Positions 1 to 64,000 of a DNA stretch of 64,000 bases are shown here, piece after piece. The notes under the pieces are model-generated. The model was not told the origin of the DNA, ran no database searches, and was given only the letters and a program-made list of their open reading frames with translations. The translations under genes and the position numbers were made by a program. Numbering within the stretch: position 1 is the first letter of the stretch; the number at the start of each line of letters is the position of its first letter. This DNA comes from an uncultured Actinomycetota bacterium (lineage in GTDB: Bacteria; Actinomycetota; Actinomycetes; Propionibacteriales; Nocardioidaceae). The stretch spans positions 165,568 to 229,567 of the forward strand of contig CAWDDC010000005.1 of assembly GCA_963801045.1 (NCBI GenBank), given 5' to 3'.

Positions 1-344
1 CGGCCGGCCCTGGAGATCGGCACCACGTCGGCGACCTGCTGCTCCTCGGCCGGCTGCTCGGCCGGCGCCGCGGCGCGGTCCCGGGCCTCCGCGGCCAGGG
101 CGCGGTCGAGACGGGCGGCGACGTCGGCGGGCATCGGCACCACCGGGTCGTCGGTGCGTACGGACGCCAGCAGGGCGGGCATCGCCGCCAGCCGGTCGCG
201 CACCTCGGCGCACTGCGGGCACGCGGACAGATGGGCAGCCACGGTCGCTGCCTCGTCGGCCGGCAGCAGGCCCTCGAGCAGGTCCGAGACCTGGTCGGCC
301 GAGACGTGCGAGCGCGCGTCCGGACGCGCCTGCTCGTCAGGCAT
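1..344 (-). CDS. anti-sigma factor (zinc-binding ZAS type), N-terminal part; the 3' end lies beyond the window start
   Basis: Reverse translation from ATG at 344 gives MPDEQARPDARSHVSADQVSDLLEGLLPADEAATVAAHLSACPQCAEV... It carries an H-x3-C-x2-C motif (HLSACPQC). The start overlaps the stop of the upstream ECF sigma gene (TGATG). Confidence 0.7.
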   Translation of the reverse strand, partial: MPDEQARPDARSHVSADQVSDLLEGLLPADEAATVAAHLSACPQCAEVRDRLAAMPALLASVRTDDPVVPMPADVAARLDRALAAEARDRAAAPAEQPAEEQQVADVVPISRAG

Positions 345-1077
345 CAGGTCACCTCCTGCGTACGGTCGGGAGTGCTGTCGGGCGGCGAGGGCGAACCCCG
401 CGACCGGGCTGCAGAGGTAGGACGTGACGGCGGCTGACCCGGTTCCCCGTCGGCCGGAGGCGTCCGGCCGGGTCGTGCGTCGCGCCACTCCTCCAGCAGC
501 GGCAGCAGCCGGGCCCGGCCGCGTGAGCAGCGGCTCTTGATGGTGCCGGGCGCGCAGTCGAGCACCGTGGCGGCCTCGTCGACCGAGTAGCCCTCCATGT
601 CGACCAGCACCAGCGCGGCCCGCTGCTCCTCGGGCAGCGTCCGCAGCGCGGCCAGCACGGCGGTGCGCTGCTCGCCCTGCTCCGCCGTCTCCTCGACCAC
701 CTCGTGCCGGGTCGGCGGCGCCTGGTCGTCGTCGTCGGACAGCGGCTCGGCCTGCCGTACCTTGCGCCGGCGGCCGCGGTCGAGACAGGCGTTGACCACG
801 ATCCGGTGCAGCCAGGTGGTGACCGCCGAGTCACCGCGGAAGCTCTCCGCCCGCCGGAACGCCGACACCAGCGCGTCCTGCAGCGCGTCGGCCGCCTCCT
901 CCGGGTCGGACGTGGTGCGCAGCGCCACCGCCCACAGCCGCTCCCGGTGCCGGCGGACGAGCTCGCCGAACGCGTCCGCGTCCCCTCGACGTGCCGGCGC
1001 AGCAGCGTGCGGTCGTCGGCTGAGTCATTACCGGAATCCTGCGAGGAGTCGACCCCGCCCTCGTGCCGGCCACTCAT
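344..1077 (-). CDS. ECF (sigma-70 family) RNA polymerase sigma factor, SigM-like by position; one apparent 1-nt frameshift
   Basis: ORF 344..928 carries region 2 (TTWLHRIVVNACLD) and region 4 (LVLVDMEGYSVDEAATVLDCAPGTIKSRCSRGRARL). The N-terminus MSGRHEGG...LLRRHVEG sits in another frame and rejoins as DADAFGELVRRH if one G is added to the run at 982-985. Confidence 0.85.
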
Positions 1078-2709
1078 TCGAGGACGGCCATCTCCGCGAT
1101 CGTCCCGACATAGACGTTGTCCTCGACCTGCGGCAGCGAGGTCAGCCACACCACCAGGTAGCGCGTGGTGACCGGCGACGTCCGACTCGACCGAGGCCTG
1201 CACCGGGTCCTCGTCGCCCTCCGCGATCGTGCTGCCCAGCGACTGGAGGCCCTCGACCCCGGTGGGGGCCGAGGTGGCGCCCGGAGCGGCCAGCACCTCG
1301 ATCGAGGTGGGGGACCCGACCATGGTCAGGTCGACGCGGGACACGTCCTGCGGGCTGCCGAGGTCGACCAGCAGGCCGACGCCGTCCTTGAGGTTGCCGA
1401 GCGTGGGCGACTCGTAGTACTCCTGCGTGCTCCAGACGCTGGTCGGGTCCTGGTCGGTGACCAGCGGGGCCTCCTCGCTGTGCTCCACCCCGTCGCCGAG
1501 CGGGTCGAAGTCGTCGACCGAGGCGATCTCCAGCGGGCCGCCGGTCGTCGGCGTGGCCCGGTCCGGGGTGCTGGACGCCGGGGGGTCGCCGGTGATGGTG
1601 GGCAGCACGTCGGAGCCCACCCGTCCCACGAAGAACGCCAGCACGGCGGCCAGCGCCACCAGCAGCGCGATACCGAGCCAGACCGGCCCGCGGGCGCCGG
1701 TGCGCGGTTCGGGGGCGGCAGGAGTCTCGGGCGGGGCGCTGGGTCCCGTACGCGGCGGCGGCACCTGGTGGATGGCAGGGGGCGGTCCGCTGGCGTCGGG
1801 GGCCGCGGGCAGCACGCCGCGGGCCATGGTGGCGTCGTCGTCGTCGACGAAGGACGGCGCCGTCTCGTCGGCGTCGGCCAGCACCGCGAGCTCGCGGGCG
1901 ACCTCGGCGGCCGAGCGCAACGGGGTGGCGTGATGGCGCGGCGGCGTGCCGAGGATCCGGTCGCAGACCGTGTCGATGTCGGGGTCGACGCCGGCCCGCA
2001 CCTGCCGGGCGCGCAGCAACCGGCCGTGCTCGGTCGGCGCGGACGGCAGACCCGAGGTCGCGACCGCCCGGCCAGCGGGCGACCAGGCAGGCGTAGAGCA
2101 GCCGGCCGAGCGCGGTGACGTCGGCCTGCTCGGCCAGCAGCGGGCCGATCGCGGCGGACGAGCCGTTGGAGTGCGCGGTCGACTCCCCGTCGACGGCGGC
2201 CGGCGCTGCCGTGGTGCCGTCGTCGGCGCGTGCAGGGCCTGGTCGGTGGCGAGGCCGAGCACCCGTACCGCCCCGTTGTGCTTGACGATCACCCGGGCCG
2301 GGTCGAGCCGGCCGTGGTGCACGCCGGCCCGGTGCGCCGACGCGACCGCCTCGGCGACCTCGCGGACGACCCCGACCGCGCGCGGGGCCGGCAGCGGACC
2401 CTGCTGGAGCACGGTGTCGAGCGAGACACCGCGGGCCCACTCGCGGACGACGTAGGCGTGTCCCGCCTCCTGCGCGGCGTCGAGCACCCGCAGGAAGCGC
2501 GGGTCGTCGACGGCGGTGGCGGCACGGGCCGCGGTGAGGAAGGCGTCGCTGCTGCCGTCGTCGCTGCGGACGACCTGCACGCTCACCGAGCGGTTGAGGA
2601 TGCGGTCGACGGCACGCCACGTCTGGGACCTCGGGGTCTCCCCCATCAGGTCCTCGATGCGGTAACGCCCGGCGAGCTGCGTGCCGGGGCTGAGTGTGTC
2701 GGCGTGCAC
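1074..2709 (-). CDS. membrane protein with N-terminal pseudokinase domain and extracellular C-terminal domain (like the Rv3910 C-terminal part); three or more frame switches
   Basis: Kinase-like fold with degenerate motifs: VSVQVV in place of VAIK, and HHGRLDPARV in place of HRDxKxxN. It has a Pro-rich linker and a TM helix VWLGIALLVALAAVLAFFVG. The C-terminus is ...RYLVVWLTSLPQVEDNVYVGTIAEMAVLE. Frame switches lie near 2228, 2065 and 1185. The stop overlaps the sigma ATG (ATGA). Confidence 0.7.
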
Positions 2710-2810
2710 CTGTCCCCGATCGCGATTCTCGGCCTGATCCGTCCGAGAGTCATGGTAGAGCCCGCGCGGAGCGTACCGGTGCGTCCCGGCGAGCCGCTGC
2801 CGGCGAGCGG

Positions 2811-4494
2811 CTACCGGCGCGCGACCGCGCCGAGCAGGGCGCGTACCTCACCGAGGCGGAGCAGCCGCGCCGCCAGCAGGTACGCCACCGCGCCCGCGGC
2901 ACCGGCCACGGCGAGCATCACGATGGCCGGACCGGTCGCGTCGTCGTCGACGCCGGCCTCCTCGAGCAGCAGCATCGCGCCCAGCATCGCGACGGCCGCG
3001 ACCCCGCAGGCCACGGTCAGCCGTACGGAGAAGACCAGCAGCCGGCGGCGACCCCCCAACCCGCCGAGCCGGCGGGACAGCAGCGTCGCCGAGGCGACCG
3101 AGCCGGCCAGGTAGGCGATGCCGTAGGCGAAGGCGAGCCGGGTCGCGATCTGGTCGGTCGGCGCGTCGAAGGTCAGCACGACCGCCGCGGCGACGTTGGT
3201 CAGCGACACCACCAGCTGGACGAGGAACGGCGTCCGGGTGTCCTCCTGGGCGTAGAACCCGCGCAGCATCAGGTAGTGGATGGTGAACAGCAGCAGCCCG
3301 GGCGCGAACGCGGCCAGCGTGTAGCCCACCGGGGCCGTGGCGCCGTCGAGCGCGCCGTAGGAGAACAGCACCGCCGCGAGCACCGACCCGAGGCAGGCCA
3401 GGGCCACCGCCACCGGGGCGATCGCCACCAGCACCAGCCGCAGCGTGGTGGCGATCTCGTCGCGCATCCGGACCAGCTCGCCGTCGGCGGCGAACCGGGA
3501 CAGCAGCGGCATGGTCGCGGTCACCAGCGACACCGTGATGATGGCGTGCGGCACCTGCGAGACCAGGAACGCGCCCTGGTAGACCGCGACGCCGTTGGCG
3601 GTCGTGCCCTCCAGCGCCGCCTGGGTCGACGACCCGGTCGCCAGCCGGGTCACGATCACGAACGCCACCTGGTTGGCCACCACGAACGCGACCGTCCACG
3701 CACCGAGCCGCAGCGTCTTGCCCATCCCGACGCCGCGCAGGTCCGTACGCAGCCGGAACCGGAAGCCGGCCGCCCGGGCGTACGGCACCAGCACCAGCGC
3801 CTGCAGCGCGATGCCGAGCGTCGCGCCGCGCACCGAGCACGACCACCTGCGCGGTGGTGAAGCCGTCGCTGGCGTCGGACGTGCCCCACTGGAGGGCGTA
3901 GCCGCCGAGCACCGCGCACGCCACCACGTTGTTGACGATCGGCGCCCACATCATCGGCCCGAATCGCTCGCGTGCGTTGAGGATCTGGCCGACCAGCACG
4001 AACACGCCGTAGAAGAAGACCTGCGGCATGCACCACCACATCAGCGCGTACGCCGACTGCCGCGGTGCCTCCAGCTCGGGCGTGAACAGGTCGCCGCTGA
4101 ACACCACGTGCGCCAGCACCGGCACCAGCGCCATCAGCACCGCGGTGGCGCCGATCAGCACCAGGACGCCGAGGCTCAGCAGCCGTTGGGCGAACGCCTC
4201 GCCGCCGTCGGCGTCGGATCGCATCGCCCGCACCAGCTGCGGCACCAGCACGACGTTGAAGACGCCGCCGGCGACCAGGATGTACAGCGAGTTGGGCAGC
4301 GTGTTGGCGGTGGCGAACACGTCGGCGTTGAGCGACTTGCCGAGCACCGCGAGCAGCAGCGCGCTGCGGACGAAGCCGGTGAGCCGCGACACCACCGTGC
4401 CCGCCGCCATCAGCGCGCTGGCCGACAGCAGCCTGCTCTGGTCGCCGGCCGAGTCGCTCACCGAGCCCTCGCCGGAGCCCCCGCTGCCGCTCAT
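2811..4494 (-). CDS. murJ: lipid II flippase MurJ (MviN); one frame switch near 3840
   Basis: N-terminus in the frame of ORF 2848..6627: LLSASALMAAGTVVSRLTGFVRSALLLAVLGKSLNADVFATANTLPNSLYILVAGGVFNVVLVPQL. The C-terminal 340 aa are ORF 2811..3833. The product is polytopic and about 560 aa. Confidence 0.9.
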
Positions 4495-6827
4495 GTCGGC
4501 GCGGGACGGTCCTGGCCGCGTACGCGACGCACGATCCGGCGGGTGATCGCCACCACGAGGATCAGGCCGGCGAGCGCCAGCACCGCCCAGATGACCATGC
4601 CGACGACGCTGGTCCGGAGGCTGAACTTCAGCGGCGCCCCGAACCGGTCGCCGTGCCGGGTCACCAGGTAGGCCTGCGCGGGGGTCACCCGGTTGTCGCC
4701 GACCGTGGTGTCGACGGTCACCGTCTGCCGCTCGCCCGGCCCCACCGTGACCGGGTCGCCGGCGTCGAACTCGAGCCCGTGGGCCGCCCGCGTCGCCACG
4801 CGTACGCCGACGGTCACCGGCCGGTCGAGGTTGTTGGTGATGGTGACGCCGAAGCGTCCCCGCGAGCTGGACAGGGTGACGAACGGCGGCCCCTCGATGC
4901 TGACCTGGCCGAGCTGGCGGCCCAGGTCGTTGACGGTGTGCTGGGTGACGGTCAGCCGCCGGTCGCCGTCGACGCGCGCGTAGGAGGACATGCCGAGCGC
5001 GGCCGCGGCGTCGTACCAGCGGGCGAGGGCGGGGTCGCCGCCGAGCAGCCGGACCAGCGTCCGGGACCGCCGGACGAGCTGGCCGGACGCGTCGGTCAGG
5101 TCGAGCTCGACCGTCGGGGCGACGTCGGCCTGCTGCGCGTTCGCGTCGCCCAGCTGGTCGTGGTGCGTGGCCACCGTCGCCCGCGGGCTGGGCCAGCGCG
5201 ACGTCCTCGGGCGCGAGCACCGTGCCGGCGAAGTCGGGAGGGTCGCGCAGCAGGTCGTCGACCGACGTGGGGCGCAGCCAGGGGGTGCGCAGCCCGGAGA
5301 AGAACCCGGCGGCGGGCCAGGACACCCCCGGGTTCCAGTTGCTCGGGGCGAGGAAGACCGCCGAGGTCCTGTCGTCGCCGCGGGCGTCCGCGGCCAGGGA
5401 GCGCAGCAGCGGTCTCGGCGAGCAGCCGCTGGCGCATCTGCAGCGCGGTGCGCGGGTCGTCGGACGCGGGCCCGCCTGCGGCGAGGGCCGGGTCGGCGAC
5501 GAGCACCGGCGCCACGCCGTCCTCGGTCGCCACCGACAGCGCAGCACCCTGCGCGGAGGTCCAGCCGTCGAGCTGCTCCGGGGCCAGCACCGCCAGCCGG
5601 TCGCCCTCGTGGCGCGCGACGGCGGCCAGCGCCTCCGGCTGGACGGCGCCGTCGACCGGCAGCGCCGCCGTGCCGGGCTCCCCGGACGAGCAGCTCGGCG
5701 GCGGTGGCCTCGGTCGCCCGGGTGATCGCCGCGTCGAGGCGGGGGGAGGGCGCCTCCGCGACCGCCTCCTCGTCCGGCTCGCCGTAGCGGGTCAGCCAGC
5801 CGGCGCCGCCCTCGAGCAGCGAGCTCACGTCGGACATCCACTCCCGCGCCGCGGGCGAGGTCTCGGTGGGCACGATCTCGCCGTCGGTGTCGGTGGTGAC
5901 GCCGCTGTCCCCGGTGCCCTCGGGGTCCTCCGCGTCGGTGTCGGGCGAGTCGCCGTCGCCGTCGTCCTCGCCGGGTCGCGCCGGGCGTACGGGCGGGCCG
6001 AACCGCCCCTCGGCGAAGTCGTGGGCGGCGTCGAGCAGCGCGGGGTCGGCCACCGTCGCGAGCGGCACGTCGGCGCTCACCGCGAGGTCGGTGGCCCGGC
6101 GCAGCTGCCCTCCGGTCGCCATCGACTGCCGCAGCTCGTCGTCGTGCAGGTAGCTGCCGTCCTCGCGGCGCAGGATCGCGGCCCGCAGCGGCCACACCAG
6201 GCCGAGGTCGACGCGCGCCGGCGGGTCGGAGCGCCCGGCGTCGACCAGCGGGACGAACGTGCGGGTGCGGCCCTCCAGCTGTGCGGGTCATGTCGACGTC
6301 GGTGGCCAGCACCTGCACGCCGACGGTGTAGACGCCCTCGGCGCCGGAGATGTCCAGCGCGCGGTACGGCAGCTCCAGCTCGAAGTCGGTCGACTCGCCG
6401 GTCGGCAGCGGTCCGAGCGTGTCGAAGCGCCCGAAGTCGGTGATCCGGTCGCTGATGTACGTCTCCTCCGGGCTCGCGGCCACCTCGGCCAGCTCGCTGC
6501 TGGTCGTGACCGGCTCGGGGGACATCACCAGGTAGGCCTGGACGTCGCGCCAGCCGTGGTCGTCGACGTTGGTCACCGTGCCGTTCAGCTCGAGCGGCTC
6601 GCCCGGCTGCAGCGCGGACGGGTTCACCGAGGTGATCTCGACGCCGAGGCCGGTCTCCTCGTCGGCGGGGGCGGTCGGGACGGCGTGCTCGGCCGCGGCG
6701 GCCGGTGACGGCGAGCCGCTGCCGGGAGCACCGGCAGCGCGGCCAGCAGCGGGGCGAGCAGGGCCAGCAGGGGGAACGCCACCAGCGGCAGCCGGGCCGG
6801 CGCGACGCCACGGCGCACGGGCGTCAT
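4491..6827 (-). CDS. conserved secreted/membrane-anchored protein upstream of murJ (Rv3909-like); five or more frame switches
   Basis: Signal peptide MTPVRRGVAPARLPLVAFPLLALLAPLLAALPVLPAAA and C-terminal TM helix VVGMVIWAVLALAGLILVVAI. Segments are spread over three frames, with switches near 6710, 6290, 5690, 5410 and 5190. The stop overlaps the murJ ATG (ATGA). Function is assigned only from synteny with M. tuberculosis Rv3909-Rv3910. Confidence 0.55.
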
Positions 6828-6921
6828 GCCCTGCGACGCGGGCGGGTGTTCATCCGGGCCATGCTAGACGGCGGCCGGACGGCGGCTGCGCGCCTCCCGC
6901 GCGCCACTACAGTGGATTCCC

Positions 6922-8417
6922 GTGTCCGTGCCCGCCTCGCCCCCGGTTCCTCCGGCCGACCCGCCGTCGGGCTCGCCGGACCCCGTGGTCGACGAGCTGC
7001 TGCGCGCGGCGCCCGACGTCGAGCAGCTCGGCGCGGTGTTCGCGGCCGCCGGGCACGACCCTCGCGATCGTCGGCGGACCCGTCCGCGACGCGCTGCTCG
7101 GCCGGCTCGGCCGGGCCGGCATGGACTGGGACCTCACCACCTCGGCCCACCCGGACGAGACCGAGCGGCTGCTCGGCGACTGGGCCGACGCGGTGTGGGA
7201 CATCGGCCGCGCCTACGGCACCATCGGCGCCCGCCAGGGCGAGCTGGCCGTCGAGATCACCACCTACCGGTCCGACGCCTACGACGCCACGTCCCGCAAG
7301 CCGGCGGTCGCAGTTCGGCGACACCCTCGAGGGCGACCTGTCGCGCCGCGACTTCACCGTCAACGCGCTGGCCGTCGACATCGCCACCCGTCGCCTGGTC
7401 GACCCGTTCGGTGGCCGCGACGACCTCGCCCGCCGGCTGCTGCGTACGCCCGGCACGCCGCAGCAGTCGTTCAGCGACGACCCGCTGCGGATGATGCGGG
7501 CGGCCCGCTTCGCCGCCCAGCTCGGCTTCACCGCCGCCGACGAGGTGGTCGCCGCGATGCGGGACATGGCCGACCGGGTCGGCAGCGAGCGGGTGGTGTC
7601 GGCCGAGCGGGTGCGCGACGAGCTGGTCAAGCTGATCTGCGCGCCCGACCCGCGGCGCCGGGCTGACCCTGCTGGTGCAGACCGGGCTGGCCGACCACGT
7701 GCTGCCCGAGGTGCCCGCGATGCGGCTGGAGCGCGACGAGCACCACCGGCACAAGGACGTCTACGAGCACTCGCTGACCGTGCTCGAGCAGGCGATCGCG
7801 CTGGAGCACCGGCTCGACCAGGCGCCCGACTTCATCGTCCGGTTCGCGGCGCTGATGCACGACATCGGCAAGCCGCGCACCCGCAAGTTCCAGCCCGACG
7901 GCACGGTGACGTTCCACCACCACGACGTGGTCGGCGCCAAGATGTGCCGCAAGCGGATGCGGGCGCTGCGGTTCTCCGGCGACACCGTCACCAGCGTCTG
8001 CCACCTGGTCGAGCTGCACCTGCGCTTCCACGGCTACGGCAGCGGCGAGTGGACCGACTCGGCGGTGCGCCGCTACGTCCGCGACGCCGGCGACGAGCTG
8101 CCGCGGCTGCACGTGCTGACCCGGGCCGACTGCACCACCCGCAACGCCCGCAAGGCGGCGCGGCTGCAGCGCACCTACGACCACCTCGAGGAGCGGATCG
8201 CCCGGCTGGCCGAGCAGGAGGAGCTGCAGCTCCCTGCGGCCGGACCTCGACGGCAACCAGATCATGGCGGTGCTGGGCGTCCCGCCCGGCCGCGACGTCG
8301 GCGAGGCCTACCGCTACCTGCTGGAGCTGCGCACCGAGCACGGGCCCGCTCGGCGAGGAGCGGGCCACGGCCGAGCTGCTCGCCTGGTGGCGGGCCCGAC
8401 AGGCGGAGACCCCGTGA
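6922..8417 (+). CDS. cca: CCA tRNA nucleotidyltransferase / poly(A) polymerase family with HD domain; about 5 frame switches
   Basis: Head-domain motifs are LAIVGGPVRDALLG and DWDLTT. The HD-domain segment is ERDEHHRHKDVYEHSLTVLEQ...LMHDIGKPRTR...FHHHDVVGA. Segments sit in ORFs 6922..7494, 6569..7666, 6705..8417 and 7675..8568. Confidence 0.85.
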
Positions 8418-8837
8418 GGCGGGCGGTCGCCGTCGGCGCGCTGCTCCTGCTGGCGGTCGCCGCCGCACCGGCAGCGGCCGACAGCAGCCGCACCATCACC
8501 GGCACCCCGCGCGCCGACACCCTCGTCGGCACCCCGCGCGGCGACCTCGTCCGCGGACTCGGCGGTGACGACACCATCCGCGCCCGGGGCGGTCCGGACA
8601 CCGTGCGCGCCGGCACCGGCGTCGACCGGGTCGGGGGCGGCCCGGGCGGCGACCACCTCTACGCCGGGTGCCGGCAGCGACCGGGTGCTCGGCGGCGAGG
8701 GCAACGACGTCATCGAGCTGCGGCCCGGCGGCGGCGGCGACGTCGTGCGCTGCGGACCAGGCATCGACGAGGTGATCGGCGTCGGCGGCGACGACGACCT
8801 CAGCGGGTGCGAGATCGCGCGCCCGACCGTGCGCTGA
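8414..8837 (+). CDS. small secreted protein with RTX-like (GGxGxD, 9-residue period) calcium-binding repeats; one frame switch near 8670
   Basis: Signal-like N-terminus VRRAVAVGALLLLAVAAAPAAA, followed by GGDDTIRARGGPDTVRAGTGVDRVGGGPGGDHLYAGAGSDRVLGGEGNDVIELRPGGGGDVVRCGPGIDEV...CE. The GTG start overlaps the cca stop (GTGA). Confidence 0.55.
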
Positions 8838-10070
8838 CGGCGGCGAGCAGCACCAGCGCGACCGCCACCGCGGCCATCACGCCCGCGGCGCGTCCGCTCG
8901 GCGGCAGCACCAGCGCGCCGATGACGGCGGCGGCGATCAGGGCGGCGTTGAACGCCATGTCGTAGAGCACGAACACCCGGCCCCGGAACTGGTCGTCCAC
9001 CTCGCGCTGCACCCGGGTGTCGGCGCAGATCTTCACCACCTGGCCACCCAGGCCGAGCGCGAACGCGGCCAGCACGAGCACCGGCTCGGCGAGCGTCGCG
9101 GCGAAGGCAGCCTGCACGACTGCCCCCACCCCGAGGCCGGCGGTGACCGCCGTGCCCGTCGACCAGCGGTCGACCAGCCACGGGGTGGCGACGGCGGCGA
9201 GCAGGAACCCGACCCCGGCGGCGAGCAGCGACACCGACAGGCCGGCGAGTCCCGCCTGCGGGTCGTCCGGTGCGGCGTACGTGCTGCGGTAGAGCAGGAT
9301 GCCGGCCATCAGGGTGAGCGCGGCGCACAGCCGCTGCGCCGGCGACCAGCCCGATCGCCCGCTCCGCTGCCGGGCGCCGCCGCAGGTGCGCGGCCGCCGC
9401 GGACAGGCCCTGCAGCGCCAGCCGCACCGCCTGACCCGGCGGCGGCAGCGTGGGGTCGGGATCGGGGCCGAGCGCGGGCCGGCCGAACCCGTGGCCGATC
9501 CCCGCGGCGCACCACCCAGACGCCGCCGGCCACGAGTACCAGCACCGGGTCTCCGGCGACCGCCTGTGCCACACCGCCCACGCCGAGCCCGACGACGTAC
9601 GCGAGGGTGCCCGCGGTCGGCACCACGGCGTTGGCGGCCAGCAGCTGGCTGCGACGCACGACGTGCGGCAGCGCCGCCGACAGCCCCGCCAGCACGAACC
9701 GGTTGACGCCGAAGCCCGCCACGACGACCAGGAACAGCACGACGTCGGGCGCCCCCGTGGCCAGCACCGCCGCGAGGGCGAGCGCCAGCGCTGCCCGCAC
9801 CAGCGTGGCGCCGACCAGGACGTCGCGCCGCGACCACCGGTCGAGGACGACGCCGGTGAACGGCCCGACGAGGGTGAACGGCAGCAGGGTCGCCACCGTC
9901 ACCGCCGCGATGGCGCCGGGGGTGGTCTGCCGCTCGGGGGAGAAGAACAGGTACGACGCCAGCGCGGCCTGCACCACGCCGTCCGCCGACTGGCTGAGCA
10001 GCCGCAGCCCCAGCAGCCGCCGGAACGCGGGCAGGGGCAGCAGTCGACGCAGGTCGTCGAGGGCTCCCAT
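8800..10070 (-). CDS. MFS transporter; about 2 frame switches (near 9520 and 9400)
   Basis: N-terminus MGALDDLRRLLPLPAFRRLLGLRLLSQSADGVVQAALASYLFF... sits in the frame of ORF 9309..12773. The C-terminal half is in ORF 8800..10086 (..LVDRWSTGTAVTAGLGVGAVV...). Multiple TM helices and DRWSRR-type loop motifs are present. Confidence 0.75.
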
Positions 10071-10130
10071 GGCCGAAGCATGACAACCATTCGTTGGCAG
10101 CGGGGACCGCAGGGCGGCTAGCCTCCGGAC

Positions 10131-10550
10131 GTGAACGGGGATTCGTACGGGGACCGGGGCGGAGGCGGCAGGCGCATGGCGCGGTCGCGTGCCGTCGGGA
10201 TGGTGGGGGCGGCAGCGGCCGCGATGCTGGTGACCGGGGGGTGGTCGCCTGCGTCGGGCAGTCTCAACGACCGGGACGTCGTCAACGGCGGTCACGACGG
10301 CGAGCGGATGGTCGGCACCCAGCGCCCGGACGCGATCTACGGCCACGGCGGCGACGACCGCCTGGTGGGCCGGCGCGCCGGTGACTTCCTGTCCGGCGGG
10401 CGCGGCGACGACCGGCTCAAGCCCGGGCGTGGCGCCGACCTGATCCGGTGCGGGCCGGGCGACGACGTGGTCGTCGGCGCCGGCAAGACCGATCGGGTCG
10501 ACCCCAACTGCGAGACGGTGCGCGCGCCGGGCCAGACCCAGTCGGGCTAG
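10131..10550 (+). CDS. small secreted protein with RTX-like calcium-binding repeats (paralogue of 8414..8837)
   Basis: Intact 139-aa ORF with a signal-like [22 protein letters not shown]. Repeats are [44 protein letters not shown]...CE, and the C-terminal RCGPGxD...CE signature matches 8414..8837. Confidence 0.6.
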
Positions 10551-11632
10551 ACCTCGCCGCGGATGAACGCCTCCACGCCCTCGTGGCCCTCGTCGTCGGG
10601 GCGCTGGATCGGCGGCGACTTCATGAAGTAGGTCGCGGCCGGGTGCACGGGGCCGCCGAGGCCGCGGTCGAGCGCGATCTTGGCCGCGCGCACGGCGTCG
10701 ATGATGATGCCGGCCGAGTTGGGCGAGTCCCAGACCTCGAGCTTGTACTCGAGGTTCAGCGGCACGTCGCCGAACGCGCGGCCCTCGAGCCGGACGTAGG
10801 CCCACTTGCGGTCGTCGAGCCACTGCACGTAGTCGCTCGGGCCGATGTGCACGTTGCGGGCGCCGAGGTCGTGCTGCAGGTTCGACGTGACGGCCTGGGT
10901 CTTCGAGACCTTCTTCGACTCCAGCCGGTCGCGCTCGAGCATGTTCTTGAAGTCCATGTTGCCGCCGACGTTGAGCTGGTACGTGCGGTCGAGTGCGACG
11001 CCGCGGTCCTCGAACAGCTTGGCCATCACCCGGTGCGTGATGGTGGCGCCGACCTGGCTCTTGATGTCGTCGCCGACGATCGGCAGCCCGGCCGCCTCGA
11101 ACTTCGCCGCCCACTCGGGGTCGGAGGCGATGAACACCGGCAGCGCGTTGACGAAGGCACACCCGGCGTCGATCGCGCACTGGGCGTAGAACTTGTCGGC
11201 CAGCTCGCTGCCGACCGGCAGGTAGGCCACCAGGACGTCGGCCCGCGCGTCGCGCAGCGCCTGCACGACGTCGACCGGGTCGGCGTCGGACTCCTCGATC
11301 GTCTCGCGGTAGTAGCGGCCGAGCCCGTCGTGGGTGGGGCCGCGCTGCACGACGACGCCGGTCGGCGGCACGTCGCAGATGGTGATGGTGTTGTTCTCGC
11401 TGGCCTGGGTCGCCTCGGCCAGGTCGAAGCCGACCTTCTTGGCATCGACGTCGAACGCGGCGACGAACTCGATGTCGCGCACGTGGTAGTCGCCGAACTG
11501 CACGTGCATGAGCCCCGGGACGCTGCCGGCGGGATCGGCGTCGCGGTAGTACTGCACGCCCTGGATGAGCGACGTCGCGCAGTTGCCGACGCCGACGATG
11601 GCCACGCGGATGGGGCCGCCGGATGTGCTCAT
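10547..11632 (-). CDS. ino1: myo-inositol-1-phosphate synthase
   Basis: Intact 361-aa ORF: [22 protein letters not shown]...[29 protein letters not shown]... This is the typical actinobacterial Ino1. It lies downstream of a PadR gene, as Rv0046c does with Rv0047c. Confidence 0.95.
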
Positions 11633-12216
11633 CGGGTTCTCCTCGTCTGTGGGGGGTCCAGCTCGGGGTCAGGTGTCTCTGGGGGTCGTTGACGGGGGAC
11701 TCGATGCCGGCGCGCTCGGCGTCGATCAGCTCGCTCAGCCACTGCACCTCGCGCTCGACCGACTCGATGCCGTGGCGCTGCAGCTCGAGCGTGTACGGGT
11801 CGGCCCGGCCACCCCGGGTGCGGGGCACCGCGGTGCGTACCCGCTCGAGCCGCTCCTCCAGCCGGCTGCGCCGGCCCTCGAGGATGCGTACCCGGGTGCG
11901 GGCGTCGGTGTGGGCGAAGAACGCGAAGTGCACGCCGAAGTTGTCGTCGTCCCAGGCCGTCGGCCCGGCCTCGGTGACCAGCTCGTCGAAACGGGCCCGG
12001 CCCTGGTCGGTGAGCGAGTAGGTGATCCGGTTGCGGCGGGGCGCCTCGACGGCTGCCGTCTCGACGGCGAGGTGGCCGCGGCGTACCAGCGTCTTGAGGC
12101 AGGGGTAGAGCGTGCCGTAGGACAGCACCCGCCCCCAGCCGAGCATGCCGGTGACCTGCTTGCGCAGCTCGTAGCCGTGCAGCGGGGCGTCGTGCAGCAG
12201 CCCGAGGACCGCCATC
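11629..12216 (-). CDS. PadR family transcriptional regulator; one frame switch near 11685
   Basis: [50 protein letters not shown]...[16 protein letters not shown] is a PadR winged helix. The reading frame has no stop unless it shifts in a C-run near 11685. After the shift it ends ...[14 protein letters not shown] with its TGA overlapping the ino1 ATG. Confidence 0.8.
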
Positions 12217-12294
12217 TCCAACGCCGTGCCACGGGTGGCCACGGGCACGCTCCGGACGGGACTCGGTCGGCGACGCGGAAGTGCGCCGCTGGTC

Positions 12295-12311
12295 TGTATC
12301 GAGACGATACA
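12295..12311. promoter_or_regulatory. 17-bp perfect palindrome TGTATCG-AGA-CGATACA in the padR/ponA divergent intergenic region; candidate PadR operator
   Basis: Read directly at 12295-12311, 79 nt upstream of the padR ATG (12216). PadR-family operators are typically TGT/ACA-ended palindromes. Confidence 0.4.
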
Positions 12312-12388
12312 TCGAGCGGAGTGAGACATCTCACCCGGGGCGGTGCCGGATTTCGGGCTCGGGGCCCCGAGTCGGCACACTGTCCGCC

Positions 12389-14631
12389 GTGACCAACAGC
12401 GACGAGGACGTGCCGGACCCCGGCAGGCGGGGCCGCAGGCGCGCCAGAAAGGACGCCGGCGACGCCGGCGGCGGCACCGGGGGCACGCCACCAAGAAGCA
12501 GAAGCGGCCGCTGTGGAAGCGGCTGCTGCTGTGGTCCGGGCTCGGCTTCGTGCGGCCTGATGGCCGCCGCGCTTGCTGGCGTTCATCATCGCCTACCAGG
12601 CGGTCGACATCCCCGACCCCAACGAGGACTTCCAGACCGAGACGTCGTTCGTCTACTTCGCCGACGGCAAGACCGAGCTCGGCGAGTTCGAGCTGCAGAA
12701 CCGGCAGCACGTCGCGCTCGCCGACGTGCCGCAGAGCCATGCAGGACGCGGTCATCGCCGCCGAGGACCGCACCTTCTACGACAACGCCGGGGTGGACGT
12801 GAAGGGCATCGTGCGCGCCGCGTGGAACAACCTGCAGCGGCGACTCCACGCAGGGCGCGTCCACCATCACCCAGCAGTACGTGAAGATCGCCTACCTCTC
12901 GACCGAGCAGACCTACACCCGCAAGGCCAAGGAAGCCATCCTCGCGCTGAAGATCCAGCAGGAGCTGTCCAAGGAGGAGATCCTGCAGGGCTACCTCAAC
13001 ACCATCTACTTCGGCCGCGGCGCCTACGGCGTGCAGGCCGCGTCGCAGGCCTACTTCGGCGTCGACGTCGAGGAGCTCGACGTACGACCAGAGCGCGTTC
13101 CTCGCGGCGGTGCTGAACTCGCCGGGCAACCTCGACCCCGCCGAGGGCAAGCAGGCCAAGGCGGCCGCGCTCGAGCGCTACCACTACGTCCTGGACGGCA
13201 TGGTCGACCTCGGCACCCTCGACCAGCAGCAGGCCGACGCGGTCTACGACCGGCTGCCCAAGACGCCGGTCGCCGACACCGAGCAGCGCTTCGGCGGGCC
13301 CAAGGGCTACCTGCTCACGATGGTCCAGGACGAGCTGCGCGCGCGAGGGCTTCAGCGACGAGGAGATCAGCGGCGGCGGGCTGCGGATCACCACGACGTT
13401 CACCCAGCAGGACATGCAGGGCGTCGTGCAGTCGGTCAAGGAGCAGAAGCCCGACGGGCTCAAGGACCTGCACATCGGCGTGGCGTCGGTCGAGCCCGGC
13501 ACCGGTGCGGTGCGCGCGGTCTACGGCGGGCCGGACTTCCTCGGCAAGGGCAAGAACGCCCAGATCAACTGGGCGACCGCCGGCGCCCAGCCGGGCTCGA
13601 CGTTCAAGCCGTTCGCGCTGCTGGCCGGGCCTGCGCGACGGCTACAGCCTGAACGACTACTTCAACGGCAGCTCGCCCTACTACCTGCCCACCGGCGAGG
13701 ACGTCGAGAACCAGGGCGACTCCGGCGGCGGGTCGTTCGGCTACGTGACCCTGCTCACCGCGACCCAGGAGTCGATCAACACCGCCTACGTCGACCTCAC
13801 GGTGTCGATGGAGGACGGTCCGCAGAAGGTGCTCGACTCCGCCGAGCTGGCCGGCATCCCGCGCGAGGAGCTGGCCGACGTCGACCCGGTGCCGGTGGTG
13901 CCGCTGGGGTTCGCCAAGGTGTCGGCGATCGACATGGCCAACGCCTACGCCACGTTCGCGGCCGGCGGCGAGCGGGCCGACTGGTTCACCGTCTCGAGGG
14001 TCACCGACTCGGCCGGCAACGAGCTCTACGACCACAAGGTGCAGAGCGAGCAGGTGATCGACCCGGACATCGCCGCCGACATCACGTACGCGCTGCAGCA
14101 GGTGGTCAGCATCGGCACCGGCACCAACGCCTCGGCCATCACCTGCCCGGCGGCCGGCAAGACCGGCACCGCCACCGGACCCGAGGGCGAGGTGTCGTCG
14201 TCGTGGTTCGTCGGCTTCACGCCCAAGCTGGCCACCTCGGTGATGTACGTGCGCGGTGACGGCAACGACGAGCTCTACGGCTACCTGCCGACCTTCTTCG
14301 GCGGCGAGTACCCGGCCAGGACGTGGGCCGGCCGCCATGGAGGGCGAGACCGGCGACAAGGACTGCGGGTCGTTCCCGGAGCCGGCGTTCGTGACCGGCG
14401 ACCCGCCGACCACGGCTCCGCCGTCGACGACGGTGCCCCCGTCGACGTCGTCGACCACCACCCAGCCGCCGGAGACGACGACGACCGACGCAGACACCGC
14501 ACACGTCGCCGCCCACGACGACGACCACCGAGCCGCCGACGACGACCACGACCGAGCCGCCGCCGACGACGACCACCCCGGGTCCGCCGCCCACGCCGAC
14601 GTTCCCGGACCCCAACCCGGACAGCGGGTGA
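12389..14631 (+). CDS. ponA: class A penicillin-binding protein (transglycosylase/transpeptidase, PBP1A-like); 8 or more frame switches
   Basis: GT51 motifs are AAEDRTFYDNAGVD, STITQQYVK and RKAKEAILALKIQ. Transpeptidase motifs are STFKP (SxxK), SIN and KTGT. There is a Pro/Thr-rich tail (TTTTTEPPTTTTTEPPPTTTTPGPPPTPTFPDPNPDSG). Pieces lie in ORFs 12281.., 12343.., 12573.., 12881.., 13110.., 13414.. and 14256.. Confidence 0.85.
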
Positions 14632-14653
14632 GCCCGATCGGGTCGACCGACCG

Positions 14654-16038
14654 GTGAGACCCGGCCGCGGTGAGGTGGTCGCCCCGACGCGGGACGACCC
14701 GTTCGTCGCCGCCAGCAGCCCGGTCGTGGGCGGCGTCCTCGGCGCGCACGCGCGCCCGCACCCGTTCTGGACACCGCTGCGGGTGGTGCTGGTGCTCGTC
14801 ACGCTGACCGCGATGCTCTGGCTGGTGCGCACCGCGCCCTGCTCGGGCGGCGCCTGGTGGGGCGAGGACCGGTTCTCCGACCTCTGCTACAGCGACGTGC
14901 CGCTCGCTACGTCGAGCAGGGCCACGCCGAGCGCACCGTGCCCTACTCCGACACCCAGGGCCGCTACCCGGCGACCACCGACACGCCGCCGGTCGCGGCG
15001 GTCGCGTACGTCGCCGCGGTCGGCGCGCAGTGGCTCAGCGGCTCGCCCGACGTCGACGCCCGCGCCGACCTGCCGCTGTCGCAGCTCAACGAGTCGCCGG
15101 CGCTCGACCAGGAGGCCACCACCTACTTCTTCGTGGCCGTGCTGCTGCTGTTCGGCTTCGCCCTGGTGACCGCGACCGCTGATCGCGCGGACGCTCGGGC
15201 CGAAGACCGTGGGACGCCGCCGCCTTCGCCGCGGCGCCCGCGCTGCTGCTGGCCGGCGCCATCGGCTGGGACCTGCTGGCGGTGGTCCTCGCGGTGGGGG
15301 CGTGGGCCGCGTGGACCCGCTCCCGCGTGGTGCTCGCGGGGGTGCTCGCCGGGCTCGCGGTCGCGACCGCGGTGTGGCCGCTCGCGCTGCTGGTCGGCCG
15401 TCGTCCTGGTCGGTGCGCGCACCGGCCGGGGGCGGGAGGCCGGCCTCACCGCGCTGGCCGCCGTGCACCACCTGGACGCTGGTGCAGCTGCCGGCGCTCG
15501 CGCTGGGGCTGGCCGGGTGGTGGGCGACGGTCAACCCGCGGCTCGGCGACCCGGCGGGCTACGGGTCGTTGTGGGGCCTGGCCGCCGACGCCGGCATTCG
15601 GCGTCGACCCCGAGCTGATGGCGCGGGTGCGTGCTCGCCGCGGTCGCGCTGGTGACGGTCGGCGTGGCCTGGGTGGCGTGGCACAGCGCGCGGCCGCAGG
15701 TGGCCCAGCTCGCGCTGCTGCTGCTGGTCGGCTGGCTGGTGGTCTGGCCGGTGTACTCACCCCAGCAGGTGCTGTGGCTGCTGCCGTTCGCGGTGCTGGC
15801 CCGGCCGCGCTGGCGCGACCTGCTGGTCTGGCAGGCGGCCGAGGCGTTCTACTTCCTCGCGATCTGGATGCACCTGTCCGGGGCGACCCTCGACACCGGC
15901 CGGGTCGACCGGGTCTACGCGATCGCGATCGTGATCCGGGTCGCCGCCGAGGTGTGGTTCGCCTGGCGGGTGCTCTCCGACGTCCGCCACCCGCGGGCTC
16001 AGGGGAGCAGGACGCGGTCGAACGCGGTGGTGGTGTAG
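14654..16038 (+). CDS. polytopic integral membrane protein, Rv0051-like (possible GT87/DUF2029 family); 7 or more frame switches within about 1 kb
   Basis: Hydrophobic segments are distributed over all three + frames, for example LRVVLVLVTLTAMLWLV, YFFVAVLLLFGFALVTA and AAAPALLLAGAIGWDLLAVVLAVGAWAAW. The intact C-terminal ORF is 15631..16038. It sits after ponA, as Rv0051 does in M. tuberculosis. Confidence 0.5.
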
Positions 16039-17031
16039 CGGACCTCGACCTCGACCTCGTCGCCCACCTCGGGCAGGGTCTCGCCGCGGGGCACGAACAG
16101 CATGCTCACCTGCATGTGCGGGGGCTCGACGAACCAGCGCTGCTTGCCCGCCACCCGGAACGGCGACAGCGCCAGCCCGGCCGCGTCCAGCCCGCCGCGC
16201 GCCAGCGCGCCGGCCCGCTGCCGTACGCCGCCGGCCGCCATCGGCGCCTCCAGCCCGATCCCGTGCGACGTGCCGCCGGAGACCACCAGCACGGTGCCGT
16301 CGCGGGGCAGCGCCCGCTGCCGGTAGCCCACCCGCTCGCCGCGGGACACCTGGTGCCGGTCGAGCACGGTCGACGTGACCCGCAGCGCGCCGCGGTCACC
16401 CAGCCACAGCGCGGTGCCGACCCGCGGCCGCACGGTCAGGCCCGGGCGCGCCTCGCGCAGCCGGGCCAGCTGGTCCGGCCCGAGGTGGGAGACCCAGAGC
16501 CGGCGGCTCTCGAGCCGGGAGGTCTCCAGCACGGCGGCCCACTGCTCGGCCTCCGGCTCCCGGTCGCCGGCGAGCGGCAGGTGCAGCGCCAGCCCCTCCA
16601 GCCGCAGCCGACCGCGGCGCAGGCCGTCGGCCGCCGCGGACAGGTCGTGCCGGGTCATCCCGTGCCGCGCCATCGACGTGAGCGCCTCGACGACGACCCG
16701 GGTGCCCGGCCGCTCGCCGAGGACGGTGAGGTCGCGCAGCCGGCTGAGCGTGTGCAGCACCCGGCGGTCGTACGAGACCGGCAGGAACGGCCGCCACGGC
16801 TCCATCACCAGCACGTCGCCGTCGAAACGGGACAGGATCTCCGGCACCTCGGCGTAGCTGCCGACCGCGACGGTGTCGGCGCCCAGCCAGTCGGCGCGCC
16901 GGGCAAGGCTGGCCAGCCCGAACCCGTACCCGTTGCCCTTGGCCACCGGGACGATCTCGCCGTACGCGTCCGCGGTCGCCCGCAGGTGCGCGCGCCAGCG
17001 GTCGCCGTCGACGTTGAGGGTCAGCGGCATG
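15999..17031 (-). CDS. alanine racemase-like PLP-dependent enzyme
   Basis: Intact about 344 aa inside ORF 15999..18203: MPLTLNVDGDRWRAHLRATADAYGEIVPVAKGNGYGFG... This matches the alanine racemase N-terminal PLP-lysine context (VxKxNxYGxG), with a C-terminal beta-domain-like end. Confidence 0.7.
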
Positions 17032-17032
17032 T

Positions 17033-18203
17033 CAGTGCTTGCTCCGGCGACGGCCCAGGTAGAGGGCGAACGCGGCGTACAGCGCGCCGCGACAGCGGCA
17101 GGTCCCACTCGCCGGCGTACTCCACCGCCTGGCCACCGGTGCCGACCTTGAACGTCACCAGCCCCACGTGCGGGTCGGACTCGTCCAGGGTGTCGGTGAT
17201 GCCGCGCAGGTCGTAGACGGTGGCGCCGGCGCGCGAGCGCGTCGCGCATCATCTGCCACTGCACGGCGTTGGAGCCGCGGACGTCGCGCTTGGCGGTGCT
17301 GGAGGCGCCGTAGGAGTACCACGCGTGCCCGCCGACCCGCACCAGCGTCGTCGCGGCCACCAGCTCGCCCTCGTGCTCGGCGAGGTAGAGCCGCATCCGG
17401 TCGGGCGTCTCGGCGGTGAGCGCGTCCCACATGGTCTGGAAGTACGCCAGCGGGCGGGGCGTGAAGTGGTCCCGCTCGGCGGTCTCGGCGTAGAGCGTGT
17501 GGAAGGCCGCCAGGTCGTCGCGGTCGCCGGTGCGCACCGTGACGCCCTCCTTGGCGGCCTTCTTGATGTTGCGGCGCCACAGCTGGTTCATGCCCTTGAG
17601 CAGGTCGTCCTCGCCGCGCGGGGTGCCGTCGGGGTGCGCGAGCGGCAGCTGGAAGACGTACTGCGGCTGTCCCGCGCGTGAAGCCGCCCCCCTCGGCGGC
17701 CTGCTGCCGCCAGCCGGTGGCGGCCAGGTGGTCGTCACCCGGGCGCCGACGTCGTCGGTGGCGTCGGCGGGCACGGCGTCCAGCCGGGACAGGGCCGGGT
17801 CGGCCAGCGCCTTCTTGACCGTGGCCGCCTCCCAGCGCCGGGTGACGACCGGCGGCCCCATCCGGATGCCGAACGCGCCGCCGGCGCGCAGGTGGGCGAC
17901 CATCGGGTCGAGCCAGGCGCCGAGGTCGTCTGCCGCCCAGTCGATGACCGGGCCCTCGGGCAGGTAGGCGAGCGTGCGCGCGATCCGCGGCAGCTTGCGG
18001 TGCAGCACCAGGGCCGCGCCGACCAGCCCGTCGTCGGTGAACCAGCCGAGCGACTCGGCCCGCCACTCGGTCTTGACCCGGCCCCAGCCCGGAGTCTGCA
18101 GGAAGCTGGCCGACTCCCGGGACTCGAGGAAGGCGAGGTGTTCGTCGGCGCTGATCGGCCGGACGACCAGTCCGGGCTCGGCACGGACGACGGGAGCGCT
18201 CAC
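17033..18203 (-). CDS. FemAB-family peptidoglycan bridge-formation peptidyltransferase (FemX-like); about 3-4 frame switches
   Basis: HLAFLESRESASFLQTPGWGRVKTEWRAESLGWF..., NQLWRRNIKKAAKEGVTV and YLAEHEGELVAATTLVRVGGHAWYSYGASS are typical FemAB/GNAT-fold family segments. The C-terminus (GATVYDLRGITDTLDESDPHVGLVTFKVGTGG...) is recovered in other frames. The stop lies 1 nt before the next ATG. Confidence 0.75.
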
Positions 18204-18276
18204 GGCACGCGAGGCTACCGGCCGGGTGCGGGGCCGGGCACCGCGCCGGGTGCGGCGGCCGTGAGCCGGTCCTAGG

Positions 18277-19075
18277 GTGGCGCGGATGAGCGACGTCCTG
18301 GGTGGGTGGGTCGCCGAGCCGTTCCGCGCCGGAACGGTGGCGCACGACGTGCTCCGCCGGGGCAGCGGGCCGGGTGTGGTGCTGCTCCCGGAGCTGCCCG
18401 GCGCGACGCCGGAGGTGCTGGCGCTCGGCGACCATCTCGTCGACGCGGGCTTCGCGGTGGCGGTGCCGGACCTGTTCGGGGTGCCCGGCCGGTCGATGAG
18501 CCTCCCCTACGTCGCACGCACGCTTCGCCCGGGTCTGCGTGAGCCGCGAGTTCGCCGCGTTCGCCCGCGGTGCCGACCGCCCGGTGGCGGCGTACGTGCG
18601 GGCGCTGGCGCGCGACCAGCACTGGCGCTGCGGCGGGCCGGGCGTGGGCGTGATCGGGATGTGCTTCACCGGCGGCTTCGCGCTGGCCGCCGCGGTGGAG
18701 CCGGCGGTGCTCGCTCCCGTCGGCTCGCAGCCGTCCACGCCGTTCCCGCTGGGCAGCAGCCGGCGGCGTGACCTCGGCATGTCGGCCGGCGAGGCCGAGG
18801 TGGTCGGCGGTCGGGCGCGCACCGAGGGGCTGTGCCTGCTGGGGCTGCGGTTCAGCGCGGACAAGGTCTGCCCGGCGGAACGGTTCGCGGCCCTGGAGGA
18901 ACGCTTCGGCGACGCCTTCCGGGTGATCGAGATCGACTCGTCGCCGGGCAACCCCCACGGCATCGGCAAGCGCGCCCACTCGGTGCTCGCCTCCGACCTG
19001 GTCGACGAACCCGGCCACCCCACCCTCGCCGCCCGGGACGAGGTCGTCGCCTTCCTCCGCGACCGCCTCACCTGA
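18277..19075 (+). CDS. dienelactone hydrolase family protein; one frame switch near 18525
   Basis: ORF 18277.. (GPGVVLLPELPGATPEVLALGDHLVDAGFAVAVPDLFG) continues in ORF 18539..19075 (GVGVIGMCFTGGFALAAA with a nucleophile Cys context, then ...RAHSVL). Confidence 0.7.
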
Positions 19076-19100
19076 CCCGCCCCGCGGGTCCCGTACCCGC

Positions 19101-19158
19101 GTTGTGGCGGCAACACGCGGACGACTCGCCGAAGCGAGCAGCCGTTTGCCGCCATAAC
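19101..19158. repeat. REP-like palindromic intergenic element, copy A (possible bidirectional terminator between convergent genes)
   Basis: GTTGTGGCGGCAACACGC...inner hairpin CTCGC-cgaa-GCGAG...GTTTGCCGCCATAAC. The outer arms pair over about 13 bp. It shares GTGGCGGCAACACGC and TGCCGCCA with copies at 42381 and 45098. Confidence 0.6.
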
Positions 19159-19198
19159 CGGGCGGGCAGCGGCGAGCGACCAGCGGCGGGAGGCGCCC

Positions 19199-20505
19199 TC
19201 AGAGGACGGCGGCCCAGTCCCGGGTCTCGAGCGTCTGCTGCAGGTGCCGCAGGAAGCGCGCGGCGTAGCCGCCGTCGATCACCCGGTGGTCGAAGCTGAG
19301 CCCGACCGTCCCCACCGGGTGCACCGCGATGGCGTACTCGCCCGGTGCGGTCTCCACCGCCACCGGCTTGGCCTTGACGGTGTCGGTGGCCAGGATCGCC
19401 ACCTGTGGCTGGTTGATGATCGGGGCGGTCAGCAGGGTGCCGTAGGGGCCGGGGTTGCTGATCGTGAACGTGCCGCCGGCGTAGTCGTCCGGCCCGAGCC
19501 GCCGCTCGCGAGCGCCGGCGGCGAGCGCGGCGATCCGCCGGCCGAGCCCGGCCACGGTCAGGTCACCGGCGTCGCGCAGCACCGGCACCACCAGCCCGTC
19601 GGCGTCCAGGTCGACGGCGATGCCGAGGTGCACGCTGCGGTGCACCAGCAGGGCGCCGTCGCCGACCTGCGCGTTGACGTGCGGGTAGGCGGCGATCGCG
19701 TCGATGACCGCGCGGGCGATGAACGGCAGGTACGTCAGCGGCTTGCCCGGCACGGAACGGCGGGCGAGGTCCACGTTGCGGAAGTCGACCTCGACGGCCA
19801 TGAACGCGTGTGCCGACGTGGCCTTCGAGCGGACCATGTGCTCGGCCGTGCGCCGGCGCACCGAGGAGAACGGCACCACGTCGACGTCGTCGGGTACGGG
19901 GGGCGGCCGGCTCCGCGGCCGGCTCCGCGGACGGCTCCGCGGCGGGCGCTGCTACCGCCGCCGCCGGCTCTTCCACCGGCGCCGCGGTCGGCTCGTGCCG
20001 ACTGCGGGTCCAGCGCCGCCACGTCCGTGCGCAGCACCCGGCCGCCGGGACCGCTGCCGGTCACGTCTTGCTCGGACAGCCCGCGCTCGCGCAGCAGCCG
20101 GCGCACCAGAGGGCTGGCGCGGTGCCGGGTGTTCGGTTGGAACCCCGCCCCCCCGGAAGACGGGGGGACGACCGGGGGGGCGGGGGTCTGGGGGGCCGGC
20201 GCCTGGTCGGGCCGGCCGGGCGGGGCGCCGGTCGCGGCGGCCGGCGCCTCGGTGGCCGTCGGGCCGGCATCGGCGTCGCCGACGACGGCGAGGGCGGTGC
20301 CCACGGGCACGGTCTCGCCCTCGGGCACGAGGATCTCGCGGAGCACACCGGCCACGGTCGAGGGCACCTCGGTGTCGACCTTGTCGGTGGTGACCTCGAA
20401 CAACAGCTCGCCGACGGCCACCGGTTCGCCGACCTGCTTGAACCAGCTCGTGACGGTGCCCTCGGCGACGGTCTCGCCGAGCTGCGGCATGGTCACCTGG
20501 GTCAC
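19199..20505 (-). CDS. dihydrolipoamide acyltransferase (E2) of a 2-oxoacid/acetoin dehydrogenase complex; about 2 frame switches in the linker
   Basis: Lipoyl domain MPQLGETVAEGTVTSWFKQVGEPVAVGELLFEVTTDKVDTEVPS and a PSBD-like segment ASPLVRRLLRERGL. The catalytic domain is ORF 19199..19879 with the DHRVIDG motif. The GTG start overlaps the ALDH stop (GTGA). Confidence 0.85.
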
Positions 20506-22062
20506 CAGTCCACCGCCACGTACTGCGACTCGGTGAACTCCAGCAGCCCCTCGTGCCCGCCCTCGCGGCCGACGCCGCTCTGCTTCACGCCGCCGAACGG
20601 CGCCGCCGGGTCGGACACCAGACCACGGTTGAGTCCGACCATGCCGGCCTCCAGACGTTCGCTGATCCTCAAGCCACGTTGGAGATCCCGCGTGTAGACG
20701 TAAGCGACCAGGCCGTACTCCGTGGCGTTGGCGAGCGCCACCGCCTCGTCGTCGTGGCCGAAGGTGACCACCGGCGCCACCGGCCCGAAGATCTCGGTGC
20801 CGAGGATCTCCGCATCGGCGGGTACGTCGACCAGCACCGTCGGTGGGTAGAAGCAGCCCGGCACCCGCGGGCACCGACCCACCGGTCAGCAGCCGGGCGC
20901 CGTCGGCGACCGTACGGTCCACCAACCCGGCCACCGCGCGCTGCGCCTCGGCGTTGACCAGCGGCCCGAGCGCGACGCCGTCGCGGAGTCCGGGACCCAT
21001 CGGCAACGCCTGCATCCGCTCGGCCAGCCGGCGGCTGAACGCCTCCGCGACCCGCTCGTGCACGTAGAACCGGTTGGCCGCCGTGCAGGCCTCACCGCCG
21101 TTGCGCATCTTGGCGACCATCGCGCCGTCGACCGCCGCGTCGAGGTCGGCGTCGTCGAGCACCAGGAACGGCGCGTTGCCCCCGAGCTCCATCGAGCAGT
21201 CGACGACGGTGTGCGCCGCCTCGGCCAGCAGCGTGCGGCCGACCTCGGTCGAGCCGGTGAACGACAGCTTGCGCACCGCCGGGTGCGCCAGCACCGCCGC
21301 GCACAACGGACCCGACTGCTGCGACGGCAGCACGTTGACGACGCCGGCCGGCACCCCTGCCTGGCCCAGCAGGGCCACCACCGCCAGCGCGGTCAGCGGC
21401 GTCTCGCTGGCCGGCTTGAGGATCACCGGGCAGCCGGCCGCCAGCGCCGGCCCGATCTTGCGGGTCGCCATCGCGGCCGGGAAGTTCCAGGGGGTCACCA
21501 GCAGGCTGACCCCGACCGGCTTGTGCGTCACCAGGATCCGGTGCCCACCTGCCGGCGAGGTCTGCACCGAGCCGACGACACGGACGGCCTCCTCGGCGTA
21601 CCAGCGGAAGAACTCCGCCGCGTACGCCACCTCGCCGCGCGCGTCGGCGAGGGCCTTGCCGTTCTCGCGGACGATCAGCCGGGCCAGGTCCTCGCCGTGC
21701 CGGACCATCAGCCGGTAGGCGCGGCGCAGCACCTCGGCGCGCTCGCGGGGCGGGGTCGCGGCCCACACCGGCAGCGCGGCCTCGGCGGCCGCCACTGCGG
21801 CCAGCCCGTCGTCGACGGTCGCACTGGCCACCGTCGCCAGCACGCTGCCGTCGGCGGGGTCGCAGACCGTGATCCGGCCGCCGTCGGAGGCGGGCCGGTG
21901 CGCACCGGCGATCAGCAGGTCGTGGGAGAACCAGTCCAGCAGCTCGGGGTCGACCTGCGGGTCGGCGGCGCGTGAGTCGACCGGCGCGTCGGCCGCAGAA
22001 TCGACAGCAGCATCGACAACAGCGGTCTGCGGGGCCTGCGGAGGGAGGTCGGTGAGGGTCAC
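20502..22062 (-). CDS. NAD(P)+-dependent aldehyde dehydrogenase, succinate-semialdehyde dehydrogenase-like; one frame switch near 20880
   Basis: VTPWNFPAAMATRKIGPALAAGCPVILKPASETPLTA, FTGSTEVGR, MELGGNAPFLV and NGGEACTAANRFYV (catalytic Cys). The C-terminus is in ORF 20502..20882 (EIFGPVAPV...GGVKQSGVGREG). The GTG start overlaps the E1 beta stop. Confidence 0.85.
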
Positions 22063-23035
22063 GACTGCATCGCCTTCTCCACCGTGGTGACGATCCGGTC
22101 GACCGACGGCATCGCGAGGTCCTCCAGCGCCTCGGCCGACGGCAGCGGGATGTGCGGCGTGGTGATCCGGATCGGCGGCCCGTCGAGGTCCCAGAAGACC
22201 TCCTCGCCGGCGATCGACACCAGCTCGCCGCCCCAGCCGCACAGCCGCGGGTTCTCCTCCACGGTGAACATCCGGCCGGTCCGGCTCACCCGGTCGAGGA
22301 TGGTGCGGGTGTCCAGCGGCACCAGGCAGCGCAGGTCGACGACCGTGCACTCGATGCCGGCACCGGCCAGCTGCTCGGCCGCCTCGACCGTGCGCGGCAC
22401 CATGTTGCCCAGCGCCAGCAGCGTCGCGTCGCCACCCTCGCGCAGCACGCTCGCGGTGCCGAGGCTGTCGACCACGTCGCCGTCGGGCACCTCGCCGCGT
22501 ACGGGATAGAGCGCCTTCTCCTCGAGGAACACCACCGGGTCGTCGTCGCGCACCGCCGCCGCCATCAGCCCCACGACGTCGCGCGGGTTGGACGGCACCA
22601 CGACCTTGAGGCCGGGGATCGACATCATCCAGCTCTCGACGCTCTGGCTGTGCTGCGCGCCGAAGCGCAGCCCGCCGCCGTTGCCCGAGCGGACCACCAG
22701 CGGGAACGACATCTGGCCGGCCGTCATGTAGCGCGACTTGGCGATCTCGTTGGCGAGGATGTCCCAGCACACCGCGAAGAAGTCGCTGAACATGATCTCG
22801 GCGATCGGCCGCATGCCGGTCATCGCGGCGCCCATCGCCGCACCGAGGATGGCCTGCTCGCTGATCGGGGTGTCGCGCACGCGCACCGGGCCGAACTCCT
22901 CGAGCAGCCCGACGGTGCCCTTGAACACGCCGCCCGCAGCGGCGATGTCCTCGCCGATGAGCACCACGCTCTCGTCGCGGCGCATCTCCTGGGCGATGCC
23001 GCGGGCGATCGCCTCCCGGAAGGTCAGTTGCGCCA
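22059..23035 (-). CDS. 2-oxoacid (pyruvate/acetoin-type) dehydrogenase E1 component beta subunit
   Basis: Intact ORF: MAQLTFREAIARGIAQEMRRDESVVLIGEDIAAAGGVFKGTVGLLEEFGPVRVRDTPISEQAI... Start chosen at Met 23035, inside ORF 22059..23057. Confidence 0.9.
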
Positions 23036-24041
23036 TGCCGAGCCTCCGTCCGCCCACACGTCGCTCATCACCAGGTCGGCGCCGGGGATCGCGCCGGCAC
23101 GCGCCTCCCGGGTCGCGCGTTCGACCGCGGCGTCGGTCTCGGACTCGATGGCGGCCAGCTCGGCCTCACCGACGCCGATCTGCCAGCAGCCGGTCGCGGT
23201 ACATCGGCAGCGGGTCGCGGGCCAGCCACTTCTGCACCTCGTCGTCGGGGCGGTACTTGCCCGGGTCGGCGCGGGAGTGGCCGCCGTGCCGGTAGGTCTT
23301 GGCCTCGATCAGGCTCGGCCCCTCGCCCGCGCGGGCCAGGGCCAGTGCCTCGGCCGCCATCACGTAGACCGCGTCGGGGTCGTTGCCGTCGACCACCAGC
23401 GGGTCGAGCCCGTACGCGCTCGCGCGGTCGGCCGCCGGGTGCTCGACCGCGGTGACCGCGCCGATCGGCGTGTACTCCATGTACAGGTTGTTCTCGCAGA
23501 CGAACACCACCGGCAGCTTCCAGATCACCGCGAAGTTGAGCGCCTCGTGGAACGCGCCGATGTTGGTGGTGCCGTCGCCGAAGAAGCACACCGCCGCCTG
23601 CCCGCTGCCGCGGTACTGCGCGCTCCACGCCGCGCCGTTGGCGATCGTCAGGTGCGCGCCGATGATCGCGTACGAGCCCATCACGCCGTGCTCGACGCTG
23701 GTGAGGTGCATCGAGCCGCCCTTGCCCTTCATCAGGCCGTTCTCGCGGCCGAGCAGCTCGGCGAGCACCGGGGTCATCGGCACGCCGCGGGCCAGCGTGT
23801 GCGCGTGGCCGCGGTAGGTCGCGAACGTGTAGTCGTCGGGCCGCATCGCGACCCCGAACCCCGCGGCCACCGCCTCCTGGCCGAGCGAGAGGTGGCTGGT
23901 GCCCTTGACCAGGCCCTCGAGGAACAGGTCGTAGGCCCGCTTCTCGAACCGGCGCTGCTCCACGCAGGACCGGTACAGCGCGAGCCGCGTCGCGAGCGCG
24001 ACGTCGACGGTGGCGTGTTCCCCGAGGTACGGCGTGGACAT
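23023..24041 (-). CDS. 2-oxoacid dehydrogenase E1 component alpha subunit (ThDP-dependent); one frame switch near 23175
   Basis: ORF 23166..24041 carries the ThDP motif GDGTTNIGAFHEALNFAVIWKLPVVFVCENN. The C-terminal about 45 aa (GVGEAELAAIESETDAAVERATREARAG...) are in another frame, ending at a TGA that overlaps the E1 beta start. Confidence 0.85.
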
Positions 24042-24072
24042 GGTGCGGCTCCCTGGTGCCGGGGACGGACGG

Positions 24073-25299
24073 TCAGTACGGGTTGGCGACGACGAGGTCC
24101 TGGGCGGGGAAGAGGGTGAGGATCGCGCAGCCGTCGTCGGTCACCACCACCTCCTCCTCGATCCGGGCGGCGGAGAAGCCGTCGGAGGCGGGGCAGTAGG
24201 TCTCCAGCGCGAACACCATGCCCGCCTGCAGCTCGACCGGCTCGGTCATCGAGTTGAGCCGGGAGATGATCGGCCGCTCGTGCAGGCCGAGCCCGAGGCC
24301 GTGGCCGAACTGCAGCCCGAAGGCGGCCATCTCGTCGGCGAACCCGAAGTCGGTCGCCGCCGGCCACACCGCGGCGACCTCGTCGGTGCCCACGCCCGGC
24401 CGGATCATGGCGATCGAGGCGTCCATCCACTCCCGCGCCTTCGTGTACGCGTCCCGCTGGCTGCCGGTCGCGCTGCCCACCGAGAACGTGCGGTAGTAGC
24501 AGGTCCGGTAGCCGTTGTAGGAGTGGATGATGTCGAAGAACGCCATGTCGCCCGGCCGGATCAGCCGGTCGGTGAAGTTGTGCGGGTGCGGGTTGCAGCG
24601 CTCGCCGGAGATGGCGTTGATCGCCTCGACCTGGTCGGAGCCCATCTCGATCAGCCGCTTGCTGGCCAGCGCGACGATCTGGTTCTCGCGCACGCCGGGC
24701 TTCAGCGCCTCGACGATGTCCTGGTAGACGCCGTCGACCATGGCCGCCGCCTGGGTGAGCAGCATGATCTCGTCGGAGGACTTGATCACCCGCGCGTCGA
24801 GCAGCAGCTGCTGGCAGTCGACGACGGTGAGGCCCTGGCGCTGCATCTCGAACAGGAACGCCGGCTCGACGATGTCGACGCCGACCGGCTGGTCGGCCAC
24901 GCCGGCGTCGGTGAGCAGGCCCTTGATCTGGCGTACGGCCGACTCCATCAGGCCGGCGGTCGGGGCGACCGCGCCGCGCATCCCGAGCATGCCGGCGCGG
25001 CAGTTGTCCGGGTCGAGCCACGGTGAGTACAGCTGGTGGTGGCGGGTCGCGGAGCCGAAGTCCCACAGCATCGGCTCGCCGCCCTGCGTCAGCAGGGCGT
25101 AGCGGGTCATCTTGTCGCCGAGCGCGCCGCCGACCCAGGTCTGCGTGGTGTAGCGGATGTTGTAGAAGTCGAACAGCAGGAACGCGCCGCACTCGCTGCC
25201 CGCCAGCGACGCGCGGACCCGCCCGAGCCGGTAGTCGCGCAGCCGGGGGAAGTCGACCCGTTGCTCGTAGTCGACTCCCATGTGCCCCGGCGCGGGCAT
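24073..25299 (-). CDS. M24-family (creatinase/prolidase fold) hydrolase, paralogue 1
   Basis: Intact about 408 aa in the frame of ORF 24073..26322: creatinase-like N-domain, then PGDMAFFDIIHSYNGYRTCYYRTF...HGLGLGLHERP...FALETY...IEEEVVVT. Confidence 0.8.
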   Translation of the reverse strand: MPAPGHMGVDYEQRVDFPRLRDYRLGRVRASLAGSECGAFLLFDFYNIRYTTQTWVGGALGDKMTRYALLTQGGEPMLWDFGSATRHHQLYSPWLDPDNCRAGMLGMRGAVAPTAGLMESAVRQIKGLLTDAGVADQPVGVDIVEPAFLFEMQRQGLTVVDCQQLLLDARVIKSSDEIMLLTQAAAMVDGVYQDIVEALKPGVRENQIVALASKRLIEMGSDQVEAINAISGERCNPHPHNFTDRLIRPGDMAFFDIIHSYNGYRTCYYRTFSVGSATGSQRDAYTKAREWMDASIAMIRPGVGTDEVAAVWPAATDFGFADEMAAFGLQFGHGLGLGLHERPIISRLNSMTEPVELQAGMVFALETYCPASDGFSAARIEEEVVVTDDGCAILTLFPAQDLVVANPY

Positions 25300-25310
25300 C
25301 GGTCGCACTG

Positions 25311-26267
25311 TCAGCCCTCCCCGTCGGCCGGCTCCGGGGCGAGGCCGTCGGTGACGGCGGCGTCCTCGGTCTCCAGCTCGACGCCGGACCGGCGGGCCTG
25401 CTCGAGGATCAGGGTGGCGAAGTCGTCCTTGACGTGGCCTGCGCCGATCGCCGAGGCGACCAGCTGGGCCGCCAGCGCGGCCACCGGCATCGGCACCCCG
25501 AGCTCCCGGCCGGCGTCGAGCCCGAGGGTGAAGTCCTTGAGCAGCAAGGGATTGGTGAAGGTCGGCGTGAAGTCGAGGTTGACCAGCGCGGGCGTCTTGT
25601 AGCGGGTGAAGGTCGACCCCAGCACCGAGTCGTTGAGGAAGCCGAGGAACGCCTCGCGGCTGGTGCCGCCCTGCTGCGCGAGCAGCGTGATCTCGGCCAG
25701 CGACTGGGTCACCACCCCGAGGAAGACGTTGTGGCAGATCTTGACCAGCCGGGCCGCCTCGCCCTCGCCGACGAAGGTCACGCTCTGGCCGAGCAGCTCG
25801 AGCAGCGGCAGGACCTGGTCGTAGGCCCCGCGCGGACCGGAGACCGCCATCGTGAGCTTGCCGGCGGCGACCACCGACGGGTTGCCGCTGACCGGTGCGG
25901 CCAGCAGCGTGGTGCCGCGCGCGGCGGCTGCCTCGCGGACGACCTGCGACGACTCGGTCGACACCGTGGAGGAGTCGACGAGCACCGTGGGCGCGGCGCT
26001 GCCGCTGAGCAGGCCGCCGTCGCCGAGGACCACCTGCTCGAAGTCGGCCGAGGCGGACACCATGGTGAAGACGACGTCGCGGTCGGCCAGGTCGGCCGGG
26101 CTGTCGACGACGCTCGCGCGCCCGCCGGCCACCGCCTCGGCCTTGGACCGGGTGCGGTTGTAGACCGCCACGTCGTGCCCGGCGTCGACCAGGCGTCCCG
26201 CCAGCGCGGCACCCATCCGTCCGGCGCCGATCCACCCGATGCGTGGGCCGTCCGACCTCGCGCTCAT
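25311..26267 (-). CDS. NAD(P)-dependent beta-hydroxyacid dehydrogenase (3-hydroxyisobutyrate dehydrogenase family), paralogue 1
   Basis: ORF 25311..26291. Rossmann motif IGWIGAGRMGAALAGRLVDAGHDVAVYNRT, then PVSG...G and the C-terminal all-helical domain typical of the HIBADH/6PGDH-like family. Confidence 0.85.
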   Translation of the reverse strand: MSARSDGPRIGWIGAGRMGAALAGRLVDAGHDVAVYNRTRSKAEAVAGGRASVVDSPADLADRDVVFTMVSASADFEQVVLGDGGLLSGSAAPTVLVDSSTVSTESSQVVREAAAARGTTLLAAPVSGNPSVVAAGKLTMAVSGPRGAYDQVLPLLELLGQSVTFVGEGEAARLVKICHNVFLGVVTQSLAEITLLAQQGGTSREAFLGFLNDSVLGSTFTRYKTPALVNLDFTPTFTNPLLLKDFTLGLDAGRELGVPMPVAALAAQLVASAIGAGHVKDDFATLILEQARRSGVELETEDAAVTDGLAPEPADGEG

Positions 26268-26286
26268 GCATGCTCCCGCCGTCGAC

Positions 26287-26300
26287 TGCAAACGGTTGCA
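26287..26300. promoter_or_regulatory. LacI/GalR-type operator O1: TGCAAACGGTTGCA
   Basis: 14-bp palindrome lying 20 nt upstream of the HIBADH-1 start (26267) and directly abutting a putative -10. It matches the family consensus TGnAAnCGnTTnCA. Confidence 0.6.
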
Positions 26301-26329
26301 ATCCTCCCCCGCCCGGTGCCACCCGTCAA
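26301..26329 (-). promoter_or_regulatory. putative promoter of the HIBADH-M24-E1-ALDH-E2 operon
   Basis: On the minus strand: TTGACG (26329-26324), a 17-nt spacer, then GAGGAT (26306-26301). Operator O1 follows immediately. Confidence 0.35.
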
Positions 26330-26358
26330 GGCGGGGGCGGATCGGACGTCTCCGCGGG

Positions 26359-27379
26359 TCAGCCGGGTGGCGGCGCCGTCGACCCCCGGACGCTGAGCGT
26401 GAGCGGGAGCAGCAGCGAGCGCGGGTGCCGGTCGGCGTCCTGCAGCACCTCGAGCAGCAGCCGCGCCGCCTCCGCCCCGATCTCGTAGTGCGGCACCCGC
26501 ACCGAGGTGAGCGGCGGATCGACCCGGTGCATCATCGGGGTGTCGTTGAAGCCCACCACGCTGACCTCGTCCGGGCAGGCCAGGCCGTGCGCCCGCAGCA
26601 CGTCGTAGCAGCCGAGGGCGATCAGGTCGTTGCCGGCCAGCACCGCGGTGTACGGCACCCCCGAGCCGATCAGCTGCTCCATCGCCTCCGCCCCGGCGGC
26701 CTCCGACCAGGTCGAGCAGCCCACGATCCGCTCGGTGCCCCCCGGGAGGCCGAGGTCCTCCAGTGCCTGCCGGAACGCCTGCCGGCGCACCACGCCGGTG
26801 GACAGGTCCTGCGGCCCCGCCAGGTGCACGATGTCGCGGTGCCCGAGGTCGTGCAGGTGCCGCATCGCCATCGCGACCCCGGCCGCGTCGTCGGGCGTGA
26901 CCGAGGGGATGGCCGGGCTGCCGACCCGGCGGTTGACCAGCACCACCGGCGTCCCGGTGCCCGCGAGCTCCTGCAGCAGCGGGTGCTGCAGCCGGGCGGT
27001 GGCGACCACGAAGCCCTCCACGCTGCGCCCGCGGAACGACTCGATCGCCGCGGCCTCGCGGTCGGGATCGTTGTCGGTGTTGACGATCCACGCGTTGTAG
27101 CCGACGGCGCGCAGGACGTCCTCGATCCCCCGCACGATCGGCGGGAACAGCGGGTTGGTGATGTCCGGCAGCAGCAGCCCGATGCTCGCCGAGCGCGAGG
27201 TCTTGAGGCTGCGGGCGATCGGGTTCGGGGTGTAGCCGAGCTGGCGGGCGGCCTGGTCGACCCGCTCGGCGGTCTCGGCGTTGACCAGGCCGCGGGTGGC
27301 GGCGTTGAGTGCCCGCGACGCGGTCGCGGGGTGCACCCCGGCGCTGCTTCGCGACCTCTTTGAGGGTGGCCCGTTCCAC
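26359..27379 (-). CDS. LacI family transcriptional regulator; one frame switch near 27345
   Basis: HTH VERATLKEVAKQ|AGVHPATASRALN, split between the frames of ORFs 26264..27424 and 26359..27558. A periplasmic-binding-protein-like sugar-binding core follows (IGLLLPDITNPLFPPIVRGIED...VVGFND). Confidence 0.85.
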
Positions 27380-27419
27380 GCGGCGCACAGTAGCGCCTGT
27401 CCGCCCCGGTGGGAGGGAT

Positions 27420-27433
27420 CGCAAACGATTGCC
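27420..27433. promoter_or_regulatory. LacI/GalR-type operator O2: CGCAAACGATTGCC
   Basis: Lies in the lacI/transketolase divergent region, 41 nt upstream of the lacI GTG (27379) and 77 nt upstream of the transketolase GTG (27510). The core GCAAACGATTGC is identical to O3 and O4. Confidence 0.55.
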
Positions 27434-27509
27434 CGCCGGAGCCTTGACGCGGGCCGCACGCGGTGGCCATTGTGGCTAGACCAATTGACCACTGTGAGGC
27501 GGGTGGATC

Positions 27510-28341
27510 GTGGCGCGGCTCTCCGACCCCGGCACGCACTGGGCGGTGGAGGACCCACGCGCGCTGGCCCTGCGGATCCGGCGGCGGGCGGTGCGGATGG
27601 TGGCGCCCCAGGGTTTCGGCTACCTCGGCCAGGCGCTGTCGGCGGCCGAGCAGGTGGCGGCGGTCTTCGCCGTGCTGCGGCCGGGGCGGGACCGGCTGGT
27701 CTGCTCGCCCGGGCACTACGTCATCGCGCCGTTCGCCGCCGCGGGCGAGCTGGGCCTGCTCGACGAGGACCTGCTGGACGCGTACGGCCAGAACGGCGCG
27801 ACCCTCGAGGCGATCGGGACCGAGCGGTCGCCGCTGTTCGACCACACCTGCGGATCGCTGGGCCAGGGCCTGTCCGCCGCCGCCGGCTACGCGCTGTCGG
27901 CGCGGATGACCGGCGACGACACCCGCACGTACGCGCTGGTGAGCGACGGCGAGCTGGAGGAGGGCCAGGTGTGGGAGGCGGCCATGTTCGCCGCCCACCA
28001 CCGGCTGTCGGCGCTCACCGTGCTGCTGGACGCCAACAACTCCCAGGTCGACGGCCCGGTCGACACCATCACCACGATCGAGCCGATCGCGGACAAGTGG
28101 ACGGCGTTCGGCTGGCACGCGCAGGACGTCGACGGCCACGACGTCGACGCCGTCGTGACCGCGCTGGAGCGGGCCGCCGGCCACTCCGCAGCCCAGCGTC
28201 GTGGTCTGCCGCACCTCCACCGTGCACGGTCTCGACTGCCTGCCGGCCGACGCGGACGGGCACTTCATCAAGCTCCCGCCCGAGCTCGCCCGGGCCGCCG
28301 TCGACGAGCTCACCGCGCGGCTGGAGGCACGGCATGCATGA
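27510..28341 (+). CDS. transketolase, N-terminal (ThDP pyrophosphate-binding) subunit of a split enzyme; one frame switch near 28185
   Basis: ORF 27510..: GFGYLGQALSAAEQVAAVFA..., GSLGQGLSAAAGYAL and SDGELEEGQVWEAAMFAAHHRLSALTVLLDANN. The C-terminal tail (VVCRTSTVHG...) is in another frame. The stop overlaps the next gene. Confidence 0.85.
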
Positions 28342-29343
28342 GCCGCCGTACGCCACCGTCACCAAGCCCTACGGTCGGGCGCTGCTCGCGCTCGCGCGGC
28401 AGCGGGAGGAGATCGTCTGCCTCAGCGGCGACCTGACCCGGCAGTGCGAGATCGACCTGTTCCAGGAGGCGATCCCGGAACGGTTCGTGCACTGCGGGAT
28501 GGCCGAGGCGAACATGATCGGCGTCGCCGGCGCGCTGGCCCGCTGCGGCCACGTCCCGTTCGTGCACACGTTCGGGGTGTTCGCGACCCGCCGGCCGTAC
28601 GACCAGATCGCCAACGCGATCGCCTACCCCAACCTGCCGGTGCGCATCGTCGGATTCATGCCAGGCGTCTCGTCGCCGGGCGGTCCCAGCCACCAGGCCA
28701 TCGACGACGTCGCCCTGATGCGGTCGCTGCCGAACATGACGGTGGTCGACGTCGCGGACGCCCGCTCGGTCGCCGAGATGGTGCCCGCGGTCGCCGACGT
28801 CGCCGGGGCCGGTCTACGTGCGGCTCAAGCGGGGCGAGGTGCCGGTGATCGTCGACGACCACGAGCCGCCGCTGTCCCTGAGCCGCGCCCGGGTGCTGCT
28901 GGCCGGCACCGACGTGGCGCTGGTGGCCAGCGGGATGATGCTCGCCACGGCGCTGGCCGCAGCGCCGGTCCTCCGCAGCGCCGGCGTCTCGGCCTCGGTG
29001 GTCGACGTGCCGGTGCTGAAGCCGCTCGACACCGCGACGATCCGGACGGTGGCGGCCGCGACCCGCGCCGTGGTCACCGCGGAGAACCACTCGATCGTCG
29101 GCGGGCTCGGCTCCGCGGTGGCCGAGACGCTGGCCGAGGCCGGGTTCGGCCGGCCGCTGCGGCGGGTGGGCCTGCGCGACACCTTCGCCGAGGGCGCGCT
29201 GGACGCGGCGTACCTGTTCGAGAAGTACCGGCTGTCCACGCAGGCAGCTGGTGGACGCCGCGTGGGAGGTGCTCGGACGACCAGGCGCGGCGCCACGGGC
29301 GCCGGTCACGGCAGCCGAACCGGGTGCGTACTCACCGGTCTGA
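28334..29343 (+). CDS. transketolase, C-terminal (pyrimidine-binding) subunit; about 2 frame switches (near 28805 and 29245)
   Basis: MHEPPYATVTKPYGRALLALARQREEIVCLSGDLTRQCEIDLFQEAIPERFVHCGMAEANMIGVAGALA...GPSHQAIDDVALMRSLPNMTVVDVAD. Confidence 0.85.
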
Positions 29344-29391
29344 TCCACCGTCCGCGCCGACCGCGCTCATCACCAGCAGAGGAGCCCGTCC

Positions 29392-30730
29392 ATGACCGAC
29401 TTCTACTCCGCGACCGCGCAGGCCACGACGATCGCGTCGCCGGGCGCCACCCAGGCGGTCGACTGGGAGCGCCGGGTGGACTACGAACGGCTCCGCGGCG
29501 ACCGCTTCGCGCGCGTCCAGACCGCGCTCGAGGGCTCGCACCTCGGTGCCCTGGTGCTGTTCGACATGAACAACATCCGCTACACGACGGCGACCCACAT
29601 CGGGAACTGGGCGCGGGACAAGTTCTTCCGCTGCGCGCTGGTGATGCGCGGCCAGGAGCCGATCCTGTGGGACATCGGGTCAGCCGCACGCACCCACCAG
29701 CGGCACGCCGACTGGTTCGGCAGCCAGAGCTGGCAGGCCGGTCTGTCCAGCTGGCGCGGGGCCATCCCCGAGGAGGTCGGGGTGGAGGCGGGCAACGCCA
29801 GGCGGCTGGCCCGCATCCTGCGCGAGCACGGCCTCGCGGACGAGCCGGTCGGCGTCGACATCGTCGAGCTGCCGGTGCTGCGGGCGCTCGAGCGCGAGGG
29901 CCTGCGGATCGAGGACGGGCACGGGTTCATGCAGGACGTCCGGGCGATCAAGACCGCCGACGAGGTGGCGCTGCTCGACCACGCGGCAGCCCTGGTCGAC
30001 GGCGCCTACGACGAGCTGTACCGCTGCCTGCGGCCCGGGAGTGCGCGAGAACGACATGGTGGCGCTGGTCAACCGCTACCTGTACGAGCGGGGCTCGGAC
30101 GAGGTGGAGGCGGTCAACTCCATCTCCGGCGAGCGGTGCAGCCCGCACCCGCACGTGTTCTCCGACCGACTCATCCGGCCCGGCGACACCGCCTACTTCG
30201 ACATCATCCACGCGTTCAACGGCTACCGGACCTGCTACTACCGCACCCTCAACGTGGGCAGCTGCAACAGCGCGCAACGCGGTGCGTACGCGCTGGCGCG
30301 CGAGTTCATGGACAACGCGATCGCCGAGATCCGGCCGGGTGCCACCTCGGCGGACGTCGTCGAGCACTTCCCGGCGGCGGAGGAGTTCGGCTTCGGCAGC
30401 GAGGAGGAGGCGTTCGGGCTGCAGTACTGCCACGGCCTCGGCCTGTCGAACTGGGAGCGCCCACTGATGAGCCGCTACCACTCCTTCGAGCACCCGGTGG
30501 TGCTGGAGGAGGGCATGGTCTTCGCGATCGAGACGTACTGGCCGACGCCCGACGGACGGGCCGCGGCGCGGATCGAGGAGGAGGTCGTGGTGACGCCGGG
30601 CGGGTGCGAGCTGCTCACCCGGTTCCCGGCCGACCAGCTCTACGTGGCGGGCACGCAGTACTGGAACGGGGTGGACCTGCCGGGGACGCCGGTCCAGACG
30701 CCGCCCGCGGACCGCGGCGGGCTCGCGTGA
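29392..30730 (+). CDS. M24-family (creatinase/prolidase fold) hydrolase, paralogue 2; one frame switch near 30040
   Basis: ATG is preceded by GAGGAG. Roughly half of the residues match paralogue 1 by eye (PGDTAYFDIIHAFNGYRTCYYRTL...HGLGLSNWERP...FAIETY...IEEEVVVT). Confidence 0.8.
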
Positions 30731-31639
30731 GCGGGGCGGACACCACCGTCGGCTGGCTCGGCACCGGCCGGATGGGCGCCGCCCTGGCGGGCCGGCTGGT
30801 CGACGCCGGCCACCCGCTGCGGGTGTGGAACCGCACCACGGCCAAGGTCGAGCCGCTGGTCGCCAGGGGTGCGGAGGCGGTCGGGTCGATCGCCGAGCTC
30901 GCCGCCTGCGACGTCGTCTTCGTCATGGTCTCCACACCGGACGACCTGCTGGAGGTGGTGACCGGCCCGGCCGGCCTGCTGGCGGCGGAGCCGCGGCCGT
31001 CGGTGGTCGTCGACTGCTCCACGGTCTCCGCAGAGGTCTCGGCCGACGTCCGCCGGACGGCGGCCGACCTGGGCGTCGCGTTCCTCGCCGCCCCGGTCAG
31101 CGGCAACCCGCACGTGGTCGCCGAGGGCAGGGCGTGCATCGTCGCGTCCGGCCCGGCCGGCACGTTCGCCCTGCGTCCGGCCCTACCTGGAGACGATGGC
31201 GTCGGCGGTCGTCCACGCCGGCGAGGGCGAGCAGAGCCGGCTGATCAAGCTCTGCCAGAACCTCTACCTCGGCATCATGGTCCAGGCCCTGGTCGAGGTG
31301 ACCAGCCTGGTCGAGAAGGGCGGCACCGACCGGGCGGCGTTCCTGGAGTTCCTCAACGGCACCGTCGTCAGCTCGGACTGGGTGCGCCGGCGCACCCCCG
31401 ACCTGGTCGCCCGCGACTGGACGCCGGTGTTCACGACCGAGATGCTCCGCAAGGACTTCGACCTCAGCCTGGGTGCGGCCCGCGCGCTCGAGGTGCCGCT
31501 GCCGCTCGGCGGGGCGGTGCACCAGCTGATCCAGTCGGCGATCGGCACCGGCGCCCGCGACCTCGACTTCCTCGCGTTGTACGAGCAGCAGGCCCGCGGT
31601 GCCGGGCTCACGGCCGCCGAGCCGGCGGGCGAGCCCTGA
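30727..31639 (+). CDS. NAD(P)-dependent beta-hydroxyacid dehydrogenase (HIBADH family), paralogue 2; one frame switch near 31170
   Basis: The GTG overlaps the M24-2 stop (GTGA). Sequence: VGWLGTGRMGAALAGRLVDAGHPLRVWNRT...APVSGNP... The C-terminal part is ORF 31196..31639. Confidence 0.8.
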
Positions 31640-32394
31640 TGCCGGGGCGGAGCGGCCGCGGCCGCCCGGTCGACATGAGCACGGTCCGCCCGGTCCAGCT
31701 GCCGCGGCTGGCCGACGAGGTGGCCGACAAGATCAGGTCCTTCATCCTGGACGAGAACCTGGTCGAGGGCACCCGGCTGCCGTCCGAGCGCAGCCTCGCC
31801 GACATGCTCGGCGCCAGCCGGCCGACGGTGAGCCAGGCGCTCCGGTCGTTGACCCTGACCGGGCTGATCGAGATCCGCCGGGGCTCCGGCGCGTACGTGC
31901 TGCGGCAGCCGGACCGGTCCATCACGAACTCGCTGAGCCTGCTGTTCGAGCTCGAGCGCGACAACGTCGCGCACCTGGTCGACCTCCGGCTGTGGCTCGA
32001 GCAGCTCGGGGTGCAGGAAGCCGTGCACCACGGTGGCGAGGCGGACCTGGCCGTGGTGCGGGACTCGCTGCGGCGGCTGGCCGCCAGCGTCGGCGAGACC
32101 GCGACCTGGATCGCCGCGGACACCGTGTTCCACGCGACCGTCGTCGGGCTGTCCGGCAACCCGTTCCTCACCGCGATCTACGAGAGCGTGCACACCGCCG
32201 TGCTCCGCTACGAGTACCAGGCCTGGGTCGAGGAGGACGTGGTCCCGCAGTGGCTGCGGCCCGAGGCCGCCGACAGCCAGCTGGCGATCCACGAGCCGAT
32301 CGTGGCCGCGCTCGAGGCGGGCGACCTGGACGCCGCGGCCGCCGCGGTGGCGCACCACCACGAGGTCATGCGCCAGCACCTGGACAGCCGATGA
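31639..32394 (+). CDS. GntR family (FadR/FCD subfamily) transcriptional regulator
   Basis: In the frame of ORF 29392..32394: ADKIRSFILDENLVEGTRLPSERSLADMLGASRPTVSQALRSLTLTGLIEIRRGSGAYV, followed by a helical FCD-like domain. The start overlaps the previous stop (TGATG). Met at 31675 is an alternative start. Confidence 0.85.
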   Translation: MPGRSGRGRPVDMSTVRPVQLPRLADEVADKIRSFILDENLVEGTRLPSERSLADMLGASRPTVSQALRSLTLTGLIEIRRGSGAYVLRQPDRSITNSLSLLFELERDNVAHLVDLRLWLEQLGVQEAVHHGGEADLAVVRDSLRRLAASVGETATWIAADTVFHATVVGLSGNPFLTAIYESVHTAVLRYEYQAWVEEDVVPQWLRPEAADSQLAIHEPIVAALEAGDLDAAAAAVAHHHEVMRQHLDSR

Positions 32395-32415
32395 GCCCCC
32401 GGCTGACGACCGCTC

Positions 32416-32444
32416 TTGACAGCACGTGGCGGCGGTCACAGGAT
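32416..32444 (+). promoter_or_regulatory. putative promoter of the ABC-transporter operon
   Basis: TTGACA (32416-32421), a 17-nt spacer, then CAGGAT (32439-32444). Operator O3 starts 11 nt downstream. Confidence 0.35.
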
Positions 32445-32455
32445 GGCCCAGCGGC

Positions 32456-32469
32456 TGCAATCGTTTGCG
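32456..32469. promoter_or_regulatory. LacI/GalR-type operator O3: TGCAATCGTTTGCG (reverse complement CGCAAACGATTGCA)
   Basis: Lies 17 nt upstream of the substrate-binding-protein ATG (32486), just downstream of the putative -10. Confidence 0.6.
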
Positions 32470-32485
32470 ACTCCCTGGAGGATCC

Positions 32486-33752
32486 ATGGCCAGCGCATCC
32501 CCGCCCCCTCTCCTCGCCGGCCGGCGAGCCCGCCGCACCGCCTGCGTGGTGCTGGCCGTCGGCGCGCTGGCGCTGTCCGCGTGCACCAAGAGCGACGACG
32601 CGTCCGGCGGGGGCAGCGACGACGACGGCCCGATCATGATCGGCACCTCGCTGCCGCTCACCGGTGAGTTCTCCCAGCCGGGCACGGCGGCCAAGGAGGG
32701 CTACGAGGTCTGGCAGGAGCTCACCAACGCCAACGGCGGCCTGCTCGGGCGCGACGTCGAGCTCACGATCAAGGACGACGCCTCCAACCAGAACACGATC
32801 GTCGCCGACTACAACGCGCTGATCAGCCAGGACAACGTCGACCTGCTGCTGGGGACGTTCTCGTCGCTGCTCAACCTGCCCGCCTCCGCGGTGGCCGAGC
32901 GCAACCAGATGCTCTACGTCGAGCCGGCCGGTGGGTCGCCGGAGATCTTCACCCGCGGACTTCAAGTACCTGTTCTTCGCCCAGCAGGCCACGGCCGACA
33001 AGCAGGGCGACGTGTTCGCCACCTGGCTGTCGTCGCTGCCCGAGGACGAGCGGCCCCAGACGGCGGCCTACCCCACCCTCGACGACCCGTTCGCGCTCCC
33101 GACCTCCGAGGGCATCGAGGCGATCCTGTCCGAGAACGGCATCGAGACCGTCTACCGCGAGACCTACTCCATCGACACCAAGAACTTCGACACCATCGTC
33201 AACGCGATGAAGGCCGAGGACCCGGACATCGTGGTCAACGGCGCGCAGACCGAGGACGGCATCGGTATGGTCCGCGCGATGCTCAAGGCCGACTTCGAGC
33301 CCGACTGGCTCTACCAGACCAACGCGCCCTCGCTCGGCGACCAGTACTCCGACGCGATCGGGGTGGAGAACACCGAGGGCATCTTCTACTCGATCAGCCA
33401 CTCGCCGGAGGCGGCGACTCCCGGCAACGAGGAGTTCGTCGCGAAGTACGACGAGATGTTCGGCGGCGCCCCGCCCGAGGACGCGGCCGACGCGTTCGCG
33501 GCCGGCCAGGTGCTGACCGCTGCGGTCGAGGCCGTCGGCAGCATCGACGACCAGCTGGCCCTCGCCGACTGGCTGCGGGAGAACGAGGTCGACACCATCC
33601 TCGGCCCGCTGAGCTGGAACGACGACGGCAGCCCGATCGGCGAGTTCCTCACCGGCCAGTGGCAGAACGGCGGCGTCGAGATCGTGCTGCCCGAGGAGGC
33701 CGCCACCAGCGACAAGATCGTCATGGGCTGGGAGCCCGGCGGCGGCAGCTGA
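32486..33752 (+). CDS. ABC transporter substrate-binding lipoprotein, Leu/Ile/Val/amide-binding (Peripla_BP_6-like) family; one frame switch near 32955
   Basis: RBS GGAGGA. Lipobox LALSAC. Sequence: IMIGTSLPLTGEFSQPGTAAKEGYEVWQELTNANGGLLGRDVELTIKDDASN... It continues in ORF 32931..33752. Confidence 0.85.
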
Positions 33753-34637
33753 TGGAGCAGTTCGTCCAGAACCTGGCCCTGGGCGTCCTGCTGGGCGGTG
33801 TCTACGCCCTGGTGGCGGCCGGGTTGACGCTGATCTTCGGCGTCATGAAGATCATCAACCTGGCCCAGGGGGCGTTCCTCGATCCTGGCCGCTTTCATCA
33901 GCTACACGCTGTGGTCGTGGGCGGGCATCGACCCGCTGCTGTCCATCCTCATCACGACACCGGTGATCTTCGCGCTCGGCTGGGTCGTCTACCACCTGGT
34001 GGTCTCGCCGATCCGTACCGCGCCGATGTCGTCGACGGTGCTGCTCACGTTCGGGCTGGCGCTGGTGCTCGAGGCCGTGATGGGCATGACCTGGGGCAAC
34101 AACTCCACCGCGATCCGGCCGAGCTACGTCGACGAGTCCTACACGATCGGTGAGCTCTTCCTGCCGAAGGCGCAGGTGTTCGGCGGCGTGATCGCGCTGG
34201 TCGTGCTGGCCGGCCTCTACCTGCTGCTCACGAAGACCTGGACCGGCCGGGCGATCCGGGCCGCGGCGGTCAACCCCACCGGCGCCCAGCTGGTCGGCAT
34301 CACCATCGGCACGGTCTCGGCCCTGGTCTTCGCGATCGGCATCGCGACCGCCGGGGCGGGCGGGGCGATCGTCGGCGTGCTCTACCCGTTCCTGCCGGCC
34401 GCGCACTACCAGTGGATCGCCCGGCTGCTGGCGATCGTCGTGCTGGGCGGCATGGGCAGCCTCGGCGGCGCCGTCCTGGCCGCGCTGGTGTTCGGGGTCG
34501 CCGAGACCATGACGCAGGCGTACGTCTCGCCCGCCTGGGCGACGGCGGTGCCGTACGCGATCGTGTTCGCGGTGCTGCTGGTGCGGCCGCAGGGGCTGCT
34601 CGGATCGAGGCTGCGCGAGGACGCGGTGGCCGCGTGA
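33752..34637 (+). CDS. branched-chain amino acid-type ABC transporter permease (LivH-like); one frame switch near 33880
   Basis: MEQFVQNLALGVLLGGVYALVAAGLTLIFGVMKIINLAQGAF... then ORF 33963..34637. The start overlaps the SBP stop (TGATG). Confidence 0.85.
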
Positions 34638-34652
34638 GCCGGCGCGACCCAG

Positions 34653-36545
34653 GTGGCCACCGACCCGGTGTGGGTCGGGCGGCTCCTGGCCGTGCTGGCG
34701 GGCGCAGCGCTGCTCGCGTACCCGATGCTGTCCGACGACCTCTACTACCAGAACATGATCGTGCTCTCGCTGGTGTTCGCGGTCGGGGCCAGCGGGCTGA
34801 ACATCATCACCGGCATGGCCGGCTACGTGTCGCTCGGCCAGGGCGCGTTCGTCGGGCTCGGCGGCTACACCATCGGCGTGCTGGCCACCCGGGTCGAGGG
34901 TGTGTCGGCGTGGTGGTGGGTGCCGGTCGCGGCGGTGGTGAGCGGACTGGTCGCGGTCGTGCTCGGGCTGGTGGCGCTGCGCGCGAGCGGCCCGTCGTTC
35001 GTCATCATCACGGTCGCGTTCCTGTTCCTCGTCCAGGTGATCGCGGTCAACTGGGTGTCGGTCACCAACGGCACGGCCGGGCTGACGCTGCCGTTGCCGA
35101 CCTGGGACTACGAGATCCTGAACTGGCCCTTCTACTACGCGCTGTGCGTGATCCTCGCGCTGCAGCTGGTGATGAGCTGGTGGATCCAGCGCACCAAGTT
35201 CGGCATGGGCCTGGTGGCGATCCGCGAGGACGAGACCAAGGCCGCCACCGTCGGCATCAACCTGCCGGTCGAGAAGATCCTGGCGTTCGTCGCCAGCACC
35301 GTCTTCGTCGGCGCCGCGGGTGCGGTCTACGGCTACTACCTGACGTTCATCGACCCGCGCGGCATGTTCGGCATCCTGCTCAGCGTCCAGATCGTGCTGT
35401 CGGTGCTGGTCGGCGGCAAGGGCACGCTGTGGGGCCCGGTGATCGGCGCGTTCCTCATCGAGTACCTCAACGAGCTGGCCAACAACCAGCTCGGCGGCGG
35501 CAACGTCCGGCTGCTGATCTTCGGCGGGCTGCTGGTCGGGCTGGTGCTGTTCCTGCCCAAGGGGATCCTGCCGGCCATCGAGAGCCTGCTGACCTACCGG
35601 CGCACCCACGGCAAGGCGGGGCTCGTCGGCGCCCGGCTGGAGCCGGGGGGCAGCTTCCCGGTCGCCCGCGACCGGCCCACCGGCCGGGCGGTGCCGGCCG
35701 GTGCCCCGCTGCTCGAGATCACCGGCCTGTCCCGCCGGTTCGGCGGCCTGCGCGCGGTCGACGGCGCCACGCTGACCGTGCCCGAGGGCTCGATCACCGG
35801 GCTGATCGGTCCGAACGGGTCGGGCAAGACCACCCTGTTCAACCTGATCGACGACACCCTGCGCGCCGACTCCGGCGAGATCCGGTTCGCCGGTGAACGC
35901 ATCGACAGCCTGCCGTCGTGGGGGCGGGCGCACCGCGGGCTGGGCCGCACCTTCCAGATCACCCGGCTGTTCCGCGAGATGACGGTGCTCGAGAACGTCG
36001 TCGTCCCGCAGCGGTCGTTCTCCTGGCAGCAGCTGGGCCGGATCGCGGTCAGCGGCGCCGAGGCCGAGCGGGCCCAGGAGCTGCTCGACTTCGTCGGCAT
36101 GGGCGCGTTCCGCGACCAGCGGGCCGCCGCGCTGTCGTACGGGCAGCAGAAGCTGGTGGAGCTGGCGCAGATCCTGATGCTCGACCCGCGGCTGATCCTG
36201 CTGGACGAGCCCGCCGGTGGCATCAACCCGGTGCTCATCGAGCGGATGGGCGAGATGATCCGCGAGCTGAACGCCCACGGCACGACGTTCCTCATCGTCG
36301 AGCACAACATGCACTTCGTGCTCGGGCTCTGCGACCCCGTGCACGTGCTGGCCCGCGGCCGGTGCATCAGCACCGGCACCCCCGACCAGATCCAGGCCGA
36401 CCCGGCGGTGATCGACGCCTACCTCGGCGACGACTTCACCCTCGAGGGCGCGACCCAGGCCGAGGTCGCCGCCACCGTCGAGGTCGCGACCATCGCCGAG
36501 GCGGCAGCGCCCGACCCCGACCGGCGCAACGGGAGCGTGCGCTGA
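34653..36545 (+). CDS. fused LivM-like permease and LivG-like ATP-binding protein
   Basis: Intact 630-aa ORF. The N-terminal about 330 aa are polytopic permease. The C-terminal half has Walker [10 protein letters not shown], signature LSYGQQK and Walker [11 protein letters not shown]. Confidence 0.85.
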
Positions 36546-37282
36546 TGCTGCGGCTCGACGGGGTGGTGGCCGGCTACGGCGGTGGCGACGTGCTGCAGGG
36601 CGTCGACATCGAGGTGGCGCCGCAGTCCGTCGCGTGCATCGTGGGTCCCAACGGCGCCGGCAAGTCGACCGTGCTGCGTACGGTCAGCGGACTGCTCAAG
36701 CCGCGGCTCGGCGAGGTGCTGCTCGACGGGAGGCGCATCGACACCCTCAGCCCGGCGCAGATCCTGGCCCAGGGGGTCAGCCAGGTGCCGCAGTCGGACG
36801 CGTTGTTCTCGACCCTGACGGTGCGCGAGAACGTGCTGCTCGGCGGCTACATCATCCGCCGCGACCGGGCGCTGGTGCGCCGTCGCTACGACGAGGTCAA
36901 GGCGCTGTTCCCGATCGTGGGCGACCGCGAGGCCGACCGCGCCGGCAACCTGTCCGGCGGGCAGCGCCGGATGGTGGAGTTCGCCCGCTCGCTGATGCTC
37001 GACCCGGTGCTGGTCCTGCTCGACGAGCCGTCCCTCGGCCTCGACCCGCGCGCGCTGCAGTCGGTGCACGACTCGGTGCTGCTGATGCGCGAGCACGGCA
37101 AGACGATTCTCATCGTGGAGCAGAACGTGCGGTTCGGCATGCGGCTGGCCACCGACGGGATCGTGATGGAGAGCGGGCGGGTGGTGACCCAGCGGCCGGC
37201 CCAGGAGGTCGTCGACGATCCCGAGATCGCGAGCCTCTACTTCGGCGGCACCCCCGGGACGTCGGAAGGACGAGGCACGTGA
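36545..37282 (+). CDS. branched-chain amino acid-type ABC transporter ATP-binding protein (LivF-like)
   Basis: [24 protein letters not shown]...GPNGAGKST...[15 protein letters not shown]...LLDEPSLGL. The start overlaps the previous stop (TGATG). Confidence 0.9.
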
Positions 37283-38860
37283 GCACCAGCAGCGCCGACA
37301 TCGTGGTCGCGGGCGCCGGCCACAACAGCCTGATCACCGCGTGCTACCTCGCCAAGGCCGGCCACTCCGTCCTGGTGCTCGACGCCCGCCCGATCCCCGG
37401 TGGCGGTGCCGCGACGGAGGAGATCCTGCTGCCGGGCTACCGGCTCGACTCCTGCTCGACCGGGCACACGATCATCCAGAACAACCCGCTGATCGCCGAC
37501 GACGAGCTCGGGCTCGCGGCCACCTACGGCCTGCGCTACGTCGACCCCGACCCGGTCGGGCACGTCGCCTTCCCCGACGGCGCGCAGCTCACCCACTGGC
37601 TCGACGTCGACCGCACCGTCGAGGAGATCGCGCGGTTCTCCAAGCGGGACGCCGACTCCTACGTCCGGCTGCTGCGGGAGTGGGACGAGGTCAAGGCGGT
37701 CTTCGGCCGCAGCCAGCACCGCCCGATCGGCGCCGGCCCGTCGCTGGAGCAGGAGCTGTCCGAGCACCCGCGCGGCAACGTGTGGAAGCGCCGCCGGGTG
37801 CTCGGCTCGTGGGACGTGATCCGGCACGAGTTCGAGAGCCGGCACGTCCAGTCGTACCTGCTCTGGCAGGCCTACCAGACCCTGGTGCGGCCCGACTCCG
37901 CCGGCTCCGGCCTGCTCGCCTACTCCGTGGTCGCGTCCCGGCAGCGGCGCAGCTGGACCATCCCGGTCGGCGGTTCCGGCACGCTCACCGACGCGCTGGT
38001 GGCGTGCCTCGAGTCGTACGGCGGCCGCGTGCTGTGCAACCGGACCGTGCGGCGGCTGCTGGTCGAGGACGACCGGTGCGTCGGGGTGGAGACGACCGAC
38101 GGCGAGCAGTACCGCGCCGGCACCGCCGTGCTGTCGAGCATCCACGTCAAGCACCTGCTGGACATGGCGCCCGCGGAGTCGTGGGACGAGGACTGGACCT
38201 ACGGCGTGCAGACCTACGAGGTCGGCGCGTCCGGCCTCGCGGTCTACCTGGCCACGACCGCGCCCCCCGAGTTCGTCGTCGACGGCGAGCCGCGCTCGGC
38301 GGTGTCCGCGGGTCTCGTCGGGTGGCCCGAGGACGTCGTCCGGCACGCCCGCGACATGGCCGACGGCGTGTGGAGCGACGAGGTGCCGTGGCTGCTGATG
38401 GCCACGCCGACGCTGGCCGACCCGTCGCGGGCGCCGGCGGGCCACCACACCGTCAAGTTCCTGCAGCCGTGCGGCTGGCGGCTGCGCGACGGCGACGACT
38501 GGGAGTCGGCCAAGGCCCGGCGGCTGGAGACGCTGCTCGAGGCCGTCCGGCGGCACTGCCCCGGCTTCACCGACGACGTGATCCTGGCGTCGTACGTGAA
38601 GGGGCCGTACGACATCGAGGCGACCAACGCGCACATGATCCGCGGCGCCTTCCACGGCGGTGACCGCAGCATCGCCTGGTCGGGGCCGCAACGTCCGGCG
38701 CCGGGCTGGGCCTCGCACCGCACCCCGATCGCCGGGCTCTACCAGACCGGCGCCACCACGCACCCCGGCGGCTCGATCACCGGTGCGCCGGGGCGCAACG
38801 CCGCGCAGGTCATGCTCGCGCGACCTCGGCACGTCCCTCGAGGAGCTGCTGCATGGCTGA
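37279..38860 (+). CDS. NAD(P)/FAD-dependent oxidoreductase, phytoene desaturase (CrtI)/amine oxidase-like; one frame switch near 38820
   Basis: Dinucleotide fold [40 protein letters not shown] and C-terminal [24 protein letters not shown]. The GTG overlaps the LivF stop. The last about 13 aa are in ORF 38660..38860. Confidence 0.75.
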
Positions 38861-39941
38861 CCGCAACGTCGAGGTCGCGATCGCCCACTGGGCGCCGCGG
38901 ATGATCCAGAACGGCGTGGACTACAACGACTTCGTCCGTACGACCGCGCGGATCGAGACGTGGGCCGACTGGCTGCCGGAGTGGAACCGCACCGCCGACG
39001 AGCACGCCGAGCTGGCCGCGCGTACCGAGGCCGAGGGGCACCTGCTCACTGCCGGCCACGCCTGGCGGCGGGCGTCGGTCGACCGGCACTTCGGCAAGTT
39101 CGTCTGGCAGCTCGACCTCGACCTGGTCGACGAGGCGACCCGGCGCAGCGTCGAGGAGATGCAGCACGCCCACCGGCTGCTCGACCCCACCGCCGAGCGG
39201 CTGGTCGTCGACGTCGACGGGCACCCGTTGGCGGCCAACCTCCGCCGGCCGCCGGGGGTGGACCGGCCACCGTGGGTCGCGGTGATCCCCGGCCTGGACT
39301 CCACGAAGGAGGAGTTCTTCTACTTCGAGCAGTCGTTCCTCGACCGCGGCATGGCCACGGTGTCGGTCGACGGTCCCGGCCAGGGCGAGACCGGTCTGGA
39401 CGGCGCCGGCCGCGGGCTGCCGATCCGCGCCGACTACGAGACCGGCCTGGTCCCGCTGCTCGACCTGGTGTGCGCCCGCACCGACCTCGACCACGACCGG
39501 ATCGGCCTGGTCGGCGTCAGCCTCGGCGGCTACTACGCGCCGCGGGTGGCGGCGCACGAGCCCAGGCTGCGCGCGGTCGCCGGCATCAGCGGCCCGTTCC
39601 GCTTCGGCGACCTGTGGGACGACCTGCCGCCGATGACCCGCGAGACGTTCACGGTGAAGTCGGGTGGCGGCAGCGACGACGACGGCCGAGCGCGGGCCGC
39701 GACGCTCGACCTCACCGGCGTCTGCGAGCGGATCGAGGTGCCGGCGCTCTACGTCACCGGCGCCCTGGACCGGCTGATCCCCTGGCAGCAGACGCAGGCG
39801 CAGGCCGAGCACACCCCGAAGGGCGAGTTCGTCTGCTACCCCGACGGCAACCACGGCGCGTCGAACCTGCCCGCCGTGGCACGCCCGTTGATCGCGGACT
39901 GGATGGCCGACCGGCTCGGCACCGGACAGGAGGAGTCATGA
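38853..39941 (+). CDS. alpha/beta hydrolase (FrsA / 2,6-dihydroxypseudooxynicotine hydrolase-like architecture, tentative)
   Basis: Intact 362 aa. A helical N-terminal domain of about 140 aa is followed by the nucleophile elbow GVSLGG (Ser223), Asp306 (GALDRL) and His334 (DGNHG). Confidence 0.65.
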   Translation: MADRNVEVAIAHWAPRMIQNGVDYNDFVRTTARIETWADWLPEWNRTADEHAELAARTEAEGHLLTAGHAWRRASVDRHFGKFVWQLDLDLVDEATRRSVEEMQHAHRLLDPTAERLVVDVDGHPLAANLRRPPGVDRPPWVAVIPGLDSTKEEFFYFEQSFLDRGMATVSVDGPGQGETGLDGAGRGLPIRADYETGLVPLLDLVCARTDLDHDRIGLVGVSLGGYYAPRVAAHEPRLRAVAGISGPFRFGDLWDDLPPMTRETFTVKSGGGSDDDGRARAATLDLTGVCERIEVPALYVTGALDRLIPWQQTQAQAEHTPKGEFVCYPDGNHGASNLPAVARPLIADWMADRLGTGQEES

Positions 39942-41419
39942 CCTCACACGCGTGGTCCCGTCGGGCCGTGCTCGGTGCGGCCGCCGCGAGCGGCACCGCG
40001 GCCCTCGGCCCGGTCGCCTGGGCGGCGCCACCCGCCGCACCCCGTCCCTCGGCGGGACTGCCCCGGCGCAAGGAGTTCGTCATCCGTGGCGCCTACGTGC
40101 TGAGCATGGACGACGAGATCGGTGACCTCGACGGCGGCGACGTGCACGTACGGGACGGCCAGATCGTCAACGTGGGCAGGCGTCTGCGCCCGCGCTGCCC
40201 GGTCGTCGACGGCCGGGACACCATCGTGATGCCCGGTCTGGTCGACACCCACTGGCACCTCTGGACCACCCTTTACCGTTCGATGGCGTCGTCGTCGCCG
40301 GACAACGCCTACTTCACGCTCAACCTGCGGCACGGCCTCGTCTGGGAACCCGGCGACACCTTCGACGGCGTGCGGCTCGCCGCGGCCGACGCCGTGCACA
40401 ACGGGGTGACGACCGTGCACGACTGGTCGCACAACCTGCGCGGACCCGACTACGCCGACGCCAACCTCTTCGCCCTCAACGCCAGTGGCCTGCGCGGCCG
40501 GTTCTCGTACGGTGCGCCGCAGGGACATCCGGCCGACCAGCCGATCGACCTCGAGGACCTGGCCCGGGTCAAGCGGCGCTGGTTCGACACCGGGCGCGCC
40601 GAGCTGCTGCGGCTCGGCCTCGCCGGCCGACCGCCGGTGGGGACCGGAGCCGCGGAGCTCGACCGCTGGCGGCTGGAGTACGACACCGCCCGCGAGCTGG
40701 GACTGCCGGTCAGCGTGCACGCCAACTCCAACCGGGCCCAGGGCGACCGCGCGATGATCGCGCAGCTGGCCGAGGAGGACATGCTCGGCCCGCACCTGCA
40801 GGTGATCCACGCGCTCTACACCACGCCCGAGGAGCGGGCGGCGCTGGTCGGGTCCGGCACCCCGGTGTCGGTGAGCCCGTGGTCGGAGCTGTTGATCGGC
40901 TACGGCGTCACCACGGTCAGGGAGCTGATCGAGGCGGGCGCGCACGTCACCCAGTCGGTCGACACCCTCCCGCTGACCGGCACGGCGGACATGTTCTCGG
41001 TCATGCGGCTGACCCTCGGCCTGCACCGCGGGCAGTCGGAGAGCGAGTTCTCGATCGCGGCGCGGCAGATCCTGGCGTCGGCGACGATCGACGGCGCCCG
41101 CGCGCTGGGTCTCGGCGACGTCACCGGCTCGCTGACACCCGGCAAGCGGGCCGACCTGCTGATGGTGCGGACGGACGCCGTCTCGATCGCACCCTTCACC
41201 GACCCCGTCAACATGATCGTGACCGCGGCGCACCCGGAGCACGTCGACACCGTGGTCGTCGACGGGCGGGTGCTCAAGCGGCGCGGCCGGCTGACGGCGG
41301 TCGACACCCGCCGGGTGGTCCGCCGCGCCGAGGGGGCGCTGGCTGCGGTGATCGACCGGGCCGAGGCCGACCCCGTGGCCCGGTCGGCGGTCGCCGCAGA
41401 CATCGCCTGCTGCGGTTGA
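39938..41419 (+). CDS. amidohydrolase superfamily metallo-hydrolase with twin-arginine (Tat) signal peptide
   Basis: Intact about 493 aa. The signal peptide is MTSHAWSRRAVLGAAAASGTAALGPVAWA. The HxH metal motif is PGLVDTHWHLW, and downstream SVHAN and ...GKRADLL are typical of the family. ATGA overlap with the previous gene. Confidence 0.8.
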   Translation: MTSHAWSRRAVLGAAAASGTAALGPVAWAAPPAAPRPSAGLPRRKEFVIRGAYVLSMDDEIGDLDGGDVHVRDGQIVNVGRRLRPRCPVVDGRDTIVMPGLVDTHWHLWTTLYRSMASSSPDNAYFTLNLRHGLVWEPGDTFDGVRLAAADAVHNGVTTVHDWSHNLRGPDYADANLFALNASGLRGRFSYGAPQGHPADQPIDLEDLARVKRRWFDTGRAELLRLGLAGRPPVGTGAAELDRWRLEYDTARELGLPVSVHANSNRAQGDRAMIAQLAEEDMLGPHLQVIHALYTTPEERAALVGSGTPVSVSPWSELLIGYGVTTVRELIEAGAHVTQSVDTLPLTGTADMFSVMRLTLGLHRGQSESEFSIAARQILASATIDGARALGLGDVTGSLTPGKRADLLMVRTDAVSIAPFTDPVNMIVTAAHPEHVDTVVVDGRVLKRRGRLTAVDTRRVVRRAEGALAAVIDRAEADPVARSAVAADIACCG

Positions 41420-41453
41420 GGCGGCGCAGGCCGAGGCGGCTGCTCCGGGTCGA

Positions 41454-42344
41454 GTGGGAGCGGGCGCCGGGGTGAGCGGGGCTGTCTGGGCCGCGCTCTC
41501 CGGCGCCCTGTTCGGGATCTTCCAGGCGGTGAGCGCGGTCATCGTCCGCCGGGCGGTGAGCGTCTCGCTCGCGACGTTCGTGCAGCTCGCCGGGGCCACG
41601 GTGGCCGTGGGCGCGATCGCCGCGGTGACCGAGGGACTCGACCGGCTGGGCGAGGCGCCGGCCCGCAGCCTGGTGATGTTCGCGCTGGCCGGGATGATCC
41701 ACTTCCTGGTCGGCTGGACCTCGCTGAACCGGAGCCAGCGCCGGATCGGGGCGGCGCGGACGGCACCGCTGCTGGCGACCACGCCGTTGTTCGGGCTGCT
41801 GGTGGCGCTGGTCGTGTTCGGCGAGCTGCCCGGCCAGGTCGCGCTGGTCGGCATCGCGGTGACGATGCTGGGCGCGTACGTGATCACCGACCCGGGTGCG
41901 GGCAGCCGGGTCGCGCTGGGCGAGTCCGGCTGGGGTCTGGTGACGGCGTTCGTGTGGGCGCTGAGTGCGCTGTTCACCGTCGAGGGGCTGGACGGTTTCT
42001 CCTACCCGCTGCTCGGCGTCACCGTCGGCATGGCGGCGGCCACGGTGCCGTACGGCGTGCTGCTGCTCGCCGACCGGGCACCGGTCACGTGGGCGGACGT
42101 CCGCGCCGACCTCGGGCTCAAGCTGCTCGCCGGCACCCTGGTCGCGGTCGCCACCTGGTGGCGCTGGCTCGGCCTGGAGACGACCTCGATCGGCATCGTG
42201 CTCGCGCTGCAGCTGTTGTCGGTGCCCGCCGTGCTCGTCGCCGCCCCGCTGATCGCCCGCCGGGGCGACGAGGTCGTGACCACCCGGCTGGCCCTCGGCA
42301 CCGGCGTGGTCCTCCTCGGCGCCCTCGCCCTCATCCTCGGCTGA
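41454..42344 (+). CDS. EamA/DMT family transporter
   Basis: Intact 296-aa ORF with about 10 hydrophobic helices and two EamA-like halves. Confidence 0.75.
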   Translation: MGAGAGVSGAVWAALSGALFGIFQAVSAVIVRRAVSVSLATFVQLAGATVAVGAIAAVTEGLDRLGEAPARSLVMFALAGMIHFLVGWTSLNRSQRRIGAARTAPLLATTPLFGLLVALVVFGELPGQVALVGIAVTMLGAYVITDPGAGSRVALGESGWGLVTAFVWALSALFTVEGLDGFSYPLLGVTVGMAAATVPYGVLLLADRAPVTWADVRADLGLKLLAGTLVAVATWWRWLGLETTSIGIVLALQLLSVPAVLVAAPLIARRGDEVVTTRLALGTGVVLLGALALILG

Positions 42345-42380
42345 CCCGCCCCGACCGCCTCGCCCGCCGCGCTCCGAACT

Positions 42381-42445
42381 CGCGAAGTGGCGGCAACACG
42401 CCGGCGACACGCCGGAGTGGGCGACCGGATGCCGCCACTTCCGCG
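42381..42445. repeat. REP-like palindromic intergenic element, copy B
   Basis: CGCGAAGTGGCGGCAACACGCCGGCGACACGCCGG...TGCCGCCACTTCCGCG with about 15-bp arms. It lies between the convergent EamA and IorB-like genes. Confidence 0.6.
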
Positions 42446-42459
42446 TTGGCGGAGGGACG

Positions 42460-44576
42460 TCAGCCGGCCTCGATCGCCGCCGCCACCCGCTCGGCGGTGA
42501 GCGGCAGGTCGCGTACGCGCACCCCGATCGCGTCGGCCAGCGCGTTGCCGATCGCCGCCGCGACCGGGCCCGCCGCCGCCTCGCCGGAGCCAAGGCTGGG
42601 CTGGTCCGGTCGGTCGAGCACGTGCACCTCGACCCGGGGCACCTGGCTGAACCGCAGGATCGGGTACGCCTCCCAGTCGGTGCTCTCGACCCCGCCGGCG
42701 CCGAGCCGTACCTGCTCGAGCACCGTCCAGCTGGTCGACTGGATCGCGCCGCCCTCCAGCTGGTTGACCACGCCGTCGAGGCTCACCACCCGGCCCACGT
42801 CGACGGCGACGGTCAGCCGCCGGACCGCGACCCGGTCGACCGCCTCCACCTCGGCGACCACCGCGCAGTAGGCACCGCGGTTCTTGTAACGGGCGTAGGC
42901 GATCCCGCGGCCGACGTCGTCCGGACGCGGCTCGTGCAGACCGCCCCGCTCGGCGGCGGTGCGCAGCACGTCGGCGGCGCGCTCGTCGCGCAGGTGCGCG
43001 AGCCGCAGCCGCACCGGGTCGGCCCCGGTCTGCTGCGCCAGCTCGTCGAGGAACGACTCGATCGCGAACACGTTGAGGTGCGCGCCGAGCGAGCGCAGCG
43101 CCGAGGTACGCACCGGCATCGTCAACGAGCGGTGCGCCACGACCTCGAGCCGGCCGAGGTCGTAGCCCGGCTCCGCGTTGCGCGCCGACCCGTGCCCCGC
43201 GTGCGCCGGATGGGTCGACCGACGGCGGCGCGTCGGCGTCGCGGCGGTGGGTGTGCCCGAGCAGGCCGGGCTCCCCGCCGTAACCGGGTCGTGCGGTGTG
43301 CCCGTTGCTCCACAGCTGGTGCGACCAGTCGGTCACCCGGCCGTCCGGCCCGACGGTGGCGGCCAGGTCGACGGCCATCGCCGACCCGAACGGCGACCAG
43401 CCCAGCTCGTCGGCCCGACTCCACTGCACGCGTACCGGGCCGGCCGGGCAGGTGCCGGGCCAGCAGCACCGCGTCGAACGCGACGTCGTCGGCGCCGTTG
43501 TGGCCGTAGCAGCCGGCGCCCTCGACGTGCTGGACGCGTACCCGCTCGAGGGTCGAGGTCGAGCGCTGCGGCGATCGCGGCCCGCTGCGGGTGCACCCCC
43601 TGGCTGTGCGTCCACACCTGCACGGCAGCCGTCGTCCCACCGGGCGATGCCGCAGCCGGGGGCGATCGAGGCGTGGGCCAGCGGGGGCCGGGTGTACGAC
43701 GCGCGCAGGGTGGTGGCGACCGGCGGCGGGTCGGACCGCTCGACCACCGTGGTCTCGACCGGCTGCTCCCGCAGCCAGGCGGGTACGTCGACCGGCAGCT
43801 CGATGCCGCCGGACCACACCGCTGCGCCGGCCAGCGCGGCGGCCGCCACCTCGACCTGGTCCTCGGCGTCGGCGAGCACGCCGACGAACGAGCCCTCGCG
43901 CACCACCGCGAGCACGCCGGGCAGCGCCTCGACAGCGCCCGGGTCGAGCGACGCCAGCCGGGCGCCCGGTCGCGGCGGCCGCACCACCCGGCCGTGCGCC
44001 ATGCCGTCCATCCGCAGGTCGTGCAGGAAGCGCGGACGGCCGAGCAGCGTGTCCGCGAGGTCCAGCCGGTCGACGTCGGGGCCGTCGCGGCGGACCACCG
44101 TGGCGGCCGGCAGCGGCTCGCCGGTCGCTTCGACGTCGAGCCCGCCGGCGCGCGCGGCCTCCCAGAGATCGGCGACCGCGTCGTCGCCGCGCAGGAAGCA
44201 CCCGTCGTCGAGGACGAGGTCGGCGGGCGCACAGCCCGCGTCGGTGGCGACCCGCTCGGACAGCAGCCCGAGCAGCACCCGGCAGACGTGCCGCAGGCCG
44301 GCACCCGACTGGGTGATGGACAGGCTGCCGGCGGTGAAACCCTCGTTCGGCCCGGTGTCGGTTGCGGCCGCGGCGACCCGTACCCGCGTGGGGGCGACCC
44401 CGAGCTCGTCGACGACGATCTGCGCGAGCGCGGTGAGGATCCCCTGTCCCAGCTCGACCTTGCCGGTGCGGACGAGCACCTGGCCGGGCTCGTCCAGGTC
44501 GAGCCAGGTGCTCAGCAGCGGGTTGGCGAGCAGGCTGGGCGGCAGCTCCGTCGGCAGCTCCGTCGGCAGCGGTCAC
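42460..44576 (-). CDS. molybdopterin-dependent hydroxylase large subunit (IorB / aldehyde oxidase-xanthine dehydrogenase family); 5 or more frame switches
   Basis: Segments: LVRTGKVELGQGILTALAQIVVDELGV..., VQVWTHSQGVHP...RVRVQHVEGAGCYGHNGADDVAFDAVLLA...VRVQWSRADELGW, and the C-terminal ORF 42460..43140 (MPVRTSALRSLGAHLNVFAIESFLDE...GSGEAAAGPVAAAIGNA). The GTG overlaps the small-subunit stop. Confidence 0.75.
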
Positions 44577-45028
44577 GTCGTCACCGACAGCACCGCGCGG
44601 ACGATCCGCTCGTGGGTGCCGCACCGGCACAGGTGCCGGTCGAGCGCCTCGACCACCTCGTCGCGGGTGGGGGTCGGGTTGTCGCGCAGCAACGCCGCGG
44701 CACTCATCAGGATGCCGGGGATGCAGTAGCCGCACTGCGCGGCCTGCTCCCGCAGGAACGCCGCCTGCAGCGGGCCGGGCTCGCCGTCGTCGGCGAGGTC
44801 CTCGACGGTGCGTACCGGCCGCTCGCCGACGTAGTCGACCGGCTGGTCGCACGAGGGTGTCGGGTGTCCGTCGAGCCAGACCGTGCAGGCTCCGCACAGC
44901 CCCTGCCCGCAGCCGAACTTCGCGCCGGTCAGGCCCAGCGCGTTGCGCAGCACCAGCAGCAGCGGCGTCCCGGGCTCGGCGGCGACCTGCTCGGACCGGC
45001 CGTTGACGTCCAGCCGGTACGTGCCCAC
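44573..45028 (-). CDS. (2Fe-2S)-binding small subunit of a molybdo-hydroxylase (IorA/CoxS-like)
   Basis: Intact 151 aa with two cluster motifs: CGQGLCGACTV and CGYCIPG...CRCGT. Confidence 0.9.
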   Translation of the reverse strand: MGTYRLDVNGRSEQVAAEPGTPLLLVLRNALGLTGAKFGCGQGLCGACTVWLDGHPTPSCDQPVDYVGERPVRTVEDLADDGEPGPLQAAFLREQAAQCGYCIPGILMSAAALLRDNPTPTRDEVVEALDRHLCRCGTHERIVRAVLSVTT

Positions 45029-45054
45029 GCCTCAGCCTCCCGCGCCGGTCGCGC

Positions 45055-45068
45055 TGCAAACGATTGTA
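45055..45068. promoter_or_regulatory. LacI/GalR-type operator O4: TGCAAACGATTGTA
   Basis: Lies 27 nt upstream of the IorA-like GTG (45028). On the coding strand it reads TACAATCGTTTGCA, so its left half doubles as a TACAAT -10-like hexamer. Confidence 0.55.
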
Positions 45069-45097
45069 CCGGCGCGCCGGCTGCCGCGGGGACGGGT

Positions 45098-45153
45098 GTG
45101 GTGGCGGCAACCGTGCTCCGCTGCCCGGCGTGGCGCCGGCGTGTTGCCTGCCC
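45098..45153. repeat. REP-like palindromic intergenic element, copy C (inverted relative to copy B)
   Basis: The reverse complement GGCAGGCAACACGCCGGCGCCACGCCGG...GGTTGCCGCCACCAC matches copy B at 24 of 25 positions over GGCAACACGCCGGCG(A/C)CACGCCGG. Confidence 0.55.
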
Positions 45154-45245
45154 GACGCGGATGCCAGGGGGCCGAAAACTGGTCGCCAGAGCGAGGGCGG
45201 GGTCCGTACGGTGCCGGCGCATGGCGCTGTTCGTGATGGTGCGTC

Positions 45246-45773
45246 GTGTCCGCCGGTTCCGGGCCGGGGCGGCGGGCCTGGGGGTGGCACCGGCTCGAGC
45301 CTGAGTGGGCCGAGCGGGTCGTCGCCACCTCCGGGGTACGCCCCGGCGAGCTGGTGCTCGACCTCGGCGCCGGCACCGGCGCGCTGGCCGCACCACTGCT
45401 CGCCGCCGGCGCCCGGGTGGTGGCCGTCGAGCTGCACCCGCGCCGGGCCGAGCGGCTGCGCAAGCGGTTCGCCGGCACCGGCGCTGCGGGTGGTCGAGGG
45501 CGACCTGCTCGACGGTGCCGCTGCCGGGACGTCCGTTCCGGGTCGTCGCCGCTCCGCCGTACGGGCTGTCGACGCCGCTGCTGCGACGGCTGACCGCACG
45601 CGGCAGCCGTCTGGTCGCGGCCGACCTGGTGCTGCAGCGCGCCGTCGTGAACCGGTGGGCCGAGCCGGCGCGCGGCCGGTGGCAGCGGTGAGCGCGGCAT
45701 CGGGGTGCCGCGGCGGGCGTTCTCGCCGCCGCCGCAGGTGGACTCCCGGGTGCTGCAGCTGCGGCGCCGCTGA
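45246..45773 (+). CDS. short Erm(37)-like rRNA adenine N6-methyltransferase family protein; 3 or more frame switches
   Basis: RRAWGWHRLEPEWAERVV, SAM motif LVLDLGAGTGALAAPLL, VVAVELHP, FRVVAAPPYGLSTPLLRRL and VPRRAFSPPPQVDSRVLQLRRR, spread over three frames. Confidence 0.6.
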
Positions 45774-45785
45774 CGTGCGGGTGCG

Positions 45786-46605
45786 CTAGAGCCGCTCGCG
45801 CAGCCAGGCGATGTCGGCGCCCTGTCCGTCGGCGCCGCCCGGCGTCTCCACGACGACCGGCGCACCGGCGGCGCGCACGGCGGCGATCATCTCCTCGGGG
45901 TCGATGCTGCCGTTGCCGAGGTTGGTGTGCCGGTCGGCGCCGGAGTCGAACGCGTCGCGGCTGTCGTTGGCGTGCACCAGGTCGATCCGGCCGGTGATCG
46001 CACGGACCTGCTCGACCACGTCGGCCAGCGGGATGCCGCCGGCGTGGGCGTGGCAGACGTCGAGGCAGAAGCCGACCGAGCCGGCGCCCACCGGGTCGCC
46101 CTCGGCGTCGGCGACGGCCGCCCACAGCCGCTCGATCCGCTCGAGCCGGCGGGCCATCGCGTTGTCGCCGCCCGCGGTGTTCTCGATCAGCACGCGGCAC
46201 CTTGAGGTCGGTGCGCTCGACGCACTTGCGCCAGTTGTCGAAGCCCGTCTCGGGGTCGTCGTCCTTGAGCACGTGGCCGCCGTGCACGATCAGCCCGCGC
46301 GCCCCCACCTCGGCGGCGAGATCCACCTGCTGCTGCAGCAGCTTGCGGCTCGGGATGCGGATCCGGTTGTTGGTGGTGGCGACGTTGAGCACGTACGGCG
46401 CGTGCACGTAGAGCGCCACGTCGGCGGCCTCGGCCGCCGCGCGCAGCGCCTCGGCCCCGCCCTCGTAGGCGACCGTCGGCTTCTTCCACCCCTGCGGGTC
46501 GCCGAGGAAGTGCTGCGCCAGGTCGGCGTCGCGCGCGGTCGCCTCGGCGATCGGGTCGGCCTGGTCGACGTGGGCGCCGATGCGCAGGTCGCCGTTGCTG
46601 CTCAT
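45786..46605 (-). CDS. nfo: deoxyribonuclease IV (endonuclease IV); one frame switch near 46200
   Basis: N-terminus [22 protein letters not shown]...[27 protein letters not shown]...GLIVHGGH. The C-terminal ORF is 45786..46193 (LIENTAGG...[13 protein letters not shown]...DLVHANDS...[11 protein letters not shown]). Confidence 0.85.
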
Positions 46606-46729
46606 GGGCGCCACCCTAGGACCGGGCGTGGACAACGGGTGAAATACGGTGGACCCGGTGCCGGGTGCGCCCACTAGCGTGTGCGCGCAGGGACGGCGTC
46701 AGCGGCGGTGCCGTCGGGGAGGGCACACC

Positions 46730-47525
46730 ATGGCACACGTCGACACGTCGGCGCCGGCGCACGACACCGAGGTCGCGGCCCGGGCGGTCGGGCTCACCAA
46801 GGTCTACGGCACGCGGCGAGGCCGAGGTGCACGCCCTCGACGGCGTGTCCGTCGAGTTCCGGCGCGGCGAGTTCACCGCGGTGATGGGACCCTCGGGCTC
46901 GGGCAAGTCCACCCTGATGCACTGCCTCGCCGCGCTCGACGTGGTGACGGCCGGCGAGGTCGTCATCGGCGACACCGCGCTCGCCAGCCTCAACGACAAG
47001 GCGCTCACCCGGCTGCGCCGCGACCGGGTCGGTTTCGTCTTCCAGGCCTTCAACCTGGTGCCGACGCTGACCGCCCGCGAGAACATCCTGCTGCCGTTGG
47101 CGATCGCCGGCAGCGAGCCCGAGCAGCAGTGGTACGACACCGTCATCGAGGCGGTCGGCCTCTCCGACCGGCTCGACCACAAGCCGGCCGAGCTGTCCGG
47201 CGGGCAGCAGCAGCGGGTGGCGTGCGCCCGGGCGCTGGTGAGCCGGCCGGCGATCGTGTTCGCCGACGAGCCGACCGGCAACCTCGACTCGGTCTCCAGC
47301 GCCGAGGTGCTGGGCTTCCTGCGCCGCACCGTCGACGAGTTCGACCAGACCGTCGTGATGGTGACGCACGACCCGCTCGCGGCCGCCTACACCGACCGGG
47401 TGGTGTTCCTCGCCGACGGCAAGGTGGTCGACGAGCTGGCGCGGCCGACGGCCGACAGCGTGCTCGAGAAGATGGCCTCCATCCAGGCCGAGGCGATGGC
47501 TGCGGCCGACGCCGAGACGAACTGA
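46730..47525 (+). CDS. ABC transporter ATP-binding protein (MacB/LolD-like); one frame switch near 46815
   Basis: MAHVDTSAPAHDTEVAARAVGLTKVYG, then ORF 46665..47525: GPSGSGKSTLMHC, LSGGQQQRVACARAL and VFADEPTGNLD. Confidence 0.85.
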
Positions 47526-47532
47526 CGCCGCC

Positions 47533-50077
47533 GTGCTCCGGGTCACCTGGCGCAACCTGCTTGCGCGCAAGCTCCGGCTGCTGCTGTCGGCGTTCGCGAT
47601 CGTCCTGGGCGTGGCCTTCGTGGCCGGGTCCCTGGTCTTCACCGACACCATCGACCGGGCCTTCGACGACATCGTCGGCGGCTCGGTGTCCGACGCCACG
47701 GTGCGGTTCAAGGGCGCCGTACCCGACGACACCGGCGCCGTGCAGCCCGACACCCGTTCCATCCCGGCCTCGCTCGTCGACACCCTCGCCGACCAGCCGG
47801 GCGTCGCCCGCGCCGACGGCACCGTCGAGGGACTCGGCCTGTTCGTCGTCGGCGACGACGGCAAGCTGGTCGGCGGGCAGGGTGCGCCGACGCTGTCGTT
47901 CAACTACAACGACGCCCCCTCCATCACCGGTGAGCCGGCGGTCACGATCGCCGAGGGCGAGGAGCCCGGCCCCGGCGAGGTGGCCCTCGACGAACGCACC
48001 GCGGACAACGCCGGCTACGAGGTCGGCGACACCGTACGGATGATCACGGCCGGGGACACGCCCGAGCTCGAGGCCGAGCTGGTCGGCATCGCCGAGTTCG
48101 GGGGCGGCGGACTCGCCGGCGCCTCGCTGGTGCTGTTCGACACCGAGACCGCCCAGCAGATCTTCCTCGGCGGCAAGAACACGTACGACAGCATCGGGCT
48201 CACCGCCGAGCCGGGCGTCTCCCAGGAGGAGCTCGCCGCGTCGGCCGAGGAGGTGCTCCCCGACGACCTGGAGGCGGCCACCGGCGACGAGGTGGCCGGG
48301 GAGACCGAGGACGTGGTCGGCTCGGTGCTCGACTTCCTCAACATCTTCCTGCTGATCTTCGCTGCGGTCGCCCTGGTGGTCGGCACCTTCCTGATCATCA
48401 ACACCTTCTCGATCCTGGTCGCGCAGCGCAGCCGCGAGCTCGCGCTGCTGCGTGCGCTCGGGGCCAACCGGCGCCAGGTCACGCGGTCGGTGCTGCTCGA
48501 GGCGCTGGTGGTGGGCTTCGTCGGGTCCACGCTCGGCCTCGGACTCGGGTTCCTGCTCGCGATCGGGCTGCGCACCCTGTTCGGGTTCTTCGGGCTCGAC
48601 CTGTCGGGCACCCCGCTGGTGTTCGCGTGGTCGACGGCCGTGGCCGGCTACGCCGTCGGCATCCTCGTGACGCTGGTGGCGGCCTACCTCCCGGCCCGGC
48701 GCGCGAGCAAGATCGCGCCGGTCGCGGCGATGCGCGACGACGTCGCCCTGCCGGAGTCGTCGCTGCGCCGCCGGGTGCTGGTCGGCATCGGGTTGGCCGT
48801 GGTCGGCGCGGCGCTGATGGCGATCGGCTTGGCAGGCGAGGGCGGCACCGGTGCCTCGCTGGTCGGGTTCGGCGCGTTCGCGGTGCTGATCGCCGTGGCG
48901 GTGATGAGCCCGGTGCTCGGCCGGCCGGTGCTGCGGTTGCTGGGCGCCGGCTACCAGCGGGTCTTCGGCGCCGTCGGGCGGCTCGCCCGCGAGAACTCCC
49001 TGCGCAACCCGCGGCGCACCGCCGCCACCGCGTCGGCGCTGATGATCGGGCTCGCCCTGGTGACGACGATGTCGGTGCTGGGCGCCTCCATCAACAAGTC
49101 GATCGAGGTGGCCGTCAGCAAGGAGTTCACCACCGACTTCCTGGTGTCGAGCCCGACGTTCACGCCGTTCTCCACGACGATCGCCGACCGCATCCGCGAC
49201 CTCGACGGCGTCGGCGAGGTCGTCCAGCAGCAGGCCGTCTCGGCCGACGTCGAGGGCGACAACTTCTTCATCACGGCGGCCGACAGCGCCGAGGTGACCG
49301 ACGTCTACGACCTGACGATGGTCGACGGCACCATGGACGCGGGCGACGGCCAGATCGCGCTGTCCGACGACGTCGCCGACGCGGTGTCGGCCGACGTCGG
49401 TGACACGGTGACGCTGTCCTTCCCCGCGGGTGACCAGGACGCCGAGGTGGTGGGCGTCTACGAGCAGTCCAACGTGGTCTCCAACGCGCTGGTGCCGTTC
49501 TCCACGCTGGCGCAGGCCGACATCCCGCGCCAGGACGCGACGGTGAGCGTCAACGCGGCGGAGGGGACCTCGCCCTCCGAGCTGGGCGCGGAGCTCGACG
49601 ACCTGGTGGCCGACCTGCCCACGCTGACCGTGCAGGACCAGGAGGAGTTCACCGACTCCATCCGCGCGCAGGTCAACACCCTGCTCTACCTGATCTACGC
49701 GCTGCTCGGGCTGGCGATCATCATCGCGGTCCTCGGCATCGTCAACACGCTGGCGCTCAGCGTCATCGAGCGCACCCGCGAGGTCGGCCTGCTGCGCGCG
49801 GTCGGCATGAGTCGCCGCCAGCTGCGCCGGATGGTGCGGCTGGAGGCGGTGGCGATCGCGGTGCTCGGCGCCGTGCTGGGCGTCGCCATGGGGCTGCTGT
49901 TCGGCGTGGTGCTGCAGCGCGCCGTTGCCGACCAGGGCATCACCGACCTGGCGGTGCCCGGTCGTGCAGCTGGTGGTGTTCGTGCTGGTCGCCGCGGTGG
50001 TGGGGGTGCTCGCCGCCGTGCTGCCGGCGAGGCGCGCCGCGAAGCTGGACGTGCTGCGCGCCATCACCACGGAGTAG
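47533..50077 (+). CDS. ABC transporter permease with two FtsX domains (MacB-like); one frame switch near 49958
   Basis: ORF 47533..50325 holds two permease modules, each with a large extracytoplasmic loop. The true C-terminus (VVQLVVFVLVAAVVGVLAAVLPARRAAKLDVLRAITTE, TAG at 50075) is in another frame. Confidence 0.85.
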
Positions 50078-50160
50078 GCGCAGCGACCGGCTCGTCCTGC
50101 CGAGACGCGGATCCGCACCTAGGATGGACGATTCGATCGAATCGACCGCGAGGAGGACAG

Positions 50161-50325
50161 ATGGGCATCATCAAGGGCGCGCTGAAGAGCGGGATCGCCG
50201 TCAAGGCCGCACAGGTCGCCAAGCGCGAGGCGAGCAAGCCGGAGAACCGCGCGAAGGCCAAGCAGGCCTACGCCCGCTTCGCCGAGAGCCGCAAGGCCCG
50301 GAAGCAGGGCGGATCCGGCACCTGA
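50161..50325 (+). CDS. small basic hypothetical protein (54 aa)
   Basis: AGGAGGA (50151-50157) is followed 3 nt later by the ATG. Product: MGIIKGALKSGIAVKAAQVAKREASKPENRAKAKQAYARFAESRKARKQGGSGT. No family recognised. Confidence 0.5.
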   Translation: MGIIKGALKSGIAVKAAQVAKREASKPENRAKAKQAYARFAESRKARKQGGSGT

Positions 50326-50375
50326 TCCGGCACCCGACCAGCACCTGTTCCCGCACCCGACCAGCACCCGACCAG
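50320..50375. repeat. imperfect tandem/dispersed 11-mer repeat GCACCCGACCA
   Basis: Exact copies at 50320-50330, 50343-50353 and 50354-50364, then a degenerate copy GTACCGACCGG. It starts at the 3' end of the small ORF. Confidence 0.6.
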
Positions 50376-50582
50376 TACCGACCGGCACCGCCGACGACCC
50401 TGTGGACGCCGGTTTTCGCGTCCGCCGCCCGCTCGGCTAGACTGCGTCGTCGGTCTGGTTCTGCCAGACCAGTCGGCCCCGTCTCCCACGCCTGTCCTGG
50501 CGTCTCGACGCGGCCTGCATGCACCAGCCCTCCTGTCACGGAGAGACCGTGACCGCGTAGACCGTGGGAGGTGGAGACTGCT

Positions 50583-50873
50583 GTGCGTCGTTATGAACTG
50601 ATGGTCATCCTCGATCCTGATCTCGAGGAGCGCACCGTCGCCCCGTCGCTGGACCGCTATCTCGGCCTGATCCGTCAGGACGGTGGCACCGTCGACAGCG
50701 TCGACGTGTGGGGCCGGCGCCGGATGGCGTACGAGATCAAGAAGCGGGCCGAGGGCATCTACGCGGTGGTCGAGCTGACCGCGGAGCCCGCCACGGTCAA
50801 GGAGCTCGACCGCCAGCTCACGCTGAACGAGTCCGTGCTCCGCACCAAGGTCATCCGTCCCGACGCCCGCTGA
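50583..50873 (+). CDS. rpsF: 30S ribosomal protein S6
   Basis: [27 protein letters not shown]...[20 protein letters not shown] at 50583 is preferred over the ORF-track start 50571 (GGAGG upstream). Confidence 0.9.
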
Positions 50874-50906
50874 GCGTCGGACGACAGAAACAGAACCGGA
50901 GGCCCC

Positions 50907-51461
50907 ATGGCAGGCGAGACCGTCATCACCCTCGTCGGCAACCTCGTCGACGACCCCGAGCTGCGCTTCACCCCGTCCGGTGCGGCGGTCGCGAGCTTCC
51001 GGCTCGCGTCGACGCCGCGCACGTACGACCGCCAGTCGGGCGAGTGGAAGGACGGCGAGTCGCTGTTCCTCACCTGCTCGGTGTGGCGGCAGGCGGCCGA
51101 GAACGTCGCCGAGTCGCTGCAGAAGGGCATGCGCGTGCTCGTGCAGGGGCGGCTCAAGCAGCGCTCCTACGAGACCCGCGAGGGCGAGAAGCGCACCGTC
51201 TACGAGATCGACGTCGACGAGGTCGGTCCGAGCCTGCGCAGCGCCACCGCCAAGGTCACCAAGGTCCAGCGCTCCGGCGGCGGAGGTGGCGGCGGCTTCA
51301 GCGGCGGCCAGCAGTCCGGCGGGCAGGCCGCGGGCGGCAACGACCCGTGGGCAGCCGGCGGCGCAGCGGCCGGCGGGGCGCCGACCGGTGGAGCGGCACC
51401 GAGCAACGACCCCTGGGCCACCGGCGGCAGCTCGTCGTCGACCGACGACCCGCCGTTCTGA
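50907..51461 (+). CDS. ssb: single-stranded DNA-binding protein
   Basis: Intact 184 aa: [36 protein letters not shown], a Gly-rich tail and an acidic tip DDPPF. Confidence 0.95.
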
Positions 51462-51536
51462 CCCCGGTTCTGACCTCACCACCGATCCCTTCCCGGACCA
51501 TCCCGGCGTGAGCCGGGCTCGACAAGGAGCACCACG

Positions 51537-51773
51537 ATGGCCAAGCCAGTCCTTCGCAAGCCGAAGAAGAAGTCCAACCCGCTTCGCGCCGCGAAGATCA
51601 CCTACATCGACTACAAGGACACGACGCTGCTGCGGAAGTTCATCTCCGACCGCGGCAAGATCCGGGCCCGCCGGGTCACCGGCGTCACCGTCCAGGAGCA
51701 GCGCCAGATCGCCGCGGCGATCAAGAACGCCCGCGAGATGGCGCTGCTGCCCTACACCTCCACGACCCGCTGA
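51537..51773 (+). CDS. rpsR: 30S ribosomal protein S18
   Basis: Intact 78 aa: [53 protein letters not shown]. Confidence 0.95.
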
Positions 51774-51801
51774 CGCACCGCTGAGACGAGGCACGTCCAC
51801 G

Positions 51802-52248
51802 ATGAAGCTCATCCTCACCCATGAGGTCGACACCCTCGGCGCCCCCGGCGACGTGGTCGAGGTCAAGGACGGCTACGGCCGCAACTTCCTCATGCCGCGC
51901 GGGTACGCGGTCCGGTGGACCAAGGGCGCCGCGAAGCAGATCGACTCGCTGAAGAAGGCCCGCGAGGTGCGCGAGGTGCGCGACCTCGGCCACGCCGAGC
52001 AGATCCGCGACCAGCTCCAGGGCCTGACCGTGCAGCTGCCGGCCCGGGCCGGCGAGACGGGCCGGCTGTTCGGCGCGGTGACCGTGTCGGACATCGCCGC
52101 GGCGATCAAGTCCGCCGGTGGTCCCGACGTCGACCGCCGCCGGATCCGGGTGGCCCAGCCGATCAAGTCCCTGGGCACGCACGAGGTCACGGTGCCGGTG
52201 CACGACGAGGTCGCGGCGACGGTCACCGTCGAGGTCGTCCAGTCCTGA
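51802..52248 (+). CDS. rplI: 50S ribosomal protein L9
   Basis: [43 protein letters not shown]... (148 aa, in the frame of ORF 50980..52248). Confidence 0.95.
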
Positions 52249-52257
52249 CCGCTCGGA

Positions 52258-53585
52258 TCAGCCGGCGCGCACCGCGCCGGTGATCAGCCAGGCGTCGCCG
52301 CGCTCGCGGTGCACGAGGGTGGCGGCGCGCGCCAGGATCCAAGCCCCGTAAGCGATCCAGAGCCAGGTGAGGCCGCCGCCGGCGACCAGCACGGCGAGCG
52401 CGCACGGCACGTACGCCACCAGCGTGATGACACCCGCCCACGCCAGGTAGCGACCGTCGCCGGCGCCGATCAGCACGCCGTCGAGCACGAACACCACGCC
52501 GGACACCGGCTGCACCAGCGCCGCGACCACGAGCGCGCCCACGGCCGCCTCGCGGACGGCGGCATCGGACGTGAACGCCCACGGCAGCCAGGGACTGACG
52601 ACCAGCAGCGCAGCTCCGGCGACGCCGCCGGTGAGCAGTCCCCACCAGACCATCCGCCGGGTGCTGCGTCGCGCCGCCGCCACGTCCTCGGCGCCGAGGT
52701 AGCGACCGGTCAGTGCCTGCCCGGCGATGGCGATCGCGTCGAGCGCGAACGTCAGGGCCGACACCACGGTGACCGCGATCTGCTGCGCGGCCAGCGACGT
52801 CGACGGCATCGTGCTGGCCACGCCGGTGGCGATCAGCAGCACCGCGCGCAGGGTCATGGTGCGCACCAGCAGCGCGACGCCGGAGCGGCCGGCGAGCAGC
52901 ACGCCGCGCGGGGTGCAGGCGCAGCGACGCACCGTGCCGTCGCGCGGCCCGCACCACCGCGGTGGTCATCGCCGCCGCGGCAGCGGTCTGGGCCAGCGTG
53001 GTGCCGAGCGCCGAGCCGGCCAGGCCGAGGTCGAGCCCGTAGACCAGCACGATGTTGAGCACGACGTTGACCACGTTGGCCGCGACCAGCACCACCAGCG
53101 GCGTCCGGGTGTCCTGCAGGCCGCGCAGGACCCCGGTGGTGGCCAGCACCACGAGCATCGCCGGGATGCCGGGTGCGGCCACCAGCAGGAAGGTGACCGC
53201 CTGGTCGGCCACGTCGGCAGAGGCGTCGAACAGGTCGGTCACCGGGCGCGCGAGCGGCGGCGAGCAGCAGCGCCAGCACCGCACCCAGCAGCAGCGCCAG
53301 CCAGGTGCCGGACATGCCGTCGGTCAGGGCGCCGCGCAGGTCACCCGCGCCGAGCCGGCGCCCGACCGTCGCGGTGGTGCCGTACGCGAGGAACACGCAC
53401 AGCCCGACGACGGTCTGCAGCACGGTCGCGGCCAGCGCCAGCGCGGCCAGCGCGTCCACGCCGAGGTGGCCCACCACGGCGGTGTCGGCGAGCAGGAACA
53501 GCGGCTCGCTGACCAGCGCGGCGAAGGCCGGCACCGCCAGCCGGAACATCTGCCGGTCGTCGCCGGTCAGCTGCACCCGCCGCAT
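52258..53585 (-). CDS. MATE family efflux transporter (DinF-like); about 2 frame switches (near 53270 and 52930)
   Basis: N-terminus FRLAVPAFAALVSEPLFLLADTAVVGHLG (ORF 52854..53585). The middle is ORF 52223..53284 (GVLRGLQDTRTPLVV...). The C-terminal half is ORF 52258..52932. Confidence 0.8.
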
Positions 53586-53779
53586 CCGCTGATCCCCGTT
53601 CCGGTAAGGCCCTCGGCTGGGGATAACCTCTCACATCGCCGATATCGGACCCGGGCTGGCCCGGCACCTGGTATGGCCCACGTCACATCCTGGAAACCGG
53701 ACGAATCTTTCTCCGCTCCACACCGGGTGGACGGCATCGTCGCAGGTCAGGTGCCCTCGCCGCACGCGAGTCGCGGGGC

Positions 53780-53867
53780 TCGTCCACAGCCGGCCGCACA
53801 GGCTGTGCACACGGATCGGGGGGTTCTCCCCAGCTTTCCGGGCGTCGTGCACAGAGGCTGTGGACGC
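53780..53867. promoter_or_regulatory. cluster of four DnaA-box-like 9-mers / nested palindromes in the MATE-dnaB intergenic region
   Basis: TCGTCCACA (53780-88, +), GTGTGCACA (53804-12, -), TCGTGCACA (53845-53, +) and GCGTCCACA (53859-67, -). Each has 1-2 mismatches to TTGTCCACA. CGTCCACAGCC (53781-91) pairs with GGCTGTGGACG (53856-66) as an 11-bp inverted repeat. Confidence 0.3.
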
Positions 53868-53979
53868 GCCGGTGTCGGACCGGGGCGAACCCCGCGTACG
53901 GTCGCCTCGCGTCGGCCGGTCGGAACCCGTGCGGCCGGGAGGGCACTGTCGGTGAGGACGTCTAACGTGGGTCGTGACG

Positions 53980-53995
53980 GGGAACACCTGTTCGA
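53980..53995. promoter_or_regulatory. candidate LexA (SOS/Cheo-type) box GGGAAC-ACCT-GTTCGA upstream of dnaB
   Basis: A GAAC-N4-GTTC core with a perfect right half GTTCGA. It ends 15 nt before the dnaB ATG (54011) and lies downstream of a TAACGT -10-like hexamer (53963-68). Confidence 0.35.
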
Positions 53996-54010
53996 TTCTG
54001 GGGGCACGGC

Positions 54011-55408
54011 ATGAGCGTCACGGAGTTCCGTGGGCCGGGCCTGGTCGACCCCCCCGACGACTCCTACGGCGAGCCGGTCGACCAGCGGCACGGCGACCGC
54101 ACCCCACCGCAGGACAACGCCGCCGAGCAGAGCGTGCTCGGCGCGATGCTGCTCTCCAAGGACGCGATCGCCGACGTCGTGGAGACGGTGCGCGGCACCG
54201 ACTTCTACCGGCCGGTCCACGAGACGGTCTTCGACGCGATCCTCGACCTCTACGGTCGGGGCGAGCCGGCCGACGCCCTGACGGTGTCGGCCGAGCTGAC
54301 CCGACGCGGCGAGCTGGTCCGGGTCGGCGGCGCGCCCTACCTGCACACCCTGGTCGCCGGGGTGCCGATCGCCGCCAACGCCGGCTACTACGCCGAGATC
54401 GTCCGGGAGAAGGCGATCCTGCGCCGGCTGGTCGACGCGGGCACCAAGGTCGCCCAGCTCGGCTACCAGGGCGAGGGACAGGTCGACGACGTGGTCGACC
54501 GGGCGCAGGCCGAGGTCTACGCGGTCACCGACCAGCGCACCAGCGAGGACTACGCGCCGCTGCGCGACATCCTCGGCCCGACCCTCGACGAGATCGAGGC
54601 GATCGGCGCGCGCGACGGGCAGATGGTGGGCGTGCCGACCGGCTTCGCCGACCTCGACGACCTCACCAACGGCCTGCACCCGGGACAGATGATCGTGATC
54701 GCGGCCCGCCCCGGCGCCGGCAAGTCGACGATGGCGCTGGACATCTGCCGCTCGGCCTCGCTGCGGCACGACCTCACCAGCGTGATCTTCTCGCTGGAGA
54801 TGAACCGCAACGAGATCAGCATGCGGCTGCTGTCGGCCGAGGCGCGCATCCCGATGCACCACATCCGCAACGGGCACATGAGCGACGACGACTGGCAGCG
54901 GCTCGCGAGCACGATGGCCAAGGTGTCGGAGAAGCCGTTGTTCATCGACGACTCGCCGAACATGACGATGATGGAGATCCGGGCCAAGGCGCGGCGCCTC
55001 CGGCAGCGGCACGACCTGCGGCTGATCGTCGTCGACTACCTGCAGCTGATGACGTCCGGCCGACGGGTCGAGAGCCGCCAGGTCGAGGTCTCGGAGTTCT
55101 CCCGGCAGATGAAGCTGCTGGCCAAGGAGCTCGAGGTGCCGGTGATCGCGGTCAGCCAGCTCAACCGCGGCGCCGAGCAGCGCACCGACAAGCGGCCGAT
55201 GCTCAGCGACCTGCGCGAGTCCGGCAGCATCGAGCAGGACAGCGACATGGTGATCCTGGTGCACCGCGAGGACATGTACGAACGCGAGTCCACCCGCCCC
55301 GGCGAGGCCGACATCATCGTGGCCAAGCACCGTGCCGGCCCCACCGCCAACCTGGTGGTCGCGTTCCAGGGGCACTACTCACGCTTCGTCGACATGCAGC
55401 ACACCTGA
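54011..55408 (+). CDS. dnaB: replicative DNA helicase DnaB (no intein)
   Basis: Intact 465 aa: PPQDNAAEQSVLGAMLLSKDAI, Walker A ARPGAGKST, VVDYLQLM and ELEVPVIAVSQLNRGAEQR. Confidence 0.95.
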   Translation: MSVTEFRGPGLVDPPDDSYGEPVDQRHGDRTPPQDNAAEQSVLGAMLLSKDAIADVVETVRGTDFYRPVHETVFDAILDLYGRGEPADALTVSAELTRRGELVRVGGAPYLHTLVAGVPIAANAGYYAEIVREKAILRRLVDAGTKVAQLGYQGEGQVDDVVDRAQAEVYAVTDQRTSEDYAPLRDILGPTLDEIEAIGARDGQMVGVPTGFADLDDLTNGLHPGQMIVIAARPGAGKSTMALDICRSASLRHDLTSVIFSLEMNRNEISMRLLSAEARIPMHHIRNGHMSDDDWQRLASTMAKVSEKPLFIDDSPNMTMMEIRAKARRLRQRHDLRLIVVDYLQLMTSGRRVESRQVEVSEFSRQMKLLAKELEVPVIAVSQLNRGAEQRTDKRPMLSDLRESGSIEQDSDMVILVHREDMYERESTRPGEADIIVAKHRAGPTANLVVAFQGHYSRFVDMQHT

Positions 55409-55425
55409 CCGACCGCTGCCGTCGT

Positions 55426-56061
55426 TCAGGAGACCACCTTGCGGTTGAACGTGAGGTGGGTGACGCCGCTGGGCGTGGAGACGGCCTCGATGTCGTAGTC
55501 GTCCTCGACGGCCTCCAGCCCCGCCCAGACGCTGGCGCCGCGGCCGAGCACGATCGGGACCTGCACGAGGTGCATGTGGTCGACCAGCCGGGCGGCGACG
55601 AACTCGCGGACGACGGTGGCTCCGCCGCCGATCCGCACGTCCTTGCCGTCGGCCGCTTCGCGGGCGGCCTCGAGCGCCTCGGCCGGGGTGGCGTCGAGGA
55701 AGTGGTACGTGGTGCCGCCCTCCATCTCGATCGACGGCCGCGGCCGGTGCGTGAGCACGAACGTCGGGGAGTGGAACGGCGGGTTCGGTCCCCACCAGCC
55801 GGTCCAGTCCGGGTCGTCCTGCCAACCGGGAGGCCCGAACTTGTTGGCGCCCATGATCTCGGCGCCGATGCCGTCGTTGTTGCGCTCGGCGATGGCGTCG
55901 TCGACCCCGGCGGATCCGCTCGCGTCCCAGTAGCGGGTGGCGAACATCCACTGGTGCAGGCGCTCGCCCGCGTGGCCGAACGGCGCATCGGCGGACTGCG
56001 GCTCGCCGGTCGCGTAGCCGTCGAGGGAGATGGACATGTTGTGGACCCGGGTGCGTGACAT
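55426..56061 (-). CDS. dihydrofolate reductase family protein (RibD C-terminal domain-like)
   Basis: MSRTRVHNMSISLDGYATGEPQSADAPFGHAGERLHQWMF...IGGGATVVREFVAARLVDHMHLVQVPIVLG (211 aa, tail of ORF 55426..56970). Confidence 0.8.
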   Translation of the reverse strand: MSRTRVHNMSISLDGYATGEPQSADAPFGHAGERLHQWMFATRYWDASGSAGVDDAIAERNNDGIGAEIMGANKFGPPGWQDDPDWTGWWGPNPPFHSPTFVLTHRPRPSIEMEGGTTYHFLDATPAEALEAAREAADGKDVRIGGGATVVREFVAARLVDHMHLVQVPIVLGRGASVWAGLEAVEDDYDIEAVSTPSGVTHLTFNRKVVS

Positions 56062-56232
56062 CGGTGCGCTCCTCGAATAGTGGTGGCAATGTGCAATCAG
56101 TTCTGAAGACTGGCGGGACCGGCGATTCTCATCGGTCCCCGACGTCGGGATCCTCGGCAACCGAACCAGGATTCCGCAACCGCGTATTGCAACGGCGACG
56201 ACCGCGCGTGAGCGCGATGCCAGACTCGAGAC

Positions 56233-57021
56233 GTGAGCAGCCGCGCGTTGAGCTTCGGGTCCGTGGCGTCCGCCTACGAGCGCTTCCGCCCCGGTTACCC
56301 CGACGCGCTCGCCGACGAGGTGCTGGCCTACGCAGGTCCGGTCCGTACCGCGCTGGAGATCGGTGCGGGCACGGGCAAGGCCACCCGCCTGTTCGCCGGG
56401 CGGGGAATCGCCGTGACCGCTACCGATCCGGACGCCGAGATGCTCGCCGAGCTGCGCAAGCACGTACCCGCGACGGTCACCGTCGTGCAGGCGGCGTTGG
56501 AGGATCTCCCCCGGACCTCGTCCTACGACCTGGTCTACGCGGCGGCGGCGCTGCACTGGACCGAACCGACCCGGCGGTGGTCGCGGGTGGCCGCACTGCT
56601 CAACCCCGGTGGCGTGTTCGCCTCGTTCGGCGGCCAGCTGCGCCTGGCCGATCCCGCGGTCGAGGCGGCGGTCCGCGATGCCCGGTCGGCCTTCCTCGCC
56701 GACGACGACGTCCCGTCGCCGGACGGGACTCCGGACGACAGCCCGATGCAGTGGCCCGGGACGGAGCTGGGCCAGACCAGTCTGTTCGCGGACGTCCGTC
56801 AGTCCAGCATCGAGCGTCGCGTGACGATGTCGGGGCCGGACTACGTCGCCCACCTCGCGACGGTCTCGGCCTACATCGAGCTGCCGGCCGCGGCTCGGGA
56901 GCGGGTGTTCGCCCGCATCCTGGCGGTGCTCCCCGAGTGGCTCACCCTGGCCGCCGACATCACGGTGCACCTCGCCCGGCTGGCCGAAAACCAGAGGCGT
57001 CCGCCGAACCCGGCGACGTAG
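56233..57021 (+). CDS. class I SAM-dependent methyltransferase
   Basis: Intact 262 aa. SAM motif ALEIGAGTGKATRLFAGRG, then YDLVYAAAALHW and LLNPGGVFA. Confidence 0.8.
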   Translation: MSSRALSFGSVASAYERFRPGYPDALADEVLAYAGPVRTALEIGAGTGKATRLFAGRGIAVTATDPDAEMLAELRKHVPATVTVVQAALEDLPRTSSYDLVYAAAALHWTEPTRRWSRVAALLNPGGVFASFGGQLRLADPAVEAAVRDARSAFLADDDVPSPDGTPDDSPMQWPGTELGQTSLFADVRQSSIERRVTMSGPDYVAHLATVSAYIELPAAARERVFARILAVLPEWLTLAADITVHLARLAENQRRPPNPAT

Positions 57022-57114
57022 GCTGCGACAGCAGTCTTCGGGGGTCTCCCGCAGTTTGCGTGGAAGAGATAATCAGGTTGGCACAACAATTGCATACCCG
57101 TTACTGTTGCGCGG

Positions 57115-57576
57115 GTGTCCACGTCTGACGAGCTGTTCGAAGCCCTGCAGGACTTCCTCCAGCGGATGTTCAGCCTCGCCGAGGTGGACGCGATGGACGC
57201 GCTCGTCGACCTCGACGTGTCGTTCTCCCAGGCCCGCACCGTCTTCGCCCTCGCGCACGTGGGCGTGCCGTTGCCGATCAGCGAGATCGCGCACCGGCTG
57301 GGACTGTCCCAGGCAGCAGCCGGGCGCAACGTCGACCAGCTGGTCAAGCTCGGGATCACGGAGCGGCACGAGAACCCCGAGGACCGCCGGGTCAAGCTGA
57401 TCTCTCTCTCGCCGCGTGGTCTCGCGATCGCCGACGCGCACATCGAACAGAAACGGCGGGCCCTACGGACCGTCACGGAACGACTCCCGGCCGAGGACTG
57501 CCGGCGACTCACCGAGGCGCTGCAACCGATCCTCGCCGGCGACTACCTCCGCAAGAGCACGAAGGAGCACGCATGA
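57115..57576 (+). CDS. MarR family transcriptional regulator
   Basis: Intact 153 aa. The winged HTH is SFSQARTVFALAHVGVPLPISEIAHRLGLSQAAAGRNVDQLVKLGITERHENPEDRRVKLISLSPRG. The stop overlaps the next ATG. Confidence 0.85.
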   Translation: MSTSDELFEALQDFLQRMFSLAEVDAMDALVDLDVSFSQARTVFALAHVGVPLPISEIAHRLGLSQAAAGRNVDQLVKLGITERHENPEDRRVKLISLSPRGLAIADAHIEQKRRALRTVTERLPAEDCRRLTEALQPILAGDYLRKSTKEHA

Positions 57577-59121
57577 CCTCCGCCGCCCCGGCACCTGAGT
57601 ACCCCGACAAGATCGACGGCGCGGTGCTCAAGGTCGCCGGCGTCGTCGTCCTCGGCGCGATCATGTCGATTCTCGACATCACCGTCGTCAACGTGGCGCT
57701 GCCGACCTTCCAGACCGTCTTCGGCACGCCCGAGGACCCGATCGCCTACTCGCACGTGGCCTGGACCGTCACCGCCTACACGCTGGCCCTGGCCACGGTC
57801 ATCCCGTTGACCGGCTGGGCCGCCGACCGGTTCGGCACCAAGCGCCTCTACCTCAGCGCCATCTTCTTGTTCACGGCCGGCTCGGTGCTGTGCGCGATGG
57901 CCGAGTCGATCAACATGCTCATCCTGTTCCGGGTCATCCAGGGCCTGGGTGGCGGCATGCTGATGCCGCTGGGCATGACGATCATGACCAGGGCCGCCGG
58001 GCCGCACCGGATGGGCCGGCTGATGGCGATCCTCGGCGTGCCGATGCTGCTCGGCCCGATCCTCGGTCCGATCCTCGGCGGCTGGCTGATCGACCACGCG
58101 AGCTGGCACTGGATCTTCCTGATCAACGCGCCGATCGGTGTCATCGCGCTCATCTACGCCTTCGTCGTGCTGCCGAGCGACAGCCCGCAGCCGGCCGAGT
58201 CGCTCGACGTCATCGGCGTGCTGCTGCTGTCGCCGGGGCTCGCCCTGTTCCTGTTCGGGGTGTCCAGCCTGCCGACCGAGAACGGCGACTTCACCGCACC
58301 ACGGGTGTGGGTGTCGATGCTGATCGGCGTCCTGCTGATGCTCGGCGTTCGTGTGGCACGCCTTCCGGCCCGAGCACCCGCTGCTCGACCTGAGGCTGTT
58401 CGCCAACCGCAACCTCTCGGTCTCGGTCATCACGATGTTCCTGTTCGCGGCGGCGTTCTTCGGCGGCCTGCTGCTGGTGCCGACCTACTTCCAGGAGGTC
58501 CGGGGCGAGTCGACCCTCGACGCCGGCCTGCTGGTGGCGCCACAGGGCATCGGCGCCATGCTGACGATGCCGATCGCCGGCGCGCTGGTCGACAAGTTCC
58601 CGGTGGGGCGGATCGTGCCGTTCGGCATGATCGGCATCGCGATCGGCATGGGCGGGTTCACCCAGGTCGAGGCCGACACGTCGTACAGCCTGCTGATCAC
58701 CTGGCTGTTCATCATGGGCCTCGGCATGGGCGCCACGATGATGCCGCTGTTCACGACGGCGCTGAAGACGCTCACCAACCAGGAGGTCGCCCGGGGGTCG
58801 ACGCTGCTGAACATCTCGCAGCAGATCGCCAGCTCGGTCGGCGTCGCGGTCATCTCGGTGGTGCTGACCAACCAGCTCAAGAGCACCGACCTGGCCCTGC
58901 CCGCCATCGCGGCGCAGGGGGACCCGGCCGTCGCCGACCAGCTCGGTCCGGACGCGGTGCTCCAGGGGCTGACCGAGGCGGCCGCGGCGTTCGCCGATGC
59001 CTTCTCGGTGGCGTGGGTCCTGATCCTCGTCACGTTCATCCCGGTGTTCTTCCTGCCGCGCAGGCGGGAGCCGTCGCACCTGCTCGACGACGAGGACAAG
59101 CCACCGGTCGTCGTGCACTGA
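57573..59121 (+). CDS. MFS drug:H+ antiporter, DHA2 (EmrB/QacA, 14-TM) family; one frame switch near 58345
   Basis: ILDITVVNVALPTFQ, WAADRFGTKRLYL and RVIQGLGGGMLMPL. The C-terminal half is in ORF 58351..59121. Confidence 0.85.
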
Positions 59122-59175
59122 CCGCTGCCGCACGACCACTGCTCGTCGGTGGGTGCCGGGTCTAGCCTCGACGCC

Positions 59176-59784
59176 ATGACCCGGCACCCCACCGTCGGCA
59201 CCGGTGTGGCCGCCGACCTGCACCGCTACCTCCAGCAGTCCCGCGACAGCCTGCTCACGTCGCTGGACGGGCTGTCCGACTACGACGTCCGCCGGCCCAT
59301 GACGCCCAGCGGCACCAACCTGCTCGGACTCGTCAAGCACCTCACGGGTATCGAGCTCTCCTATCTCGCCGACTCCGTCGGGCGTCCGGCACCGATCCGG
59401 CTGCCCTGGGTCGAGGACGGCTCGATCTGGGACGGCGCCGACATGTGGGCCACGGCCGAGGAGACCAGGGACGACCTCCTCGGGCTCTACCGCGCGGCGT
59501 GGCAGCACGTCGACCAGTCGATCGACCAGCTGGCACTGGACGCCCCGGCCACCGTCGCGTGGTGGCCGGAGGAGCGCCGGCACACGACGTTCGGGTCGCT
59601 GCTGGTCCGGGTCGTCGCCGAGACCGCCCAGCACGCAGGGCACGCCGACGTCATCCGCGAGGGCATCGACGGGTGGGCGGGGTCCGACCACGACGCGGCC
59701 GGCGACGCTGCCTGGTGGGCCCGCTACGTCGCGACCGTCCAGCAGGCGGCCGACCAGCACCGCGAGCCCCGCGAGACGCCCTGA
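59176..59784 (+). CDS. DinB-family (DUF664/mycothiol-transferase-like) protein
   Basis: Part of ORF 59149..59784. A four-helix-bundle-type sequence with the His pattern LVKHLTGIE...VVAETAQHAGHADVIRE. Confidence 0.65.
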   Translation: MTRHPTVGTGVAADLHRYLQQSRDSLLTSLDGLSDYDVRRPMTPSGTNLLGLVKHLTGIELSYLADSVGRPAPIRLPWVEDGSIWDGADMWATAEETRDDLLGLYRAAWQHVDQSIDQLALDAPATVAWWPEERRHTTFGSLLVRVVAETAQHAGHADVIREGIDGWAGSDHDAAGDAAWWARYVATVQQAADQHREPRETP

Positions 59785-59811
59785 CCGGTCCGCGGGAACG
59801 GTCGGCGGGGC

Positions 59812-60336
59812 TCAGTCGCGCAGGCCGCCCTTGGTGGTGACCGGGACGTACGTCCAGCCGGCGTCCACGACCACCGTGCTCACCGGGTCCTTCATCTCCG
59901 ACACGTCGAAGCGGTACTGGTAGACCTGCCCCCAGTCCAGCGGGTTCACGCCCGTGTACGCGTACGCGGTGCCGAACGACTTCGACCCGAACGTGCGCCC
60001 CTGGAACTTCTCCGCCGACAGCTGCAGCTCGGGGGTGCCGGCCCGCCAGGAGACCTCCCACGCCTGCTCGAGCACCCGGACCTCGTGCTCGGCCTCGTTG
60101 AGCGCCAGCAGCAGCTTGTGCGACTTCTCCAGGCTGGCCTTCGCGAAGATCTCGTACCACTGCGCGTCGACGATGCGCCACTCCACGTCGAGGTCCGCCT
60201 CGGCACCCGGCTGCACGGTGAACGGGACCTGATCGGTGCTGAGGGCGAGCAGCCGCCGCTCGACCTCTGCCCGGTCCAGGGCCGGGGTGCCCTCCTCAGG
60301 ACGCTTCACGCCCTTCAGCCGGTCGAACAGTCCCAT
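59812..60336 (-). CDS. hypothetical protein (174 aa)
   Basis: GGAGG lies 4 nt upstream of the ATG at 60336. Product: MGLFDRLKGVKRPEEGTPALDRAEVERRLLALSTDQVPFTVQPG...TYVPVTTKGGLRD. No family recognised. The long upstream part of ORF 59812..61086 is antisense to the tet-like gene and was rejected. Confidence 0.5.
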   Translation of the reverse strand: MGLFDRLKGVKRPEEGTPALDRAEVERRLLALSTDQVPFTVQPGAEADLDVEWRIVDAQWYEIFAKASLEKSHKLLLALNEAEHEVRVLEQAWEVSWRAGTPELQLSAEKFQGRTFGSKSFGTAYAYTGVNPLDWGQVYQYRFDVSEMKDPVSTVVVDAGWTYVPVTTKGGLRD

Positions 60337-60580
60337 CGTGACCTCCTGCGTCAGCCCCGTCGGCTCGGGCGACCCCGGTCGGCTGCCGGGACCCGGAGCC
60401 CGATCATCGCCCGCACGCCGCCTGCCGGGGAGCGTTTCGGCGCAACAAATCGGTGGCTCTGCGGGGTCGGTGCGTGGTTCAGTCCCCTCACCAGACGAGC
60501 GATGGAGGATCCCGAGATGCGGCAGGCAGCCATGTCCACACCGAAGGGAACCCACCTCCACCCCAAGGACATGACGCCTG

Positions 60581-62566
60581 GTGAAAACACTCAACCTCGG
60601 GATACTCGCGCACGTCGACGCCGGTAAGACCAGCCTGACCGAGCGGCTGCTGCACACCGTCGGCGTCATCGACGAGATCGGCAGCGTCGACGACGGCAGC
60701 ACCCAGACCGACTCGCTCGCCCTCGAACGGCAACGCGGCATCACCATCAAGTCCGCCGTCGTGTCGTTCGCCGTCGACGACGTCACCGTCAACCTGATCG
60801 ACACCCCCGGCCACCCGGACTTCATCGCCGAGGTGGAGCGGGTGCTCAGCGTGCTCGACGGCGCGGTGCTCGTCATCTCCGCCGTCGAGGGCGTGCAGGC
60901 GCAGACGCGGGTCCTGATGCGCACCCTCCAGCGGCTGCGCATCCCGACGCTGATCTTCGTGAACAAGATCGACCGCGCCGGGGCGCAGGACGAGTCCGTG
61001 CTCCAGAGCATCTCGGAGCGGCTGCGGGTGCCGACCATGGCGATGGGCTCGGTGCACGCGCTCGGCACCCGCGACGCGGCGTTCACCCCGTACGCCGCGT
61101 CCGACCCGACGGCGGTGGCCGGCCTGGCCGACGTGCTCGCCGACCACGACGACGCCCTGCTCGCGGCGTACGTCGACGACCCGGCGTCGGTGTCCTACGA
61201 ACGACTGTGCGGCGCGCTCGCGACCCAGACCGCGCAGGCGCTGGTGCACCCGACGTTCTTCGGCTCGGCGATCACCGGGGCCGGCGTCGACGCCGTGCTC
61301 ACCGGCATCACGCGGCTGCTCCCGGCGGCCGAGGGTGACGCCGACGCGTCGGTCGCCGGCACCGTGTTCAAGGTCGAACGGGGTCCTGCGGGGGAGAAGA
61401 TCGCCTACGCCAGGTTGCGCTCGGGCACGGTGCGGGTGCGGGACCGGCTGCCGTTCGGGGGTGACACTGCCGGCAAGGTCACCGCGATCGGCGTCTTCGA
61501 CCGGGGGGCTGCCGACCAGCGCGGGTCGGTCGTCGCCGGCCAGATCGGGAAGCTCTGGGGCCTCGCCGACGTCCAGATCGGCGACGCGATCGGGACGCCT
61601 TCGCAGGCCTCGCACGCGCACTACTTCGCGCCCCCGACGCTGGAGACCGTCGTCGTGCCGTGCCGCCGCGGCGACAAGGGCGCGCTGCACGTCGCGCTGG
61701 CCCAGCTCGCCGAGCAGGACCCGCTGATCGACCTGCGGCAGGACGACGTCCGGCAGGAGATCTTCGTGTCCCTCTACGGGGAGGTGCAGAAGGAGGTGGT
61801 CCAGGCGACGCTGGCCGACGACTACGGCATCGACGTCACGTTCCGCGAGACCACGACCATCTGCATCGAGCGACCCGTGGGCACCGGTGCGGCGCTCGAG
61901 ATCGGCGACGTGGAGCCGAACCCGTTCCTCGCCACCATCGGGCTGCGCATCGAGCCGGCGCCGGTCGACTCCGGGGTGGAGTTCCGGCTGGAGATCGAGC
62001 TCGGCTCCCTCCCGCTCGCGTTCCTGCGGGCGATCGAGGAGACGGTGCGGGAGACGCTGGCGCAGGGCCTGTACGGCTGGCAGGTCACCGACTGCGTCGT
62101 CACGCTGACGCGCTCCGGCTACTGGCCCCGGCAGAGCCACGCGCACGCCGTCTTCGACAAGAGCATGTCCAGCACCGCCGGCGACTTCCGACACCTGACG
62201 CCGCTGGTGCTGATGAGCGCCCTGCAGCAGGCGGGGAGCACGGTGTACGAGCCGATGCACCACTTCCGCCTGGAGATCCCGGCCGACACGTACGGACCGG
62301 TGCTGCCCGCGCTGACCCGGCTGCGGGCGGTGCCGCAATCACCCTCGATCCAGGGGGCGTCCTACGTCCTGGAGGGCGCGATCCCGGCGGCCCGGGTGCA
62401 CGAGCTCCAGCAGCAGCTCCCGCCGCTGACCCGCGGCGAAGGAGTGCTGGAGTCGGCGTTCGACCACTACCAGCCCGCCCTCGGCCCGACCCCGCGCCGC
62501 GCGCGGTCGGACCACAACCCGCTCGACCGCCGGGAGTACCTGCTGCACGTGGTGCGCCGGGTCTAG
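60581..62566 (+). CDS. tetracycline-resistance ribosomal protection protein family GTPase (Tet(M)/Tet(O)/OtrA-like)
   Basis: Intact 661 aa. G1 is LGILAHVDAGKTSLTERLL, G3 is LIDTPGHPDF and G4 is FVNKIDR. An EF-G-like domain II-V layout follows (TVFKVERGPAGEKIAYARLRSGTV...). Confidence 0.85.
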   Translation: MKTLNLGILAHVDAGKTSLTERLLHTVGVIDEIGSVDDGSTQTDSLALERQRGITIKSAVVSFAVDDVTVNLIDTPGHPDFIAEVERVLSVLDGAVLVISAVEGVQAQTRVLMRTLQRLRIPTLIFVNKIDRAGAQDESVLQSISERLRVPTMAMGSVHALGTRDAAFTPYAASDPTAVAGLADVLADHDDALLAAYVDDPASVSYERLCGALATQTAQALVHPTFFGSAITGAGVDAVLTGITRLLPAAEGDADASVAGTVFKVERGPAGEKIAYARLRSGTVRVRDRLPFGGDTAGKVTAIGVFDRGAADQRGSVVAGQIGKLWGLADVQIGDAIGTPSQASHAHYFAPPTLETVVVPCRRGDKGALHVALAQLAEQDPLIDLRQDDVRQEIFVSLYGEVQKEVVQATLADDYGIDVTFRETTTICIERPVGTGAALEIGDVEPNPFLATIGLRIEPAPVDSGVEFRLEIELGSLPLAFLRAIEETVRETLAQGLYGWQVTDCVVTLTRSGYWPRQSHAHAVFDKSMSSTAGDFRHLTPLVLMSALQQAGSTVYEPMHHFRLEIPADTYGPVLPALTRLRAVPQSPSIQGASYVLEGAIPAARVHELQQQLPPLTRGEGVLESAFDHYQPALGPTPRRARSDHNPLDRREYLLHVVRRV

Positions 62567-62615
62567 TGAGGACGAGGCCGCCTTTGAGTGTCGGAACCGG
62601 GCGCTACCTTCACGC

Positions 62616-63407
62616 ATGACGTCAGCCACCCGGCCGGACTTCGTGGACGACTTCGACCGACCCGACCTCGATCGGGCGGTCTGGCTGCCGCACTACCTGC
62701 CGGCGTGGAGCTCACTGGCGGCGTCGGCAGCGACCTACGCGCTCGAGGACTCGCGCCTGCAGCTGACCATCCCGCCGGGCCAGGGGGTCTGGTGCGGGGA
62801 CGACCACGCACCTCCGACGCGGGTGTCGGGGATCCAGTCCGGCAACTTCTCCGGTCCGGTGGGCAGCACGGTCGGGCAGCAGCCCTATCGGGACGGGCTC
62901 ACCGTACGCGAGCAGCAGGAGACGTTCTGGGGCTGGACGCCGCAGGGCGGCTCGATCGAGCTGCGGGCACGCGGTGTCGTCACGCCGCGGTCGATGGTCG
63001 CGTTCTGGATGGTCGGCCTGGAGGACCGTCCCGAGAGGTCGGCCGAGATCTGCGTCGCCGAGATCTTCGGCAACGCGGTGGTGCCGGGCGAGTCCGCCGC
63101 GGTGGGGATGGGGCTGCACCAGTTCCGCGACCCGGACGTCGCCGAGGACTTCGAGGCGGTGCGGCTGCCGATCGACGTCGCCGAGCTGCACACCTACGCC
63201 GTCGACTGGACGCCCGAGCGGGCCGACTTCCGCGTCGACGGGGAGCTGGTGCGCAGCTGCCCGCGGCCGCCGACGTACCCGATGCAGATGATGCTGGCGG
63301 TCTTCGACTTCCCCGAGCAGGCGGACGACGGCGGCGATGACGCCGCCGCCGTCCCCTGCCTCGAGGTCGACTACCTCCGTGGTGTCAGCGGTCCAGAGCC
63401 AGCCTGA
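62616..63407 (+). CDS. concanavalin A-like lectin/glucanase fold protein, GH16-like, no signal peptide
   Basis: Intact 263 aa. AFWMVGLEDRPERSAEICVAEIFG resembles the GH16 ExDxxE strand with Cys in place of Asp. HTYAVDWTPERADFRVDGELV is typical of the family. Confidence 0.5.
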   Translation: MTSATRPDFVDDFDRPDLDRAVWLPHYLPAWSSLAASAATYALEDSRLQLTIPPGQGVWCGDDHAPPTRVSGIQSGNFSGPVGSTVGQQPYRDGLTVREQQETFWGWTPQGGSIELRARGVVTPRSMVAFWMVGLEDRPERSAEICVAEIFGNAVVPGESAAVGMGLHQFRDPDVAEDFEAVRLPIDVAELHTYAVDWTPERADFRVDGELVRSCPRPPTYPMQMMLAVFDFPEQADDGGDDAAAVPCLEVDYLRGVSGPEPA

Positions 63408-64000
63408 TGAACCACGCGGTGTTCATCCGCTCGCGCTGTCCGCGGGTGAACTGGTTCATGAACGGGTCGTCGGTGTAGTTCATGAAGTTGCGGACCGGGT
63501 CACGCGGACCGCCCGGGCTCCCGCAGGTGTCCAGCGAGACGTCCTCCTCGAAGATGTTGTCGCCCGCGAACTGTCGCGGGGTGTCGGTGACGAAGTCGTT
63601 GCGTGCGCCGCAGCTGCCCTCGAAGGTGTGCCGGATGTTCAGCCAGTGCCCGATCTCGTGGGTGGCCGTGTCGCCCTGGTTGTAGACGCTGCCAGGGCCG
63701 AGGTCGGCGTTGCCGCCCGGCATGCTCGCGCCCCAGATGACGACGCCGTCGCCCTTGTCGACGTTGGGCGACGGGTAGTTCGCGTAGCCCAGCAGGCCGA
63801 AGTTGGGCCCGACGGAGAAGAGGTTCAGGTGCCTGTGGTTGCCCACGTGCAGGGTGCGCTGCATCTCGCGCAGCGACTTACGGCCCTTCTTCTCGAAGTA
63901 GCTGGCGGTGTACCACTCCCGGCTCTTGGTACGCGAGACGGAGTTGAGGTGGAACCGGAACGGCGTGTTGGCCGCGGCCGGGCCGGTGAGGCCGGCGTAC
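63385..64000 (-). CDS. M43 (pappalysin/cytophagalysin-type) zinc metalloprotease, C-terminal part; the 5' end lies beyond the window end
   Basis: The motif HEIGHWLNIRHTF (HExxHxxGxxH variant) is in ORF 63385..63864. The frame stays open to the window edge (..FHLNSVSRTKSREWYTASYFEKKGRKSLREMQRTLHVG..). Confidence 0.75.
   Translation of the reverse strand, partial: YAGLTGPAAANTPFRFHLNSVSRTKSREWYTASYFEKKGRKSLREMQRTLHVGNHRHLNLFSVGPNFGLLGYANYPSPNVDKGDGVVIWGASMPGGNADLGPGSVYNQGDTATHEIGHWLNIRHTFEGSCGARNDFVTDTPRQFAGDNIFEEDVSLDTCGSPGGPRDPVRNFMNYTDDPFMNQFTRGQRERMNTAWFIRLALDR

Follow-up and report, generated by a model that had tools for sequence, protein, structure and literature searches.

The window, a 64-kb stretch of DNA, carries on its left an array of ino1, padR, ponA and a GT87/Rv0051-like gene that ends at 16.04 kb, and on its right rpsF, ssb, rpsR and rplI from 50.57 kb onwards, with dnaB at 54.0 kb. 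The location is origin-proximal; the homologous locus in a complete Nocardioides ungokensis record (L077) lies 20–41 kb from the end of that record. The host is an uncultured soil actinobacterium, a relative of the Nocardioidaceae. A preliminary description of this DNA positioned the two arrays correctly but passed over an Alr-like and a FemAB-like gene (16.0–18.2 kb) that precede the block considered here. Both were assigned by Pfam on orthologues and are syntenic in all 80 family loci surveyed for the femAB–nfo interval, and a conserved TAGCCT motif stands immediately upstream of the femAB start in junction alignments. The conserved genes on either side of the block are as follows.

16004–17033, minus strand: Alr-like gene (Ala_racemase_N)
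17220–18203, minus strand: FemAB-family gene, start GTG at 18203
45787–46615, minus strand: nfo
46814–47525: MacB-type ABC ATPase
47533–50074: FtsX permease
50571–50873: rpsF

Between femAB and nfo lies a block of transporter, regulator and enzyme genes. Every gene class listed in the preliminary description was confirmed by Pfam, as were two regulators, one ABC importer and one DMT transporter; the enzymes number 15 polypeptides rather than about 14.

18222–45776, no strand: inserted block, 27,555 bp (27.5 kb), from the femAB promoter to the nfo stop codon, delimited by the empty site
18276–19075, plus strand: DLH (dienelactone-hydrolase) family gene, one frameshift (PF01738 on the L166 orthologue)
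19063–19172, plus strand: REP-like palindrome copy 1, flanked by DLH and E2, which are convergent
19199–20560, minus strand: E2 dihydrolipoamide acyltransferase with lipoyl, E3-binding and catalytic domains, one frameshift
20502–22064, minus strand: SSADH-like aldehyde dehydrogenase (ALDH), frameshift near 20866
22059–23036, minus strand: ThDP-dependent E1 beta, PDH/acetoin-dehydrogenase type
~23047–24074, minus strand: ThDP-dependent E1 alpha, same type
24073–25308, minus strand: first M24 ('pita-bread') enzyme, no. 1, of 411 aa, resembling DddP along its entire length
25311–26270, minus strand: beta-hydroxyacid dehydrogenase (HIBADH family) no. 1
26359–27400, minus strand: LacI-family regulator
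27510–~28340, plus strand: split transketolase (TK), N-terminal part
28327–29244, plus strand: split transketolase, C-terminal part
29392–30730, plus strand: M24 no. 2
30726–31639, plus strand: HIBADH no. 2
31635–32394, plus strand: GntR/FCD regulator
32480–37282, plus strand: HAAT (Liv-type) ABC importer, in the order SBP, LivH, LivM+LivG fusion, LivF
37245–38904, plus strand: CrtI/amine-oxidase-like flavoprotein
38853–39941, plus strand: FrsA/DHPON-hydrolase-like alpha/beta hydrolase
39936–41419, plus strand: amidohydrolase with a Tat-like N terminus
41454–42344, plus strand: EamA transporter
42346–42455, plus strand: REP-like palindrome copy 2, flanked by EamA and IorB, which are convergent; conserved in L083
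42460–44570, minus strand: IorB-like large subunit of a molybdo-hydroxylase, frameshifted
44573–45028, minus strand: IorA-like [2Fe-2S] subunit
45125–45159, minus strand: third copy of the REP-like core, partial and inverted, between the divergent IorA and erm genes
~45250–45790, plus strand: short, frameshifted Erm(37)/Erm(41)-like rRNA adenine methyltransferase, the right-most insert gene

The ends of the insert are set by relatives that lack it. The empty-site relative L004 (positions 8802–8805) fuses window position 18221 with 45777, and the empty site of L003 gives the same outcome. Because this mapping places the insert at 18222–45776, it also takes in the DLH gene on the left and the erm-like gene on the right; the block first delimited at 19199–45068 is real, but the insert is wider.

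The preliminary description had seen no integrase, transposase, tRNA or direct-repeat boundary, and the scans agree: Pfam gave no integrase or transposase match among the island genes, no tRNA or tmRNA was found in the window, an Rfam scan of the window returned no match at E ≤ 0.1, and neither the window nor three related assemblies carry an integrase, transposase, relaxase or tRNA. The non-coding gaps within 19199–45068 are each shorter than 230 nt, leaving no space for a hidden gene, and G+C content is 0.70–0.77 both within and beyond the block, with no step. All this speaks against the block being the remnant of an integrative element (an ICE, an AICE or another integrase-borne island) with decayed integrase and attachment sites. 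Such an origin could account for an imperfect 8–9-nt repeat, GCGC(C)ACCC, found at both junctions with a related GTCCACCC once at the empty site, which could be a vestigial target duplication, as well as for the REP-like palindromes at module junctions and the Erm-like resistance gene among the cargo. However, an 8-mer repeat is weak evidence in DNA of 75% G+C, no convincing flanking repeat was found at the insert ends, and the REP-like copies do not fall at the true ends given by the empty site; we consider a decayed integrative element very improbable. Of the three junction palindromes reported at first, two are good copies, 110 nt each and 70% identical, copy 1 being a strong hairpin (fold energy −61.5 kcal/mol, z = −4.3); the third is partial and inverted (83% complementary) and folds no better than shuffled sequence.

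Frameshifts are many across the window, ponA included, with several 1-nt insertions in the stretch 27510–32394. Where the window was set beside a contig that is 96% identical and has intact genes there, they proved to be isolated 1-nt insertions, and we interpret them as sequence errors. Their abundance in a long-read metagenome-assembled genome, together with the fact that the closest relatives are metagenome bins, might suggest that the block is an assembly chimera, but such insertions are not rearrangements and both junctions recur in assemblies made independently from separate samples (L001, L002 and L081 for the left, L083 and L084 for the right), leaving a chimera with almost no probability.

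The island occurs at the same junctions in the closest clade only, namely L001, L002/L084 and contig_4051 (L081/L083), from three independent assemblies (ERZ25039530, ERZ25039516 and ERZ25039504), rather than in all related genera. It is absent from the next four relatives (L003–L006), in which nfo lies 9–143 bp from femAB; the proposal of an accessory block set into conserved origin-proximal synteny is thereby borne out. The slot itself should not be seen as a pristine conserved junction: across the family it is a variable hotspot. Among the 80 family loci, the femAB–nfo gap is at most 150 bp in 17, 0.2–2.6 kb in 22 and 3.5–8.1 kb in 19, and in a further 8 (for example, L016 and L062) no nfo lies within the ~8.8 kb examined on that side of femAB, out of the 10 kb of flank compared for each relative. 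Cargo in other lineages spans 0 to over 8.8 kb and is unrelated to the island, as in L016 and L007, where it is likewise without mobility genes.

We propose, with a probability of about 0.7, that the block is a flexible genomic island without mobility machinery, seated in the nfo/femAB slot of a Nocardioidaceae-like origin-proximal array. The nfo–femAB adjacency would be the ancestral state, the catabolic cargo having been gained at the slot in the ancestor shared by a small clade; entry probably relied on homologous recombination within the conserved flanks and not on a site-specific integrase, and the block would then have been remodelled gene by gene. The direction of change at the slot, gain rather than loss, is judged by parsimony. 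Conversely, the E1/E2 operon, if not the entire block, may have been ancestral at the site and deleted in the relatives with adjacent nfo and femAB, which would make this a decaying core region. E1 alpha (88% identical), E1 beta (85%) and E2 genes directly adjoin femAB in L009, whose Alr is 66% identical and whose junction type at femAB is that of contig_4051; an E2-like gene lies ~8 kb from femAB in L007, at the edge of the flank examined; and gene-level losses are clear within the island clade. Both loci are more distant from the window than the empty-site relatives, so that repeated transfer, or ancient presence followed by losses, is conceivable. The high E1 identity to L009 is no proof of common descent at the site, because E1 is intrinsically slow-evolving, alpha and beta remaining 73–82% identical even on contigs of 53–65% G+C. 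Set against an ancestral block are the 17 loci with adjacent nfo and femAB, which are spread over the family and include the four nearest outgroups, the overlap in L004 of the nfo stop codon with the conserved motif upstream of femAB, and the unrelated cargo of other lineages. We hold this alternative to be unlikely.

A flexible island recalls the chromosomal hotspots of horizontal transfer, flexible genomic islands without mobile elements, that Oliveira, Touchon and Rocha reportedly described in 2017. Here too, variable accessory cargo with many alternative contents across the family lies between two conserved core genes, without integrase, tRNA, repeat or compositional step, and close relatives show gene-level turnover. 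Unlike those hotspots, this slot belongs to a normally very stable origin-proximal array (ino1...rpsF-ssb-rpsR-rplI-dnaB), and the 27.5-kb insert far exceeds the next largest gap among loci whose nfo lies within the flank examined, 8.1 kb.

The turnover concerns whole genes and modules: the ALDH, the DLH gene, the amidohydrolase and the TK–M24–HIBADH–GntR set. ALDH (20518–22055) and DLH with its REP-like copy (18273–19161) are missing from contig_4051, which is 96% identical; ALDH is present in L001 and absent from L002, and DLH is present in both. L001 lacks the TK module and the amidohydrolase, and L002 has the TK module inverted and an extra MFS gene. The block is thus mosaic, with four or more operon-sized modules, each gained or lost independently among near relatives. 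Module 1 would comprise LacI, HIBADH, M24, E1 alpha/beta, (ALDH) and E2; module 2 the split TK, the second M24 and HIBADH, and GntR; module 3 the Liv-type importer, the CrtI-like flavoenzyme, the DHPON-hydrolase-like hydrolase, the amidohydrolase and EamA; and module 4 IorAB, with DLH and the Erm-like gene as single genes.

No island protein reached an NCBIfam equivalog cut-off (the erm-like gene, for example, scored 201 and 188 bits against 350), and therefore no characterised pathway is matched, as the preliminary description had stated. Its further suggestion of one coherent N-heterocycle pathway of the nicotine or nicotinate type is not well supported. That reading rests only on the alpha/beta hydrolase, a full-length homologue of 2,6-dihydroxy-pseudo-oxynicotine (DHPON) hydrolase (2JBW, E = 2e-45), on IorAB and on the SSADH-like ALDH, which recall the Arthrobacter nicotinovorans pAO1 nicotine pathway, whose enzymes we take to include DHPON hydrolase, the Mo-dependent NDH/KDH and SsaDH. 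The same families do cluster with M24 and HIBADH in Actinoallomurus (SBP-LivHMGF-abH-HIBADH-M24-ALDH, IorBA-GntR and E1-E2). In Pfam scans, however, the island lacks a ring-hydroxylating flavin monooxygenase, a 2,6-dihydroxypyridine hydroxylase, a clear ring-cleavage dioxygenase and a clear 6-hydroxynicotine or methylaminobutyrate oxidase, the sole candidate flavoprotein being CrtI/amine-oxidase-like. Its Mo enzyme consists of two subunits instead of three: as in isoquinoline 1-oxidoreductase IorAB, a MoCo-binding subunit of ~700 aa comes after a small [2Fe-2S] subunit and no FAD subunit is present. The NCBIfam models that it matches best, those for 4-hydroxybenzoyl-CoA reductase, xanthine dehydrogenase and aldehyde oxidoreductase, all score well short of the cut-off. 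The nearest solved relatives of the importer SBP (3IP5, 4N0Q) bind amino acids, the modules come and go independently, and we know of no counterpart in the nicotine pathway to the dominant M24, HIBADH, E1/E2 and TK. A single N-heterocycle pathway for the whole block is distinctly unlikely.

Gene neighbourhoods point elsewhere. Among 46 metagenomic loci of at least 7 kb carrying the M24 gene, HIBADH lies directly upstream of it in 42, accompanied by LivF (26/46), E1 alpha (25/46), ALDH (23/46), LacI (20/46) and E2 (17/46); the nicotine-like parts are peripheral, with the alpha/beta hydrolase at 10 of these loci, IorB at 3 and IorA at 2. The constant elements are HIBADH, M24 and E1/E2 or ALDH, with an amino-acid-type ABC importer. 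The TK-N/TK-C/M24/HIBADH quartet recurs in Arthrobacter and Sinosporangium. What forms the real core of the island is a DddP-like M24 enzyme together with its partners, a ThDP enzyme and a beta-hydroxyacid dehydrogenase.

By profile, sequence and predicted fold, the closest relative of the M24 enzyme is DddP, an M24-fold DMSP lyase (PDB 4S01, 4RZY and 4B28), which gives the best full-length profile and fold match (TM ~0.8) and shares the N-terminal domain arrangement; four of the five M24 metal-ligand positions are retained. Identity is only 21–22%, however, the NCBIfam DddP score is 107–113 bits against a cut-off of 600, and an invariant Cys replaces the second metal-ligand Asp. HIBADH, E1/E2 and TK are not, to our knowledge, genomic partners in DMSP catabolism. 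As in the AcoABC, PDH and BCKDH complexes, the genes for E1 alpha, E1 beta and a lipoyl-bearing E2 form one group, but E1 alpha scores 300 against a cut-off of 394, E2 315 against 423 and the acetoin-E2 model 88 against 307; in the window, unlike those systems, the ALDH gene stands between E1 beta and E2. The cluster has no E3 gene, and many aco operons likewise lack one.

Modules 1 and 2 may, tentatively, be paralogous versions of one widespread, uncharacterised route, for which family-level homology suggests a scheme. The importer might take up a small, polar compound resembling an amino acid or a peptide, which the DddP-like M24 enzyme could open or cleave by C–N hydrolysis or beta-elimination; the HIBADH-type dehydrogenase might oxidise the resulting beta-hydroxy acid, and the ThDP enzyme could cleave the carbonyl product, either to an acyl-CoA (E1/E2) or by ketol transfer (transketolase), with any aldehyde fragment perhaps oxidised by the SSADH-like ALDH. 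A point against this scheme is that the transporter is of Liv, Opp/Dpp or ribose type depending on the lineage. The M24 protein is 86–92% identical across actinobacterial orders, and 75–92% with metagenomes included. As a flexible genomic island the block is of an ordinary kind; what is unusual is the conservation of its core enzyme pair.

The Alr-like flank gene was used to scan a single genome of each species, and the proteins of the window were mapped onto the 80 loci recovered. These all belong to Nocardioidaceae or Propionibacteriales, many being metagenome bins, and show a family-wide gene order: ino1–padR–ponA–GT87/Rv0051-like–Alr-like–FemAB, a variable slot, and then nfo–(ABC-FtsX)–rpsF–ssb–rpsR–rplI–MATE–dnaB. 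The homologous locus of the complete N. ungokensis genome lies 20–41 kb from the record end and is therefore origin-proximal.

Two further features lie elsewhere in the window. At its left end (1–10000), stitched translations read by eye include ECF sigma/anti-sigma, MurJ/MviN, a large protein resembling Rv3909 and a CCA/poly(A) polymerase. Their genes are contiguous with ino1, as in Streptomyces; in M. tuberculosis they lie across oriC from it. Towards the right end, an EF-G-like GTPase of 661 aa (60581–62566, plus strand; GTP_EFTU, EFG_III, EFG_IV and EFG_C domains) has the usual size of ribosomal protection proteins of the Tet(M)/OtrA type, not of housekeeping EF-G. Just upstream of it are a MarR regulator, a frameshifted MFS transporter (57115–59121) and a mycothiol S-transferase (59149–59784).

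The preliminary description had proposed that the catabolic genes between the Rv0051-like gene and rpsF form an accessory island inserted into conserved synteny, and comparison with relatives bears this out. The island adjoins femAB in L001 and L002/L084, the nearest two species (Alr identity 90% and, for L002, 82%), and is present on contig_4051, a relative 96% identical to the window (L081/L083). It is absent at this site from the next four (L003–L006, Alr 70–75% identical), in which nfo directly adjoins femAB; 13 other loci are empty in the same way. A nucleotide alignment of L004 joins window position 18221 to 45777, which defines an insert of 27,555 bp (18222–45776). It separates the stop codon of nfo from a conserved TAGCCT motif that shortly precedes the femAB start. 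The insert thus exceeds the 19199–45068 first proposed: its left end adds a dienelactone-hydrolase-family (DLH) gene, and its right end a short methyltransferase gene of the Erm(37)/Erm(41)-like kind.

Across the 80 loci, the femAB–nfo gap is at most 150 bp in 17, 0.2–2.6 kb in 22 and 3.5–8.1 kb in 19, and in 8 further loci nfo was not found in the ~8.8 kb fetched on that side, so that its length runs from 0 to over 8.8 kb; the nfo–rpsF interval is variable as well. Two alternative fillings of the slot were annotated, both unrelated to the island and both free of mobility genes: L016 carries an aldo-keto reductase, a transglutaminase/Alpha-E/ATP-grasp trio and a siderophore-interacting protein, and L007 a LuxR-type ATPase regulator, a methyltransferase, an FAD monooxygenase and a BBE oxidase. 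Presence/absence polymorphism between conserved flanks, with differing cargo in the slot of other lineages, is the pattern of an accessory (flexible) genomic island at a hotspot. The site is a hotspot that varies across the family, not a pristine junction, and the island is a real instance of a well-known kind. In one Nocardioidaceae bin, the stretch from femAB to the ABC genes contains three nfo-like matches in tandem (L020:5040–8315), perhaps the result of local duplication or of faulty assembly.

Pfam searches of all stitched window genes detected no site-specific recombinase, integrase, transposase or relaxase inside or beside the block, and the called genes of the related loci are likewise without mobility genes. 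No coding space is left unassigned, the called non-coding gaps within 19199–45068 each being shorter than 230 nt. The window contains no tRNA or tmRNA and, at E ≤ 0.1, no match to Rfam families, riboswitches or other ligand-revealing RNAs; no direct (att) repeats were found at 18.2 and 45.8 kb. The two junctions share only an imperfect 8–9-nt GCGC(C)ACCC, which is too weak to count as a target-site duplication. The block therefore differs from an integrase-borne island or ICE in recombinase, tRNA site and att repeats alike. Neither does it show the shift from its flanks in G+C or codon-position G+C of an island horizontally acquired by composition: G+C is 0.70–0.77 throughout block and flanks, and the GC3 of listed genes is 0.89–0.98 inside versus 0.85–0.99 outside. 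With its ends refined, the proposal of an accessory island without mobility genes is correct, given the empty sites L003–L006 and the Pfam, tRNA and gap checks.

Because the window is ~73% G+C, raw ORF lists were swamped by shadow frames, and coding frames were segmented by a codon-position G+C Viterbi procedure. Many frame switches fell inside evident single genes, including the conserved cell-wall gene ponA (12.5–15.2 kb, where the basis is the coding-frame segmentation only), and frames were for this reason stitched prior to annotation. Over the 22–35 kb stretch, breaks were checked in a 13.3-kb alignment against the 96% identical contig. Single bases are inserted in the window at 28181, 28802, 30032, 31173, 32957, 33882 and 34641, outside homopolymer runs; the contig has intact ORFs at all seven positions and its own breaks in other genes. 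Pseudogenisation of the island is rejected on this comparison, and is countered also by the breaks in ponA and by those of the relative elsewhere. The frameshifts look like assembly or consensus errors, not decay, and the window proteins therefore need frame correction before use. An exact-sequence look-up of the LivM+LivG protein returned no identical sequence on record.

Pfam annotation of the stitched genes confirms the gene inventory initially proposed, as follows.

19.2–27.5 kb, minus strand: E2, SSADH-like ALDH, E1 beta, E1 alpha, M24, HIBADH, LacI
27.5–32.4 kb, plus strand: split transketolase (TK), second M24, second HIBADH, GntR/FCD
32.5–42.3 kb, plus strand: Liv-type ABC importer, CrtI/amine-oxidase-like flavoprotein, FrsA-like alpha/beta hydrolase, amidohydrolase, EamA transporter
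42.5–45.0 kb, minus strand: IorB, IorA
45250–45790, plus strand: short Erm(37)/Erm(41)-like rRNA adenine methyltransferase, inside the insert and frameshifted here

None of the island proteins scores as high as an NCBIfam equivalog cut-off, in agreement with the earlier statement that the block matches no known pathway as a whole; the only models passed are two generic subfamily ones, PRK08204 (amidohydrolase) and PDH E1 beta (333 versus 321 bits). E1 alpha (PF00676), E1 beta (PF02779 and PF02780) and a lipoyl-E2 (PF00364, PF02817 and PF00198) are encoded together, as in acetoin/2-oxoacid dehydrogenase complexes, and the curated models give this complex no specific substrate class, every equivalog score lying below its cut-off. 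The Erm-like protein, with RrnaAD as its sole domain and 172–174 aa in relatives, is also below threshold (201 and 188 bits versus a cut-off of 350 for the Erm(37)/Erm(41) models). Its gene lies near a conserved MacB-type ABC pump and could be an intrinsic macrolide-resistance determinant in a soil actinobacterium.

The contexts of exact orthologues place the island in three independent assemblies. The left junction recurs in L001, L002 and L081 and the right junction in L083 and L084, which rules out an assembly chimera. The island is a mosaic, whole genes or modules setting one assembly apart from another: contig_4051 is without the ALDH (window 20518–22055) and without the DLH gene and a REP-like element (18273–19161); L001 is missing the amidohydrolase and the whole module of TK, second M24, second HIBADH and GntR; and L002 has no ALDH, an inverted TK module and an extra MFS gene. 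The main rival explanation for its history is repeated transfer into the slot, or older presence followed by loss. Consistent with this, the genes immediately beside femAB in a more distant bin (L009:1–2890) are E1 alpha (88% identical), E1 beta and E2, and an E2-like gene lies ~8 kb from femAB, at the flank edge, in L007 (1–8800), where the LuxR, methyltransferase, FAD-monooxygenase and BBE-oxidase genes intervene. This operon type may therefore have entered the slot more than once.

Palindromic REP-like repeats punctuate the mosaic. Two 110-nt copies, 70% identical to each other, lie at the convergent gene ends of DLH and E2 and of EamA and IorB, the first folding well (z = −4.3), and a partial inverted copy lies in the divergent IorA/erm intergenic region. 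The copies are conserved in the 96% identical relative and were not detected in the remaining loci searched. The 14-nt core alone shows no excess over chance (2 matches versus 1.9 expected); the 110-nt repeat is real. As no copy coincides with the true insert ends, the palindromes are rejected as island boundaries; they mark module joints, and the simplest reading is that they are terminator or REP elements.

The block had initially been likened to nicotine-type or other N-heterocycle pathways. Over its full length the alpha/beta hydrolase is homologous to the C–C hydrolase DHPON hydrolase (2JBW, E = 2e-45); taken with IorAB and the SSADH-like ALDH, this explains the impression. That homology is the sole specific link to a nicotine pathway, and the island encodes no equivalog-level orthologues of the characterised enzymes. 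The neighbourhoods of the M24 gene point elsewhere. Interpretation as a single N-heterocycle pathway is not supported.

Both M24 paralogues (24073–25308, minus strand; 29392–30730, plus strand) contain the motif D-I-I-H-[SA]-[YF]-x-G-Y-R-T-C-Y-Y-R-T. They match DddP over their full length at 107 and 113 bits, far from the NCBIfam equivalog cut-off of 600 for this DMSP lyase, and DddP structures are the top match to the M24 AlphaFold model (pLDDT 79; TM ~0.8, identity 21–22%). Alignment with P. furiosus prolidase (1PV9) shows that the canonical binuclear-metal ligand set of M24 enzymes (Asp, Asp, His, Glu, Glu) is retained at four positions of five, with Cys in place of the second Asp. This Cys, which belongs to the motif given above, is invariant in 236 of 240 homologues.

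The first M24 is 86–92% identical in Pseudonocardiales, Geodermatophilales, Micromonosporales and Streptosporangiales and 75–86% identical on most of 80 metagenomic contigs, with one at 98%. Such identity (75–92% across actinobacterial orders and metagenomic contigs of 52–73% G+C) points to exceptionally strong purifying selection; its neighbours on the metagenomic contigs are mostly only 30–70% identical, with one E1 alpha/beta subgroup at 73–82%. Among 46 metagenomic loci of at least 7 kb that carry M24 (G+C 52–73%), HIBADH is directly upstream in 42, accompanied by LivF (26/46), E1 alpha (25/46), ALDH (23/46), LacI (20/46), E2 (17/46), the alpha/beta hydrolase (10/46) and IorB (only 3/46). 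Nearly the entire set is clustered in Actinoallomurus. The second M24 is similarly conserved and always accompanied by the split transketolase and HIBADH, in Arthrobacter and in Sinosporangium. On a marine-metagenome contig of 53% G+C (L140:2553–9823), with an M24 77% identical, an Opp/Dpp-type ABC system (SBP_bac_5) replaces the Liv type, and SDR, GntR, a fused E1 alpha–beta and E2 follow downstream. The closest solved substrate-binding proteins are amino-acid binders. A literature search on the gene combination found nothing relevant.

We propose, at slightly less than even odds (about 0.45), that the paired modules at the island's centre encode a catabolic pathway, uncharacterised and widespread in the environment, by which an abundant small polar metabolite is broken down. 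A module would comprise a Cys-containing, DddP-like M24, a beta-hydroxyacid dehydrogenase (HIBADH) and either E1/E2 or split transketolase as the ThDP enzyme, with supply through ABC importers of the amino-acid or peptide type. Tentatively, a small amino-acid-like or peptide-like compound would be imported and cleaved by M24 through C–N hydrolysis or elimination; HIBADH might then oxidise a beta-hydroxy acid, the ThDP enzyme cleave a C–C bond, to acyl-CoA by E1/E2 or through ketol transfer by transketolase, and ALDH oxidise an aldehyde. DMSP or another beta-onium propionate, ectoine, creatine or guanidino acids, pantothenate, glycerate or hydroxypyruvate, and Amadori compounds were each considered as substrate and set aside, the resemblance going no further than family level.

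The island is a textbook case of how large accessory blocks accumulate and turn over without mobile-element machinery, even within a stable origin-proximal array—a useful example, not a surprising one. The more valuable lead is the core of M24(Cys), HIBADH and ThDP enzyme, which has no characterised member and recurs in many orders of actinobacteria as well as on at least one contig from a marine metagenome. If the proposed reading is true, its M24 would be a new catalytic type within the pita-bread fold, one in which Cys takes the place of Asp at a bridging metal ligand. The module is carried by cultured strains—Actinoallomurus bryophytorum, Sinosporangium siamense, Arthrobacter sp. I2-34 and Planotetraspora thailandica—and identification of the substrate could therefore be attempted directly there.

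Follow-up and report, generated by a model that had tools for sequence, protein, structure and literature searches.

Most described regulators of the LacI family act on sugars: of the LacI-family groups to which a pathway has been assigned, 96% regulate the use of carbohydrates (PMC4052901, Ravcheev et al. 2014). The same survey found that 1,173 of 1,303 LacI-family motifs are even palindromes with a central CG, and autoregulation was reported in 72% for the family (PMC4052901). AdeR, HpxR, and UriR belong to a minority class of local LacI regulators that control the catabolism of nitrogen compounds, namely nucleoside and nucleobase use, and CcpA is a global catabolite regulator with the corepressor HPr-Ser46-P (PMC4052901). 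The window studied here (the whole 64-kb stretch of DNA that was analysed) contains four copies, O1 to O4, of a 14-bp motif that has this form typical of the family. Judging from the sequence, we consider it probable, with good confidence, that these are operators of a LacI/GalR-family repressor encoded among them.

Palindromic sites and promoter-like elements

The preliminary description had reported four copies of a palindrome, and all four sequences were read at their positions (Table 1). They follow the consensus YGCAAWCGWTTGCR, a palindrome with a central CpG; on the minus strand O4 reads TACAATCGTTTGCA. When at most one mismatch was allowed, the 12-bp core GCAAWCGWTTGC had 4 matches in the whole 64-kb window against 0.10 expected, with none besides O1-O4, and 0 of 100 dinucleotide shuffles reached four. 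A PWM built from sites in orthologous loci and then run over the window matched the same four sites (20.4-25.2 bits) and nothing else scoring 8 bits or more. All four are intergenic; the distance to the first gene, earlier given as 17-41 nt, was 16-40 nt upstream of the start codons when the sequence was read against the gene map. The 14-mer with up to three mismatches gave 4 matches against 1.85 expected, which is not significant alone; thus, the operator signal lies in the near-perfect core. This weak 14-mer count would be in keeping with four matches that arose by chance or belong to a repeat with no regulatory role, such as an intergenic repeat element, but such an origin is scarcely credible given the core count, the position of all sites just upstream of operon starts, and the lack of both a flanking repeat common to O1-O4 and an Rfam match. 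Together with the enrichment and intergenic placement in orthologous loci described below, the core count effectively refutes it.

Table 1. Positions of operators, promoter-like elements, and genes in the window
Feature	Position	Strand	Basis or remark
Operator O1, TGCAAACGGTTGCA	26287-26300	.	Core count; PWM 24.8 bits; 19 nt upstream of HIBADH ATG (26267, minus strand)
Operator O2, CGCAAACGATTGCC	27420-27433	.	lacI/transketolase divergent region; PWM 20.4 bits; 31 nt (GTG 27388) or 40 nt (GTG 27379) upstream of lacI start, 76 nt upstream of transketolase GTG (27510)
Operator O3, TGCAATCGTTTGCG	32456-32469	.	PWM 25.2 bits; between -10 and ribosome-binding site of ABC operon; 16 nt upstream of binding-protein ATG (32486)
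Operator O4, TGCAAACGATTGTA	45055-45068	.	PWM 21.7 bits; 26 nt upstream of 2Fe-2S subunit GTG (45028, minus strand)
Unit 1 promoter-like element	26301-26328	-	TTGACG (26328-26323), N17, GAGGAT (26306-26301)
Unit 3 promoter-like element	32416-32444	+	TTGACA (32416-32421), N17, CAGGAT (32439-32444)
lacI-family regulator	26359-27388	-	HTH, hinge helix, periplasmic-binding-protein-like effector domain
Unit 1	19199-26267	-	Pfam, NCBIfam; headed by O1
HIBADH-like dehydrogenase	25311-26267	-	Pfam, NCBIfam
M24 metallohydrolase	24073-25299	-	M24 metal ligands; DddP/DoeA-like full-length similarity
E1 alpha	23166-24041	-	Pfam, NCBIfam
E1 beta	22059-23057	-	Pfam, NCBIfam
ALDH	about 20502-22050	-	Frame break near 20875
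E2	19199 to about 20500	-	Frame break near 19955
Neighbouring operon, membership uncertain	27510-32394	+	Transketolase N/C, M24, HIBADH, GntR/FCD
Candidate GntR box, TGGCTAGACCA	27473-27483		Upstream of split transketolase operon
Split transketolase N	27510-28436	+	Split transketolase operon
Split transketolase C	to 29395	+	Split transketolase operon
Second M24	to 30730	+	Split transketolase operon
Second HIBADH	to 31639	+	Split transketolase operon
GntR/FCD regulator	31639-32394	+	Last gene of split transketolase operon
Unit 3	32486-42344	+	Pfam, NCBIfam; headed by O3
Liv/Urt-type binding protein	32486-33752	+	Frame break near 32930
Permeases and ATPases	33849-37282	+	Pfam, NCBIfam
CrtI-family FAD oxidoreductase	37279-38904	+	Pfam, NCBIfam
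Alpha/beta hydrolase	38853-39941	+	Pfam, NCBIfam
Amidohydrolase, TRZ/ATZ-deaminase type	39968-41419	+	Pfam, NCBIfam
EamA exporter-like protein	41472-42344	+	Pfam, NCBIfam
Unit 4, two-subunit IorAB-like hydroxylase	42460-45028	-	Pfam, NCBIfam; headed by O4
2Fe-2S small subunit	44573-45028	-	Pfam, NCBIfam
Molybdopterin-binding large subunit	42460-44572	-	Frame break near 43140-43245

The TTGAC(G/A)-N17-(G/C)AGGAT elements that had been placed directly ahead of O1 and O3 are present: O1 directly abuts the -10 (GAGGAT) of the HIBADH operon, and CAGGAT of unit 3 ends 11 nt before O3. The overlap of O4 with a TACAAT hexamer was likewise confirmed: because of its minus-strand reading, the 5' half of O4 is a -10-like TACAAT, starting at the very 5' end of the site, and an operator overlapping the -10 in this way is also present in another locus (L026). 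These arrangements recur in orthologous loci. The element TTGAC-N17/18-(C/G)AGGAT is kept at the promoter of the HIBADH-M24 operon in Mycobacterium, Actinomadura, and MAG loci, with an orthologous site, TGCAACCGATTGCA, at the same place as O1 in 13 loci; more than 40 loci have the O3-type layout of promoter and operator ahead of a binding-protein gene; and upstream of both HIBADH-M24 and the ABC binding-protein gene the whole geometry of -35, spacer, -10, and operator is kept. A sigma-70 scan of the four control regions with the strict E. coli consensus found nothing, nor did a terminator scan of the same regions. Since the E. coli-type scans were empty, the proposed promoters rest on actinobacterial-style hexamers and on conservation.

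The position of O2, upstream of the likely -35 whether one takes the lacI promoter or the divergent one of the split-transketolase operon, is atypical for simple occlusion. The preliminary description had put two ThDP-dependent enzyme systems under one repressor, which is supported for the E1/E2 operon but uncertain for the split transketolase. No operator stands at the promoter of the transketolase operon, its last gene codes for a GntR/FCD regulator that the preliminary description did not mention, and a different candidate box precedes it; therefore, its membership in the LacI regulon is unproven. The "xylose-isomerase-like" gene to the right of O4 is endonuclease IV; on the same side of O4, a gap of 717 bp contains no recognisable gene or homologue.

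The regulator gene and its interrupted reading frame

The window has a single LacI-family gene, located in the middle of the island as first described. Its product matches the LacI-type HTH model (PF00356) and two models of the C-terminal effector domain (Peripla_BP_3, 3.9e-40; Peripla_BP_1, 2.5e-37). As sequenced, an insertion of one nucleotide near 27343 breaks the HTH reading frame: compared with four orthologues, ATLKEVAKQ and AGVHPATASRALN are in different frames, and there is no in-frame start codon that preserves HTH helix 1. Without the extra base the HTH is complete (ATLKEVAKQAGVHPATASRALN) and aligns with residues 3-24 of CcpA, and the hinge segment YTPNPIARSLK, which includes NPIARSLK, aligns with CcpA YRPNAVARGLA. 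The frame-corrected regulator aligns end to end with the CcpA, PurR, and LacI structures, and its best match among solved structures is CcpA, at full length (phmmer 166 bits versus 128 bits for PurR). In regulators of this kind, the hinge-helix leucine inserts at the central CpG of the operator.

Taken at face value, the insertion and the missing start codon would make lacI a pseudogene, with real operators that are orphaned in the strain of the window and an island that is constitutive or controlled by other factors. However, at least eight other genes of the window are frame-broken in the same way yet have very strong codon bias; they include nfo (endonuclease IV) and the genes for ALDH, E2, the binding protein, and the Mo large subunit. 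The closest relative (L001, an uncultured Actinomycetota MAG assembly) has a broken permease/ATPase gene too. Because so many other genes are affected, the lacI frameshift is probably an assembly indel error rather than decay of one gene, and loss of the repressor is unlikely.

Conservation of the regulator and its motif across Actinomycetota

For comparison, we used 78 loci from other Actinomycetota that encode local LacI orthologues (54-84% identity). The core was found 215 times in these loci, against 5.9 +/- 2.6 expected, an enrichment of about 36-fold, and 210 of the 215 sites (98%) are intergenic, even though coding sequence makes up about 86% of the DNA. None of the 215 sites departs from the central CG, and at least one site is present in 75 of the 78 loci; regulator and motif thus travel together in evolution. 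The genes headed by sites belong to the same families as those of the window: binding-protein genes in 49 of 51 loci, lacI in 53 of 74, HIBADH in 34 of 46, M24 in 25 of 41, alpha/beta hydrolase in 27 of 37, and the 2Fe-2S subunit in 6 of 8, so that 2Fe-2S/Mo genes stand in site-headed operons at other loci too. At most loci lacI itself belongs to a site-headed operon, which fits the autoregulation frequency of 72% reported for the LacI family (PMC4052901). No fixed spacing between paired sites, as a sign of looping, was seen; the pairs are 58-110 bp or more apart. This footprinting supports the original proposal of one LacI repressor for four units (unit 1, lacI, the ABC importer, and the iorAB-like operon), regulation itself being inferred.

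The same data bear on whether another protein might bind the palindrome, either the GntR/FCD regulator or a LacI paralogue encoded elsewhere in the genome. The gene for the former lies immediately upstream of O3, and the visible part of the genome is 64 kb. However, among the orthologous loci compared, the GntR gene was found in the window and its closest relative only, whereas 75 of 78 loci with the LacI orthologue also have the motif, and on this difference in distribution the GntR protein was rejected as the binder. Moreover, the motif carries the LacI-family signature and not the usual GntR half-sites, and two loci with distant LacI paralogues (L077 and L078; 37-38% identity) have 1 and 0 sites. 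Binding by another regulator is therefore highly improbable, and the local LacI protein remains the favoured candidate.

The proposed switch and related LacI-family systems

Taken together, these data point to a local LacI/GalR-type regulon with negative autoregulation, a textbook type of bacterial gene switch. A repressor dimer would use its helix-turn-helix and hinge helix to bind each operator. With O1 and O4 abutting or overlapping the -10 and O3 over the transcript start, the bound repressor would block RNA polymerase, and from O2 it would repress its own gene. A small-molecule effector, perhaps the pathway substrate or an early intermediate, would bind the C-terminal sugar-binding-protein-like domain and release the repressor. 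Release would switch on the Liv/Urt-type ABC importer, the CrtI-type flavoenzyme, the alpha/beta hydrolase, and the amidohydrolase, along with the two-subunit Mo-hydroxylase and the HIBADH-M24-E1/E2-ALDH operon. As a regulon prediction this is well supported, bringing 17 genes in four units under one switch, and it offers a practical handle on the substrate. The type of regulation is standard and therefore does not change how regulation is viewed.

The switched genes have the look of a pathway that breaks down a small compound which contains nitrogen and is not a sugar. In the four units, Pfam and NCBIfam found no sugar kinase, glycosidase, sugar transporter, or isomerase. The substrate cannot be named, because none of the genes for the M24, HIBADH, FAD, hydrolase, amidohydrolase, and Mo enzymes could be placed at equivalogue level with NCBIfam. 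Among the candidates considered were DMSP, ectoine-like amidines, creatine, lactams, and N-heterocycles; all were set aside, as each has family-level resemblance at most. Rfam and tRNA scans were empty and thus gave no riboswitch hint at the ligand, and a literature search found nothing on the combination of LacI, M24, and HIBADH and no characterised orthologue. The orthologous loci occur in Mycobacteriaceae, Streptosporangiales, Micromonosporaceae, Nocardioidaceae, and many soil MAGs; genomes with the orthologue include those of Actinoplanes sp. CA-142083 (CP192076, locus L045) and Nonomuraea thailandensis. Their DddP/DoeA-like M24 metallohydrolase retains 83-86% identity across families. There is an evenly balanced case that the LacI orthologue group defines a widely conserved actinobacterial regulon for an undescribed non-carbohydrate catabolism with a nitrogenous, non-sugar effector; its conserved core would be the Liv/Urt-type importer, the DddP/DoeA-like M24 enzyme, the HIBADH-type dehydrogenase, and an SSADH-like ALDH.

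By its operator, the system is closest to PurR and CcpA. The E. coli pur box ACGCAAACGTTTGCGT has the core GCAAACGTTTGC, almost identical to that of the window, and a literature search on 12-mer cores returned PurR and MalR only. PurR is also a LacI/GalR-family protein with the HTH and a hinge leucine (ARSLK) and, like the regulator described here, acts outside sugar metabolism. However, our regulator is only distantly related to PurR, which represses purine biosynthesis as a global regulator and needs a corepressor, whereas the window has a local catabolic and transport island, and the recognition-helix residues, read from the sequences, are HPAT in our regulator and STTT in PurR. Membership in a PurR regulon is ruled out: the targets serve catabolism and transport, the regulator matches CcpA better than PurR, and the resemblance is confined to the operator and the pur box. 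The Firmicutes cre consensus is TGWAANCGNTNWCA, and its skeleton, TGnAAnCGnTTnCA, is the same as that of the window operator; nothing in the window suggests the HPr-Ser46-P corepression on which CcpA depends.

By its organization, the locus resembles LacI, GalR, and RbsR: a local regulon of a few operons by the regulator gene, autoregulation, promoter-near palindromes, and induction by ligand release (PMC4052901). The targets of that class are mostly carbohydrate genes, whereas here they are M24, HIBADH, ALDH, a 2-oxoacid dehydrogenase complex, a Mo-hydroxylase, an amidohydrolase, and a Liv/Urt ABC importer. With no sugar transporters, kinases, isomerases, or glycoside hydrolases in the four units, a carbohydrate-utilisation LacI regulon was rejected. 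By description, the island may be likened to the AdeR, HpxR, and UriR class, and it contains xanthine-dehydrogenase-family and deaminase-type amidohydrolase genes; among NCBIfam equivalogues for the catabolism of purines or nucleosides, however, none scored above its cut-off. It would thus be among the few non-sugar LacI-family regulons, and one that recurs in many soil actinobacteria.

Candidate operators and extent of the island

Genes in the window, which has a GC content of 73%, were called by third-position GC and named by Pfam and NCBIfam. All four 14-bp palindromes (O1 to O4) that the preliminary description proposed as operators of the LacI/GalR-family regulator were found, and their distances to the first start codon are close to the 17-41 nt given there. 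The 12-bp core GCAAWCGWTTGC with no more than one mismatch has four matches in the 64-kb window versus 0.10 expected, a count reached by 0 of 100 dinucleotide-preserving shuffles. The 14-mer with three mismatches allowed still has four matches, versus 1.85 expected, which is not significant; therefore, it is the near-perfect core that carries the signal. When the window was scanned with a position weight matrix (PWM) built from sites in orthologous loci, O1 to O4 were recovered at 20.4-25.2 bits, with no further site of at least 8 bits.

Sites and transcription units of the island and adjoining features
Feature	Position	Strand	Description
O1	26287-26300		19 nt upstream of first start codon, unit 1
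O2	27420-27433		31-40 nt upstream, lacI
O3	32456-32469		16 nt upstream, unit 3
O4	45055-45068		26 nt upstream, unit 4
Unit 1	26267 to 19199	-	HIBADH-like dehydrogenase, M24 metallohydrolase, E1 alpha, E1 beta, ALDH, E2
lacI	26359-27388	-	LacI/GalR-family regulator
Split transketolase operon	27510-32394	+	transketolase N and C, second M24, second HIBADH, GntR/FCD regulator (31639-32394)
Unit 3	32486-42344	+	Liv/Urt-type binding protein, permeases, ATPases, CrtI-family flavoenzyme, alpha/beta hydrolase, TRZ/ATZ-type amidohydrolase, EamA
Unit 4	45028 to 42460	-	2Fe-2S subunit, Mo-binding subunit
Transketolase promoter, likely	27444-27449; 27468-27473		TTGACG, N18, CATTGT
Near-palindrome	27473-27483		TGGCTAGACCA
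lacI -10-like hexamer to start	27379-27393		TACTGT, 8 nt, GTG
Inverted repeat	26301-26342		ATCCTCCCCCGCC / GGCGGGGGCGGAT; 13 nt arms, 16-nt loop
M24 + HIBADH pairs	24073-26267; 29392-31639		
GC-rich stretch	45069-45785		717 bp, 79% GC
FemAB/GNAT-like protein	15999-18203		734 aa

Right of O4 are genes for endonuclease IV, a MacB-type ABC system, and rpsF-ssb-rplI-dnaB; therefore, the island ends at O4. The GC-rich stretch between O4 and endonuclease IV contains no convincing ORF, Pfam match, or similarity to related loci. A gene adjoining the island from outside encodes a FemAB/GNAT-like domain together with an alanine-racemase N-terminal domain, and the same neighborhood is kept in L001, the nearest related locus. 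The search for riboswitches and other RNA families was negative.

The LacI regulator and frame breaks

As previously described, the window has only one LacI-family gene, according to tblastn; its product contains a LacI HTH and two periplasmic-binding-protein-like domains. As sequenced, the HTH is split over two frames (VRRVERATLKEVAKQ in one, AGVHPATASRALN in the other), and alignment with four orthologous loci reveals one inserted base near 27343. Once this base is removed, the protein can be aligned over its full length with the structures of CcpA, PurR, and LacI, and the alignment covers the hinge segment NPIARSLK. Because the same break, recognized by domain matches split across frames, is found in the genes for ALDH, E2, transketolase C, the second HIBADH, the binding protein, the Mo large subunit, and endonuclease IV, and strong codon bias is retained in all frame-broken genes, we regard these single frame changes (at approximately 19955, 20875, 27343, 28760, 31190, 32930, 43140-43245, and 46190-46290) as assembly indel errors; less probably, lacI is a real pseudogene. 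L001 is likewise frame-broken. A TACTGT hexamer precedes the GTG that opens the VxRATLKEV N-terminus of LacI, an arrangement kept in L001 and in another related locus, L012; this suggests that the lacI transcript is leaderless.

Conservation of sites, promoters, and regulon content

The question of whether orthologous islands keep the same operators, raised in the preliminary description, was addressed using one genome per species, which gave 78 loci (1.43 Mb) encoding LacI relatives with 54-84% identity, except two distant paralogues at 37-38%. These loci originate from Mycobacteriaceae, Nocardioidaceae, Streptosporangiales, Micromonosporaceae, and many soil MAGs. The motif is kept: the core occurs 215 times versus 5.9 +/- 2.6 expected from first-order Markov simulations, with at least one site in 75 of the 78 loci and at least two in about 70, while the loci of the two distant paralogues have one and zero. 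Although ~86% of the DNA in these loci is coding, 210 of the 215 sites are intergenic. Three of the five "coding" sites (in L051 and L054) lie at the position that the binding-protein control region occupies in other loci and therefore look like over-extended start calls.

The promoter-like elements reported earlier at O1, O3, and O4 recur in orthologous loci with the same layouts. Upstream of HIBADH-M24, 13 loci share the O1 layout: TTGAC, N17-18, (C/G)AGGAT, directly followed by TGCAACCGATTGCA, an RBS, and the start 19 nt on. The O3 layout (TTGACA, N17-19, a -10-like hexamer, ~10 nt, operator, GGAGG, ATG) precedes the ABC binding-protein gene in more than 40 loci. The O4 type, in which the TACAAT -10 forms the first half of the operator, is also seen elsewhere; one example is L026, where a proper TTGACA precedes it. 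Judging from sequence, these operator positions, which coincide with the -10 or closely follow it, imply steric repression. Just 3' of the lacI stop codon, a GC-rich inverted repeat holds the unit 1 -35 in its loop and the -10 in one arm; this repeat is a possible terminator hairpin of lacI that overlaps the unit 1 promoter.

Following co-oriented genes from each site, we counted for each family the loci with the gene in a site-headed operon. The ABC binding protein is in such an operon in 49 of the 51 loci that have the gene; the corresponding counts for the other families are lacI (53/74), HIBADH (34/46), alpha/beta hydrolase (27/37), M24 (25/41), ALDH (15/22), and the 2Fe-2S subunit (6/8). 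The commonest arrangement among these genomes places lacI third in an operon, after genes for a conserved ~255-300 aa protein and an MFS transporter (L045 8063-9993; L012 7971-9957; L036 7867-9965). The ABC operon runs divergently from it, and two sites are present, separated by 58-110 bp. Both preceding genes are absent from the window, where lacI, with O2, is monocistronic instead. The ~255-300 aa protein has faint SsuA/NMT1-like similarity, no family assignment, and no evident signal peptide. In mycobacterial loci, the regulon is extended by an NMT1/SsuA-type ABC system and LVIVD-repeat beta-propeller proteins.

The transketolase operon, proposed mechanism, and known systems

Among the loci compared, transketolase, GntR, and E2 genes are present only in the window and L001. 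O2 lies at about -50 of the likely transketolase promoter, upstream of the -35, and the PWM scan found no second LacI site there. The near-palindrome between the -10 and the RBS differs from the LacI motif, has no other exact match in the window, and has a counterpart, TGGCCTAGCCA, at the equivalent place in L001 (4944-4954); it is a candidate operator of the GntR/FCD regulator encoded at the operon end. Because of the position of O2, the lack of a second LacI site, the different box, and this regulator gene, we think that the transketolase operon is mainly under its own GntR/FCD regulator. By the usual comparative criterion of 30-140 nt upstream of the start codon (PMC4052901), O2 could nevertheless be assigned to this operon. 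The M24 and HIBADH encoded there are paralogous to the unit 1 copies (62% and 55% identity); the two pairs mirror each other around lacI, each adjoining a different ThDP-dependent system, E1/E2 in one case and the split transketolase in the other.

The analysis establishes the sites, their positions and conservation, and the family of the regulator. For binding, direction of regulation, and effector, we infer that a LacI-family dimer would bind YGCAAWCGWTTGCR and occlude its own promoter as well as those of units 1, 3, and 4, and that a pathway metabolite would release it. With sites and promoter layout kept in orthologous loci, the original reading of a regulon under one LacI is essentially right: the finding is real, and the predicted system is a local, autoregulated LacI-type regulon of an ordinary type. 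Its motif, as first proposed, is the canonical LacI-family even palindrome with a central CG, found in 1173 of 1303 members of the family; autoregulation occurs in 72% of members (PMC4052901). The window core is almost identical to the E. coli PurR box; however, identity as PurR was rejected, as neither regulon content nor protein similarity fits. The M24 enzyme retains prolidase-type metal ligands. NCBIfam showed a full-length resemblance to DddP, with no equivalogue cut-off reached, and a structure search showed a resemblance to ectoine hydrolase DoeA and several long M24 chains. The system is only another member of the LacI-type regulons, of modest added interest for its non-sugar content and wide conservation: among LacI groups to which a pathway has been assigned, 96% regulate the use of sugars (PMC4052901), whereas the target set here is unusual in being without sugar genes.
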